64,000 nucleotides of DNA from Pseudovirgaria hyperparasitica (lineage: Eukaryota). The stretch lies in assembly GCA_010093815.1 (NCBI GenBank), contig ML996578.1; one strand, given 5' to 3'. The notes below the pieces were generated by a model. It saw only the letters and a list, made by a program, of their open reading frames with translations. It was not told where the DNA came from and made no database searches. Positions 1-64,000 of this stretch are shown here, in pieces; positions within the stretch are counted from its first letter, which is position 1, and every line of letters begins with the position of its first letter. The position numbers were made by a program, and so were the translations under genes.

Positions 1-900
1 AGATAATATTAGTAATATCGATTACTAATATTAAGCTATTCCTAATAAGGAAATACCTTATATAAACTTATTAGATATAGTAGAGGTTAAGTTTACAGTT
101 ATATCACATTCTTCATTCATAACTAAAACTTTAAACTGTATATCTACCAGAGTAATCTAGCTAATTAGATGTAAATAACATAGTTCTTATAATTTAAATA
201 AGACGTTTTAAATACGTTATCTTCTCTTTACTTTCTCCATTCTCCATATTCAAATCTTGACTTAGAAGTAAGTCCATATTAGATATTATATAACAAAACT
301 AACTTTTGACTATTCTAAATATACATATACATATATGTCCATATTTAATATTCTACCACCCAATGAAACAACTAAACTAGTCCAAACTAAGGGAAACAAG
401 TATGTCATTTCTCCCCTACACTCGCACCAAAATACCCGCCTAAGACACTTTATTTCTCTAATTGACCAAGGTAAACTACATATAACCCAAGGTATGAGAG
501 TTAGACTAGATGATAATGATGGAAAGATCTCGACAGACACATGGACAGATGAACGGACATAGAGATATATAGATAGATGGATAGACATCCGATGACAATG
601 CTTCTACATAAACCGATTCCTCTCGTTCATTGATTCGTCTATTCGTGTGTATATAGATATAAATACTCTGATATGCTTACTTAGGTCTTGCAGTGCGTGG
701 TGCGAGATGGGTACCTGCTGACTATCTAGGATAGAGTAGTATGTAGAAGGTTTAGTATATAATTAGTGTAATAGATAGCTACTATAGCATATAGGTAGTA
801 TAGTATGTAGATAGTGCAGTATGTAGTTAGTGTAGTATATATTTAGTATAGTGTATAGACGATGTAATAGACGAATGCTTAAGCACGGCATATCAGCGCG
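1..900. repeat. AT/TpA-rich RIP-like degraded sequence (edge of a repeat block)
   Basis: Strong TpA excess and CpA/TpG depletion by eye, strongest at 1-330 and fading toward about 900. No recognisable coding motif. Confidence 0.5.
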
Positions 901-1607
901 TGTTTAGATAGACCAATTACCCTACGGATACGGTTCACGCACATGTGCATGTATGCATGCGTGTGCGCGATGGCGGGCAAGTTGATGCCAGGTAGTATAG
1001 TTGCCCGGTTCAATGGGCGGTAGAGATACCATGCATTTAGGAAATCGTGTGCTTTCTTCTTGACGACTGGACGACTAGATTACTGGACAGCGGTATAGAT
1101 CTATTATTACATTTTGGAGTCATACTAATACTACGACATGCCAGCCAGTATCGCAGTATACCAATCCCTATCTATCCTACGCTCCGAGGACCCTTACTAC
1201 CCTACCCTACCATCCCAGTGATGCCTTCATCAGCATAAAACCCGCCTCATCCATCTCACCCACCCCCCTGTCCAGACCCCGGCTCTACACCCCCCTGTGC
1301 GGAGCGCCTCGGACGCGCCCAGGACCCCTGACATCGATCACGACTCTCTCCCCTGGTCAAAACCGCCCCTCTAATCGGAAATTGAACAAAAGCACATAAG
1401 AAGGATAGATAAACAAAACATCCACACCTGCCCACCCATCCGAAACATACCCCACAACACCGAGTAAAGAACTTCCACCAATGATAAAAAAAGTCTTGCG
1501 GTGCAATATTCGAGGGACCTAAATCACGCCGCATACGCGCCTGCAGGGAAATAATCGGTTCTGAAACCGTTCGTTTTGCAGGATGGAGATTGGGACTGAG
1601 GGGTTGT

Positions 1608-2673
1608 CTACTCGTGGCGCGGCTCGCGATCTGATGTCAATAGCGCAGCGATCGGCACGTTGGAGCTTCCAGACCATGAACGCGAGAGCGCGGGCGCACT
1701 GGGCTGTGATTGCGGCTGTGACTTTGTCTGTGGCTGGGGTAGGGGAAGTGTGTACTGCGGCCTGCCCTCGCTCGCAGCGACCGGGTGGGTCTGGTGGGTC
1801 TGACTGTGGTATTGATACTGATTGACAGGGGTAAAGCCACGGTGCTGCTCAGTGGAATAAACGAAAGCAGGCTTGAGTTCCGGGCGCGTGAGGAGACTGC
1901 CGTCGGGACTGGGCTCTGGGGTCGGAGGCCGGGCTGGATTGGTGGTGGATTGCCAGATGTGTTCGAGATGCGCGGGCGAGATGTTCTGGCCGTAGTCGGC
2001 GGCAATGGAAGCCCAGAAGGAGGCACGGCGGGCGTCGTAGAGAGCGCGAAGGCGCGTGGTATCGACGGCTGAGTCTGATGGGGAGGTCTGGCGGAGCATA
2101 GAGTCGCTAGTGTTGATGCGAAGGCCTTGCGCTCCACGCTCGCGGTCGGGAGAGTGACGTGGTGTTGGCGGGCTTGGTTTGGGGAGGAGAGTTTTGTGCT
2201 GGTGGGAGGAGGTGCGTCTTGCGGGTGATGTATGAATGCTTTGTGAAGGAGTGGTGTTATAGATTATTGGGGAGCTTTGACGAGATTCGATGACCGAGTC
2301 GGTTTGTTCCGGGTAGTGGTGTTGGCCGAGATAAGGAGACTGCTCGGTGGAGCTGGAGGAAGTGTATGAGGATATCGAGGCGGCGCGTTTACGGCGATGG
2401 CTGCCATGTGAGAGTTGGTGAAAGTGGAGACGGCAGGCAAGCTCAGTCTTTTTCAGATGTATGGCAATGTGCTTATAGGGCATCTTCTGCATGCGAGTCT
2501 GCAAGAGGTAGTTTTCCTGATGTCAATGTTAGTTTGGTTTGATGGCATATTGTTTGTTGACTAACCTCTTCCTCTGACCAGGATCGATTACCGCCAGTAG
2601 AGGCAGTCTTGCGAGCCCTCAGAGTCGGGACCTCAGAGATAGGAGACACAATCGAAGGACCGTGGTGATTCAT
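1608..2673 (-). CDS. Myb/SANT-like DNA-binding protein (about 338 aa, 2 exons)
   Basis: Exon 1 is 2673-2566 (MNHH...RSWSEEE). A GTTAGT...CAG intron spans 2565-2517. Exon 2 is 2516-1608 (ENYLLQTRMQKMPYKHIAIHLKKTELACRLHFHQL), completing a Myb-like repeat. A second degenerate helical repeat follows (RLRALYDARRASFWASIAADYG...LEHIW). Confidence 0.85.
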
Positions 2674-5600
2674 ATTGATGGATGATTATGATTGGAGCTC
2701 GATAGTATGTCGTCACGTCGTTGTAATGTCGTAAGATGATCCAAAGAATGTCCGTATTTGACAATCCAATAGGCCCAAGCGAGTGGAATTATACAGCACA
2801 GCTACTCGCAAAAGATTGCTCAGCAATGTGGATTAGTGGAAAGAATGTAAGGCAGCCCAACCAGTGGGAAGTGAACGATAGTATTAAATAGGCTGCTATG
2901 TGGTAGTGTACCTATGAGGAGTGAATGTAGAAGCAGGATGATGTGAGAAACAAGAAGCGCAACAGGCGAGTCTAGATATATGATTCCGGAGCAGTGGGCC
3001 AAGCGAATGATTATCGGAATGATTCAGTAGTAGGAGTAACTATTGACAGCGTTTTCAAACGTACCAGGTGTAAAGAGGTCGCAGCAGACCTGGCGATCCC
3101 CAAACATGCATGATCGTCACCGGGTCTAGCAATCCGGGCGTGTTGAGAATATGTTTTGGAAATGGCCCTGGGACGGAAAAGGTGGACTGTAGCGGTTAGA
3201 AATACGGGTTGAGTCCGATCTCGTCGTAGCGTGAGCCGTTATAGCGGCACGTGCACGCATGAAGTTGGCGGCCGACGTGGGCGAGATGGAGCTGGTTTCA
3301 AAACCCGGTGGTGAGATACTCGAGCTGAGAGGCGTGAGAAGTGTCAGAACGACAGGCCTAAACACAGATATCCGCTGCACGGACGCATTCTGCAGTACAT
3401 TTCTACAGGCATCAGATCGCTTAGGCGGGCGCGCTAAGTCTTCAGGTTTCGTCTTTCGTTAGGGACGGACCCACGCTACCCTTTAGACAAAGGTAGGAAT
3501 CCTTCGTCTAGGGGAAATTGTAACAGACTCAGCAACAGAAAGACTAGAAATGAATCGTGTGTTTACAGCAATTAGCGTGACATCGGAAGAGACTGCCAAA
3601 AATAAGTCGAGCCTCCGGGCTGTATCGGCTTGTGGTCGTAGTCCTGTCCGCTTACACGAGACTATTAAGTGTCTGTCCACGGACAAAGCATCAACACCAG
3701 CATCCGTCGTCCACGAGCACGCTGACAAGGCCTCACCGGAGCGAACACACTCCGCATATACACGAGCCTGGGCACCATATCACTGGGTCCAATCTGCCAG
3801 ATGGAAATCGTGCAGCGGGACGGCCAAAGCAGCGATAAGCCTCCCCAAACGACGCTCAAACAAGGGCGTGGACCATCTGGCACCGCGACCGTCTCAAGGG
3901 CCCACCGCATCGTCAAACAACACAAAGCTTGGCGACACACCCCTCTGACGCAATGAATTTCGTCTGAGCAAACCCGACCAACAGCTTCTGAGAACACTTC
4001 CGATTCCCAGGTTTTTTATCGTGGTCTCTGTGTGTTTGATGGGTTGTTCTGGCTGTCGTCTACACATGGACCCAGACCGCCGCAAATGTCGAGGCTCGAG
4101 ACACCGGCCGAAAAGTTGCGGTAGACGTAGACGCTTGGGACAGTGCTAAAGGCACGACGCTTTCGAATAGCGTAAATATAGAATAGCGCACTGGTAAACT
4201 ATAAGATTGCCTAGTGAGTCGATACCTCCCGATACGGATCGCGGTCACCAAGTACGCTCGTTCAGGCTTTCTGCACACACGTCGCGAAGCCTGGCTGCTT
4301 CATCTGGCAGAGACAGACCCAAGACAGCACCGTGATGAGATGGAGATTGCCTCGCGTAAGAAGACGTTGATAGATGAATTTGAAGAAGGAGGTTGTTGGA
4401 GTCGGCCGTGACAGAGTCGATCAAGGTGAGGTAAAAGTAAAGTTTGTTAGAGAACCAGCTCATAAGTTGACGCCTCAGGCACGCACAAGTTTCGTGCAGA
4501 GTCTCATCCACTCATCATGCCATAATCTACAGCAATGGTACTACCGAATAATCGTGCATCTTACTTTTAAGTATACATTATAATCGTTGAATTCCTTGAC
4601 ATGTTTTCCTAACCCTCCACATGTTACTTATCATCAGTCTTAGTAGCCTGTTAGTAACAACAACCGGCGTCTCTCTTCAGACACCTTCCCAAGGCCCCTT
4701 GAATAAACCCAGGAAAGGGACACATACATGCCAATAACACCACTATGCCAGGTAAAACAATGCAATGAAAGCCATAGTCGTAAGAGATGGAGGTGGAGTA
4801 GGATATCAGATACTAGGTGAACATCATATAACCAGCACTAGAAGTTTGACTAAGTTAGTTCGACATGTAGCTATGGAAACACTAGTAAATATAGCAAAGC
4901 TCATTCAAGACTCGCAAGATATCTCAGGACCTTTTGTCTGTCGTAATCATGTCACTGATGTAATATTTCTTCCGTAGCAGACACCCGAAATCTCCAGTTT
5001 TATCTCTTTGATCAGGCCAGCCCTGTTCATAATAGACCCATAGATCCGTAAGATTCTGCTCGAAGTTATGATCATACGACCCGAAATTTTTCGTGTTGAC
5101 AGTATTCATGGGCAGCGTAGTATGATATGTTGAGGAAACATGCTGAGTCCTGCGACTTCCGTTTGCCCTTTTCGGTGGACCGTCCAAAGGCCATGCTATA
5201 TTGCTACAAGAGGCTTATATTGATTGATTATACTACGTTGTCCAGTTCGGAATACACATACGCCTGCCAGGTTAGAGGACTCCGGGCTACCGTGTTTGGT
5301 AAACGCTTCAATGTCTTGTAAGCATTCCACGGATAAGGAGCCAAAGAATTCAACAAGGCTCTCGGTTGGATGCTAGTTGCTCTTATGCTTCTTCCAGCTG
5401 GAGGACTATACTCCGTGTCGCTCGCGGGCAAGGACGGGAAACTAGTGGAGGGTGTGCTGTCTGATTATCTCTTTGATCTAGGTCAGTCAACGCATTTTTG
5501 GTCAACACGAGTCTCGAAAGCTCGTTCCAATATTCTATCGTGAAGTATCTGGTCTTTTGCCTCTGTCGCGGCTGGGAGAAGTTTTCTCTACATTGTGCAG

Positions 5601-6930
5601 CTTATCTTCAACCGCCGGCGCTCCAGATAGACGAATACGTGTATATCAGGCATATGCATTATGTGGTGAGAGTGTTAGCGAAGAGAGAGGGCCAGTGATG
5701 AACACCTCATGCAGCCGTCTCTATTAGTCAGCAGCTGTTCAGAACCTTGAATGGCGGCAGATCGTGCTGGTAAAGTCTAATTGGATGAAATCAAGTAGCA
5801 ATGGAATGGCTTGCAGGGGCCCCTTGGCAAGCAGACTATGAAGCTTCACGAATTGAACACGATCGGCACGTATTAATGCCTGCTTGCCTGCTTGCTTTCT
5901 TGCATGCATGCATATTTTCCATTCGATATTTACACTTCTTCAAGCCATTATATTGACCGTGTCTAGCGCTGCGCTGCTGCTGGTGTCGGTGCTACTCGCC
6001 AGGATATAATATGCACAGACGAACAAACCGAGCAGAGAACAGCAGTGCTGTAATTATGTACAAGTCGATGTGCATGTATTATGTATATGCTTCTTCCAAG
6101 GCTGTTGACTGTGTGCCTACGCCGCTGCGCTGCCTCGCAAGCTTTTCATCAAGGCGCCTCGTCTCCACCGGCCCGGATACTACCTAGGTACTGCCCGTAA
6201 CATGTATGTGTGTCACGGTGTCACGGGTGTATTCTGCTGATTAGTCAACAAAGACTTCTCACCACTCCCACCCACCAGCCATGATGGAATTTCAACACCA
6301 ACATCATCTGCGTACCTGGCACATCCATATTAGAAAGAAGGTGCCCGTGTGTCATGGCTGCACACCAGCCACCGGCGATACCCATCGCTATCGAAGCCTA
6401 AAGAAAAGTCACATTCTCACTCAGAGACATTCATTTCACAGTGCCAATAATATTAGTACCGCACGCCAGCCAGCTATCCAGTCAGGCCCTGCCACTGCCA
6501 CCTAGGGGCGAGTGAGTGGTTTAGCATGAAGAAAGAAATCGTCACGCGCGTGGGCTCGCTCTTGGCCATTCGATACACCCCATCCCATCCCATCCTCTGC
6601 ATGCATAATTGGATGCGACGCGACAGGCTGGTCAATGGTGGTATAGGGGAGCCACTAGCACTACACGCTTTACCGCCACGGCGAAGTCCGCCACCCCTTT
6701 CTTGGAGAGGATAGAGGAGGTGCGTGTGTGTATTCCTATGCACGGCATATATATAAACCCATTGGGCGGTCAAGGGCAGATGGTGATGTTGAGGATTGCT
6801 GGGATGTGTGCAATGGCACCATTGAGGGGACAATTAGAGACGTGCGGGACGTACTGACCATGAGTTCACCGGCTGTGAATGGTGTGTGATGTGTGCCATT
6901 GGTGAGTGTATGAGTGTGTGAGTGTGTCGG

Positions 6931-6986
6931 TGGTCAGTGGTCAGTGGTCAGTGGTCAGTGGTCAGTGGTCAGTGGTCAGTGGTCAG
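6931..6986 (+). repeat. Heptamer tandem repeat (TGGTCAG)n, about 8 copies
   Basis: Directly visible perfect array upstream of the second Myb gene. Confidence 0.9.
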
Positions 6987-7811
6987 TATCCATCAGAGCG
7001 AGGGCTCTCCCGCGCCGGGAATTACCCCGCTTTCGTCCCGCCCGTCGCGCGCTCCTTTTAGCTTTAACTGGGGAGTGTGGGAGTGATTGCGTGCGTGCCG
7101 GGCGGAGGCTGTTATTCTGGTAACTATTAGGTACTCTATGTAGCTGGCCTGGGGTACGGCACAGGCTACCACGGCATATGTCAAGGTCTCAGTGACCCCT
7201 CGGCAGCCAGATCATCACACTCAACACCATGTACCAAGTACCTCCATTCCGATTCCCTTTTATGAAAAGCCCATCGACTTCCATCTCCCGAGGCCAATGC
7301 ACCCACAGCAGCCCCCGGAGATGTCCCCTAAGCAGCTTCATACTCCCCAGCCGAACCTCATTCGCCCGCTCGTCATGCGGGCCTGTCCTGTTTGGTAGGT
7401 CACTGTGTATTTGATCACTTTCGCATCTCTCAATCCATCAGCTACCTGACTTGCTGGACCTCACCATGATCCGCCATCCTCGCCATCAACATCTCTCTTG
7501 CTCTCTGCTGTCTCTCTGCACCCGCTACAGTCACTTCGGCATGACCGTCGCAAGCATTTGTGGCTCGCTGATCTAGAGCGTCTTGCTTTCGCCCTCCTCG
7601 CCCACCTCTCGAGCCCTGTGTTCGGACAATAATCCACTGCTTCTTCCCTGACTCTTCTCTGCTTCTCTACTCGCGCCAGGCCATCATGTCGTGAGTTCCT
7701 TCCTGCCAGTGCTCGCCTTACATGTCGAGCTTTGCGAGTGACGTCGCCATCATGTCGCGCCCAAGATAGACATATCGCTTCCATGCCTGCTCTGTGCAAT
7801 GCTGACCCTTC

Positions 7812-8733
7812 ATGTCCGTGTCCCACAGGTCTCAATCACCCACCTCAAAACGAGGTGCGAAGACAACTCCTATGACACCGGCAGCCCAAAATCTGACCAG
7901 TGCATCCGCCACTGAGCCGCAAGGTGTGCGTCCGCTGGCTCCAGCATCAGCAGCAGGCTCGCACGAGGCCTTAGATTTAGCGTCGCCGACTAATCGCAAG
8001 CGACGTGCTTCAGGGGAATACCCGTCATCGACAGTGCCGGGTCCATCGTCAATGGCACCATCGCAAGCATCGTCGTCCGCGCCACCGGGTCCAGCATCTG
8101 GCGGCACTGAGTTAGAGCGACCAATACAACCGTCGCCAGCAAAGAAAGGGAGGACAAACACTCCGTGGACAGCAGCAGAAGAGCAACGGTTGAAACAGAT
8201 GCGCGACCAGGGACTCAGCTGGAACGAAATTGCAAAGGTACGAAGGCCATCCAGCCCTCTATTCTAAAGGATCGAAACCCTTCTAGAGGCTGTCGTCCTC
8301 CTTCATTGCACCGACTAATCACTCTGCGTAGTCGTTTCCTGCACGGACCGAAGGAAGTGTGAAGAAACACTGGTACAAGGTAGGTTTCGCGTCGTACTAA
8401 GCGTGCAAGCCATCCATGGGTGCTGTGTCGCTGACGCCTCCGAAAAGGACATGCACTACGCCGAGTTCGCGGAGAACGAGGTAAGGATTTATAGTCCACA
8501 CTCAAGGTCAACATTGCCTCTGACATCGAGATATAGAGCGCGGCCCTTCTTGCTGCTATCAAGGAGTACGAGGCTAATAAGTGGAAGTCGATTGGGGCAA
8601 AGGTTGGCAAGCCCGCAAAGGTATGACGCGAACTTTTACATGTAGACACCTCATATGCTTGCAACGATTTCTGACCACGTCTTGTTAGGCGTGTGAACAG
8701 TACGCGAAGGAGCATTTCGGTGGAAAGTTTTGA
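7812..8733 (+). CDS. Myb DNA-binding domain protein, two repeats (5 exons)
   Basis: Exons 7812-8237, 8332-8379, 8448-8480, 8537-8620 and 8689-8733, all joined by GT-AG introns. The spliced product reads PWTAAEEQRLKQMRDQGLSWNEIAKSFPARTEGSVKKHWYKDMHYAEFAENESAALLAAIKEYEANKWKSIGAKVGKPAKACEQYAKEHF. The start codon is uncertain. Confidence 0.9.
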
Positions 8734-10708
8734 ACGCAATGGGGCGATAAGAGCGTATGTGGGTTTTTTTTTTCGAGATACCCTCTGTGGTCAGATCACG
8801 GCCATGCGCTCGTGGGACGTCTGTGGGATCGACAGCATCTCTAAATTCTTCTTGTCTGCTGCTTTGAGAGTTATGATGCATTTAGCGATCATGGAAGTTT
8901 CTTGTGAGGGGTTGGCACCTTGAAAGTGGTGTCAGGCATTTTCCTTTTTCTTTTCTCTTCCTTACCCTTCTGTCCCTTTCGATTATTCCATACAAGTGAG
9001 GAGTTCGTCGTCCGAAGGAGGATTGAAGAAGGGCAACAAGCATGGCAACAACAAGCGAACAAACTTAATAATGGCATCTCTGATATAGGACGTCTCGGAC
9101 ACGAAGGATACCCAGCGGAAAGGCGGTCGGACTGGCAACAGGCTATTGGACAATCCTAACATATAGATCTTCTTGTGTTCAATTTCGCGAAAGACGCCCC
9201 GGCGCTCTTGTTCATCGTTGCACGAAGCGCTTGCATCGTGTTTCTGGGTGCATGGCAATAAGATTCGGGTCTCGACGGGTCATGGAGCATGTGCAGGCTT
9301 TCCGGAGTCCAGTATAACCGGTGTGGACAACGGCAGCGTGGAAGCTGCATGCATTTCACGTTTGCATGACCTGCCTCATTAATGAGCTTGGTAGCAGATA
9401 GACCCTGACTGCAGCATGGCTGCGCGTGGGCCTGGCTCACATCCGAACCAGGATGGCGGTGACAAGTGGCGTTCCATGTACGACTAGGGAACAACAGATC
9501 AATGGCGGTGGCGCGTGGAACATGGGTGGTGATGTGTCTACGTCTGCTTAGCCAGGGTACGAGACAATGATGATTCGTGGCAGCGTAAGGCTGGTGTCGC
9601 ATCGCACATGTCCGTCAGGGTTTGAGAAGACGGTCAACGGTCACGCAATGCGGTGAGAGATTATGGTTGGCATCGAAGTATCGGTACGTGCGGCTTGCAT
9701 GGTCCAGAGCAAGAGCAGGGACCCAAGCTGCTGTGAGGAGCAGATTAGGCAGTGCAAAGCTGGTGATGGACGGCCTGCTTCGAGTAGCATTCCTGAGTTG
9801 CTTGAGAATGTATTGTAGGTTGAGTGGATGGAGGACAGAGGTGGGTCGAGAGTGAAATCAGAAGAGTGAGATTAATTAGGCTAAATGGTAAAATCGCTAT
9901 GACAGTGTCAGAATGGGGATGTATGTTCAGACTCCAAAGTGGCAGCTTACATGAGAGGGTGTGTAAATGGCGAATAGCTCTGGGACCTTCACGAAAAGCA
10001 TGGCGATCGAGGTGCGGTGCGACGACAAGGCTGACTGAAGATCGGAAGGATTGATAGCAAGTTATTGCGAAGACGCAGGATGTGGCAGACAGGATGTAGA
10101 TGTCAACATTGGAAAGCCACAATTGTGTAGCGACCGAATTGACACCTCATAAGGCACCACGAAAGGTTCCAAGGCTGAAAGTGTGGTGCCTTACGAGGGA
10201 GATCGGGAGGCATGATGCCGGAACCCTGTCGACAGGTCCTCAGTTCCACTATTGCGCAAGTCAGACCTCTTTTGGAATAAAGTGGATCTGATTAGCGACG
10301 TTCCGGTCGCCATTCGTCACAAAATGTGTTCAAGTGATTAGAGCAGCAGCTTGCACGCACAACACGAGGTCTACTTCAGCTGCCATGGCCACGCTTGGAA
10401 CGGCATATCCGGAAATGAATGCAACCGGGAATTCCGGATCGACAGAAGCTGGAAATAATACATTAGGTCCTGCGGAACGGAAGATGGGAGATCTGGGCGA
10501 AGGATTGTGTTCCAGTGCAAGTAGCCCCACATCAACACAGAAGGACTACGTAGCTGATGGACTACATTGGGTGTCAGGACGGAATAGAGTTCTGCAACGA
10601 TTTGTCACAGGACTCAAGAAGGAGAATGCTCAATAGGTGAAAGAGACGGCATGAGAAAGGGCAATTGGAATTGGCAAGTGATTGGCTGGTGATAGGGGGT
10701 AGGTAGAG

Positions 10709-11040
10709 GACTACTACAGACTACCAGTCACTACTAGAACTACTCTACTTAATACTTATTGCTGCTACCGCTGACTACTAAGACTACTACAGACTACTAC
10801 TAGATACTACTACTACTGACAAGCGACAAGCGACAAGCGATGTGTTCGATGTTGACAGCGGCTGGGGGCCGCTGCCAGTGAAGTGGAAAACGGGGCCGTC
10901 GGGTGTACTTAGTTAGGTAGTGCGGCTAGTCCGGTTCGGGCGCAGCTGCAGGTTGCTGATGGAGATATGAATAGTAATACAGCAATTAACTAATAATTAA
11001 CACTCATAACGCCGACGCCGACGCCGACACCGACACCAAC
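10709..11040. repeat. Low-complexity cluster: degenerate (CTA)n, (GACAAGC)x3, (GACGCC)n
   Basis: Visible at 10709-10820, 10818-10840 and 11009-11035. Confidence 0.7.
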
Positions 11041-13899
11041 ATCACAACGATTCACTCATACTCCTACTGTGCAATATGTGCATACTCCTCATGAATGGTG
11101 CAGCAGTAAAATCTGCTGCACGACCAGCTTGCTCGCCTCACTCTTGAGTATTTGCAAGAAGAGACGAAAGCAGAAATCCTAAAGGGGCCAATCCGAACAT
11201 CGGGACATAGCCGCATGTCGATCGTCTTGACGTTAATAGACTTGACGTTAGACTGCTCGCATGCAGACGTCAAACTCGCCTACCCGCCGCCCTATTCTGA
11301 CCTCCCTCGCACACGTTCATTTCATCCAGCACTCTGGGACCCTCAACGCACTGTGAATACACACAATGTAGTTTCGTCATAGAGGCTCGACAACACACTG
11401 TTGTGTCTGCTATTGTCTTGTTGACATTGTATACGTTGTGGACTGCTAGCAACATGGTTATTAGATAGATGTGACAAGCAAGCGTCATTGCTATGCCGTT
11501 AGACGCAAAAGATGCGAGCACCAGCTACACGCCAAACTTCCACTTGCCTCCACACGGAGCAGTCTCCACTCGACTCCACTTGGTGACTTGACTCCACTCA
11601 ACTCCACTGGAACCCATCAGCGAATTGTAGACAGACTGGTACGGTGGACCGCCCATCAGCACCAATCCTTTCCCGGCATGTATCGGCAGAAGGGCACTAA
11701 AATTGCAGACCCTAGAGAGACGAATAACTCTAGACCAGAATCCAGGCTTCAGAGACGGATGATGTGGTTGTGGGTAGAGTGACGAACTATACTCAACAAA
11801 GACACTCCAAACCTTCACTCTCGATCCCTTCCCGCTCGCCCACAACAGCATCAACGGCAACGAGACATGAAGACCCACTTTTATCTCCCCACGCGTTGGA
11901 TGAAGCTTAACCTACTCCTGTGACTCGTCTAGTGTCTACGGTCTACCTGTTCCTGTCCCTGTTCCTATCTCCTCACCTTTACTATCACCATCGCCAGCAC
12001 CGTCATCGTCACCTACTGTCATCCACTACTCTCCCCCTCTGTGACTCTAATGAATGCACCTACTATCTCCTATGCTCTCACCCCACGCGCCCAAGAAACT
12101 ATTTCTTTCCTCTAGCACTGTTATATACTCTCTTGGGTCTGTCTACTCGTATACTAACTCCTCAAGCCATCGAACTCTCGTCTCCCGTCTGCCGCCTTCC
12201 GTCCTCCGTCCCTGTGCTTGGACATCTATTGACAACATCCATGTGTCAATGCTTTACCTCCCGCTGTCGTCAGCTTTCGTGGATGCTGATCGCCCCAGCC
12301 ATCGTAACCCCCCCCGCGCCCTAGCTTGCAGTGCTGTCTCCGTGCCTCTGGAATTTTAGCCTCACCGACTATCAAAAGCAATCCGTTCCATGTGCTGCCT
12401 AACCGTTGCATATCTAAGCTGCACACTAGCTTTGCCCTCGGAATCTTTCCATCGTGCCCGCTACATCTCCGCAAAGCAAAGCATGCTAGGTAGCAGAGCG
12501 CCCTTCTAAGCGAATATCGACAAGGGCCTGGTACTATACCTCCAACACACACTGCAACTCAGCACTTGCATACTAAACCTTAGGAACTCAACGCCAAACA
12601 GCCATGATTAAGCTCCACGGTTGCCTCAGATCTACTCGCTGACCCACTGCGGCTCGTCAACTCGCCGTCTTTCGGCACTCATTCTCATACACGGCATCAT
12701 TCGGGTTTGCCGTAGAGTTTCTTCGCTCCCGGAATGCTCCCAAACGTACTACTATACTCGTCCCCAATTTACGGTTAGATGCTTCATTTTGCCCCAAATG
12801 GCGGGCCCATCACCCCTTGCACGCTCTTCAATATGCATTGGAGTGGGATTCGTCTCCGTCACCTTACCGTACGCTTGGTCCTGCCAATCATCTGCTTTGG
12901 CGTGATATCTTGGCCTATCACAGTGCAGCGCGTCTACAAATTGTCTGAGAAGCAATAAAATCCTGATGTTCAATTACAATCATTCCTTGTTTTCTTTCGC
13001 CCCTTGGCCCTAACTGGTCTTCCACCGGGCGCCGCAGCCACTGCCGAACTAACCTGGTCCTGTAGTGACCTGCTTTTGTCTTTGCCACGCTAGGAGATCA
13101 ATGCTTAGCTTGGAATTTGTTACCATGTGCTCCGCCGAAGCCGTTTTTTGACAGCCATATTTCCAAGGGACTTCTGGAAAAGATGGGGCCGGTCTATGGG
13201 TTTCCGGGAAGGATTACCACTGAAGCCAGTGCTGTCTTCCTCCCCTGGCCTGCCCGGGAGATATCCACTCGAGCCGCCAGCCACTGAGACCACCAAGCTC
13301 CTGCATAACAACAAAGCTAGCATTTGACGCTCAGGTTGTTCACGCAGCTTTGTGGCTTCCACTTAACCCTGCCCACAAGCACCGCATGATGCTTGAAGCA
13401 GAATCCGTCCTGATCTTGCCCTACCAGCTCATTCGCTTTGATATCAATTTTCTCGCCGTTTCGTAGAGCTGCCTTGCCTCCTTCTTGGTGCTTGGGCCTC
13501 ACTCTCTTTGTCTGGAGTGTGAACGAGTGATTACACAGGACCGTGATCTCTGCTGTGGAAAGATCCTCTTCCGGGCTCCATCCAATGCTCTTTGGGACTT
13601 GCGCAACTGAGAGTTATAATGGGCACTGGTCCCGGCCCATGGACTCCAAATCCTGCTTCTTCGAGCCTATAGCAGACCCTATACCCACGCTTAGTACTTC
13701 CGATAAGAGTCTTTCAGCTCATGGCGCATCCTCCCCGACTGTCCTTGATGCAAAATTCGTCGATATAGACACACCGGCTCAGACAAGAACACGTGCGATA
13801 CAACACTTGTTTGGCACGGCAGCGTGCCTCAAACCCCTCTCCCTTCTGGCTGCTCAGGTCTCACTGCGGCGACCTGCCAGAGCTAACTCGCTCGGGCAG

Positions 13900-15080
13900 T
13901 CTCCATGCATAGTCGCAAAGCTGGCAGCATACGGCTCAGGAAACTTCCTCGGCGACAACGGCGAGCAGCAGAACCCTCCCGACGAATTCCAAACCCAAAA
14001 CATTTACGTCCCGCATGGCCTCCACGCTTTGCCGGAGCAGGGCTCTTACATGCAGCCTCAGCCTCAACATCATGCAATGCCTCACATGGGCCGCGACTAC
14101 TCCATCGCCCACCAAGCCACAAGTATCGAGGCCAGCCCCGTTCAGTATCATCATCCTCAGTATCACCACATGGCGCAACATCACCCACCACCGCAAACCC
14201 AAACTCATTACGGGCCCGTTCCGCAACATCAAGACTACTCTACACAGCAGCAGCGAGCCAAACGCCCACGCTCACAAGATTCCCTCGCGCTACAGGTCGA
14301 AGGCATGCAAGGATACACATCGAACGTCTCCGGGCAAGACGCTGTAGAGCTAACACCAGGGGGTCAACTGCAAACGCAAGGATTACACTATGGGCAACAA
14401 CAGACTCATCACCATCACCGCATGCCTGGGCCACCACCAGCCAAGATCTCTCGAGGGGACTACAGTGGTGAGCCTTCGTCGCCCTCTCAAATAGCTGGAC
14501 CCCCCAGTGTCGTAGGACTAGAGGGCATGCCGGATCCTGCGCCACGTCCACGCGGTCCGAAACTGAAGTTCACGCCTGAGGACGACCAGTTGCTCGTGGA
14601 TCTTAAGGAGAAGAAGAGCTTAACATGGAAGCAAATTGCAGACTTCTTTCCAGGGCGCAGTAGCGGCACGTTACAAGTACGGTACTGCACGAAGCTGAAG
14701 GCGAAGACCACAGTTTGGAACGACGAATTGGTGAGTCCATTCCTTTCTCTCGCATTCAACGTTGGACGGTCGCGATCCTGGCTCAGGGGTATATAGCCAT
14801 GCACCAAGACTGTTTATGTGCCACACAGTGCCAGTACTGACCTGGGTGGAACAAGCAGGTGCAGAAACTTCGGACGGCAATGACGGAGTACGAAAACGAC
14901 AGGTGGAGAATAATCGCGACCAAGGTTGGGAACGGTTTCTCCCCAGCCTCATGCAAAGACAAGGCCTCGGAGCTCTTGGAGCTAGAAGGCTTGGATGAGC
15001 CGCAAGCAGACGACGAGGAGGACCAAGCAGAAGAGCAGGACGAACCGGAAGAATACGGAGTCATCGAAACACGAACATGA
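13900..15080 (+). CDS. Myb DNA-binding domain protein, two repeats, Q/H/P-rich N-terminus and acidic tail; 5' end uncertain
   Basis: KFTPEDDQLLVDLKEKKSLTWKQIADFFPGRSSGTLQVRYCTKL, then a GT-AG intron at 14731-14858, then VQKLRTAMTEYENDRWRIIATKVGNGFSPASCKDKA. A candidate acceptor (CTAAC...CAG) lies at 13883-13899, and the first downstream in-frame ATG is at 14050. Confidence 0.88.
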
Positions 15081-18000
15081 ATGCAGAAACGTTATGCACA
15101 GACAAATCGCACCAGGAGCCCAGATCAATGTGTTTCATGTCTACGAGAAGCACCTATTGCGCCCGACCCTGGTTACTGCTGGCCAGAACCCCTCACACGC
15201 ACTCATATCCCCAACGTCAAACTACCTAAACTGTCATTTTCCTTTGACGTCAACTTGTGATTATTTGCTCTTCCTTGTCGCTGAACCCGCGGAAAGTACT
15301 TGAACGTTCTCGTCACGCATAAGGAACAGGGATAGGCCGGTCCGTTACAAGATGCACTCTTCTACTTTTCCTAGAAGGCTCTGACTCTTGTACAGCAGGC
15401 ATGTAGACTGCTTTTGTCGGTGCAGATACAGCGTGGCCTCATTACCACGCCATGCCAACCCATCCCAACAGTTCAGCCGACCGCGGGTCCATCAATGCGC
15501 ACTCACAGGTGATGCAGCATGCACTGATACCCGGATTGGGAATTTTATATGTGGAGAAAGGGAGTATTGGAAGGCTTGGACCGGGCGGGCACATGGCATA
15601 ACAATCGATGGAACGTACTACCGAACATGGCCAAGCCAGGACTTAATTGGGAATCAACCGGTAGACATAGCACACGGTGGACGGTGCTCTCTCTTTCCAA
15701 TTCCTATTATCGATTCTGTCTATTCTGGAACTCGGTTGTCATCATGAGCATGCTAGGCAGAGCGACACGTGGACTGGGCTCTACTGACACTATCAATTCC
15801 AATAACACTTGACACACATAAACACAAACCCAGCGGAGCCTTGGGCCCTGAAGATACAGACAGCATCAACGTCTCAGCTCACATTGAACATCGCACACTG
15901 TCGATACCTCTCTACATCCACCCAGCGCCTCCGTACCTCCAAAACAGTGCCCAGGACGAAAATGCACAATGCACGCCCGCACGCATCCAGCCACGCCACG
16001 CGTCATTCATGCAGCACAACACATCCACGGTCCAACCCCTGTGTATACTGTGGCTTTACACTTCACACCCCAGTCCGTCACACAAACCGAGCTGCACCTT
16101 CCACTTGCCACAGACCGGGTTTCGCGGACGGCGGTCTCCACCCTTTTCTGCGTTTCCTGCATGCATCCTTTGTGGCCTGCTCGCCATGCGTGCACCGTCC
16201 TCGCGGTCGGGTCTATGCGTACGTGCATATTCCCGAAGTAGATATCTTTCGCCATGTGCGCAGTGATCAGTCCGGGTGTTCGGGGAGATTGGGAGTTTAC
16301 CTAATTGAATTAGGTATACGTGAACTTTCATAGATTTCAGGGAAGAGGTGAGGCATGTATCTATACCCAGCGTCTTGGGTGAGGAAGGTTATAGTCGACA
16401 TATACCTTATCAAACACCAACAAGCAGAGTTATTAGCGATCGAATGCAACGCGATGTGTTGTATAGTAAATGCGATTGAGAAGGGAAGTTGTACACATGG
16501 TTTCTCTCTGATATTCATAGCCTTGTCTTGTTGCGCTTCGTGCTGTGTGTTTGTGTTTTGTGTGTACATGGTCTGTCCTGAAACACGTTGCGCTGCGAAA
16601 TTCCCCCTATTCATCTTTATTCTCGTTTCGGCAAGTTACCCGAAAATACTGGTAGTTCGTCAGTGAATTAGTCAGTCAGTCAAGCATGCACACAAACAGA
16701 TTCCGCCACCCTAATTACCTGGAGCTCGACGTCATGTGCCACACACACAGCCACACCCCAATTCCCCCTCATCAAGTCATACTATATAGAAAGAATGAAA
16801 CAATTTCCGATTTCAGATTTCCGTATTCCTGATCCTGTCTTATCCTGTCTTGTTCTCGTCGTCTTACGCGAAAATAATGGAACTAGGGTTACAGGGGTTA
16901 AATTTTCAATAGCCTAGATATCATACCGAGGCACATCTGCATCCTCCTTTCTTGTCTTGGGCGAGGTATTAAGCCCGGGGCTTTTATATTATTTATTTGA
17001 TTGGTTTTTGTTTCGCTTGTTTACTCCCTAGGCTAGTCGATGATAAACATAAGCTATGAAAAGGTAATTGAAACAAAATATAGGAAGCCAGGGAAACATG
17101 ACCTTGGCTATGCTGGGATAAAAGATGGCGGGTTATATTTGGCAGGTAGCTGAGGGCTATAGACGGTAATTCCATCATACTACGTATATGGGTTCGAGGA
17201 GGAGGAGATTAATTAGCGAGAGAATAGATACAGGGGGAAAGAGATGGGTTATAGTTCAGTAAGATGAGTTCAATTAGGAATAGTATGTTGGAAAAGGATT
17301 GTATATGGATTTGCGTAGATATGTGTCTACCTAACGATATATGTGTATAGCGGATGATATCGTCCCATTCGTGGTTGTTCCTGCCCATGATGGGGACTAA
17401 AGACAGCATGAGGTGGACGTAGAATCGAGTATAATGGTCCATGTATATAAGTATGCGACTTAGTACGGTGATAATGTAGTTAGAATCGAAGTCGGAATCG
17501 AACATCCAGTCGAAACGAGAACTAGTGACCATCCCTTCACAATAGAAACTTTTAACTCCTTTCGTCCTATTTCCCATTGCTAAAACTATATGTATGTGTA
17601 CGTACACGTACGCGAAGGTAGGCATAGTAAGCGCCTAATAAGTGAATAGGTAGCTAAATAGTCAAACAGCCATCATAACATGTGCGTGGTACGACACAAT
17701 GTGATATAATAGACATGACACATATATTTTATGCAGCGTAACTATGCTTCGGAGAGAATGTAATCAATAGATATAGTCGTTAAGTAGATATTGAGAGACT
17801 AGAAAGATTGGGTGATTCAGGTACGGTTTGAGTAGAGAATAGAGGCAGTGGGTCATGGGAGATAGTGGGATCAAATTGAATAGAGACAAACCCTAAGATG
17901 TTCTTAACAATATACAATACCATATTTTACTGTACGATACTATAGACATACATAGATATTAAAGTGTATGAAAGCCACCCATCTTTTATTATCCTCTACT

Positions 18001-18550
18001 CTCTTACGGATATTAGGATGGATCTATATTCAAAAGGTTACTTCCATTAAATACAACCATAAGACTACACGACAGTAATAGAGAGCTTAAAAAAGAGTAG
18101 AGGATAAGAACAAGTCTTAGAATCGAGACCTAACCAATGTATAGTGATTTTATATCTAATACATGGAAAAATAGGGTTTAAATAAGGAGATTAGAATACT
18201 AGAATATATGCACATGCCATATAAAGTCTGGCTATTTGTTCATGAATAAGTTTAATAGTGTTCGAAGACTTGATTTCTCAGCGTGTACGCGGAATACACG
18301 TTATCTCCGCTGTGTGATATGAATGTAAGCTTGCAGTGTCATGCAAGAGCTATCCAGTCGACGAGTAGGATGGTATTAGAGACCCATTTAGACCACGAGT
18401 CATATCCAGACGCATCTTGCAGGTCGAGGTCTGAAATTGCGACACTTGAGATGAGACGGACGTGACCGGGCTTATGGCAGGCACCCCTGGAGTCGCAAAA
18501 CACCAGGGGTTGTCTTCAGGGGTAGACACGTGACATTACATTACAAAGAC

Positions 18551-18682
18551 TATGGGATTCCTATTAGGTAATCCCCGTTACTTAGATCTTATTCAGCGTT
18601 AGGCTAGTATATATAGTACTTAGATAGACTTAGTAGACACGTTAATTAATTTTACCACGTCTAATTTACTAAAGTTCCTATA
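18551..18682 (+). repeat. 5' LTR
   Basis: TATGGGATTCC...AAAGTTCCTATA. It matches 49605-49736 with only transition differences; the de-RIPed ends are TGTGGGA...TCCCACA. Confidence 0.95.
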
Positions 18683-19011
18683 TCTAGTAGCTTAAATCTG
18701 GTTTTTATCCTCCTAGGGAGGCTATCGCTTTGGCGATACCTTCTAAGGGGTAGTTATCTTACCCCTTATATAAGGGAACTTATTAAAAATATTTAATACT
18801 TATAATAAACTATATAACTTACTAGACAATAATAAGAACAAACCTAGAGTCTAATATAAAAACCCTTCTCTAAAGCGATATATCCTAATTTTAGAGATAG
18901 AAATTATAGTAATAAAGCTTAACGACTAAATTTAATAGTTCTAGTAGATAGTAATATATTATAAAATAAGCTAAAAGAGTCACGTAAGAAAAATATATAT
19001 TAACTCCCCCT

Positions 19012-20450
19012 ATGTCCGTAATAGATATTCTAGCTACTTATTAATATAAATTAACGCTATAATTCCAACTTAGAAGATAATTATTACCCTAGGAAACTCC
19101 CTCCTTACCTAAGCTATATTAAGATATCTTTCTTATAGAACTCTAATTACGACGGCGATATCTCTATAGAAGGAGCTAATACTCCCTAAAATATAGAACG
19201 CGCCTATAATAAGCCGTTAAATACTATTAACGTGCTTACCGCGCTCCTTAACGCTAACCTAGCTATAAGGAACCTTACTAGAGACGCTCGTACGTTAGTA
19301 CTAATTAATATATATACTAATTAACTCGAGTTATAAATAAGGAACGACTATATTACTCGAGAAGAACTAGTAAGAGACTTTAATAATCTCCTCCTTAATA
19401 ACCCTAACTAGGCGAGTCTAGCTATACTAGTAAAAAGAGGCTATATTCTACTCTAAGTACCTAATATATACTTAGAAGAAACTAGAGATAACGCCTATAA
19501 GGAATAGTGCTTATTAATCTAGAAGTAGATTTATACTATAGAATTAGTAGAGTACTAGAAAGCTATACCTAAGTTTAAGAAACTATAAATCTATAGAATA
19601 TATATATTAAAGTATATCTATACCCTTTAGCGTAGCCTTATAGAAGTCTATAGATATAATAACCTAGGTAGTTCTTAAATACTAGATAGCTTTCTAGATA
19701 TTATATATTAAATATATATCTCTACTAATCGCCCCGAATAGCGTAGAAAGGAATAGAAGAACCTTACTTAATATCATTTCGGATCTATCTTAAAGCTTAT
19801 TAATACTATTATTAAAAAGGCACGACTTCTATAATCTATACCTTCTAAATATAAGATATAGCGTAGAATTCTAGGCGCCCTTAAGTCTAAGGTTTAACGT
19901 AAGATTAAAAAATAGCCCTTTTCTTCTATAGAATTAGGAGAGTAGTATCTATAGATAAAGAGGCTAGAGGAAGCCTTATATATCTACTCTAGAAACGAAT
20001 ACTATAGACGGGAGGCTACTTATTATATTAATACTATATATTACTAAGATAAGGAGGAGGAACTAGAAGAATTTAAACCTTCTAAGGACTTATATATATA
20101 TAAAGATAAATTAGGCGACTACTCTAGAGACAAGGGTAAGCTCTATATATTTATAAAGCGTTAATAGAGTAACCGAGGCCGCGGTAGAGGCTAGAACTAA
20201 GGCTAAGGCCGTAGTAAATACTAAGGAGGCTTATTAAGAGCTTTTAATAAAACCTAAGAATACTTTAACTATAAGAAGTTAGGGTATATCTTAAGATTCT
20301 ATTCTAAGAACCTAACTCTAGGTAAGTTAGCCTATATTATAGTAGAAGAAGACTTAGTAAGTATCTTTAATAAGGAAGACCTAAAAGTCTATCGCCTATA
20401 GTAGACTTAGAATATACTATAAGTAACGAAGAAAGCTTCTATACTAATAC
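19012..20450 (+). pseudogene. gag remnant with CCHC zinc knuckle
   Basis: YFNYKKLGYILRFYSK at about 20261-20310 de-RIPs to CFNCKKLGHI..FC, preceded by an RG-rich segment. Boundaries are approximate. Confidence 0.7.
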
Positions 20451-22513
20451 TACTAATAAAAAAGAAATAAAAATATAGGACTATAAGTATATTAACGCTC
20501 TCTATAAATTATTAGAGAATACTTACTAATATTAAGAGGATTTAACGGACGCCGTTAACGACCGTCTTTATTAACTTAACTCTATTAGTAGATAGTTACT
20601 AGAACTTAAGGCTTATATAGAAGAGGTCTACCCCTAGAGAGTTTTAGTTCTTATTAACTATAGGGCTAATAGAACATATATATTAATAAAGGTTACTAGG
20701 CGCCTAAAGCTAGTACTATAACCTACTCCCGTAATACGTATTAAGCTTCCGTTAGGAGCCCTAATAATAAGTTAAGAAGTTATAAAAATCCCTCTTCGTA
20801 TAGAAAGCTTTATCTATAAAGTTTCCGTAAGGATACTCGACCTAAAAGGCTATAATTTAATCCTAGAATATAAATAGCTCTATAAATAGAATCCTAATAT
20901 ATTATAGAGATTATATTCCCTACTAATTAAAAGACTAGTAGTCTAAGGAAGGACTAAAGAGTATCTACTTAAAGGGGCCCCTACGTTAATTAATATTAAC
21001 TTATAAGAAGAGTAAGTACTAAATATCCTTACTACTAGCTAAGTACGGAAATAATATCTAAACGGCTATAAGTAAGGTATAATATAGTTTATTAGGAAAG
21101 ATAACCCTCCTATACTATAAGTACCTAACCTAATACTATAAACGGTTTTAATAGAGTACTAGAACGTCTTTAAGGAGAAGCTATCTAAAGAACTACCACC
21201 CTTAAGATAATAGAATTATAAGATAGATATAGAAGACGGCCGACCTATTAATAACGCCGCCTACTACCTTTTCCTAGAATAAATCGCTAAATAGTAGAAG
21301 TAGATATAGGAGCTTATTAAGTAAGGGCTTATCTAAGAATTAGAAAGTACCTAGGGTAGTCTAGTACTTTTCGTACCTAAACCCGGAGGTAAATAGTAAA
21401 TATATATTAATTATTAAGTACTTAATATACTTATACGTAAGGATACGACCCCTCTTCCGCGTATAGATAAATATCTATATATCTTCGGCTAGTTAATAGT
21501 ATTTAGTAAGATAGACTTAACCTTAGGGTTTTAGTAAGTACGAGTAGCTAACGAAGACATCTCTAAGACCGTCTTTAATATAATTTACGGTAAATATAAG
21601 TTTAAGGTAATACTATTTAGTCTATTAAACGCACCTACTATATTCTAAAAGATAATAAATTAAGTCCTTTAACCCCTACTATATAAATCCATAGTTATAT
21701 ACCTTAATAATATTATTATCTTTTCTAAAAATATAGAAGAATACGCTAGAGTACTATTAAAAGTACTTACTCTACTCCGTAAATACCGCTTACTTACTAA
21801 TCTAGAGAAATATAGCTTTAGCTAGACCGAAGTTAACTTCTATAGATACTACGTCTTATAAGGATAACTTCGCCTAATAAAGAATAAGATTAAGATAATT
21901 CGCGAATAGCTAGAGCCTATAAACGTTAGCGAAGTCTAATAGTTCCTTAGCCTAGCGAATTATTATTAGAGGTATATCTAGGGATTTATAAGTATTACCG
22001 TACCCCTAATAGACCTCCTTAAAGAAGTAGACCCTCTTATCTATAAGTAGAAGTATAGGCCTATTTAATAGATACTATTAACGGCATTTACCTTTAAGAC
22101 CCTAAAGAATACCCTATATTCTAAACTAGTTCTAGCTTAACCTAATAAAACTAAGCCCTTCTATATTAAAATGGATATAAGTAACTATATAATTAGTATA
22201 GTAATCTACTAGGAGAATCCTAGTAAGTAGTATTAGCTAATCGCGTTTAACGGACGAAAGCTAAATAGTACTAAGCTTAACTATCTAGTTCACGAAAAAG
22301 AACTCCTTACTATTAAACATACTCTATATACTTAGAGATATCTACTAGAAATAAAGAAGACGATGATTCTAACTAATTACTATAGCCTATAGTTCCTTAA
22401 GTCTATAAAGAAATAAGAAGGCTATATAGATAGATAGATTAATAAGTTCGGAAGCTTTAATCTCGATATAAAATATCGCCTAGAATCTAAGGCGGTAGTA
22501 TCTAACGCCATTA
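20450..22513 (+). pseudogene. pol, 5' part: aspartic protease, reverse transcriptase, RNase H
   Basis: VLINYRANRTYI (protease, LIDxGA-like) at about 20645; VLFVPKPGGK; FSKIDLTLGF*QVRV; VIYLNNIIIFS (YLDD) at about 21700; YLVHEKELLTI; and KAVVSNAI where the insertion interrupts it. Confidence 0.92.
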
Positions 22514-22557
22514 CATTAGGAAAGATACAGCGCTCCCAAGTACTTCTAAGTACTCCC
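22514..22557 (+). repeat. Left terminal inverted repeat
   Basis: CATTAGGAAAGATACAGCGCTCCCAA is the reverse complement of 44596-44621 with two transitions; weaker similarity extends to about 44 bp. Confidence 0.92.
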
Positions 22558-22649
22558 TAAGTATTCTTTCATCCCATTATATTCATCGGGCGGACCTACT
22601 TACTATCTATCCCAACGGGACGGCTTTATATAATTTGTACTAAGTATTC

Positions 22650-22784
22650 CGTTTATACCAAACGTCCCGTTTATACCGAACGTCCCGTTTATACCGAACG
22701 TCCCGTTTATACCGAACATACTAGTTATACTAAACGTCCCGTTTATACCGAACGTACTAGTTATACCGAACGTCCCGTTTATAC
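22650..22784 (+). repeat. Subterminal 18-bp tandem repeat (GTTTATACCGAACGTCCC) running into assembly gap 22785-23224
   Basis: About 7 visible copies. Confidence 0.9.
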
Positions 22785-23224
22785 NNNNNNNNNNNNNNNN
22801 NNNNNNNNNNNNNNNNNNNNNNNNNNNNNNNNNNNNNNNNNNNNNNNNNNNNNNNNNNNNNNNNNNNNNNNNNNNNNNNNNNNNNNNNNNNNNNNNNNNN
22901 NNNNNNNNNNNNNNNNNNNNNNNNNNNNNNNNNNNNNNNNNNNNNNNNNNNNNNNNNNNNNNNNNNNNNNNNNNNNNNNNNNNNNNNNNNNNNNNNNNNN
23001 NNNNNNNNNNNNNNNNNNNNNNNNNNNNNNNNNNNNNNNNNNNNNNNNNNNNNNNNNNNNNNNNNNNNNNNNNNNNNNNNNNNNNNNNNNNNNNNNNNNN
23101 NNNNNNNNNNNNNNNNNNNNNNNNNNNNNNNNNNNNNNNNNNNNNNNNNNNNNNNNNNNNNNNNNNNNNNNNNNNNNNNNNNNNNNNNNNNNNNNNNNNN
23201 NNNNNNNNNNNNNNNNNNNNNNNN

Positions 23225-25169
23225 GGCCTCGTGGTAGTCTATATAGTTCCCTAGCTATATACTAATATCCGACTTCTCTTAAAAGTATACACTCTTTATA
23301 TATAGGTTAAAGACCCGACTTGAACGTCCGCCACCATCTAACTTTATTTTAATTTAAGTATTGGTCGGGGTAGATAGACTACTAGTTAAGGTAGCTATAA
23401 CTAGGGATAATAAGTTAGTAATAGACTTATTTATACTACACGTATACATACTATTATTTACCGTTCCCGCGGTTACTTAGAGCGGGTCTATACTTAATAC
23501 CCGAGATGGTATAATCTTATCCGTAGCCACTACTAGTGGTATAGAACTCTCACCCATATCTAATGGCGTATAAGATGATTCGAGGCACTTATCTAACTGG
23601 TTTAGAGTATCCGACTCATCCTTTTCGTAGTAGTTAGTACCTATATAGCCTCTATAACTTTAGTATATACTTATATTACCCGATAGCTTAGACTCCTCGC
23701 TCTCGTCTAAGTCATCTATATCTACTTTAGAGAAGTTATCTAGGTTATCTTTATATGGGTTTATATATATAGTATCCGGGTCGATTAGTGTTAGTGCTAT
23801 AAATACCGATGCTATTAGTAATTTTTAAATATAGTCGATGCGGTAGGGCGCCTAGTTCGACCATATTAGGCTTAGCGCTCGCCATTCCTCTATATAATTT
23901 AGCACGCGATTAGATAAAGGTATATATATATACCTAGTATTAGTGGAGAGCGTGCGAATCTATAGCAACCGAAGGACGAGTTCGGCGCCCGCCCGCTACT
24001 ATATTCGTTAAGGGCATGCCTTATTATAATATATATAATAGTAATCGTGGATGGTAGGATCGGTCGGAATATACTACTATAGTGCTCCTTCGATCTAAGG
24101 AATCTTAGGGACTATAGTAGAACTAACTTTAGAGCCTTAATTACTACTAGCCCTACGAACATTTTCCGAGTTACGCTAGTATTATACTAATAATTAGTAA
24201 CACGTCTAACACGACGTAAGTAATATACCTTTACTTCTATATACGCGTTATTACGTATTAGGTTACTTATACTAGCTTTTCTCTTCTTAGCTATCTCCTA
24301 GTCCTAGTGTTCGGATACTATCTATCTAACTCTAGAGAGGAGTTAGTAACGGAAGTCCATTATATCTTCCTTTACTAGCGTAATAATATGGGCGGGAGGT
24401 GTGTTTTATAAATTATAATTAAGGTAGTAGCTACTAAGATTAATATCTCCGGCGGCTGTCTAGGCCGATTATACTAGTATCCTAAAACTATCTAGGCTAC
24501 TATCTAGCTATATATTAAGGCGATCGAATACCGGTAGTAACCGGCCTAAAAACGTTATGGCGATCGAAATCTCTATTATCGCGAGGTACCGGTCTCGTTC
24601 GTAAGGCTAAAGACTATCTCTATAGGACCGCCTCTTTTCACGGATAGTTGGTTCCCTCTCTACTACTATTTCTCCACCTTCTTCTATCGAGCTAGATAGC
24701 TAATATGGTAGAGGAGAGGACGTAAGGCCGTTATATCCCCGGTTACTATTATAGTAGAATGTTACCGTGACGTCTAAGCTATATAGGGCGTTACTACCAT
24801 ATTCGCTACCGGTATACCTAGACTACTAGGTTATTAGTAGATAAACGAACGCGTCGAGATAAGCTAGGTATATATATATACGTTTTTTATGTCGATGGCT
24901 GTCGTGTAAGTCCCTATTATTAATGCTAATACGTGTCTACATTATATCGTATCTTTGTTTACCTATCCTATTTAGTTTACTATAGTTACTAGATTATCTT
25001 CTATTAGTGTTACCGCTACGGTAGCTAGATAGTCCCTTAACTATCTTCCGTGTTAGAGGTCCTATAGAGAAGATATATAAGAGATTAGTAGATATTTTTA
25101 TTAGTAATAGGTCGGTAACCTACTAGGCGATAATATTAGGTAGCGGGATAATAACTAGCTAGTAGACAT
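23225..25169 (-). pseudogene. Possible RIP-degraded cargo ORF of unknown function, divergent from the transposase
   Basis: An ATG at 25169 opens a frame with protein-like segments (KKVEKIVVEREPTIREKRRSYRDSLLALRTRPVPRD). No family motif was recognised. Confidence 0.3.
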
Positions 25170-25440
25170 GATAAAGGTTTAGGCGTAGACTAATATAGTA
25201 TTTTTATAGACGCGTGATACTTACGCGTTATTATTAATAATTTTAAGCGAGCGTATATAGGAATCAAGGGGCTAAGAGCCGGGTAGAAGTTGGGGGTTAG
25301 TGGGTATATATCGGGCTTTCGACGGGCTTACACCTAACTTCTTCCGGTATACGCCTAGAATATCCGCCGTATACCGTATTATTACCATCTACTAATAATT
25401 ATACTATGGTATTTTTCCTTTATAGTAACTACACCTCGAG

Positions 25441-28400
25441 ATGCCACGGGCCGTAGTCTCCTACTAATACTATAGTAGAAAGATTAGTAGTATATACTAT
25501 ATAATCCATAGGCACTATAACTCGGAACCGTATAGACGAGCACGGCTTGCCGCATCGCTATTATTATTATAACTATTAGGCCCGTAGCTACCACTATTAA
25601 CTAGGTCATAGCGCGGCTTTAGTACTCGTAGTTATATTAGTCGATAGAACTCTTTAGTTTGCTCTATTAGTGTTTAGCCGTCGAGCGTTAATTAGGAGTC
25701 CGAGCCTATAGAATTAGATACTTCTACTACTAATATTACCCTATATAAAGATACCACTATTTTCCCTAATCCTATTTCGGACCTAGAATCTATGGATAGT
25801 GTTACTAGTAGCTATAGTACCGATTTAGTATGTTAGTCTAATATATATAGTAGAAATGCTATATCTATAGCGACGAGGGCGTCTAGTACTATATATTCAA
25901 TAAAAACGTTCGAAGAGGAGAGCGGTATATATATTATAGTAGACTAGAGTAGACGTGATAATCCGTCCGACGTAAGTATATATAGTCTAGGTTTATAGTA
26001 GTAACTAATTTAGTAGGCCCGATTCGGTTAATTCGATAGTAAGTTTATAGAGCGCCTTATAATATAGACGAATCGGTTTGGTATTTCGAATGTAGTATAC
26101 GATAAATTAACTACTATCCTTAAATAGACTTCCGCTATACCCCCTAACCTTTTTATACTAAAATCTAATATCGTGCGTAAGTAGTTATTATACTACCCTA
26201 AAGGGATACCGTACGAAAGTTAGTAGCGTAGCTACGATATATTCGGCACTACCATAGTCGAATACTAGTATAGGGATCCGCTTATATTAGTGGAATTCCT
26301 CCTTAGGTACCGACCGTTCGCTAGTAAGCTCGTGTTTAAGCCGGTACGATAATTTACTAGTTTAGGCGACCGGGTATATAGTAAAGCCTACATAGTAGAT
26401 GGTTAGTAGGATATACACGCTACTATTCCGGATGGTGCCGTTATCGTCCCTATTATTTTATCTTCGGATAAGATAAACCTTACTAACCATAGTAGTAATA
26501 GAGTAGTATGGCTAGTCTACCTATCTATTTATAATCTACCACTAAACGTCCGCTTATCTAGGAGTCTACTATTATTTCTACTACTTGCTCTATTACTAGT
26601 AGTTAAGCTAGAAACGGTAGCGAATCGCTTTATGTTCCATTAGGTTATGAGTAAAGTTCTAGCCTATATATCCGCCTATAATAGAGTCGTTAACTATACT
26701 AATTATTATATAGTGTTATAGGCTATATAGAGTACTAGAGTATTAGTATTATATACCGATGGCGGCTCGCGTAAGTACTATCCGCGTTTAGCTTTATATA
26801 TTATAGATTTTCCGGAGTAGGTGCTTATCACGGGTGTATCCTATCGGTATACATATCTAACATATATAGTCCCTAGTAACAGACGACAGTATCTACGAGA
26901 AGCCATTACTAGTATATAGAAGTTCCGCACACACTCGTCGTTATAGGAATAGATTTACCGTATACATCGCCAGTTAATAACTAATAGCCATAGTAGCGAG
27001 TACACTAGTAGTAAGACAGATGATAGGATAAGTATACCCGGTGTCTTATCGTTTTCGTCGACGTCTTTCGCGCTAGTAGTATAGGGCTATTATATTCGCT
27101 AATCGGTTAAGAGTCGGTATTCTAGTAGGTGGATAGAGCCATTAGATAATTTCGCCTGGTTACTTACTAGAGTTAATATACACCGCGCGGTCGCTCCGGA
27201 CATTCTACATTAACTATATAAGGGCATATTAGAACACACGTTTAATTAGATAGTCTCGCATGTTATTAATTAAGAGCGTACGGGACATAAGTTAAAGGGT
27301 GTATTTACTAGTATACCCCCTATAGAACGAGTAAAGAAGGCGATCGATAAGCGATTCGCGTCTATTAGGGTATTTAGTCGTCATAACCTACTTATATATA
27401 TAACTTTAGTAATATAATGGACGGGGGCAATGTTTAAGCGTATACTAGTAGTGTTTATAGTCGCGTTTAAACCGCTCCTATGTCATAATCGACACTTCCT
27501 AAGCGTAGTACGGGCGGTTATTAATATATACATGTTAGCGGCGTACTATACGCATGATACGTAGACACTAGTATACTTAGAAGAGGCTATATTACGCTTA
27601 GACGACCTGAAATACTAGTTTATACTATATTGTGGAGATAAATCAGAGGATAATCATTTTAACTTTCCGAAGTTCCATGCATTATCGCACCTGGTCGATG
27701 CCATTAAATACTATGGTTCGTTACATCTAATGTCGGTAGAGCTACTAGAGTAATCTTATATTATAGTAAAGGAATTATATCGAGGTTTAAATAAGAGGGA
27801 GACGTTTCTATAGTAGATGCTAGTAGTAGATATACGCATAATAAATACTAAAATCTCTAGTAGTATAGAGGTGGCGGCTAGTACTAGTATATTAGTAGCC
27901 TCTAGCCTAGAGTAGCTCGATAATACACGTAAGCTGGTCGGCCAGCGGCGTATTCTAAAGGAGCCACGCCGGAGTAAACATATACTCTACGTCTTATAGA
28001 GCCATAGACTATCTACGTTCTACTAGACCACCGTTAGCGACCTCTACGACGTATATAGTAGTAGTTTCATGTTACTTAATATAGTTACACCCTTTATACG
28101 TAACTGTTATAATCGGCTTATTAGGGATAATATATTAAAAGGTATAAATATCGAATGTATTAAAAAGGACCCTTCGTAGGCACGGGTCCTTTCTATCTAT
28201 ATATACGAGACCATGTACGTGCCGATACGACTAGATAGAGACTATAAATAGACGAAACGTGACCGTAGCGTTAAAACACGGGCGCGTATCGTAAGTCTAT
28301 CGCTGTCTACCGCCGCCTACCGTAGTATACCGGCATATGCCGGCATATGGCGGAAGTTATAGTTTATATATAGTAGCACTCGATAGTCGTATCCTATACT

Positions 28401-28710
28401 AGGATATCTCTAAGGAATAATCGTGGTTTATTGCGATCGGTTCTATAAAAGGCTTATATTTAATAACTATCTATAATTTTAGCTAAGGAGTATCTAGGGA
28501 TACACCTCCTTATTACCTAATAATTACTAGCTAGTATAAAAACTCTACGCCTCTAAAAGGGGTATATAGAACTTAAAGGATCCTCATTCACGGATAGAAC
28601 TAGACGCGGATAGTATTAACCTAATATAGATAGATTATATATATTAATACCCTAAAATCCGAACTATGTCTCTAGGCCCACTAGACCTAGCTCATACCCG
28701 ATTCTAATGT
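25441..28710 (+). pseudogene. Plavaka-type transposase, RIP-degraded
   Basis: VIVPIILSSDKINLTNHSSNRVVWLVYLSIYNLP (about 26440-26545); RKYYPRLALYIIDFPE*VLITGV (about 26770-26840); APDILH*LYKGI (about 27190); HFNFPKFHALSHLVDAIKYYGS...VKELYRGLNKR (about 27655-27800). There is a possible N-terminal Cys/His finger. Ends are approximate. Confidence 0.88.
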
Positions 28711-29699
28711 TTTTATTATTCGCGTTTATGCCTCGTTAGATGCCGGGCATATAATAAGTCTATGGTTAAGTAAGTGTTAGGTACGTGACGAGTCTATTAA
28801 TGAATGAGTGCCGGGTATGTAACGAGTCTATATGAATAAGTATGAATGAGTATATACCGGGTATATAACGCTCTTACCAGGGAAACGTCTTCCTTAAGTA
28901 TCTCCCCCTCCTAATATTTCTCCTCCTCTTTCTTTATTCTTTCCCTAGCCTTATAAGTATAGTTAGACTTATATCGCTATATTATCGATATGTGCGTTCT
29001 TATATAGACCGTTAGAAACTACGGTAACTAGATGTACGTTCTCGTGATAGATAAATATACCGCACTAATGCGTCGCATTATTCGTGTTTAATATAAGGGT
29101 TCGCTACTACGATCATTCGTCGTTACGCTCGTCTATCTCTTCTTAATAATAGTACTAATCGATAATAACCTATTATAGAGATGATAGTTAGTATTACGTA
29201 CTTCTCTTAAATATTCGCATGTTAATATCGCATGAGCATATCCTTCGCGGAGGTCCTCTATCCTTCCCTTAAGCTACCTAGACTATCCCCTAATCGCTAA
29301 AAACTCTTATATCTAACTATTTCTACTATTTATTCCTCGGTTCTACTCGTTAGGCTTCGAACGACAGCGAACCACGATAGATTAGCGGTTATCTATATTT
29401 CGCGTACGCCGAGTTAGCATGCCTGAATATAATAGATAATAGTGTGTTTATAATAGTATATACTAGATCTTATAGTATTCCTCTTTAGCGGTAGATCCAC
29501 GTGGTCGTAAAGACGGCCTACTATCCTATCGTGCCTACATACTACGCTACTCTTTTATTATATATAGACGGTATTACTAGAGTAGGGCTATCGCCCGGTA
29601 AACTTAACGTTATATATAGAGTATTATATATTTAACGTCGTTATTTCACGTGCCCTATGTTAGTGCGGGATCGGATGCCGGCCGTATATTTCCCCGCCT

Positions 29700-31700
29700 C
29701 TATTAAATTAACGAGTTATTACTAAAAACCATGTAGACTACTCGCGTTAATATAGCCGTAACGTACGTGTTATACCTACGCCTATTATATAGTGTACATG
29801 TCTCGTCTCTCTATTACCCTGGTAATATATACTATTCCCTATTCCGTCTATCTATAGCTACGTCCGGCCAGCCGCGAATAAATAGCCGAGTAGAAGCGAG
29901 TCTCGACCTACTTCATATATTCAGAGCGTCCGACAGGTAGAAACTTCGGGTATACATAGAAGAGTTAATTTAGGAGGAATTTACTAGCCTATTACTAAAT
30001 CTACGTAGTAAGGAAGTGAAGGACCACCATATAAAACAAGAGTATTACCTATAGACGGTCGCGGATAAATGTATATTTATTAACGGTAGTTATACTATTT
30101 CACGGGTAGATGCCATATATTAACTTAATACTATATTCTTGGTATTTACGCGTAACTAGCGGCGGTTAGCTAAATACCATCATATACGTTAAAACGATGC
30201 CCCGGGCTAGATAAGCCGTCGTAATATTATATATACCCTATAAACCCGCCTAATATATCTAGCTAACCTAGTTATTCGACCGTCGGACTACTAGTATCTA
30301 TATCTCCTAAGGTAGCCGTGCCGCCGTGTTATATACGTATGCCTATAGTCCTTATCCGCGATCGTACTCGGGTCACCCTAGTACTAATAACGGCTATATA
30401 GAATGGCATAACGCCGTTAAATGTTAAGGGTGTAAAAATACGCGATATAGTAGGTCTTAGTATAAATAAACTATTAGAATTTATTAGCTCGTCTATAGAT
30501 ATACTAGGGGACGTAGGCGGTTATAGGCATGGTCGCGTCTACCTAGAGTACCTAATCCTACTAAGCGAGTTAAGTGATATAATCCTTCGTAAGGATAGTT
30601 TAGACTAGATGTTATAGTAGGCTATTAAATAGGCACTAGGCTTAGGACTAGATCGGGTGGTTTTCCGCGTAGGCGATATAAATAGTATATTTAGAAGCCT
30701 ACTATAACGTATTAACTATAATCTAACCATATAGAAACGTCGCGCTATGAGTATAGTAGTAGGATTTATCTATCTAGCGCGCGTAGGTAAGCTCGAGATA
30801 TATATATACCGATAGATATTGGTATATATCGATATGTTGCGACTACTAAGCGGTGTATACCGATATATGCTAGCATATCCGGTATATACCGGTATAATAC
30901 CGTCGCTCTTCCGTGGACATAACACCATTTATATATCTTAGGTTTTCGGTTATCGGTTACGTATAGTGTTATATATATAGCGGATACCTTACTAGATTTA
31001 GGTCTTTCATCGATAGTATATAGGTACGCCCTAGTCTACTCGATATAGGCGTAGTCGACGCTTTACCTACTTAAACGATAGACGTTAATGACGACGCGAC
31101 TAGTATATTTACCTATTATATTATTAGCTAGCTAACGTTATATTAGGAGAGTCGAGCGCCGCCGTCCTACCTACTCTACCTATCGATGTTAATATGCTAG
31201 CGATTATAACCTAATCGCCTTACGAATCGATATATAATGCTAGTATACTCGAGAGTTCGAGCGAACGTATAAAAGTCTAATATTATATACTATTTAGGGC
31301 CGGGAAGGAAGCGCCTACCGGCGTAGTAGTCATTAAGGCGATAGTGGAAGTCTATATATAACTAGACATACTAAGTCCGCCTCCTTCTTATATGGTCCTA
31401 TTACTAGATAATATTACTAGTTTCGATATTACGGGAGAGGAGTTTATAGACACGAACCCATGAATATTAGTATAACATCGGCTCGATAGTACGTATTACA
31501 GCATAAGGCAAGTTATATTTAAGCGGTAGTTAGACATGTACGCTAGTATACTAACGGATATATAGTATCTCTACCATGAATAGAATAGGTAAGGCATGGC
31601 TAGTAATATCTTACTATCTAGAAGAGATAGTTACCGTAGAATTTAGAAGATAGGCTCGGCGTCTATGGCGTTAGTATATCGGACGGTTGAACTTTCATAT
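29700..31700 (+). pseudogene. Possible RIP-degraded cargo ORF of unknown function
   Basis: Long protein-like frames (MPIVLIRDRTRVTLVLITAI.NGITPLNVKGVKIRDIVGL...) and a candidate GTAAGC...TAG intron at about 30787-30941. No family was recognised. Confidence 0.35.
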
Positions 31701-32131
31701 AACACTATTCACTTATACCTATATTTACCTAAGCCCCGATTCGATAGCCTTCTATAACGTACTATATACTCGGTCGGCGAGCTACTAGACTCATATAATA
31801 GTAGTATACTACCCCACTTTATATACTGCTTAAGCTACTATTACTTTAGCCTACGTTAATCTTAGCTTCCTTTAGTCGTCCCTGTGTTATAAAAGAAAAC
31901 TTCTATAAACCTTTCCTCTACTTATCTTGGTTTTTAAACCTAAATCTTACCTTCTATACTTTATTCCGTGTTAATTACGACTATATACGAACGCTACGTC
32001 GAACTCGACTCTATTAACCCTTAAGGTCCATTCTATATAATAGTTAACGAGGTTATATTTATAGTTTATAATATGGATCAAGAACTCGTTATATTTGGCG
32101 ATATTTAGGACTAGTCTACGCTCGACGTAAT

Positions 32132-32500
32132 TGAGCCTTACGTTTAAGCCGAGTCTTACGTTTAAGTCGAGCCTTACGTTTAAGTCGAGCCTTATACTTA
32201 AGTCGAGCCTTACGTTTAAGCCGAGCCTTACGTTTAAGTCGAGCCTTACGTTTAAGCCGAGCCTTACGTTTAAGTCGAGCCTTACGCTTAAGCCGATCCT
32301 TACGTTTAAGCCGAGTCTTACGCTTAAGCCGATCCTTACGTTTAAGCCGAGCCTTATGTTTAAGCCGATTCTCACGTTTAAGTCGAGCCTTACGTTTAAG
32401 CCGATCCTCACGTTTAAGCCGATTCTTACGTTTAAGCCGAGCCTTACGTTTAAGCTAAGCCTTACGTTTAAGCCGAGCCTTACGCTTAAGTCGAAGCTTA
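32132..32500 (+). repeat. 18-bp coding tandem repeat, about 20 copies (de-RIPed EPHVQA/V)
   Basis: GAGCCTTACGTTTAAGCC units in frame with the ATG at 32073. Confidence 0.9.
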
Positions 32501-35500
32501 CGATACGACCACCGTCTTAACCGATAATAAACCACTTATCTTTAGTATACTTACCGGTAACTACCGTCCTAACGACGAGTATAAACTTAAGAAGGTCCAA
32601 AGTAGTAAGGCTCCCGTTCCTACTTACGCTATCTATTAGATCTCTCTTATATAGAGCGATCTATAGTTAACCTTTAGGAATGTCTATAGTATTAGTAGAG
32701 AAATAGATAGACTTAAGTAGGAATAAGCGAAAACTCAAGCCGAGCTTAAGCTAGTAGTATTTAAGGCTCGTGGTAAAGGTCACGGCTTTAAAGAGTCGAT
32801 TAGTTGTATATATAGATTCCTTGAATTCCCTGAGTACCGCTCTTAGATTAAGTTGCGTGCTCGCTTCCGATGGATTAATAAAGGGAAATCGGTATCCTTA
32901 ATAAGCTTACTCCGCTTTAATCGTACTAATATTCTTCTATTATCCGACCACCCTACGGTGTAGATCTTTAAGGTTAAGTAAGTAGGCGACTTTATTAAGT
33001 ATTTTCCTAAACTTCCTAATCTTATTATAAGCAAAGCGGATAAAGCCAATATACTATATATTAACACCGGCCTCTACGAAGACCCTCGCGACTTTTAGGT
33101 TATTAAACTTATAGCTAGCGAGCTTCTTAGTATAGGTTTTACTATCCCGTTATATATCGGACCCGATATAATACACGAACGAGTGAAGTAATTCTTCGAA
33201 GATCTAGGTACTTATACTATAGTTCGTATCTTGCTACCGCTACGTAACCCTATGGATCTTACCGGCTTTAATAATAAGCTTAAACTAGAGAGCGATCCGA
33301 TTAATTCATGGTATATAGAAGTTACTACTCCCCATATATAATACGGTATAATAAGTAGGCCGGATACTTGGCCCTAGATCTCTATTCCCTACCGCGAGTC
33401 ATTTAATAAGAAATTTAACTACCTAATATACATCGCTATAAGCACCTTATAAGATGAATAGACGGATCTCCTATTATTCTAATTCCAAGACATTACTATT
33501 AGATATATCTAGCTCTTAGGTGTTACTCGGGCGCTCTTAGCTATCGTCTATCCCATTAATGCGAAAGGATTCCATCGCATGGAACCAGGTAGTCGTGGGT
33601 ACCTTAAAGTAGATTCAAAGGATTATAATAACGACGCGTACCGCTTTAAAGTCCTTCGATTTCGCCTAGGCGTCCTCCTATTCGAATGCCTTACTCTAAA
33701 AGTCTTTAATAAGGTTAGACGTCCTCCTAAAGCACCTAAGGTACCGATTATATTAATGGATACGGTTACTAATATAACTCGAGCTCGTCCTAAATATTTT
33801 ATTCGGACTAGCGATACTAGTTTAAGTACGATCGGGTCGTCTCTTATTACGCTTATAGAATTCACGGACGTTCCGGCTTTAGTTAGCGTATAAACCTATA
33901 ATAAGCTTACTAAGTAACGCATTAATACGTGCTAGAAACTAACCTACCATACTATATAAGCTCCTAGAGACGGTGGCGTAGACGACCACGCTACTTAGGA
34001 TGCGTTTAATGTGATGGTCCTTAATGTTATCGTAGACTTAGTATCTATGTCTCTAATGCATGGGTCCTCTAACCCTAATAACGAGATTCTAGATTATAGT
34101 ACGGAGCCTTAGGATACCCTCATTACTCTTTCTAAATTATCTATATCCCTAGATAATAATAAGAACATGAATATAGAACATAGTCACGATGTTATTAGCG
34201 ACGAAGGTTCCATTACTAGCCCCGTCGCCGATATATATACACTCCTAATATTGTCTAAAGTCCACTCTAGTATCCTATCCCCTTTGCCACCCTCCGTATA
34301 GGACCTAATACTTAGTAATAACTACCTAAATCTTTAACCCGTCGACTATAACCGCTACGTTAAAGATTATGAAAGATTCTACGATCTCTAGAATATCATA
34401 CGTTCGGAGCTATCTCCCTAATAATAGTATACCTATATATAGGCGACGGACGTACTTAGGGCTTAGTTCCTACTTCACGGCTGTAGAGGAGCTAGGAAGA
34501 GCTATTTATGGCTTCGTCTACTACTAGCTACACTTCTAATTAACGAAATGAACGGTGCTCCTATTATCACTCATACTACTAAGGTAGTTATCCTATCTAG
34601 CGATGTGATAGCGTACCTCCCTACGCTAGGTTCCATCTAAATATATAGGATATATATATATGTTATTATCGGCCTAACTAACGAAACCTACGACGACGCT
34701 ATAAGAAAAGTATATAAATATATAAGTAATATATTTACTCGCTATAAGTCTCTAAAGACACCGGTCGTTCTTCGAAGATGCCCCGAAGCCGTTAATCGAG
34801 AGGTTTTCTTTACTATAGCTAGACTATCTTATCGCGGCGACCCTCTTATCGGGCTAACCTAGGATGATATAATAGGCGGTGCCATCCTTACGTAAGTCTA
34901 GGCCGACCATAGTAAATGACTATCGGAATATAGCACGGATCCCCGTGCTCGTCTATAGAAACTATATACCGGTTACGTTGCGCTTAAGGTCGTTAGACTC
35001 GTTAAATCTCGATACTAATACGAATGGATCCCTAAGAATTTCGAGAAAGAAACGGCTCGGCTATTACGCGCTATCTATAAACGTTACGCTCGTAATAAGG
35101 ACATGCCTAAGGAGGAGCATAATAGGATGAACGAGCTATACCTCGCTACCTAGGACCTAGTTACCATCCACGCCTAGATTCATGTAGGGACCCTATATAT
35201 TATGAATATCGCCAAGGTAGCCCGTAATATATATCCGATTTTGGTCGTAATAGAAGAGGCTACGTGTATCCTTAAAAGTAATACACTTAGGATTATCGTT
35301 AATTACACTACTATGGAATAGTAACCGATATTTATTTACGTCGGCGACCTACGCTAGCTCGACACCTACTAGCGTGATAGTACTAATATATAGGCCGCGA
35401 ACTAGAGGATCTCCTTTATAAAGCGCTAGATATAATATAGTTTCCCGACTACTCGCCTTACCGAGTTAGAACGCTTAGTTCCTAGAATAATAAACGTTAT

Positions 35501-36489
35501 ATCGCTAATTACTTACTTGGGCGAGCTAACGACCTCGCCCTATATAACGAATGATATCGATATACTACTCGCAGAGACCGTTCGATAAATATTTAGAATC
35601 CGCGGCTATTGATACGTTATATACGCTAACATCGACGGGGATCACGTGTACATAGTAAATAACTTAATATATAATATAGACTTATTGCGTTTCACTTAGT
35701 GGATTATCACCGAGCTCTTCTGTTATAGCGTTGCACTTAATCGCGTGCTCTATATTTCTATATACGCCGCCTAACGTAATCTGTTTAAAGGGATAGTTAG
35801 GAACTCGCTTCTAACTATACTTACCGCAGCGGATAAAGCTTAATTTAATGCCCTACCTAAGCCGGTATAGAAGCTTATCTAATAGCGTTCATAGAACGGT
35901 TCTTAGGGTTATAATAACGATATAGTCCTTATCGATCCGGTCTAAACCAATCGCTTCGGCTTCCTCTCGGAAGTAAACCATAACGTCGTTACTATTACGC
36001 GCGCTAAATAGATAATGGTTATTATCGCTAACTTCGTATCTCTTAAGAGGTAGAAAGTCCTAGACGGCGTACTTGGCGAGATATAGAATAAGTGCTCTAA
36101 GATTCATACGATATACACGTGCACGACCCCCGACCTAGATGGTCTCCCTCTACTCTCTAACATGCCTAATCCCTAATACGGTCGCCCTATACTTAGTATT
36201 AGAGAGAGGGGAGAACGAAGCGATTAATAAACTACTAATAGTACTAAGCCCCGTAAGCCGCTAGTCTACCGTAAATATAACGTTAAAGGATATAAGTCTA
36301 TTAAGTATCTAAGAGGGTCGACACTTATATATAATAACTATTAGGACATCGGCCATAAAGCTAATGTTTACCCTAAACCCAAGACGCTTACGGGTACGTT
36401 TTACCATAATTATAGAACTACCAGTTATACTCGGCGTTATTATCCTAGCCGCACTAAATTACCAGCACGCATAAATAGTAATAATCTAG

Positions 36490-36580
36490 TTAATACTACT
36501 AGAGCTAATACTACTAGAGCTAATGCTACTAGAACTAATACTACTAGAACTAATACTACTAGAGCTAATACTACTAACGA
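36490..36580 (+). repeat. 15-bp coding tandem repeat (TAATACTACTAGAGC), about 6 copies
   Basis: Directly visible at the C-terminal end of the helicase. Confidence 0.8.
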
Positions 36581-37590
36581 AGTAACTACTAGCGGCTAGG
36601 ACGATAGAGACTACGAGGATACCGGCCGAGACGGCGGTGTTATAATATATAAAGACATGGAAGTCAATTAGTAATAGTATATAATTAGACTCACGTGTTA
36701 GGGCTACTTAGTCACGGCTTCTTAGTAAGTATACCTCTGTATCTATTTTAGTTATAGTTACGATATCCTACTAGGTAGATAGTTTAGCTCTATTAAAGAC
36801 CTATTAAGGGTATTTCTATTACGTTTACTCTAGTATAGACGCGCTATTAGATAATACGGCGCTACTAGGCACGTTAACTAGTACCTACCGATTAAGAAAT
36901 AAATATAATTCTATATCTACCGTGAGCCCCGGCCTAATAACGTAGGCTTCCTTTAGTTATCCCCTTTATACTTTTAAAACTACTTCTAGCCTTTATATTA
37001 GGAGATATTACTATCTAAAGAGAAAATATAAAAAAACATACGCCCTAATTAAAGCCTCTACCTTTAGACTTTAACTATAATATATACGGGATATAGTAAA
37101 CCTAAATATCGCGTACTTTAAAAGCATGGAAGGATACGACACTCGAATACGACGAAATATAGGCTCATAATACTCGGAGAGTACCTAGGGATAAGCATAT
37201 GAATATAAAATGGAATAAGACTAACGCGGCACCTCGTATATGCGTAGCCATGTGCCGTCCTAGACGTAGTTGCCTACGATATAATATTGCGAGATAAGAA
37301 TCATGGCTATCTAATTCTATTAAGGGTATTAGACGACATAAAGTGAATAACTACACGCCCGACCACGCCACGCCAAGTTACGTGCGTGTTATAAACGCGT
37401 GTTCGAGGAATAATAAGGATATAAACGAGGTTCACCTAGTAGGTGCCTCGTTATTCCGGCTTCTACCTCTATCGTCCGACCTATACCTCCGTCTTCCTTA
37501 CGCCCACGATATACTACGCGTATACTATATAATTAGTCCGTAAATTATAAATACTATATTAACTACACACGTTAACTACACACGATTAAC

Positions 37591-40500
37591 ATGTCGAATC
37601 CGATTCTATAACAAAGTAACCGTCCGAATATAGTAATTACTATAGTACTACTTCGTATCTTAAGCCTAGATATATAAGTAAAGCGTGAAGCTATGGAGGC
37701 GCGTATAAGGCAGCTATATATAGAAGTATATACGGCTACTCTACTCGTAGACTATGGACGTCGAACTAAGAACGAGCTCGGCGTAAAAAGAGTACGTAAG
37801 ATTATTAATAAGGTAGCGGGTAAATTCCTAGTAGTATAGGAAAGAGTAGTAGAGTGTATAGAGATAAAGGCGCTATACCATATCTATAACTAGGTACGCA
37901 CTATAGTATAGAAAACCGTATATTATAGAAAAACTATCTCCGAGTATAAGAAGAGGCGCGTAATTATAGCCCTATATCCCACGATCTTATAATCCCCGCC
38001 TATTACGACCTTATAACCTCCGCCTATCGCGACCTTATAACCCCCGTCTATTACGACCTTATAGCTCTCGTATACCACGACCTCATAGCCTATACTTATA
38101 GCGGTTCTATAGCCTACTAACGTATATACTACGAGAAAAATCAAATTCACGATTAGGTTTAACGATAACGTATTCCTCGAAATACTAGTACCTACGTCTA
38201 ACTAGTAGAAAGACTATAGCGACGCTTCGTGTGTTAATTTAGTAGTATTTATATGGCGAATTAGGGTCTAATACGTAATAAAGACTAGGAGGGCACTTAA
38301 CTAGAGCCGTACTACTATATATTCTATCGTGCTAGTAGTCGAGTATATAATAAGTAAAATAGAACTAGAGGTAGATATTAGATGGCTCCTATAGTTAGCA
38401 ATCGAATATATCCTAGAATATAGTAATAGTATAATACTCCTCGGCCTTAGATAGGATATAGATGGTATACCCGAAGTAAAACGAAATATAAACCAGCGAC
38501 TAACATATAATAGCATAGATGGCTATATATAGGTTACGCTCGAATAAATCCGCCCCTCCGTCCCTAATACTATACTTACTATAATTAGTATAATAATAGT
38601 AATAGAAAGCTACCGCCTATGACGGTAGAGATACCTACGGAGATAGTATTATAGGTAGTAGATAGTATTACCTAAACGACTTAACCCTTCCTCTAGTAAT
38701 ACTATATATACTACTATCGGCACCCGGGAAGTTGCGAGACCAATCTATAAGCTCTAAAGATAGTGACTTCGAAAGCCTTAAAAGCACCTTAGATATAGAG
38801 GATATAGATATCGCTTTTAAAGACTAATAGAATAATAAAAAGGGTGCTAGAGGCAGTGAGAGTAGCGTACGTACTTGGCTAAGGCGATGCGATCCGACGT
38901 AAGACGGCTTCTACCTACTATATATCGGTATATACCCGATTCTACTAGCTATATAACTATGGTGCACATGTTCGGTTAAGACGTTACGACACTAGTATAA
39001 GCCGGCGTCTATCTAGTTTACGTCGGGATACGCCCGGTCCTACTAGCTATATTATTACTACGACTATAATCGTATAAGATCCACTCTAATAATTAAACAT
39101 TTACTTATATACTTCACTTCCTCCGCACTTATCGAAATTACGTTATAATTACTAAACGCGGCGACTTAACTCCTACCGCCTAAATCTAGTTTTCATATCT
39201 TATCGCCATTAACGCCGTCTTACTACCTATGGCCTAAGTCATATATAGGAATAGATAGATATAATAAGAGTCATGACTATCCTAGTTTAACTACCGGCCA
39301 TAGAATGGCTAACTATGACACGCACATACGACGTGCAGAGGCCTTAAGCGTTAGCGCCCTCCTACCTTATATCTAGTACCTCCGAGGCCTATACCTAATA
39401 CCTAAAATAAGTTATAATATATATAGGGCTACTATTATTAAGATAGTAAGTAAAGAAGTAGTAATAGAGCTTGAAACTAGTAGTATAGATACTACTATAC
39501 TCCATAGGATAGTTAAGGAAACCATTACTAGAGAATTTAATTAGCATATCGCGGCTATAAATGGTAAGTTAGTACCGATGGTTACGACCATAGATATAAC
39601 AGAGGCTAAACTAGATATAGATACTATAGGCATAGATACGTAGACATAGTTACCGCTAGAACATAAGGAGAAAGATAATGTGGAAGATACTAAAATGGAA
39701 GACGACGTAGCTAGTATGCTTAGACATATATATATATATACGGTCCTAGATACTAACATTATCGGAGTAGTATCGAATACAGGCGCGGTTATAACCACTG
39801 ACATAGATAATCCACCTATAAATATCATCGTGCCTAGCGAAGCTTATCCACGCGTAAACATACTAGCCATAGAGATATAGTTATAGTTGCCGCCGGAACA
39901 TACGGAGAAAGAAAACGTGGAAGATACTAAAATAGAAGACGACGTAGCTAGTATACTTAGATATATATATATATATATATAGTTCTAGATACTAACATTA
40001 GAGTAGTATCGAAGATAGGTACGGCTATAACTACCGATATAGATAATCTACCTACGAATATTATCGTGCCTAGCGAAGCTTATCCACGCGTAAACACACT
40101 AGCCATAGAGATATAGTTATAGTTACCGCCGGAACATGCGGAGAAAGAGAACGTGGAAGATACTAAAATGGAAGACNNNNNNNNNNNNNNNNNNNNNNNN
40201 NNNNNNNNNNNNNNNNNNNNNNNNNNNNNNNNNNNNNNNNNNNNNNNNNNNNNNNNNNNNNNNNNNNNNNNNNNNNNNNNNNNNNNNNNNNNNNNNNNNN
40301 NNNNNNNNNNNNNNNNNNNNNNNNNNNNNNNNNNNNNNNNNNNNNNNNNNNNNNNNNNNNNNNNNNNNNNNNNNNNNNNNNNNNNNNNNNNNNNNNNNNN
40401 NNNNNNNNNNNNNNNNNNNNNNNNNNNNNNNNNNNNNNNNNNNNNNCCATAGAGATATAGTTATAGTTACCGCCGGAACATGCGGAGAAAGAGAACGTGG

Positions 40501-43500
40501 AAGATACTAAAATGGAAGACGACGTAGCTAGTATACTTAGATACATATATATATATATAGTCCTAGATGCTAATATTAGAGTAGTGTCGAAGATAGGTAC
40601 GGCTATAACTACCGATATAGATAATCTATCTACGAATGTCGTCGTGTCTAGCGAAGCTTATCTACGCGTAAATATACTAGCTATAGAGATATAGTTATAG
40701 TTACCGCCGGAATATACGGAGAAAGAGAACGTGGAAGATACTAAAATAGAAGACGACGTAGCTAGTATACTTAGACACATATATATATATATATAGTCCT
40801 AGATACTAATATTAGAGTAGTATCGAAGATAGGTACGGCTATAACCACCGACATAGATAATCCATCTATGAATATTATCGTGCCTAGCGAAGCTCATCCA
40901 CGCGTAAACATACTAGCCATAGAGACATAGTTATAGTTACCGCCGGAACATGCGGAGAAAGAGAATGTAGAAGATACTAAAATGGAAGACGACGTAGCTA
41001 GTATACTTAGACATATATATATATATATAGTCCTAGATACTAACATTAGAGTAGTATCGAAGATAGGTGCGGCTATAATTACCGATATAGATAATTCCCC
41101 TATAAATACCGTCGTGCCTCTAGATACCGGCGAGACTTACCTACGGCTGCTAGAAATAAAGAGGACACTCTTGGATAATATAGTAAACCTAGTCGATTCT
41201 CCGAAACGCCTAAAACTAGAATATATTATACTACTAGATGTCGACTAGTAGACATATGAAAACCAGGAACTGTTCGGGTTAGTAGATAATTTATATAGTA
41301 GATATATATCGGATAGTACATTAGTGAACGGCCTTGACTTTAAAATCCTTTCTATAGACGACGACTCTAACGGAGATGAAGTAAAGCTAGATATAGAGAA
41401 CTTAATTCCGGTAGATAACGATATTAGTACGAAACTATAGAAAGCGTAAGTTATACTAAGAAGTAAGTAGGAATATACACTACCATACTAATATACCTAT
41501 AGAATATTCGCCGTTAATAACTCCGATAAAGTAGTCTAAGCTATCTCTTATTATACGGAAGAGATACGGTCACTTACTATAAGTATATTTAGGCTTACGC
41601 TAGACGACCTAATAAAGGAGTTCAGCCATACACCTACTCTATATCCAGCCTTTAGTATAAGTAGGTTATATAGGCTATAGGCCGGCCAGTTACTCGCGGT
41701 AGTTACTATATTTAAGTAGCGGGCGGGTCCGTGGAAGTGCTAGATCTTAGTAGATAGCCTAGGGCTAGGGAAGATAATCGTGCTTATAACGTTCATCCGC
41801 CTCGCGTTTTATTAGGACTTTCTACGCGATAATATAGAACTTAATCTAGGAAATTATCTATAACCGACTTAAGACTCGGGCATAGATAGGAAGTACCCGA
41901 TATAATCTCTGCATCCGATTAAATGTCCGTGTAGCTAGACTAATGATTTCGTCTATATGCCCCGCCTTTAAGGACTATTTATACTATGCTACCTAAGGTC
42001 CCTTCTAATAGCGCATTGGCCGTAGCGCTTTAAATAGATGTATAATAATACGGATAGTATGTTCACCGATTAAATCGATAAACGGAACCTAATAAAGATG
42101 ATAGTACGGCTAGCGTACTCGAAAACCCTTACCGACGCCCCTAGTATCTAATAATTCTCATATATAGACCGATAATACTTAGCTAAGAGATGCCCACACC
42201 CCGAATGGGAATATAGCGTCGATATTAGTAATACTACTAAATTCGAGACCGACGAGGAGTGTATTATTAGGGCATGGTCGATTCCCGTTAATAGGACCGC
42301 TACCACCGAATTTCCGTCACGATACACGAAGAACCATATAATCTATAGCACCGTCTAGAGTATAGAACCCTAATATCTTAAATCTTTTAAGGGACGCGTG
42401 GTTATAAGAGTAAAGAGGGCGAAACAATTCGGTACTAAAAACACTTAAACTTGCGAAGTGGCATTCCTCGGTATATTAATGGTAGACGAGTTCCATTCTA
42501 CAAAGAACCCCGATATAAAACAGTATAAATATGCGATATATAATGCCCTTATATTTAGTATATAGGTTAGTGTAACGCCCCTCTCGAATAGTCTAGTAGA
42601 TATTCTAGCGGCTATTAAGGCAGGTGCTCTAGATAAGTTACCCGACTACGTCGACGATAATACTACTAAAAGGGTATTCGAGAGCCTATAGAATAAAACT
42701 ATAAGGAAGATTATTATAACGTGGTCGAATAAACTCCTTAGTTTAATAAAAGGCAAGCCGGTGGATACGATGGCCGCGATAGTCCGTAGGGCATTAGAAA
42801 CCATAGAAGGTAAGTGCACACTACGTATAGTAGCCGATTAGTATTTACTATTCGTCCTATAACGGGGACTACTAACTAAATGGTTTAATGGAGAGGCATG
42901 TCTATCTACGACATTAAAGCTAGTAGTAGAGTTTATATCTATCCCGGCTATAGAACTAGAGAAGATAATCGTACGGTCATACGAGAATAGAGGTAGATAG
43001 TTTAATAATCCATAGCCTAACGGAACGCCGCGGGACTTATAGATATAATCTACCGCCTAGAGTAAATCGAAAGGGGGTACCGGGTCCGGGCTCAACGCAT
43101 ACTACCATTAGGCCAGGCTAGCTACTACGTGTATACTACTTATATACCTTACCGATAAAAAGATAGAAGACGAGTAAATTAATATCACGCTCACGCGTCG
43201 GAGGGATGGTAATAATAGTATACTAAGTAAGATAATTACCAATCCCGTACGCGAAGCGCTCCTATAGCTAGATAAGGCTATACGAAAGAAGATAGTATCG
43301 CTAGCTAATAAACACGCTTCGAAGGTAAACTAGATCCGTAACTTTATTAATAATAACGTTTATAATAAAAGTACTAGACGCGCGCGATGAATATCCGCCG
43401 ACCGCCCGGAGAAAATTATACTCGCATATACCGTACCGGTAAGCTTGATGTTCCTATACTTAGTGAGTGTTTATACTGCCTACTAGTAACGTAATTTACT

Positions 43501-43970
43501 AATATATATAGGTACTACGTCCATATGTATAAGCGAAAATATTAGTATATTTACTAGCCGGCCTAAGTATGTCCGAATCAAATAAGGTATATAGATTATT
43601 TAGGTCGACTAAGTCGGATTCTCCGTGTATTCTACTAGTATTAGCTTCGTAGGTCTACGAAGGATAAGACCTAATAGTCGCCGGTTTTATAGTGTTAGTA
43701 GACTAATGCTTACATAAGGAGACGTGGCCGTAGGCAAGTATAAGACATTATCGCCATAGATAATATCGGCCTATAGTATATGCGTATACTTTAATTTTAG
43801 ACTATTTAGAGGTCGAGGCTAGACTCGCCGCGTTAGGTAAGGTAATTGAAAGCACGAGGACATAAGCCTTAGACCTAGGAAAAGGAGATATAGCTACGGT
43901 AGAGATAGCCACACCTAATATACTAGTAATAGGCGTACGCTTTAATCCTATAGAGATATAGTAGTATAGA
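37591..43970 (+). pseudogene. SNF2/SWI2-family (SF2) ATPase with long repeat-containing N-terminal region, RIP-degraded
   Basis: ILVDSLGLGKI (motif I, about 41744); MVDEFHSTKN (42485); SVTPLSNSLVDI (about 42570); RPEKIILA; DLIVAGFIVLVD...P*ASIRHYRHR*YRPIVYAYTL (motifs V-VI, about 43665-43790). Whether 37591-41400 belongs to the same gene is inferred. Confidence 0.82.
39620..41120 (+). repeat. About 234-237-bp tandem repeat, at least 6 copies, spanning gap 40176-40446
   Basis: Unit starts at about 39680, 39917, 40153, 40497, 40731 and 40967. Each translates to a roughly 78-aa acidic unit (VEDTKMEDDVASMLRH...). Confidence 0.92.
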
Positions 43971-44114
43971 AGTAAGTAAGGTAGTCGGTTAATTAGCTTC
44001 TAAGAGACTAGATAGCATGGTAGTATAAATATAAACCGCTGTTTACTCGTGATAACATGTCTATATATATCTATACATAAAGAGAAATAAGATATTTATT
44101 CTATACCATTATAT

Positions 44115-44595
44115 AGTAGGACGTTACTATATATACCGGCATACAACGGAATATTCCGACATACGCCGGTATATTATAGGATATTCCTAGATACTCGAAG
44201 TATAGTCGTAGTATAAAGTAGCATTACTATTATATGCCGGCATATAGTAGAACGTTACTACATATGCCGGTATATAACGGGATCATGTTCTAATATACTA
44301 TACGCCGCCGGTATATTATAGAATATTCCTAGATACTCGAAGTATAGTCGTAATATAAAGTAGTATCGCTATACTATGCCGGCATTTAGTAGGACGTTAC
44401 TATATATGCCGGCATATAACGGGATTAAACGTTTTCTTAACGTTCGATAGAACGATTCTAAAAGAACCAGGACGGCTCTAGGAGAACTAGAACGACTCCG
44501 GGAGGACTAGGACGACTCTAGGAGGATTGGGATAACTCTAGAAGTACCGGGACCCATTTAGGATAACTTTAGAAGTACCGGGAGACCTAGAAGCA
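44115..44595 (+). repeat. Right subterminal repeats (about 130-bp units rich in ATATGCCGGCAT, then 20-bp GGAGGACTAGGACGACTCTA-like units)
   Basis: Directly visible just inside the right TIR. Confidence 0.8.
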
Positions 44596-44621
44596 TTGGG
44601 AGCGCCGTATCTTTCCTGATG
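44578..44621 (-). repeat. Right terminal inverted repeat
   Basis: TTGGGAGCGCCGTATCTTTCCTGATG at 44596-44621. Confidence 0.92.
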
Positions 44622-46840
44622 TAGTAGAAGGCTAGACTTCTAAGGCAAGATTTCCGTAATACCATTAAGTAAAGTTAATAAATATATTCTTATAGTCTAA
44701 ATTATTAAGTTCCTAAAAGGAGCTAACCCGATAGAGTATATACTAAAAGTCTCTCCTAAAATCCTATCTTAACTACGTCTTAACGCTAAGAGTAAACTTT
44801 AATATAAGCTATAGAATTTTAATAATAGTTAAGAAGATTTAGCGGAAAATTTAGCGCCTTATATCCCGGAATAATACTATAAGTTACTAGTAGAAACTAT
44901 ATATTAATAATTTAGTTACTTTATATAGCCCGGACTACTAGAAGCCTTAGAAAAATAAGGCTAGTAGTTTAAAATAAAGAAAGACGTAGAGGTGGTCGCT
45001 TGTAATTACTATTAATACTAATTAGTATAATAAGTACTACTAAATCCATAATACGAGAGATAGTTTTATAGGGTTATACGCTAAGTACCCTTTAAGAAAT
45101 AGAGTATTAACTTTATAGGCGTACTCTCTACTACATATAATAGTAATAGTTAGGTAATAATAGTAATTAACTATATAACGGGATAGTCTATTATATAGGT
45201 AGTCCCTAAAGCGACCGTAGAATCTATTACGAGGTTTATTTATAAACGAATCTTTATAGATTTTAGACCTCCCGCCGTACTAACCTTAGATAATAGTTAA
45301 TAGTTCCTATTAAGAGTTATTAGTATATTACTACGCATTCTTAAGACGGAATATAAGCTTATTATACTTTATTACCCTCGTATAAAGGGGAAGGTTAAAC
45401 GCCTTAATAGAATCTTAGAAGGTATTCTTACCTATATATATATAGGCGAACTAGTAACTAACTAGGATATATACTTACTAGCCGCCGTCTTTACTATAAG
45501 AATCCGATAATATAGAAGTATAGAAGTTAGTCTATATTATCTAGTATATAGATAGTACCCTAACTTACTAGGGAATATTCCTAGAGAAAAGAATAAGTTA
45601 ATATCCTTTAATAAACTTATTAAGTAAGTTAAGAAAGTATAATACGCTAGGACGCTAGCGCTAAATAAACTACTTATAGAAGCCGCTTACCGAGACCTTA
45701 TAGATCCGACTCGGCTTAAACCTAAAGACTAGGCGCGACTATCTATTAGTTAAATTATTTTACTAAAGAATAAATAGAAAACGAAGTTTAAAACGAACTA
45801 CTTAGGTCCCTATAAGGTTTATATATAATACCCCTTAGGTATATACGCGCTAGAAACACCTAACGGACGTATCCTACGATACCTTATATATAGTAATAGG
45901 CTAATTATAGTAAGAGGTATTAATAAGCTAGATAACTTCTAGATAAGATAGAAGATTAACTTATAGATATCTAAAGAAATTAGGAATTAAGTAGCACCTT
46001 ACTTACTAGATATTAAGAAGGTTTTAGAAAAAGAGAAACCTACTCTATATTAGATAACTCTATCCTCCCTTCCTAAGAAGGAGTAGAACTAGCTATAGTA
46101 GCTACGGAGTTAACGAGAGTTAATATATAAGGGCGTATATTTATTCTTAGTAGAGGAGAGCTTAATAGATGTAAATATTACGTATTAAATTAGACTTACT
46201 AATATAAGAAATCGACGTAAACGGAGAGCTACTATAACTATATTAATTATACTAGTACTAATTATTATTAACGAACTAAGAGATATACTAGAAGAATAAC
46301 ACGAGAATAGTAGAGCGATATAACTACTAATAATAAATATTAAAGAGAGCTATAATACTCTAAGGGTAGAGGAAGTCTAAATAATAACTAAGAAACTAAT
46401 AGATAACCTATTAAATAAGATTAATATAGTAGAGAAAGCTATAACGGAAGCGAGGTAGAAAGAATTACCTAAAGAAATAAGCTTAGGAGACGAGTTTAAT
46501 AATATATAAATAGACTTAGATAAGGATATCTAACTAGAATATAAGAATCCTATAAGTATAGATATAGACTTAGATATAGAAGAAGTATTAAAGGAGATTA
46601 ATAAATTAAATAAATAACCTCTAACTAACTTAGACGTCCCTATACGGGATCTTATAGAAAGTAAACCTTATACACGAAAAAGAAAGCGATTCTATATAGA
46701 TAAACGTAGTAGAGAAACCTAAGCGGCTATAGCTAGCGCGTTAAGACGAGTTAATAGATTAGAAAGAGAGAGATACTCCCTATAGAAAAAGATATTACCT
46801 TTAAAGCTATTATAGGAACGCTTAGAATATAACTAACCTT
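44622..46840 (+). pseudogene. pol, 3' part: integrase with GPY/F motif and long charged tail
   Basis: Resumes as SRRLDF; PFKK*SINFIGVL; FRPPAVLTLDNS*QFL; YYPRIKGKVKRLNRIL; YLGPYKV at about 45800. No chromodomain was recognised. Confidence 0.88.
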
Positions 46841-49604
46841 AGTCTTTCCCTAATTATCTCCTTTATATATAGTACTACTAACCCCCTATTTACTTATTTA
46901 GAATATATATAGCCGTTAAAGAAGATTAACGAGCCTTAGAAATTACTAGAAGGTTAAAGAAAGAAGACGTAGACTTATAATAATATTATATAAGTCTAAA
47001 ATCGCTATTTAAGAATTATAAGACTAAATAGAGATAAAAGAAAGCCGTTAACGCCTTTTAACGCTTAATAAGATAGGGTATTATTATAAAATAGAAGCCG
47101 TCTACTTAGTCCTAGACCTTACGAGTAGAATTTAGTAGATTCTTTATAAATTATACTAATACCTTCTCGCCCTTCTTAGGCATACTATTATTAATTAAGA
47201 ACTTATATAGTAGCTCTTAAGGCGTGCGGCTAACCTCGCTAAACGCATTTATTAGATAACTAAACTAATCTTTAATAGCTTCGTTAAGCGGAAGTCCTTT
47301 ATCTTTAAGGTTCTATATAGAATAAATAGAGATAATACTTGGGTCGGGAGATATAGTATTATTAAAGCTAGGAACAAGGACCTCCGGACCGCCGTAATAT
47401 ATCTATTCTATTATAGCTATAATCTTTTAATTAGCTAGAGATTACACGAGATATAAATCTAACTTATAAGCGAAGGACTAGCCTTAGAGTTTAACCTAGT
47501 CTCCTTAAGACCTAATAACTTCTTTTAATAAAGTTTAGTAGCCGAATACTTTCTAGTAGCCTTAGTTATCTCTATAAATAAAGACTACTCGGTATATTAG
47601 CGCTTTTTAATAATATTATGCTCGCTACGGTATACTATAGAAACGTATTAAACCTATTAAAAGCCTTTAATAATATAAAGGAATAACTTATAACACGATA
47701 TACTATAGAATTTCCTATTCCCTTAGTAGAAATAGTTTAAATAGGTACCTTTAAATAGTAGGAACCTATTAGAAAAAAGCTATATATACTCCCTAAAGAT
47801 ACCTTTACTAGTAGAATAAGAACTATAGATACTATCGCTAAAGTACTAGTATATACCGCGAGCTATTATACCTAGAATAGCCGGAATAGTATAGGGATAT
47901 AACCTATCTAGGCGTTTTAAAGGATCCTAAAAGATCCCTCCTTCTACTATAATATTCTAAGGATAATAGTAGTTACTAAACTTATCTATTATATAGAATA
48001 GAAGTAGATTCTTTAGAATTAAGGCGTGCTAACCGCTAGCGTACGCCTTAATAAGGCTATTAATAAATTCCTTATAGAGCGCTCCGTTAATAGGAGGGTC
48101 CGAGAATAGCCCCCCTAGAATAAGTTAGCTAACCGTTAAAGATAATTAATAAGATAAGGACTTACTCTAGTAAGCTAACTACTATATAAACTTAATAGAC
48201 TTCTCTAAAAAGAAGTAGTAATTAGATTAAACTCGGAGGCCTATATAATCTACTACTTCGATCTCGGTATTACTATAGCTATTAAGTTTATTTACCGTAG
48301 GTTACGCTATCGTACTAACCTTATAAGAAGCTATAGACCCCTTTTACTTTACGGAAGTCTTCTTAATAATCTTATTAGGACTTTTAAGGTCTATAATAGC
48401 TAGCTTAGAAGTTATAGAGCGAGTTTTAGAGCTATTAAACACCTTTAATAGAGTCCTTACGGCACTACGGATCTTTACTAGAGTCCTAGGTATCCTAGAA
48501 TAAGAGCCTAGATAAGAATTAGGAACTAGAATCTTAATATAAGACTTAGCGACTTACCTTTCTTAGTTACCTTAGAAGTAACTATATTACTAAGCTTATT
48601 AACTTTAATTAACGTATTACTATTAAGGTCTAATAACCTAGAGCTTTCTCTATCTTTATTTTTAGAATAGAAAATATTATTAGAGTCTTCTAATAGATTT
48701 ACGAACTAACTAGCTTTTATAGAGACTTTAAAGGGCTCGTTAAGGGTAATTAATATAGACTCTAGACCCGTAACTTTATCTAAAAGATCTATATAGGTTA
48801 GCGGGATTCTTATAGAAGGGTATATTAAATAAATTACCTTCTACCTTAGAAAGAGGCTTATTAATAGCTATTACTAATCCTTAAGAGGCTAGAGCCTTAA
48901 CTTTAGTCTTAGAGACCTTAGGTTTAAAGCTCTAACCGCCTTCTTTAATTAATTAAGCTAAAGCTTTATCTTCTAGGTCTAGTTCTTAAAAGAATCGCGA
49001 ACCCTAAGGCCCGTTTAGATATAGATAGCTATAGACTATCTTTAAGTAACTCTTATAAACTATATAGTTAACCTATACTTAAGGAATAAGATAACTTAAC
49101 CTACTATCTAGAGTACCTTTATTCGCTGCTAATACTTTATTAAGCGATAACTAGTTAGAATTTCTATATAGAGGATCTAAGAAAGCACGACGAAGATTCT
49201 CGTTTATAACTATATCCGCTATAGGAAGTTTAAGTTAGAAGGGAAAAAGGTAAAGTTAAAGTTTATATATATAAAATTATAGTATTAATTAGAGTAATTT
49301 CTAAGTTCGTAGGAGTTTTAGCTATATTATTAGATATTATTAAAAGGATTTAGTATTAGAAAAACTAAGGAAAAGGTTAAATTAGTTAAGAAATATAAGG
49401 TTAAAGAATAGTAGAATACGGGAATAGTAAAGGTAACTATTTAGTACTAAAATAAGCTCGGACTACCGCCCTTACGCGACGTATCGCTAATATAGCCTAG
49501 TACCGAAGAGATTTCACACGCCTACCTCCTTATATTATATATTCTAACTCTATTAATTATCTTTAACGGCCTTATAGGAGCTCGTATAATTAGAAGGGGG
49601 AAGA

Positions 49605-49736
49605 TATAGGATTTCTATTAGGTAATCCCCGTTACTTAGATCTTATTTAGCGTTAGGCTGGTATATATAGCACTTAGATAGACTTAGTAGACACGTTAAT
49701 CAATTTTGCCACGTCTAATTTACCAAAGTTCCCACA
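49605..49736 (+). repeat. 3' LTR
   Basis: Follows the polypurine tract AGAAGGGGGAAGA, ends ...AAAGTTCCCACA, and is followed by the AGAC duplication. Confidence 0.95.
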
Positions 49737-52575
49737 AGACATCAGACAAACCCTTGCCAGGTGGGCATGTTCTGCATGGCTTGACACATTCAAATGAATA
49801 AAGAGGTCCGAGGATCTCTCGCCACTCGCTTATACGTTTCTAGCTTCTCACTGACTCGACCTTCATAATTGCAACTTTGTCACTGAAGGAGAACAGCAAT
49901 TCTCCGTCTGCCAAGAGAATATGTAGTCGCAAGCTCTCGAACCGAGCCCGGTTAGTAGAAAGGGGATATTGCCCTTCGAAGTCCACGAGCATGCTCGCAG
50001 CTGTGTCGCTGATCCTTCGCTTGCGGAGCGTGGGGGTGGGAAGTGAGCGGCTATGGACGGTACACAGCCAATTATGAGCGTCCATGAAGACCAGCTAATC
50101 TTATGGATGGAAATATAATGGAACCTGCATATATGAGGATATACTCTTGGCATAAAGAGGCTCCTTGAGGTCCTCAGAGTGTCTGGCATCTAAATTGTCC
50201 CGATTGCTATTCCTTGCCTTTGACATTATGAATCTTGACGAACGCATGGAGGACGTCGAGAGCAATGAGCTTACAATGAACTTCGGTCTTACTTTGAATA
50301 CAGGATGCGAGATGTTACTAAGACTTGGCTCTAATGTATAACTTGGCAACACGTGGGGTCTACATGTCCCCAGGAGTCGTTTACAACCTTCAGCTCGATG
50401 GAGTAACTTGATCCAAAGATGGCTCACTTTACATCTTGCGGTCTTTCTCGGGTTTATAATGACAACTAGAAGCTCCACAGTAAGCGGAGTGTTGCCGTTC
50501 CCCTGAATGCAGGGCAAGCTCTTTCAAAGCTGCATCTTCTATCATTTCACTGTCTATATTGATGGTGTGAGCATCAATGTGGCGTACACAAGCAGTTGAT
50601 GACTGTGCAAGTGAGAAAGATACTGTCTAAGTACGACTTACCTGACAGGCAGGACTCATTCTACCACTAAGTCGGTTGGTGGCGGTTCCTGGTGCAGTTC
50701 ACAGATTCTTTACCGCTAATGTCAGCTGACGCAACCAAGGTGCCATCGTCTGATCATGCGATAGGCTCTTTGTATATGTGGCTGCTCGACTTCTCGACCT
50801 CGCTGAGATAGTATTCATTAGGCTGTCAGTACTGTACGAAACAGTCAAGCAGCTTGAGCTTTGAGCTCCGATGGCGTTTGTGCCGTCGAACTTGTGTCTG
50901 TTGTCGCCCGAGACTTCTATCAGGAGCTCTGACTCCATGATGCTCCGCACTGAGAGGTCTTAATACCTGTCTAGGACAACCTAGAACTGGTGAATCCTTC
51001 TGTGAGACTATCTTGACTCGATTCGTGTCTTTCTCGGACGCAATTTATGCGTCACATTCTATCATTTATAGTGTAGTAGCTGTGTACTGCATAGCGTTGA
51101 ATTGAATGATTGTATCCTTGCGAAGGCGTCAAAATTGCATATTGAAGCTCTACACTGTTAAATAGTCCCTCGTGAACTCGACAATAAAGTGATTCGCGCA
51201 ATGAACCATGATGCTTGCAGGATGGAGTATAACGTATCTGCGAAACTTTGGGTTACAGGCGTAGGTAGAGGAAGATAAATCATAGCAAAATTGGACTCTC
51301 TTAGGACAAGTTTCCGCCATTGTGCTCTCACATGACACCTACTCAGAACGTGATATCGTCACAAGTTGAACTCTTAGACCTTACTTACTTTGTTGGAAAT
51401 ATAGTCCCGGGTACCGTGACTCAGTGCAGGTATGCGACGTCTCGAATCTTCATGGACCATGGTGCATATTTGTCCAGGTAACTGACAGCATTTCTACAAC
51501 AATTTCTACTGCCGGTTTCATAGATATGATCTGCATGTTACTGGTATACGACCTGTCGATTTCGATGATGCAGTACGAGTTGTAACCAACCACAGTTAGA
51601 GTGGAAAGCCGAAGTCCTGCAAAGAGATGCTTTTGCTCACTTTAGCTCTGCTCGGAAAGTGGGGTGTGCCGGGCGTCCAGTGAGTCAAGTGTATGCTTTG
51701 CCACCAATATGATACATCATTATATCTCCCTTCTCAAGTCGTGTACCAGATAGGCTCGCGTCAATCTTCTTTAGGCTTGCTACTACCCTAATCTTACCCT
51801 AAGGAGTCCGAACATTAGCAATGAATAATGTCGTAGACAGAGCTGATACCCTGTTTGCTTGCTAGGTACATGTCAAGCAGAAGGACACGAATTGAAAACA
51901 AGTCGCATACACGGAGGGACTAGTATGAAGGTAACATTAGGACAAATCTGGAGACAGGAGACGTCATCAGTTACAACACTTGATCGTACTACGCCCATAA
52001 GAAATAGACAAGGATCTTGGCGCTGTGCGTCCGGCGTCGGCCTCCGTGCAAAGAGCTACATCGTCAATCATCTTCACCACTATTATGCTGCTGAGCTGGT
52101 TATAAATCTTAAGGCTTTATGGCCTCAAGTCGAGTCTTAAATTGTGTGGGGGCTATCCTGGAAGCACTACTCGTCACGGAGATTCTCGAAACAGTATATA
52201 GAGCGTATTCTTAACGATCTCCACAGTGAATATACCGAAGTATGTTATTTTAACGAGCTATTGGCTCCAGTGAAAGGTCTTGACAAGTACAGGTATGCAT
52301 GTCTCCACTCGAACAATGCCAGGCATGTAAAAAGATTGCGACTACAGCAGTTATTTGAAAACTGCGATAGCTTATCCCAATATCTCCAGGATCATACTTG
52401 ATGCAAATTTAGTATCACGAGATTATAGCGACTCATTACCATGCCGCGCCGTTCTGTTTGATTGATGTGATTATTAGGATTTAAGAATAGTCTACATATA
52501 TGTACAATGACAGACCTCAAGTATGTATATACAATTAAAATTACGATCAAGACGTCAGCAGTACCAACTTCGGGT

Positions 52576-54106
52576 TCAGCTGGAGCAGATGTCTGGGTAC
52601 GCTCTGTCCCATATGGGGTTGGGAACAATGCCTTTCTCGATGCTTTCGTATAAACTCCAGGGACCAGCTGCTCCCAAATCCGCCTTGAAGTTCCACAGGA
52701 AATATCCATCTGAGGCAGTATGCCAGGTATCAAGTTGTGCTTCAACAAATTTGCGTGCTTCCTTCACAAGTGCGGTAGACCAATCTGATACCGGGGCGCT
52801 CTGGCATTGGCAGCCAACAGCAGTACACGTAGTACCAGGCGTTGTCGAGTTGTCTGGCCAGACGCAGATATCGGTAGCAACGGACCACTCACCAACATAG
52901 ATGGGAAAGTTGGCCTTCTTCGCAGCTTGTAACTTCTCGCGCCATCTGCAAGCTTTCTCTATGTGCTGTTGCTGGATGAGATTTTTGTCCTCTGGGACAA
53001 AGACCTGATAGAGATGCGTGTCCAGTCCGAAAAGAGCATTCTTGGCCTCGGTGGCATTACCATTTAGACTCCTGTGTGGTTCAAGCCATTCTTGTACATC
53101 CCTAAAGGCATCGTGCATCACGAGTTTGAGATTTGGATTTTCGATCACACGGGAAGCAAGGAGATCTTGCGTGATATTTTTGGCCCATGATCTCGTTTTC
53201 TCAAAGTCATTTGCTCCCCACGAGATAGGCTCGTTGATCAACTGGATCCCCATAACGACATTTTGGTATCGCTGTTGTCCATACTTTCTGGCCATGGTGT
53301 GTAGAATAGCACTTGTTCGTTCCAAGTTTACAGGGCGCTGCCAGTCCACAACACCTATGCATCCGGAATTGTCAAATGCATTTTGGCTATCAGAGGACAT
53401 CAGTGACATTCGAAACGCACATCAAGACGCACATAAACTCACCTCCCAGGTGCACCATGCAGATCAATCAGTACTTTCATGTTCGCGTCGGCTGCCCAAT
53501 CAAGGGCGCGCTCGAGCCATGCATCTGCGCCTGATTTGTAAGGACTATCGAAAGTGTCATAGGCCCAATATCCAATAGGTATGCGGAGTCTGAGGGCTTG
53601 TCAGCATATATTCCGCCAAAATTCGTAGCATCCTAGCTCACGCGTTGAACCCATATGACGCAAGCTTCTCAACATCCTGCTGTGTGAACCAGCTTGCCCA
53701 GTGTTTCTCTAATCTCGCAAGAGAGTTCGGTAACTGGTCAAAGGAGCATTGATCCTCTAGTAGATGTGAGATCAAATCTGGGGCGTACTCTCAACAGAGA
53801 CTTACTAGCACCAGTTCCTTCGAAAATGCTAGGAACTAGCCATTTCTCAAGCACAAGCCAGGCCCCAATGTTGACACCCCGAAGCACACCATCGTGAGGG
53901 GCGCTTTGGGCTCGAGCTTGTGATACTGCCTTGGGTCGCGCGTGAGACGGGCACACGTGCTGACTCGAAGTTGAGCTTGCCTTGATTGAACTTGATAATG
54001 TGCGGTCTCCATCTGTCCCTGAGACTGTCGGCAAGCACTGCACTACCCGGAAAGCCACACTTGCGAGCAGTATGTGATTTACTAGCATAACGAGCAGCTG
54101 CTTCAT
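52576..54106 (-). CDS. Secreted glycoside hydrolase family 5 exo-beta-1,3-glucanase (4 exons)
   Basis: Signal-like N-terminus; LRGVNIGAWLVLEKW; LRIPIGYWA; IDLHGAPG|SQNAFDNSG; catalytic INEP and VGEWS. There are three short GT-AG introns near 53805-53757, about 53640-53595 and about 53443-53390. Confidence 0.92.
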
Positions 54107-56684
54107 GCCGCGAGGATACTACAAAGTGAGTATATGCAGAGATTTGTTAAAGAATGAATACTGCTGATGCCTCTGTCGGATCCGGTGTTCAGAATGGAGG
54201 TCTTAGGTAGAATATAATCACGGCGTAGTAACAGCGAGACCGCTGCTGTAATGTAGAATAACGAATGGTACAGTGGGCAGTGCCACCAAAGAAACGTATG
54301 GACAATATTAGGGGATGTACAAAACGACAGACGAGTCAACAGGTTGTCGACAATGAGATACCCAGGAAGGAAAAGAATGACTCTTCGCTACAGAAGACAA
54401 GTGATGAGAAGATTGTTCAAAGACCTGGAAGGTCTGGACTCGATATGAAAACATACCTGCCTCTTCAAAGAAGGAGGCGCGATGGCTGGAACTGGGAGTA
54501 GCGATTCTATCTATTCTCCGACCTCGAGATATAACACGGTAAGGAGTGATGAGTGATGCCATCGCCAATATCAATCAATACGAGCCGAATCAAATGAGAC
54601 AGCCACATAGTATATGGTGCACGATAGCATGATAAGTGTGAGTAAGGAGACGGGCTGCGCTCATGGTTGTGGTTACATACGCTAAGCAGGGTGTTGAGCT
54701 CTTGAGGAATATCAGCCACAGGCCAATATATGGAAGTAAATGTGGCTGGTGAGCACGCGACTATTCCTCATCTGGGTAATCACTGAGACCTTAGTCTGCT
54801 GTCCATGTGCCACTAACATGTACGATGCAGATGCAGATGCAGATGCAGTGAGAAGCAGGTGGTCTCCATAGTTCTACTGCAGCTCATCACGCCTCGGCGA
54901 TCTTTGAGCTTATCGCTATGGATCACCTGGACTTGAACCTGACAGGGAAGCCCACGTGAACGTCTCGGCTGCGGATAGTGGTGGGTAGCCAGGCCGAGTA
55001 ATTAGTTGAAGACCGACCAGACCTACCTTGACAGCAGGTCGGCATGTGTAGATAGTCGATAAGCGCATGGGCCTTGGCTGCGATCAACGGGTGAATAGAA
55101 GATACAGGGCTCGTGCGAGTGTTTCTGTTATTTCACAGAACGGTGCAGTCCTTTGAAGGAAGAGGCTGAGAGAGCATATTTCGAATGAAGAACCATTAGA
55201 AAACCAAGGAGGGGATCATGAATGACCCGAGGCAAGGAACTTTCGCGTTCGGGAAGCAGAGCAAACGCGTCTACGTGGACGTGTGCAGGTCAGAAAGAAT
55301 GTCTGCTCATTCAGACATGAAGTGTGTGTATCATAGAACGTGATCTGGATGTGTACTGAAGTGTAGTAGTTCATGCAAATAAATATCATGTCATGTTTCT
55401 GCGGGTGGTGGCTGATTGGGGACAAAATGAAATGGATGGGACGGCCTGGAGGAGGTGCCTGCCTGGAGCAGGTGCCTGCCTAGGTGGGTAGTTGGTTGGG
55501 AGCAAATACCACTAGGCCAGAAAAGGGATAGTGCCATCTACCCAGCCGGCAGCCTCCAGCTGTTCTCTCATAAGACCCCTTCGCCCTCCTCACATGACAC
55601 ACTGGTCAACTCCAATTCTCTGTCACCTGATTCCGCCATCACGTTGTCTCGCGCTGCAACCCGTCCGCAACTTCAGGCACACGCTTTGAATTGAAATAGC
55701 AATTATCTGCCGTCTTTCCGTTTACCGTCTTTCTTACTCTCTGCTCTGCGCTTTCGGCGATACACTTCTCATCTGTCTCCGGCGTGACCACGCTCCCGAC
55801 CGAACCGTTCATCAGGTGACGAGCCTCGCGGAACACCCAATCCTATTTCAGAGGTACGTTTGCCCAACTTCTTTTTACATGAGCACCTCGACCCTTCATA
55901 ACGAGCTTCGCGACGAGTTCTGTGATTGCCCTATCCCTCGGACAGACCTGTCAAGACCCATAGTATCATGTTCACCTCGCCGCTACGTCGCGTCACCTAC
56001 GATTGCGGTCGCGAATGACAGCTTCGTCTACGGCTCGTGTCAATGCTTCCAGTTGATCGCACTGGCGCTATGTTGCCGCATCTTCGTCGCGCAATAGGAC
56101 ATTCGAGTAACGAATGACAAGACGACGCTCTTGTACATCCTACGGCCCACTATCCAATATGCTGCGACAGCCTCCCGAACGTCAACGGCCTGGTCTCACA
56201 GCCGTGAAGCAATCATCTACCCCGGCTCTAGACCCGCTCTTCTTTGGGGCCGAGCATGCGTGCCATCTCGCGTATATCGTATATACTAACCGTTGCTTGA
56301 TGGATAGATATAGCTTCGACCTACCTCGACTTCCCACAATCGTCGTATCATTACCGAGCTACAACGTAGCCAACTGAGAGCACGGCAAACCTCTTTCACT
56401 CTTGGGCCATCTCCTCAACAGCCGACCGGTACTCTACATCGCCGAAGTTTGCGACTTTTATCCGCACTTGTGCTGCCATCGCTGCCACTTGTAGACCCAC
56501 CCTTCCGGCGCTGTCACTGGCATTGCGCCGCATTGGCTACAGGCGTCGTCACATAACACCTTGTTCGACCGAGTCCCTTCAAGGAGGATCTGATATCGCG
56601 TCTAAACCACTATCAACTGTTAGAGCTGTAAAGGATAGACCTTGAAAACTCTTCCGGCCAACTTGAAAATACCTTACATACATC

Positions 56685-57625
56685 ATGACAGACTCGACAA
56701 CATATGCAGAGGTTGAGAACAAGACAGATGTGTCACTATCTGAAGCGCTTAGCAACAAGCGCAAACGTGGCTCCCTCGACCAAAACTCAAAACGGCCGGC
56801 ACCCAGTCAACGTGCGAATTCTAACGCTGTTGATCTCAGTGATCAAGCAACTGCCAATTTCCTTGCAGCACACAACGCCGGTGGCAACGACAACTCTCTA
56901 GACTTTAGCTCTCTTGGTCAAAATGGGGGAAATGTGTCCAATAGCTCCGATACCGCAGCTGCGGCACTTCACTATTCCATGACCGTACCCCAGGCTACTG
57001 AGCTCTCTTTCCAAAGCCACACGTCTGGTATAGATGGTACTCAACCCTTCAGTGCGTCGTTCCAAATGGAAGACAACGAAGCTCATAGTTTCACAGACTT
57101 CAGCGGTCTTGATTCTCTGAAGACTGGAGGACAATCAGGAAACACCGCTTCGAACGAGTCCCCAACAAGTGCCTCAAAGCCTGCAGTAGGGACAGACGAG
57201 TGGCATAAGTTAAGAAGGGACAACCACAAAGAGGGTATGTCTCGAGACTTCAGAGCATGTTGCGTACCACTAACCGCTTCGCAGTTGAACGTCGTCGTCG
57301 AGAGACTATCAATGAAGGAATCAATGAACTTGCTAAAATTGTGCCTGGCTGTGAGAAGAACAAGGGCTCCATTCTTCAGCGCGCAGTACAGTTTATAACC
57401 CAGTTGAAAGACAACGAATCATCAAACATTGAGAAGTGGACACTCGAAAAGCTTCTGACCGAACAGGCCATTACCGAGCTTAGTGCCAGTGTCGACAAAT
57501 TCAAGGCCGAGATGTCAAGGGCTTGGGAAGAGTGTGATATCTGGAAGCGTGCTTGTAATAATGCTGGCATCGTCCCAGATGAGTACAAAGACCAGGACAA
57601 CAATGTCCAAAATGGCGACAGCTGA
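56685..57625 (+). CDS. cbf1: bHLH-zipper transcription factor, Cbf1 (centromere/promoter factor) orthologue-like
   Basis: PAVGTDEWHKLRRDNHKEVERRRRETINEGINELAKIVPGCEKNKGSILQRAVQFI...NIEKWTLEKLLTEQAI, with an intron at 57235-57284. Confidence 0.92.
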
Positions 57626-58520
57626 ACGGGCTACGAGAAATGATCTAGAGAGTGCTGCATCCCAAAAAAAACATGCACGCCCCAGATTCCAAACATTCTA
57701 TGACGATGAACGCTTTAGACTACGATATACGGCAGCAATGGATTACGATCATGTTTACAAAACTGTAGGCTTCATGCGACGCGTACATTCTCTCAATATC
57801 AGGTCTCTTGGTCCTACGGCGGCAAATCATGATTCACATTTCAGTTGCCACACGAATGTTATACGTGCTATTCAATAGTCAACATACGCCTGGACATTCG
57901 TCTGAATTGTGTATTATGCCGCTAGCTAAATACATTCCGGTGTGGGAAGGACAAGGTGTTGTGCGAAAGTGTTGCGCGTGAAGATACCTCCGGCTTTCAT
58001 TGCACATATCAGCATAACAGTCTACATACTTTACTTATCTTGGGAGCATTATGTTTGCTAGTGGGAGTAGGTTTCTCAAATGGTAAACTGTATTGCAGCT
58101 GCAGCTATACGGAAAACTTGGACATGTTTGAAATGCTTCGTTTCGATGAATGACTAATATATAAAAGGCTACCCAAAGGCTCGATAGAAGCAGCCAATGG
58201 CGTTCCCGGTACCAGCCTGGACATCTGATCTATGAGAACGTCACGTGCATGCAATGCTTTGACCGAGGCAATTCAATAACCGGGGGTTATGAGAGTTCAT
58301 GTCTATCATCAGACATTGGACTGTGACGCTTTTATCTTATGTGCCCCTCTTTAAATTCTCTTGCAGACCATACCAGTCTTGTTGTGATTCTTAAGGTTTG
58401 TTCAAGCCTCCGTATATTGAAACTTAAGATCAACTCGTGTTGTTCAACTATTTACGCTACCTGCCTCCCAACCCTTGTCAAAACGTCATTCCCAGTCCTC
58501 TCCGTGTATCTATACAACCC

Positions 58521-59680
58521 ATGGCTCAATCAACAAAGGCTGTAGCAGAGAAGCTTGACGACTCTACCAAGGGCCTTGCATCAAGCACTGCTGCGCAGCA
58601 AAGTGACAATGTTGCTCACGCGCTTGCCGGAGCTGGAGGAGGCTTGGTTTCCATGGCTTTGACGTATGCGCCCAGACGAGTACATCGTCTTGTTATCCTT
58701 GCTAACACCGACGTATATATAGATACCCTCTCATCACTCTTTCAACTCGCGCTCAAGTCGAATCCAAACGAGCGCATTCGTCTACTCTCGATGCAGTCCG
58801 GCGCATCATTCAGCGTGAGGGCATCTCGGGTTTATACGCCGGCCTTGATTCTGCACTTTTCGGTATCAGTGTGACCAACTTTGTCTACTACTATTGTTCG
58901 TAGAAATTTACGCTCCTGTCAGAGGACGCACTCACAATATATAGGGTATGAATGGACTCGTTCAGCATTCGAGAAGGCTGCGGTCAAGGCCGGCCGAGCA
59001 TCTAAGAAGCTCACCACAGTAGAGTCAATGATTGCTGGCGCCATTGCTGGCAGTGCCACCGTACTCCTCACAAACCCCATCTGGGTTGTGAACACGAGGA
59101 TGACTTCACGAAAGTCTGAATCTAACGAACAGGTTCTGCCTGGGTCAAAGCCTGTCAGAGCACCGTCTACTATCGGCACATTGATGTCTATCATCCGTAA
59201 CGAGGGCCCTACACGTTTGTTCGCAGGTGTGATGCCCGCTCTCGTGCTGGTCATCAACCCTATCCTGCAGTACACTCTTTACGAACAACTGAAGAACATC
59301 GTAGAGGCAAGAAAGGGTAGGGTTACCCCTAAAGACTCATTCTATCTGGGAGCGCTTGGAAAACTGCTTGCAACCAGTATTACCTACCCATATATTACCA
59401 TCAAGAGCAGGGCACATGTTGCAGGCAAGGATGGTCCTAAGGTTGGCATGCTAGACAGCCTACGCAACATTATTCAGAACGAGGGTTATTCTGGACTTTA
59501 CGGAGGTAAAAGAACTCTAGTACCAATGAATGAGAATGCCCAAAGCTAACGAACCATTCTACAGGCATTGGTCCCAAGGTCACCCAAAGTGTTATCACTG
59601 CAGCATTCTTGTTCGCCTTCAAAGATGCTCTTTACGAGATGACGGTGAAGGCGAGAAGGTCTCTTGTCAAGAAGGCCTAA
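58521..59680 (+). CDS. pmp47: Peroxisomal carrier of the mitochondrial carrier family (PMP47-like), 4 exons
   Basis: HALAGAGGGLVSMALTYPLITLSTRAQ, TNPIWVVNTRM and TYPYITIKSR carrier repeats. Introns at about 58664-58722, 58896-58944 and 59506-59563. Confidence 0.88.
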
Positions 59681-60037
59681 TTTCAAAATGATACCCTAGG
59701 ACGTACCGAGACTTTGATACAACATGGTTGGAGATTGGAGATAGTGTATCGCACGACAACTGCTGATGTACAGACGAAAGCCGACGCAAAGGACAGCATG
59801 TAAACGATGTAGTTAGATTTAGTCAACAGTTTATAGGCGATGCGGCATCTGGCGCGTAAATGCTGTTGCTGTAATTATCCCGGTGGGGCTCGACAAACCC
59901 CGCATGTAACAACACGATCCTTCCACTGCGAATCGATGATAATTGACAAGCACACAAGTTTGACCATCTCCTTACACTGAAGAGCTCACAAACATCAGCG
60001 CAACATCTTTGCTAAAGTTGACCAACGATCTCTGAGC

Positions 60038-61359
60038 ATGTCCGGTACAGTCCACACTGTTCGGTGGGGTATTCTAGGTGCGTTTGTCAAGTCACTACGC
60101 TTACAGTCCTGCGGTCATATTGATGTTGTTTAGCTACTGGAGGAATTGCCAGGAGTAAGTCCCACTACCAAGAGGCACAGCGCCTATTCGAACAGGAGAC
60201 GTTCATACGCGTGGTACAGCTTTCACCAAGGATCTTGTCATCGACCCGCAAACACGAGATGTGACCGACATCAAACATCAAGTCGTAGCCGCCGCCTCAT
60301 CGAATTCAAGCGAGCGCGCGGAAAAATTTCTGCAAGAATGCGGCGTAAGCGGCGGCAAGGCGTACGGCAGCTACAAAGAGCTTGTGGCAGACGCCAATAT
60401 TGACGTTGTGTATGTTGCCACGCCACACTCACATCACTACCAACACGCCAGGCTTTGTCTTGAGGCTGGTAAGAATGTGCTATGTGAGAAGGCGTTTACG
60501 ACGAACGCGGCACAGGCAAAGATCCTTGCACAGCTTGCGAAGAAGAAGGGTCTCTTCCTCATGGAAGCGGTATGGACTCGATATTTCCCGGCGTCTAGAG
60601 AGATTCGAGAAATCGTCAAGAGCGGTAAGCTTGGGACCGTGTATCGGGTGTTTGCAGATGTCAGCTTTGGGCAAGATGTCGAGAAAGACTTTCCTCCAGA
60701 GAACAGGATGGTCAACATGGACCTTGCCGGTGGTGTTCTACTTGACTGTAAGAAGTGGGACCTCCCATAAGCACGTCGTGCTGACTTGGGATACAGTGGG
60801 CATCTATTCTTTGACATGGGTTTTTCAAATTCTCTACCACTGTCTGGATCCTTCCATCCGCAAGCCACCAACAGTAGTATCAGTCATGACGAAGTATCCT
60901 ATCACTGGAGCAGACGAGTCGACTTCAATGGTACTCAATTTCCCGCCGCATAACGCGCATGGTATCGCGACCACCAGCATTCGTGTAGACAAAGACCCAG
61001 ACGGTAAAAGTACAGCTGGTTCGCCCATACGTATTCAAGGAACGAAAGGAGAGATCCAGATACTTGAGACTGGGGGCAATGGCTTCAGGCCTAGCACCTA
61101 TCGTATCATTCCCAAGGATCCGAATGATGCGTCTCTACAGGGTAAAGACGTTGAGCACAAGACACCACCGGGACATGGCATGTTCTGGGAGGCAGATGAA
61201 GTCGCAAGATGTCTGCGGGACGGAAAGCAAGAAAGTGAAGGCCTGCCATTAGCGGAGAGTATTGTTATTATGGAGTCAATGGACGAAGTGAGAAAGCAGA
61301 ATGGTCTCGTATACCCAGAGCAAATCGAGAGTACTGACTATCCACTTGCTGGTTTCTGA
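60038..61359 (+). CDS. Gfo/Idh/MocA oxidoreductase (dihydrodiol/D-xylose dehydrogenase-like), 4 exons
   Basis: VRWGILATGGIA; DVVYVATPHSHHY; NVLCEKAFTTNA; FLMEAVWTRYFP; AGGVLLDLGIY; GMFWEADEVARC. Confidence 0.92.
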
Positions 61360-62309
61360 TATGCCGGAGATCGACTTGGATCAGGCTCCTAAGACCACTG
61401 GATCTCAGGCGTATGACTCTGGCTTACTAGTCATGTATGTAATAGAGTAGATTACCTTTCGATCGGCAAGACCTACAAGGGATGAATAAGTGAGTTCTTC
61501 TGTTTGGAGCCTATCATCATGGGCTTTTCAGAACAGACATCACGCGCCCGTGGATAATGGTTCAAGCTATCGACATGATGATACCATCTATGTGCAAGCG
61601 AAGGGATGGCGTCTTCTCCTTTCTTTCTATGGCGTCTTGACCCTTGTGAGTCTATTTCGAGCGACTACGGTCTTTGACAGGGCCCTTAAGGCCAATGAAA
61701 AGACCCAGTGCAAACATGGTCAGATAGGGGTCTATGAAGAGGTATGGTTCCCGCTTGAGAGAATTGTGGTTCAACCGCGCAAAGGGCTGGACTGTGGCTG
61801 TTGATTGGACGGACGAGGCTTTTGTAATAAGCGCCGTAGGCCTAAGAATAGATGACCCGTGCGAATGCAGATGTTAAGTTTGGGATTCAGTGGGTGTCAG
61901 GGCCTGGGGCACTATACCTGAAACAGAAAGAGCCTTGACACCCCTTGTCTCAGTCTCCGTTAATACCTCTATCTTTGGTGAGATTCGTGCACAAATTAAC
62001 TCCCCAAACACACCCTCTCTGCGACATAACAATACTATCTCGCCGCTACTACGCAAGTCGACAACTCACGCCCATACGATCGTTACTTAACAACCTTGCT
62101 GGGCCTTGCGCGTTACTGTGCGCACGCACCCACTCATACCGTGTCGTCGCGGTTCCCAGCCAGTCGAATTGACTCGTAAGTCAAGTCAGAGTGAATCGGG
62201 TGGCCTGATCTCGAATTACCAGCCGTTCGACTACTCGCGCATATGCGACAATGAGCTATTGACGTCCAGTAGAGGTCGTGGACGACTAAGACTCAGCTCG
62301 AGCAGCAAG

Positions 62310-64000
62310 ATGGACTATGCGCAAGCGGGAACAGGACCTCAGGATCAGCATTTACATCTGTCGCAGCACGCACCACAATACAACACTCGATCGCCAAATC
62401 ATCGTGGATACACGCAATTTCGACAGCCTTCTGCGCCAGCAATGAATGGAGCTATGGATGCTTCAGTAAGCAGCCAGACGCAGATGAATATCCACGCCTC
62501 GCCCTCACACATTGTTTCGGACAATTCCTCGATCGGCAACCCACACATGGCGCACACCTTCTATGGCGACATTGCGCGCAGTTCACTTACCCCATCTACA
62601 CCCTCCAACGCAGCCTCTCCCCGCTTCTCGGGCCATTCTCCGGGCCAGCAGAAACAATATATGGCGAATTATACGCCCTCCGACCGCTCCCTTCCATCCC
62701 GTAACATATCTGACGACACAATTGACGACGCCTACGCCGCATTCATACTATACTGTAATCCAAGCTTCCCGACCACAACAGATGTAACAGAATTAAAGAG
62801 GTTATTTCGGCTACCACCGAAGAGCGACAGTAAAACTTTCAGCACATACACCCTTTTTGAGCTCATACGGAAATTTCCTAAGGAAATCAAAACATGGGCG
62901 CAGTTAGCATTAGATCTGGGGGTCGAGCCACCCGATTTGGAGAAAGGACAGAGTACACAGAAGGTGCAACAGTACTCTGTTAGGTTAAAGGTATGTCTGA
63001 TAGAATTCCCTTTACACTCATACCCATATCCATGCGCTGCCTGATCACTGGCCTATCTTTGAACACCCGAAAAGAGCAAGGAAACTGAAGACCACCCCCG
63101 AGAAGCGTCACCCCATTGGAGCTTCTACAAGCTAAGTATATCTCTCAACTGTCTCCTTACATTCCCTGTTCGCTGAAGGACCAGATACCTTCAGTCCATA
63201 ATGGAAACTGGACATGTATTTGGCGGCTAAATCCGCCCAAGTTGGTTCTTTAGGGGGTTGTTTGGGTCAGAAGTCGAAAAATAGGGTCGTCTTTAGATTG
63301 GTCCCGTCAATTATAATTCTATGTCTCCACTTCCATTTTCTTCACCTGTCGACTTTTTCTACTCCATTTGCCATGGCTCTTGTTTGCTCAGCCAGCACGC
63401 AGCTGTTCAAAGCTGAGGCAGTTCGGCGTGATACAGTGATCAGAAGCAACGCACGTTGATAGTGATACCTCATGTTCTTGTTCGACTGCGAATGCGCTAG
63501 TCACGCTCAGTACCCATGGTTGTGTCATTTACTGACTTTCAGTAGCGTTGGATGCGAGCGATGCATATTGATGCCTTCTTTGAATATCTTGTGGGTAATC
63601 AGCACAGCTATTTCACATGGGTACCTACACCACACGAACCTTTTCCTGATGATGGGCGTGACGGAGTAATTTTCGATGAAGACCTTGCCATAAGAGCATT
63701 GGACCCAAAACTCAAACCAAAGAGGGGACGGCGGAAAAATGACGAAGGTGATGATGAAAATGAGGAACTACAGAGGGCACCGAAACGTCCGCAGTTAGAT
63801 ACCTCATTCTCGGCATCTAGCAATCACGCGCCTCCTCAATCTGCATATCCAAATAGCGCTCATCCGGATGACATGGATCGCTTCGTCCAGCCGCACGATC
63901 CATGGACTACTATCTCAACAATCACACCTGCATCTTCCCTGAACCCCTACTCTGCCAGAACAATGACTCCATATTCAGCTGCTTCGACTCCAGCTCAGCA
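62310..64000 (+). CDS. abp2: ARS-binding protein 2 (Abp2) family protein, 3'-truncated by the window edge
   Basis: DDAYAAFILYCNP...PPKSDSKTFS...IKTWAQLALDLGVEPP...STQKVQQYSVRLK, intron 62991-63545, then RWMRAMHIDAFFEYL...KPKRGRRK (AT-hook-like). Confidence 0.88.

What the first reader, a model, noticed from the sequence alone, without database searches (positions are those of the whole stretch)
22514..44621. Giant (22 kb) Plavaka-type TIR transposon carrying an SF1 RNA helicase, a SNF2 ATPase and unknown cargo
Seen: paired TIRs, a 2-bp TA duplication whose removal exactly repairs the host pol frame, subterminal repeat arrays at both ends, and between them a Plavaka transposase, a UPF1-like helicase and a SNF2 ATPase. 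Together these show the whole 22 kb arrived in one transposition event. Established: Plavaka transposases are CMC/CACTA-related and were described mainly in basidiomycetes, often near TET/JBP genes; the well-known giant ascomycete elements (Starships) use tyrosine recombinases instead; RIP targets duplicated DNA. Inference: uniform RIP across the cargo implies a multicopy family with fixed accessory genes. I do not know of a described family with this architecture, but I cannot confirm novelty without a search.
Basis: partly seen in the sequence, partly recalled or inferred. Interest (0 to 1): 0.92.

Follow-up and report, generated by a model that had tools for sequence, protein, structure and literature searches.

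The report
Giant dead Plavaka transposon carrying helicases
A 22-kb cut-and-paste DNA transposon of the Plavaka group, mutated to death by the fungus's own repeat-mutation defence, sits inside an old retrotransposon and carries a helicase gene and a probable chromatin-remodeller-type gene: the transposon type is known, this cargo is not.

Summary
Window 22514-44621 is one insertion. It has 26-nt terminal inverted repeats (24 of 26 match, both mismatches RIP-type), a TA duplication and inverted subterminal repeats. Removing it plus one TA restores a Ty3/gypsy Pol exactly at the ...DAL|SRRPDF motif. Inside are a Plavaka transposase relic (Pfam E 6e-33), a DUF6532 relic and a 4-kb UPF1/ZNFX1-like SF1 helicase relic. 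A third ATPase gene shows SNF2 motifs I-III, but no profile, PDB or 1.8-billion-protein search supports that call. Contigs of two sequencing runs show a multicopy family. Copies differ almost only by transitions, and summed depth is similar over the left end, transposase, unknown parts, SF1 gene and the start of the SNF2-like gene.

CATCA..TGATG ends with 2-3 bp duplications define the published PlavakaB lineage. Plavaka is reported in truffles. Giant (17-19 kb) Plavaka elements with accessory genes are reported in red algae. What looks new is a 22-kb member in a RIP-active ascomycete with a helicase plus SNF2-like pair as cargo; I found no paper describing that. All genes are dead, two N gaps are unresolved, and Repbase/Dfam could not be checked. 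It is a new variant of a known kind, of moderate interest.

The parts
22512..22513 (.). Left copy of the TA target-site duplication
   Evidence: Pol frame repair
22514..22539 (+). Left terminal inverted repeat (CATTAGGAAAGATACAGCGCTCCCAA)
   Evidence: (I5)
22540..22784 (+). Left subterminal region: GTACTTCTAA motif shared with the right end, then an 18-bp array (22649-22784, 7.6 copies) that runs into the N gap
   Evidence: (D4)
22785..23224 (.). N gap 1 (440 N), not bridged by any contig listed
23971..24402 (-). DUF6532-domain gene relic
   Evidence: PF20149, E 6.9e-07, 29.8 bits against cut-off 24
25900..28230 (+). Plavaka (CMC/CACTA-related DDE) transposase relic, one frame with many RIP stops; Pfam core 26248-27243
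   Evidence: PF18759 E 6.1e-33. Four Plavaka proteins at 22-29% identity. 17 of 31 invariant columns kept and 6 more reachable by C>T/G>A. tblastn hits 80 of 80 metagenome Plavaka loci
28326..28347 (.). Internal cluster of the palindrome TATRCCGGYATA, which also builds the right subterminal repeats; further clusters at 30856-30896 and 38921-38932
   Evidence: 10 of 10 window hits lie in the element, 1.42 expected, 0 of 100 shuffles reach 10
32073..36149 (+). UPF1/ZNFX1-like SF1 helicase gene relic, one frame of about 1,359 codons with no frameshift. The N-terminus holds about 20 in-frame 18-bp repeats (32133-32502). Walker A near 34467, motif II near 35244, motif VI near 35982
   Evidence: AAA_12 E 9.3e-07; ZNFX1 9q9z_A E 1.1e-4 and Upf1/NAM7 E 1.2-1.8 with motifs aligned; IGHMBP2 family E 5e-4; coordinates; repeats
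39627..41109 (+). Array of 236-bp repeats on both sides of N gap 2 (40177-40446). The last unit reads in frame into the SNF2-like gene
   Evidence: D2, D3, D5
41600..43897 (+). Probable SNF2-type ATPase gene relic: motif I LVDSLGLGK at 41744, motif II MVDEFHSTKN at 42479, motif III SVTPLSNS about 30 codons later
   Evidence: Motifs read. Composite pattern 1 observed against 0 of 1000 shuffles. CHD1L aligned over motifs II-III at E 2.1. No profile support
44130..44595 (-). Right subterminal region: 142-bp and 20-bp arrays holding the TATGCCGGCATA palindromes and GGTACTTCTA motifs
   Evidence: (D7)
44596..44621 (-). Right terminal inverted repeat (reverse complement CATCAGGAAAGATACGGCGCTCCCAA)
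44622..44623 (.). Right copy of the TA target-site duplication
18551..49732 (+). Host: a heavily RIP-mutated Ty3/gypsy retrotransposon. Its LTR pieces are 18551-18678 and 49605-49732 (94% alike); its pol is split by the insertion at 22513|44624
   Evidence: (D6)

Best explanation
This is one dead copy of a multicopy, 22-kb, PlavakaB-type (CMC/CACTA-related) cut-and-paste DNA transposon in a RIP-active ascomycete. Shown: it inserted in a single event at a TA inside the pol gene of an already RIP-degraded Ty3/gypsy element. It has 26-nt TIRs starting CATCA and inverted subterminal repeats. On one strand it carries a Plavaka DDE transposase, a UPF1/ZNFX1-like SF1 helicase and a probable SNF2-type ATPase; on the other strand it carries a DUF6532 gene. 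About 7 kb has no recognisable content. Inferred mechanism: the DDE transposase binds the TIRs and subterminal repeats, excises the whole 22 kb and reinserts it with a 2-bp staggered cut at TA. The two ATPase genes are family-wide accessory genes acquired before the family amplified, not a private capture of this copy. Their most likely role, which is speculative, is to help the element against chromatin- or RNA-based silencing, or to help mobilise so long a DNA. This would parallel the TET/JBP genes of basidiomycete Plavaka and the methylase/oxygenase genes of red-algal giant Plavaka. The family burst to tens of near-identical copies, and RIP then riddled every gene with C>T/G>A changes and stop codons.
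For: One insertion: TIR pair, TA duplication and exact restoration of Pol at DAL|SRRPDF. One contig (X2 record 9) follows the left flank to 22513 and then runs on unlike the element, which fits a gypsy copy without the insertion. Plavaka identity: PF18759, 114.8 bits; homologues are Plavaka proteins; invariant residues kept or RIP-reachable in 23 of 31 columns. The termini and TSD match the PlavakaB description in PMC12730594 (passages). Unity of the element: no second TIR in the window. No reverse transcriptase, integrase, tyrosine recombinase or second transposase turned up in six-frame Pfam scans. One palindromic motif is shared by the right end and three internal intergenic sites, with all 10 window hits inside the element. 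The same 236-bp repeat family lies on both sides of gap 2. RIP indices are even along the element. Multicopy family including the cargo: one search gives 15,428 and 7,928 contigs at 80% likeness or more. Up to 23 different contigs carry the alternative letter at one site. X1 shows 1,116 transitions against 11 transversions. Summed depth is 14-27 thousand in X1 bins without an N gap or the 236-bp repeat array, against 170-340 for single listed contigs, from the left end to the start of the SNF2-like gene. The element has seen less RIP than its host ((CpA+TpG)/(ApC+GpT) 0.25-0.38 against 0.03-0.06 in the gypsy flanks), as expected for a later insertion. SF1. SNF2 motifs.
Against: The SNF2 identity has no statistical support from any library or database search, and the motif test was designed after seeing the motifs. 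Two N gaps (22785-23224 and 40177-40446) are not bridged by any contig listed. The order left end / transposase-SF1 block / SNF2-right end therefore rests on scaffolding, and nothing but family logic ties the two sides of gap 1 together. Logan contigs are about 100-200 nt, so they cannot show that other copies link cargo to transposase. The tool also warns that summed depth is not a copy number, and the runs are probably the sample the window was assembled from. Other copies diverge structurally at 28241|28242. Cargo relatives were found in 0 of 80 metagenomic Plavaka loci, and no helicase domain in 95 ORFs of the 15 longest loci, so the cargo is not a general Plavaka feature. No function of the cargo was tested, and every gene here is broken.
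Confidence: 0.75

Rival explanations
1. Scaffolding construct. The two ends are real and belong to one insertion, but the three contigs between them (to 22784, 23225-40176, from 40447) come from different copies or different repeat families, joined across N gaps. On this reading the 22-kb length and the transposase + SF1 + SNF2 combination are not one physical element.
For: Both gaps lie in tandem arrays, and neither is bridged. The family is highly repeated, which makes mis-scaffolding easy. Nothing is shared across gap 1.
Against: Transposase and SF1 lie on one uninterrupted contig, and the SNF2-like gene is contiguous with the right TIR (one search gives the gap positions). The same 236-bp repeat family flanks gap 2 at 89-94% identity. 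Depth and RIP level are even across all three pieces. The palindromic motif is shared between the middle and right contigs. The outer flanks are one and the same gypsy copy.
Confidence: 0.12
2. Nested mosaic. A Plavaka element of ordinary size (roughly 22.5-28.3 kb plus the right end) was later invaded by one or more unrelated repeats that carry the helicase genes, so the cargo is not part of the transposon's own design.
For: A cluster of subterminal-type palindromes sits at 28.33 kb, just after the transposase. Other copies break away at 28241|28242. The cargo is absent from 80 metagenomic Plavaka loci.
Against: The 25 longest inverted pairs show no internal TIR pair or other element ends apart from the outer TIRs, and there is no second Plavaka TIR. 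No retroelement or other transposase domains occur inside. Depth has no step at module borders. The element's own palindromic motif recurs at 30.9 and 38.9 kb, between the cargo genes. All three large genes share one strand.
Confidence: 0.08

Closest known systems
PlavakaB lineage of Plavaka DNA transposons (Kojima 2025, PMC12730594; passages and a supplement term search read)
   Same: Plavaka-type DDE transposase; termini 5'-CATCA..TGATG-3'; 2- or 3-bp target duplications (here TA).
   Different: The described families were reconstructed from Agaricomycotina, and their noted accessory gene is a TET/JBP dioxygenase. The word 'helicase' does not occur in the held supplement. This element is in a RIP-active ascomycete, is 22 kb long, carries SF1 and SNF2-like genes, and gave no Tet_JBP hit. 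Its place in the PlavakaA/B tree was not tested.
Giant Plavaka elements of red algae (Bostrychia moritziana, Chondrus crispus; bioRxiv 10.1101/2025.02.11.637652, passages read)
   Same: Plavaka transposase; 17-19 kb size class; several accessory genes; tandem or inverted repeat arrays beside an accessory gene; high copy number with mostly degenerate copies.
   Different: The accessory genes there are PAG1-3 (unknown; N6-adenine methylase + SET; ParB + 2OG oxygenase), not helicases. The host kingdom differs, and decay there is not by RIP.
Plavaka elements of the Chinese white truffle (Tuber; PMC12581995, one passage read)
   Same: Plavaka in Ascomycota with 2-bp target duplications and TIRs.
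   Different: The TIR motif reported there is 5'-CATAC-3'. The passage read mentions no size or cargo.
En/Spm (CACTA) transposons (recalled textbook knowledge, plus passages of PMC12730594)
   Same: Related DDE transposase clade (CMC/CMCT); short TIRs starting CA; subterminal repeat arrays in inverted orientation; more than one gene.
   Different: CACTA ends and 3-bp duplications are not met here (CATCA ends, 2 bp). No TnpA-like Pfam hit was found.
AcademH and KolobokH (helicase-encoding cut-and-paste transposons; named in PMC10799480 passages; Kojima 2020 itself is not held)
   Same: DDE-type TIR transposons that encode a helicase beside the transposase, found in fungi.
   Different: Different transposase superfamilies. 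Their helicases are SF2 DEAD/Helicase_C type, not a UPF1-like SF1 plus SNF2-like pair.
Starships (giant cargo elements of Pezizomycotina; recalled)
   Same: Large cargo-carrying mobile elements in the same fungal subphylum.
   Different: Starships move by a DUF3435 tyrosine recombinase 'captain'. No such domain was found here in six frames, whereas a DDE transposase, TIRs and a 2-bp duplication are present.

Membership tests
Plavaka DNA transposons | Transposase matches Pfam PF18759 (Plavaka) above the gathering score | tested here: met
   114.8 bits against 26.3, E 6.1e-33, profile positions 41-322 of 325. The best database relatives carry PF18759.
PlavakaB | Termini 5'-CATCA..TGATG-3' (PMC12730594) | tested here: met
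   The right end reads ...CCTGATG. The left end reads CATTAGG, one C>T away from CATCAGG.
PlavakaB | 2- or 3-bp target-site duplication | tested here: met
   TA on both sides; removing one copy restores Pol exactly.
PlavakaB | Transposase falls in the PlavakaB clade of the published tree | not tested
   Labelled reference sequences exist only in a paper's supplement and could not be brought into the tools.
CMCT clade (EnSpm, Mirage, Chapaev, Transib, Plavaka...) | [quoted passage not shown] | tested here: inconclusive
   In one search the two invariant C columns of four Plavaka proteins align to T in the window. By eye, a Y-x-x-Y lies one residue away, which C>Y by G>A could explain. RIP blurs the test.
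En/Spm (CACTA) proper | CACTA termini and 3-bp duplication | tested here: not met
   CATCA ends and a 2-bp TA duplication.
UPF1-like SF1 helicases | AAA_12 (C-terminal RecA lobe) above the Pfam cut-off | tested here: met
   29.0 bits against 27, E 9.3e-07. ZNFX1 and Upf1 align over motifs II-VI.
UPF1-like SF1 helicases | AAA_11 (N-terminal RecA lobe with Walker A) detected | tested here: not met
   No AAA_11 hit at E<=1. A Walker-A-like G..G.RKS is only read by eye near 34467.
SNF2 ATPases | SNF2-related N-lobe and Helicase_C profiles | tested here: not met
   0 Pfam families at E<=1; 0 in NCBIfam and PADLOC at E<=10; 0 of 1.84 billion proteins at E<=0.001.
SNF2 ATPases | Motifs I (GLGKT), II (DExH..KN) and III (TGTP.QN) in order in one frame (motifs recalled) | tested here: met
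   LGLGKI, DEFHSTKN and SVTPLSN lie in one frame. The composite pattern occurs in 0 of 1000 shuffles (post hoc). CHD1L aligns over motifs II-III at E 2.1.
Starship | DUF3435 tyrosine recombinase at one end | tested here: not met
   No such hit in six-frame Pfam scans at E<=0.01-0.05. RIP lowers sensitivity.
TET/JBP-carrying Plavaka | Tet_JBP dioxygenase gene inside the element | tested here: not met
   No such hit in six-frame Pfam scans. RIP lowers sensitivity, and about 7 kb remains unread.

The most novel reading that the evidence does not exclude
The ZNFX1/UPF1-like helicase and the SNF2-type ATPase form an element-encoded counter-defence or chromatin-access module. ZNFX1's fungal relatives Hrr1 and SAD-3 work in RNA silencing (recalled, not tested here). 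On this reading, such a module let a 22-kb Plavaka lineage multiply to tens of copies in a fungus with RIP and RNA silencing. It would be a third, independent solution beside the TET/JBP genes of basidiomycete Plavaka and the methylase/oxygenase genes of red-algal Plavaka. The palindromes repeated at the right end and between the genes would be the module's or the transposase's binding sites.
Probability: 0.15. Interest if true: 0.8.

Novelty: new variant of a known kind. Interest (0 to 1): 0.55.

Why it matters
Giant cargo-carrying elements of filamentous ascomycetes are currently discussed almost only as Starships. This would be a DDE-transposase route to 20-kb mobile DNA in the same fungi. 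Plavaka elements are repeatedly found with genes that touch epigenetic silencing: TET/JBP in mushrooms, and methylase/SET and ParB-oxygenase genes in red algae. A lineage carrying two nucleic-acid motor proteins would widen that pattern. It would also give testable candidates for transposon-encoded anti-silencing factors, if an intact copy can be found. For genome annotation, the family probably accounts for a sizeable share of this genome's AT-rich blocks, and automatic tools could easily misclassify it.

Tried and rejected
- Whole genome: none is held, so no copy census by BLAST was possible.
- Word-indexed homologue search with the SF1 relic found nothing. RIP probably destroys shared words.
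- phmmer of the SNF2-like relic against 1.84 billion proteins gave 0 hits. NCBIfam and PADLOC gave none.
- The AlphaFold2 single-sequence model of the SNF2-like relic had mean pLDDT 33.1 and pTM 0.21. It is unusable, so no fold search was run.
- The protein atlas does not take read-through translations.
- Stop-codon density per frame does not separate coding from non-coding DNA here.
- Read laying listed no contig that bridges either N gap. A joint 25482>35864 (one contig per run, 21 nt on the short side) and a joint 39620>40672 inside the 236-bp array are too weak to read.
- The loose-end sequence at 28242 is not elsewhere in the window.
- An exact TIR scan of metagenome contigs found 0 matches.
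- tblastn of the cargo and of six frames of the unannotated parts against 80 metagenomic Plavaka loci (485,536 nt) gave 0 hits, while the transposase hit 80 of 80.
- Pfam on 95 of 102 ORFs of 170 aa or more from the 15 longest loci found no helicase or SNF2 domain. I dropped 7 ORFs of L055 because their coordinates matched those of L051.
- Earlier scan notes hold nothing on this genome or this sequence.
- Iyer et al. 2014 (PNAS) and Kojima 2020 (AcademH) are not held, so what I say of them is recalled or taken from citing papers.
- Considered and rejected: Starship (no tyrosine recombinase), Helitron (TIRs and a TSD present, no Rep or Pif1), and a composite of two Plavaka copies (no inner TIRs).
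Full report
**What is there**

The window has a 32-kb AT-rich block, about 17.5-50 kb, with GC 0.27-0.40 against about 0.5 outside. It shows the classical RIP dinucleotide signature: TpA/ApT 1.4-1.9 and (CpA+TpG)/(ApC+GpT) 0.03-0.42, against about 0.7-0.9 and 1.0-1.4 in the flanks. The flanks hold ordinary fungal genes: a Myb-domain protein, a mitochondrial carrier and ARS-binding protein 2.

The outer shell of the block is a Ty3/gypsy retrotransposon. LTR pieces at 18551-18678 and 49605-49732 are 94% alike. The pol region has RVT_1 (E 9e-13) and RNase H (E 7e-19) just left of 22513.

**The ends**

At 22514 and 44621 lie inverted repeats. The arms (pair I5) are 28 nt including a flanking TA and 93% complementary. 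Without the TA, 24 of 26 positions match, and both mismatches are transitions. A pattern that allows every RIP change of this TIR finds only these two sites in 64 kb, with 0.02 expected. The ends also share a GTACTTCTAA subterminal motif and carry tandem arrays: 18 bp x 7.6 on the left, and 20 bp and 142 bp on the right.

**One insertion event**

An intact relative of the host Pol, P0008, aligns with the left flank up to its residue 677, '...VPDAL'. Its next residues are SRRPDF. The right flank, read from the A of the second TA, begins SRRLDF and continues into the integrase in the same frame. Removing 22514-44621 plus one TA therefore restores the Pol exactly, so the TA is a 2-bp target-site duplication. 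One contig of run X2 follows the left flank to 22513 and then continues with unlike sequence, as a gypsy copy without the insertion would (record 9).

**Content**

I scanned six-frame translations against Pfam with stops read as X.
- A Plavaka transposase on the + strand (PF18759, E 6.1e-33, core 26248-27243).
- A DUF6532 relic on the - strand (23971-24402; 29.8 bits against cut-off 24).
- AAA_12 on the + strand (35445-36032; 29.0 bits against 27).

The transposase finds four Plavaka proteins of basidiomycetes at 22-29% identity. It keeps 17 of their 31 invariant residues, and 6 more are reachable by C>T/G>A.

The AAA_12 hit belongs to a single frame of about 1,359 codons (32073-36149) without a frameshift. 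The best solved relatives are ZNFX1 (E 1.1e-4) and yeast Upf1 (E 1.2-1.8), aligned over motifs II to VI. It is a UPF1-like SF1 helicase; whether it acted on RNA or DNA is open. Its N-terminus is an in-frame array of about 20 hexapeptide repeats.

**The third gene**

- Pfam finds nothing at E<=1.
- NCBIfam and PADLOC find nothing at E<=10.
- PDB gives only CHD1L at E 2.1, over 48 residues that span motifs II-III.
- phmmer against 1.84 billion proteins finds nothing at E<=0.001.
- A single-sequence AlphaFold model is useless, with mean pLDDT 33.

What remains is the motif series LGLGK(I), DEFHSTKN and SVTPLSN in one frame with SNF2-like spacing of motifs II and III. The composite pattern occurs once in the element's six frames and in none of 1000 dinucleotide shuffles. 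I chose that pattern after seeing the sequence, and the motifs are recalled knowledge. I rate SNF2 identity at about 0.7.

A 236-bp repeat array (39627-41109) straddles the second N gap, and its last unit reads in frame into this gene. About 7 kb (28.3-32.0 and 36.2-39.6 kb) gave no hit in any frame.

**One element or a mosaic?**

Several results speak for one element:
- There is no second Plavaka TIR.
- Among the 25 longest inverted pairs there is no convincing one other than the outer TIRs.
- No retroelement, tyrosine-recombinase or second transposase domain lies inside.
- RIP indices are even along the element.
- The palindrome TATRCCGGYATA, which builds the right subterminal repeats, recurs at 28.33, 30.86-30.89 and 38.92 kb. 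All 10 window hits lie in the element, against 1.42 expected, and 0 of 100 shuffles reach 10.

The element has seen less RIP than its host (index 0.25-0.38 against 0.03-0.06). That fits a later insertion into already degraded, TA-rich DNA.

**Multicopy family**

No genome is held for this window. Two runs of one sample, probably the source of the assembly, hold the sequence. I laid their contigs on 22300-42299 at 80% likeness or more.
- 15,428 contigs of X1 and 7,928 of X2 fit.
- Of the X1 contigs, 5,259 are at least 99% alike, 4,591 are 95-99%, 4,372 are 90-95% and 1,206 are below 90%.
- Differences are 1,116 transitions (C>T 410, G>A 407, A>G 146, T>C 153) against 11 transversions in X1. X2 is similar.
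- At single sites, up to 23 different contigs carry the alternative letter.
- Summed depth is 14-27 thousand in the X1 bins without an N gap or the 236-bp repeat array. Single listed contigs have 170-340.
- Depth shows no step between the left end, transposase, unannotated parts, SF1 gene and the start of the SNF2-like gene.

The tool warns that summed depth is not a copy number, so I read it only as 'tens of copies'. Even so, the cargo is as repeated as the transposase, and the copies were nearly identical before RIP. It still does not prove linkage in other copies, because the contigs are only 100-200 nt long. Other copies also depart from this one at 28241|28242 (10 contigs), which is unexplained. 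Neither N gap is bridged.

**Comparison with what is known**

- Kojima 2025 (PMC12730594; passages) splits Plavaka into PlavakaA (TGT..ACA ends) and PlavakaB (CATCA..TGATG ends, 2- or 3-bp duplications). The present ends and TSD are PlavakaB. Those families come from Agaricomycotina, and their noted accessory gene is TET/JBP. The held supplement has 0 occurrences of 'helicase'.
- Plavaka with 2-bp duplications is reported in Tuber, an ascomycete (PMC12581995, one passage).
- Giant Plavaka families of 17.4-19.1 kb with three accessory genes and adjacent repeat arrays fill a third of a red-algal genome (bioRxiv 10.1101/2025.02.11.637652, passages).
- Helicase-encoding TIR transposons exist in other superfamilies: AcademH and KolobokH (PMC10799480 passages).

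No paper in the held library joins Plavaka or En/Spm with a helicase or SNF2 cargo. The searches were 'Plavaka' (20 papers), 'Plavaka'+'helicase' (10 papers, 8 listed, none on cargo by the listing and passages I read), 'Kyakuja'+'Zisupton'+'helicase', 'EnSpm'+'SNF2'+'fungi'+'transposase', 'CACTA'+'Pezizomycotina'+'helicase'+'cargo' (0 papers), and a four-term search at three or more terms. Iyer et al. 2014 is not held. Repbase and Dfam cannot be searched here, so 'not catalogued' stays open.

**Is the cargo general to Plavaka?**

A scan of metagenome contigs with an alignment of four Plavaka proteins returned 80 loci. The window's transposase hits 80 of 80. The SF1, SNF2-like, DUF6532 and unannotated parts hit 0 of 80. 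Pfam on 95 of 102 long ORFs of the 15 longest loci shows no helicase domain. Flanks are short, so this is weak, but it suggests the cargo is lineage-specific.

**Verdict**

The element is a member of a known kind (PlavakaB-type, CMC-related). It is unusual in size, host setting and cargo, so I call it a new variant of a known kind. Every gene is dead, and the accessory function is conjecture. Interest 0.55.

Noticed in passing
window 28241-28242: Ten contigs of other family copies (6 in X1, 4 in X2) match this copy only from 28242 onward and carry unlike sequence before it. That 24-nt sequence occurs nowhere in the window. It is a structural variant among copies, just 3' of the transposase relic.
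   Followed up: partly
window 28326-28347, 30856-30896, 38921-38932, 44132-44416: The palindrome TATRCCGGYATA occurs 10 times in the window, always inside the element, at the right subterminal region and at three internal intergenic spots. These are candidate protein-binding sites.
   Followed up: partly
window 32133-32502 and 39627-41109: Both ATPase genes are preceded by tandem repeats that read in their frame: about 20 x 18 bp (E-P-Y-V-stop-A, where the stop is one C>T from Q) in the SF1 gene, and at least 5 x 236 bp before the SNF2-like gene. One contig skips 76 nt in the first array, so the repeat number may vary among copies.
   Followed up: partly
window 18551-18678 and 49605-49732: A direct repeat pair (94% alike), 31,054 nt apart, is the likely LTRs of the host Ty3/gypsy element. 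Without the insertion it would be about 8.9 kb from LTR start to LTR start. Its CpA/TpG sites are almost exhausted (index 0.03-0.06), so it is older than, or more often RIPed than, the Plavaka copy.
   Followed up: partly
window 1-1000: The first kilobase is AT-rich (GC 0.34) next to GC-rich genic DNA, perhaps the edge of another RIP block.
   Followed up: no
L051:6159-9093 and L061:3204-4616 (metagenome loci): In two of the 15 longest metagenomic Plavaka loci (L055, by its matching ORF coordinates, looks like a second copy of L051), a Pkinase_fungal gene lies directly upstream of the Plavaka transposase on the same strand. This may be an accessory gene of those elements.
   Followed up: no
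window 23971-24402 (- strand): A DUF6532 relic lies inside the element near its left end. DUF6532 is listed with Plavaka, KDZ and CxC2 among domains found in some Ganoderma species (PMC8955403, one passage). It was absent from the 95 ORFs scanned in metagenomic Plavaka loci.
   Followed up: partly

Follow-up and report, generated by a model that had tools for sequence, protein, structure and literature searches.

Remnant of a UPF1-like helicase gene with probable degraded zinc knuckles in a giant Plavaka-type transposon of Pseudovirgaria hyperparasitica

Accessory genes are rare in DNA transposons, and the cases that are understood (VANDAL and the elements bearing TET/JBP) show how elements fight silencing by the host. 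Helicases are carried by some DNA transposons, with a Pif1-type enzyme in Helitron and a RecQ-like enzyme in Academ. The PlavakaB family, which is related to CMCT/EnSpm, is described as having CATCA..TGATG termini and target duplications of 2-3 bp, and as carrying accessory genes, those in fungi being TET/JBP (Kojima 2025, PMC12730594). Red algae are reported to have giant Plavaka elements that measure 17-19 kb and carry three accessory genes, PAG1-3 (10.1101/2025.02.11.637652), and an ascomycete truffle is reported to have Plavaka elements whose duplications are 2 bp long (PMC12581995). According to the latter account, Plavaka-type elements are misclassified by automatic tools, and because of this a defined 22-kb element such as the one described here should aid repeat annotation.

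The stretch of DNA analysed here (the window; 64,000 nucleotides of contig ML996578.1) holds a Plavaka element of 22,108 bp at positions 22514-44621, which encloses the helicase gene and is inserted into a Gypsy retrotransposon. The element is bounded by 26-nt inverted termini, CATCA..TGATG. In a RIP-tolerant local alignment of the left end against the reverse-complemented right end, the first 26 nt (CATTAGG.../CATCAGG...) gave 24 identities, 2 transitions and no other changes. The left terminal inverted repeat (22514..22559, plus strand) starts with CATTAGGAAAGATAC, and its right counterpart (44576..44621, minus strand) has the last letters ...TGATG at 44621. A RIP-degenerate form of the 26-nt terminal pattern matched twice in the 64-kb window, at both ends of the element, with 0.02 matches expected, and this search found no second terminus pair inside the element. 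The flank at the left end reads ...GCCATTA, its final TA at 22512..22513 being one copy of the 2-bp target duplication (TSD), and the matching TA lies at 44622..44623. Without the element and one of the two TA copies, the Gypsy pol frame is whole again (...VVSNAISRRLDF / ...NAISRRLDF). Subterminal repeats occur at both ends: on the left, 18-bp tandem repeats (22616..22784, with 7.6 copies in 22649-22784) extend into the first of two assembly gaps in the element (runs of N at 22785-23224 and 40177-40446), and on the right (44097..44541) are 142-bp units with TATGCCGGCATA palindromes together with 20-bp tandem units. An array of at least 6 tandem units of 236 bp (39627..41119) is split by the second gap. 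A PF18759 transposase, inverted termini of the CATCA..TGATG type (the left one, CATTA, a single C>T away) and the 2-bp TSD identify the element as PlavakaB, so that a complete 22-kb member with its termini, TSD and gene order is now defined in a RIP-active fungus.

The stretch that includes the helicase is present as many diverged copies in a sample that is probably the source sample, and these copies differ nearly only by transitions. Comparison of 15.6 kb including the helicase with this sample gave 12,664 contigs at 80% likeness or above (4186 at 99% or more, 3681 at 95-99%, 3747 at 90-95% and 1050 below 90%); every run consists of contigs, and their summed depth is no copy number. The contigs covered 30 of 30 bins of this stretch, and sites 33860 and 36405 in the helicase were covered by at least 12 distinct contigs. 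Counted by place, the differences comprised 367 C>T, 357 G>A, 120 A>G and 128 T>C against 10 transversions. The copies also differ in structure, since a break at 28241/28242 is seen in several contigs from other copies. No contig linking transposase and helicase in another copy was seen, and no run recorded as RNA was among those listed for the stretch. The termini, the TSD, the many diverged copies and a Plavaka transposase on the same strand as the helicase now show that the helicase is transposon-borne, as the first-pass annotation had called it.

The RIP-degraded core of this transposase lies at 26248..26889 on the plus strand (PF18759, E 2.1e-34, 119.7 bits, cutoff 26.3; E 6.1e-21 in another Pfam scan), within an ORF remnant of about 24.5-28.7 kb in a single frame, in which stop density is low from 25.4 to 28.4 kb. 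Another ORF points away from the transposase and contains a RIP-degraded DUF6532 remnant (23971..24402, minus strand; PF20149, E 2.2e-6, 28.2 bits, cutoff 24) that corresponds to aa 635-778 of the minus-strand frame at 23227-26304. Towards the right end is a weak match to a possible SNF2-family ATPase remnant (41729..42613, plus strand; SNF2-rel_dom, E 0.016, 14.8 bits, cutoff 24.9), where LGLGKI, MVDEFHSTKN and TPLSNSLVDIL follow in order by eye only, with a motif at nt 42479; in 42900-44602, scanned in three frames, Pfam did not find Helicase_C, and there was no match to a solved structure (PDB). Pfam scans for other transposon domains covered the minus strand in every frame over 23225-40176 and 41098-44621, the plus strand in every frame over 23225-26702, 28900-32072, 36675-39703 and 42900-44602, and single plus-strand frames elsewhere. 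They returned no reverse transcriptase, integrase, other transposase or other TE domain inside the element, neither a Pif1-type helicase with a Rep/HUH nuclease nor a RecQ-like helicase with an XPG nuclease, and no TET/JBP domain in the parts scanned.

The helicase might instead have come from a different mobile element nested in the Plavaka copy, which would make its link with the Plavaka transposase accidental. The block is already nested, with Plavaka inside Gypsy, the break at 28241/28242 in other copies would fit such an origin, and about 3 kb on either side of the helicase are without a recognisable domain. Against this, the terminal pattern has no further match within the element, the interior scans found none of the enzymes that a second element might bring (reverse transcriptase, integrase or another transposase), and 32-37 kb is not bracketed by a long direct or inverted repeat pair. 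We therefore regard a nested origin as very unlikely.

The RIP-degraded helicase-knuckle ORF occupies 32073..36674 on the plus strand, where the first-pass annotation had recorded about 1500 codons; the frame has 1534 codons from an ATG to a double stop. It is interrupted by 90 in-frame stops (89 TAA/TAG and one TGA), and this copy is dead and cannot make protein. The RIP indices of the helicase region (TpA/ApT 1.63; (CpA+TpG)/(ApC+GpT) 0.32) are alike throughout a block of about 33 kb (about 17.5-50 kb) that includes it, and the flanks differ. The N-terminal part of about 800 aa (aa 1-797) had no match by Pfam, phmmer or hhalign. Near its start, the predicted (EPHVQA)n tract corresponds to a tandem array of 18 bp x 20.6 (32133..32502, plus strand), but the array now reads EPYV*A, and in our reading of the translation His is kept in 2 of 20 stop-carrying units; EPHVQA is therefore a sequence that we infer. 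The array can also be read without stops in another frame, as (SLTFKP)n. The C-terminal tail of the ORF includes a 15-bp tandem repeat, (NTTRA)n (36491..36576, plus strand).

By its sequence, the helicase core (34464..36050, plus strand; aa 798-1326) is UPF1/NAM7-like SF1B, of the AAA_11/AAA_12 type, and neither PIF1 nor RecQ, as had been proposed. At E<=1, Pfam matched AAA_12 alone in the helicase ORF (PF13087; 35445-36032, aa 1125-1320; E 3.8e-6, 27.0 bits with the cutoff at 27). An hhalign comparison with a profile of 10 relatives aligned 467 columns over aa 798-1326 (Prob 99.8%, E 3.5e-28), and these residues are readable without any frameshift. Pfam did not match AAA_11 (PF13086) at E<=1 in the decayed ORF, but the hhalign alignment also spans the RecA1 half. 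Motifs I, II, III, V and VI had been noted in order, and alignment with the relatives places them, and Ia as well, in the canonical order. Motif I (GCRGARKS, 34479-34502, plus strand) aligns with the Walker A sequence GPPGTGKT, the second-last Gly having become an Arg that is reachable by G>A, and motif II (IEEAT, plus strand) lies near 35250.

A phmmer search of 1.84 billion representatives gave 23 matches at E<=1e-3 (best 3.7e-14) with 20-28% identity, and AAA_11 and AAA_12 were both present in 13 of the 13 relatives scanned. From the alignment, the helicase is placed in an uncharacterised ascomycete subfamily whose members share a D-x-R...SLG block located after motif Ia and before motif II. 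The relatives' profile matched UPF1-like chains, scoring 238 bits for UPF1, 214 for ZNFX1, 195 for SEN1, 184 for SMUBP2, 170 for AQR and 147 for DNA2. The suggested placement in the silencing clade of Hrr1, SAD-3, ZNFX1 and MOV10 was not borne out: the ZNFX1 domain (PF25396) was not found in the ORF by Pfam and NFX1-type fingers were likewise not found, UPF1 outscored ZNFX1 with the profile, and the only links to the Hrr1/SAD-3/ZNFX1 clade are the EEA form of motif II and a ZNFX1 chain that was the sole solved-structure match of the decayed sequence (E 0.0018). Pfam at E<=1 also gave no match to the UPF1 CH domain (UPF2-binding) N-terminal of the core, where RIP decay could mask one.

Three probable CCHC zinc knuckles survive only as Tyr-for-Cys ghosts towards the C-terminal end of the ORF: YRKYNVKGYKSIKY (36267-36308), YNNY*DIGHKANVY (36330-36371) and YHNYRTTSYTRRYY (36402-36443), all on the plus strand. 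The knuckles had been read from the translation as retroviral-type; the literal pattern C-X2-C-X4-H-X4-C and Pfam zf-CCHC (PF00098) are absent from the helicase ORF, and what stands is the cluster of degraded forms. All of the 'Cys' codons are now TAY, the expected RIP product of TGY, and one His codon is retained; with TAY taken as a former TGY or CAY, the CCHC pattern appears three times. The six-frame translation of the block (64,998 residues) contains the RIP-aware pattern [CY]x2[CY]x4[HY]x4[CY] 13 times, and the three matches in the helicase frame begin at nt 36267, 36330 and 36402, 21 and 24 residues apart. Three or more patterns per 70 aa were found in 2 of 6462 windows of that size, both at the helicase C-terminus, which is the sole such cluster in the block.

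Since the AAA_12 score is exactly at its cutoff, and since Tyr is frequent in RIP-mutated frames and the knuckles need Tyr to be allowed for Cys/His, one might suppose that AT-rich DNA mutated by RIP has thrown up the motifs and knuckles by chance and that there is no real gene remnant. This supposition is refuted by the hhalign result, by the uniqueness of the knuckle cluster in about 65,000 residues, and by a test of RIP-reachability, and we give it practically no weight. In that test, 83 columns conserved in the relatives comprised 41 identical in the helicase, 14 reachable by C>T/G>A alone and 28 unreachable; the 55 of 83 that are identical or reachable compare with 13.7 +/- 3.3 (maximum 27) in a random-codon control.

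It is also possible, though unlikely, that the Plavaka family captured the helicase from its host, as a whole gene or a piece of one (transduplication, Pack-type), and amplified it passively while the gene did nothing for the element. In favour of capture, the closest relatives look like ordinary proteins of Ascomycota: they are labelled 'hypothetical', are of the AAA_11/AAA_12 type and fall into clusters of 60-80 members. No CCHC knuckle was found in the detected relatives (0 of 23), so the helicase-knuckle fusion has no intact counterpart among them, and this too is consistent with capture. In addition, transfer of Plavaka accessory genes from one transposon lineage to another has been reported (PMC12730594; 10.1101/2025.02.11.637652). 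A captured gene, however, sits less easily with a full-length frame from ATG to double stop that is no fragment and has no indel across the core, and with the location of the helicase on the same strand as the transposase. Identity to the best relative reaches only about 27%, which gives no hint of recent acquisition from a donor, although the value is reduced by RIP.

The reading that we prefer, and hold to be the probable one with some reserve, is that the helicase gene is a RIP-killed copy of an accessory gene of a giant, multi-copy PlavakaB-type transposon that inserted into a Gypsy element in a RIP-active fungus. Before RIP, its product would have been a protein of about 1500 aa with a low-complexity N-terminal tract, then about 650 aa of unknown fold, and in the C-terminal half a UPF1-like 5'-to-3' SF1B core with three CCHC knuckles that would bind single-stranded nucleic acid. 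Such a protein may have acted in trans for its element family, the knuckles loading the helicase onto the element's RNA or DNA where it is single-stranded, and its purpose may have been to blunt RNA-based silencing or to aid DNA transactions at excised or inserted ends. Our best guess is an accessory single-strand nucleic-acid translocase that would serve transposition or counter silencing. Among the functional options we lean, tentatively, to the silencing or chromatin side, because known Plavaka accessory genes are of that kind and the element may encode an SNF2-like ATPase. A more speculative proposal, to which we give a rather low probability, is that this giant PlavakaB family, in a RIP-competent ascomycete, carried a counter-defence module in which a UPF1-type helicase, tethered to RNA by its knuckles and perhaps working with the SNF2-like remodeller, would act on the transcripts of the element or on its R-loops. 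The element would in this way escape quelling or meiotic silencing, or be recognised later by RIP. If true, this would make it the first DNA transposon demonstrated to encode a helicase of the RNA-surveillance type that counteracts silencing. The known Plavaka passengers are chromatin- or DNA-modifying, and a UPF1-like helicase with knuckles would add the handling of RNA or single strands. The helicase-knuckle protein would also offer a concrete test object in fungi, in which assays exist for RNA silencing, for methylation and for RIP.

The element shares with PlavakaB, as described (PMC12730594), the Plavaka transposase domain, the termini, a 2-bp TSD, subterminal repeats and the presence of accessory genes. 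It differs in its cargo, which comprises the knuckle-bearing UPF1-like helicase, an ORF with DUF6532 and possibly an ATPase of the SNF2 type, in its size of about 22 kb, and in a host with classical CpA>TpA RIP. Like the giant Plavaka of red algae, as these are reported (10.1101/2025.02.11.637652), it is very large, multi-copy and mostly degenerate, with several accessory genes and internal tandem arrays. The two differ in kingdom and in cargo: the red-algal elements of 17-19 kb are reported to carry an N6-methylase/SET protein and a ParB-2OG oxygenase, whereas the 22-kb fungal element carries the helicase-knuckle protein. With the UPF1-like SF1B helicases (UPF1/NAM7, SEN1, ZNFX1, SMUBP2, AQR and DNA2) the protein shares a core of the AAA_11/AAA_12 type with motifs I-VI in order; in place of the domains that distinguish UPF1 and ZNFX1 (CH, ZNFX1 and NFX1-type fingers) it has probable retroviral-type CCHC knuckles, and unlike those helicases it is transposon-borne and multi-copy. 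Helitron and Academ are likewise DNA transposons with a superfamily 1 or 2 helicase of their own, but the helicase here is of the UPF1-like family, and its ORF is separate from the DDE-type Plavaka transposase, so that it lies outside the catalytic transposition protein. Giant Plavaka elements with accessory genes are thus already known, and what is new is the helicase cargo, a UPF1-type helicase with three zinc knuckles being a passenger gene so far undescribed for Plavaka transposons.

The helicase gene at 32073-36674 (+), now dead, is carried at full length as a passenger by a multi-copy PlavakaB element, on the same strand as the transposase. It occupies a single frame of 1534 codons, from an ATG to a double stop, where the first-pass annotation had proposed a helicase frame of about 1500 codons, and it contains 90 in-frame stops (89 TAA or TAG and one TGA). 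When the ORF was translated with stops as X for protein searches (sequence P0001), Pfam returned AAA_12 alone, at aa 1125-1320 (E 3.8e-6, with 27.0 bits equal to the curated cutoff), and ZNFX1 was the sole solved chain matched at E ≤ 1 (E 0.0018). At E ≤ 1e-3, a HMMER search with aa 335-1532 against 1.84 billion representatives recovered 23 proteins, of which the top match had E 3.7e-14 and 27% identity; all matches were confined to the helicase part. Both AAA_11 and AAA_12 were present in each of the 13 relatives scanned. Alignment by hhalign to a profile of ten relatives (A1) needed no frameshift across aa 798-1326 (99.8%, E 3.5e-28), and aa 1-797 had no match to that profile. When the decayed helicase was the query, a word-indexed protein search gave no match at E ≤ 1e-3 among 7997 scored candidates; with the relatives' alignment it gave 10 matches, none of them new and with no CCHC family among the matches listed.

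The SF1 motifs I, II, III, V and VI that had been read from the sequence were all paired with the relatives or located in a MAFFT alignment, and the assignment to UPF1-like helicases likewise agrees with the Pfam, hhalign and relatives' domain results. Motif I reads GCRGARKS in the window and GPPGTGKT in the relatives, motif II VVIEEAT against VDEAA, motif III VGDLR*L against vGDxxQL (asterisks mark stops), and motif VI GFLSEVNHNVVTITRAK against GFLxxxNRxNVAlSRAr. A subfamily block reads STDPRARL.KLYTG against sDxRxxxxxlSLG, and motifs Ia (TNETYDDA) and V (S*NGS*GYNNDIVLIDPV) were also located. Seven or more of the ten relatives agree at 83 columns. For each of these we asked if a codon for the consensus residue could become the window codon by repeat-induced point mutation (RIP) alone, through C>T or G>A: 41 columns were identical, 14 could be reached in this way and 28 could not, and random codons of the same ORF gave 13.7 ± 3.3, with a maximum of 27 in 2000 draws. 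The helicase remnant is real.

Which helicase subfamily does the remnant belong to? Placement was by bit scores against solved chains, in place of a tree with UPF1, SEN1, Hrr1, SAD-3 and ZNFX1. The A1 profile scored 238 bits against UPF1, 227 against yeast NAM7, 214 against ZNFX1 and 195 against SEN1, followed by SMUBP2 (184), AQR (170) and DNA2 (147). By these scores, the gene product is a UPF1-like SF1B helicase that falls in no named subfamily. A protein atlas groups one relative, the 'hypothetical protein' P0004, with hypothetical AAA_11/AAA_12 proteins in clusters from Ascomycota, and no CCHC knuckle occurs in any of the 23 relatives. The first-pass annotation had noted that the UPF1/NAM7-like clade includes the RNA-silencing helicases Hrr1, SAD-3, ZNFX1 and MOV10. 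The EEA form of motif II in the decayed copy and the ZNFX1 structure match are insufficient to place the gene with ZNFX1, Hrr1 and SAD-3; Pfam found no ZNFX1 domain in the decayed helicase and the fingers are of the knuckle type, and thus membership in this clade is not borne out.

The three CCHC knuckles claimed for the protein survive as decayed patterns, although the helicase ORF has no literal CCHC and no Pfam zf-CCHC match. RIP turns Cys (TGY) and His (CAY) codons into Tyr (TAY) codons. The corresponding pattern, [CY]x2[CY]x4[HY]x4[CY], occurs 13 times in the 64,998 six-frame residues of the RIP-marked block, and three matches within 70 residues are found nowhere in the block except in one cluster. 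That cluster lies in the helicase frame (+) directly after the core, with knuckles at nt 36267, 36330 and 36402 spaced by 21 and 24 residues, and G or S precedes the His position in each. Like the codon-reachability test, this is a codon comparison in which the sequence was left unmended, and on its strength we accept three putative decayed CCHC knuckles. The N-terminal (EPHVQA)n tract fared similarly. A tandem tract is present at 32133-32502 (20.6 copies of an 18-bp unit), but it now reads EPYV*A. Because His is kept in 2 of 20 stop-carrying units, as read from the translation, EPHVQA is a reasonable inference; an alternative frame, (SLTFKP)n, is also open through the array, and the reading of the tract is therefore unproven.

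The decay of the gene is shared with its surroundings. Across a block of about 17.5-50 kb, GC content is 27-40% (flanks about 50%), TpA/ApT is 1.4-1.9 against 0.65-1.06 outside, and (CpA+TpG)/(ApC+GpT) is 0.03-0.42 against 0.97-1.40 outside. This dinucleotide pattern is the classical RIP signature. Two N runs, 22785-23224 and 40177-40446, fall in the block. The normal-GC flanks contain exons with Myb DNA-binding, mitochondrial carrier and ARS-binding protein 2 domains (13531-14796, 58875-59549 and 62091-63044, respectively), which look like ordinary host genes of fungal type. Positions 1-1000 are likewise AT-rich (33.6% GC), and the opening 2 kb have no clear RIP index.

A RIP-tolerant local alignment of both junctions located the inverted termini of the element. 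The left terminus starts at 22514 (CATTAGGAAAGATACAGCGCTCCCAA) and the right terminus is the reverse complement from 44621 (CATCAGGAAAGATACGGCGCTCCCAA); over 26 nt, they share 24 identities and differ by 2 transitions. A RIP-degenerate 26-mer with up to 3 mismatches matched these two sites alone in the 64-kb window, where 0.02 matches are expected. Gypsy remnants lie outside the element on the plus strand, with a reverse transcriptase at about 21376-21840 (RVT_1, E 4e-12) and RNase H at about 22090-22434 (RT_RNaseH_2, E 1e-18) on the left, and on the right, beginning at about 44.65 kb, a stretch (+) that reads by eye as integrase-like and has no Pfam match. Since pol remnants lie beyond both ends, the insert of about 22 kb splits a Gypsy pol gene. 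TA adjoins the element at both ends, and joining the flanks through one TA gives ...YRLESKAVVSNAISRRLDF in the Gypsy pol frame, which we take to be ADALSRR, the region found after RNase H in Ty3/Gypsy elements. The region 18551-49732 covers the RIP-degraded Ty3/Gypsy retrotransposon (+) that encloses the Plavaka element, and two 128-nt direct repeats (18551-18678 and 49605-49732, 94% alike) may be parts of its LTRs. Kojima 2025 (PMC12730594) describes PlavakaB elements as ending in 5'-CATCA..TGATG-3' and having duplications of 2-3 bp. The element here (22514-44621, an assembled length of 22,108 bp) agrees with both. In an ascomycete truffle, Plavaka elements with 2-bp duplications are described in PMC12581995.

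From left to right, the element consists of the left terminus, 18-bp subterminal repeats running into the gap, a DUF6532 remnant (minus), the transposase, about 3 kb with no match, the helicase-knuckle ORF, about 3 kb more with no match, a 236-bp array, a weak SNF2-like remnant, 142-bp and 20-bp subterminal repeats, and the right terminus. The Plavaka transposase (PF18759, E 2.1e-34 and E 6.1e-21) is upstream of the helicase on the same strand. DUF6532 (PF20149; 23971-24402, minus, E 2.2e-6, above cutoff) is divergent from the transposase and may be a companion gene that Plavaka elements carry regularly. At 41729-42613 (+), a possible remnant of an SNF2-family ATPase has LGLGKI, MVDEFHSTKN and TPLSNSLVDIL in order; its Pfam match (E 0.016) is below cutoff, and the stretch has no Helicase_C and no solved-structure match at E ≤ 1. 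Just upstream, the 236-bp tandem array (39627-41119) has at least six units that are 87-93% alike and is broken by the assembly gap; it resembles the tandem arrays that red-algal Plavaka elements have beside an accessory gene. Candidate protein-binding subterminal repeats are the 142-bp units at 44097-44425, which contain short palindromes (TATGCCGGCATA) alongside several inverted-repeat pairs. No repeat pair bracketing the helicase was found. No reverse transcriptase, integrase or second transposase was found by Pfam inside the element in the frames scanned: on the minus strand, 23225-40176 and 41098-44621 were read in all three frames; on the plus strand, 23225-26702, 28900-32072, 36675-39703 and 42900-44602 were read in all three, and 26101-28899, 32073-36674 and 41000-44998 in a single frame each.

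Assembled contigs indicate that the element belongs to a repeated family. Two runs from one sample, possibly the window's source, contain 0.63 (X1) and 0.50 (X2) of the sampled words of 31000-38000, and their contigs were compared with 24000-39600 at ≥80% likeness. In X1, 12,664 contigs matched (4186 at ≥99%, 3681 at 95-99%, 3747 at 90-95% and 1050 below 90%). All 30 bins of the interval were covered, cover was equally dense across helicase and transposase, and at least 12 distinct contigs overlap at each of the helicase sites 33860 and 36405. The places of difference are nearly all transitions, with 367 C>T, 357 G>A, 120 A>G and 128 T>C, as opposed to 10 transversions. The stretch is present as many diverged copies, and we limit the claim to this because summed contig depth is not a copy number. 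Together with the inverted termini, the TA duplication and the same-strand transposase, these copies uphold the first-pass description of the helicase as transposon-borne. Moreover, the even cover and uniform RIP indices imply that the whole stretch, including the helicase, was repeated at the time of RIP. Several contigs of other copies cease matching exactly at 28241/28242 and continue with unlike sequence, and short contigs from a second sample end their match there too; copies thus vary in structure, and the family may have structural variants with a breakpoint at 28241/28242. Among the contigs displayed, none joins transposase to helicase in another copy. A join from 25482 to 35864 in one contig was dropped as too weak, with 21 letters on one side. 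Two runs from another sample with the same species label (X3 and X4) matched with just 5 and 3 short contigs, none of which reached 95% likeness; this does not prove absence. None of the runs listed as sharing words with the stretch is on record as RNA, which says nothing about expression.

UPF1-like SF1B helicases translocate in the 5'-to-3' direction along single strands of RNA or DNA, to which CCHC knuckles also bind. On this basis, the encoded protein would be a translocase guided by its knuckles and working in trans for the element. One possibility, to which we tentatively lean by analogy, is a role in silencing or chromatin; the possible SNF2-like neighbour agrees with a counter-silencing theme. 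A direct role in the DNA transactions of transposition seems less likely, and a captured gene with no function slightly less likely again. Supplements and Iyer et al. 2014 aside, the literature searched yielded no link of a Plavaka/EnSpm element with a UPF1-like helicase, nor with DUF6532, for which there was only an unrelated mention. Giant Plavaka elements with accessory genes are already known. Known Plavaka passengers are TET/JBP in fungi (PMC12730594) and, in red algae, a methylase/SET protein together with a ParB-oxygenase (10.1101/2025.02.11.637652), and these point to counter-silencing.
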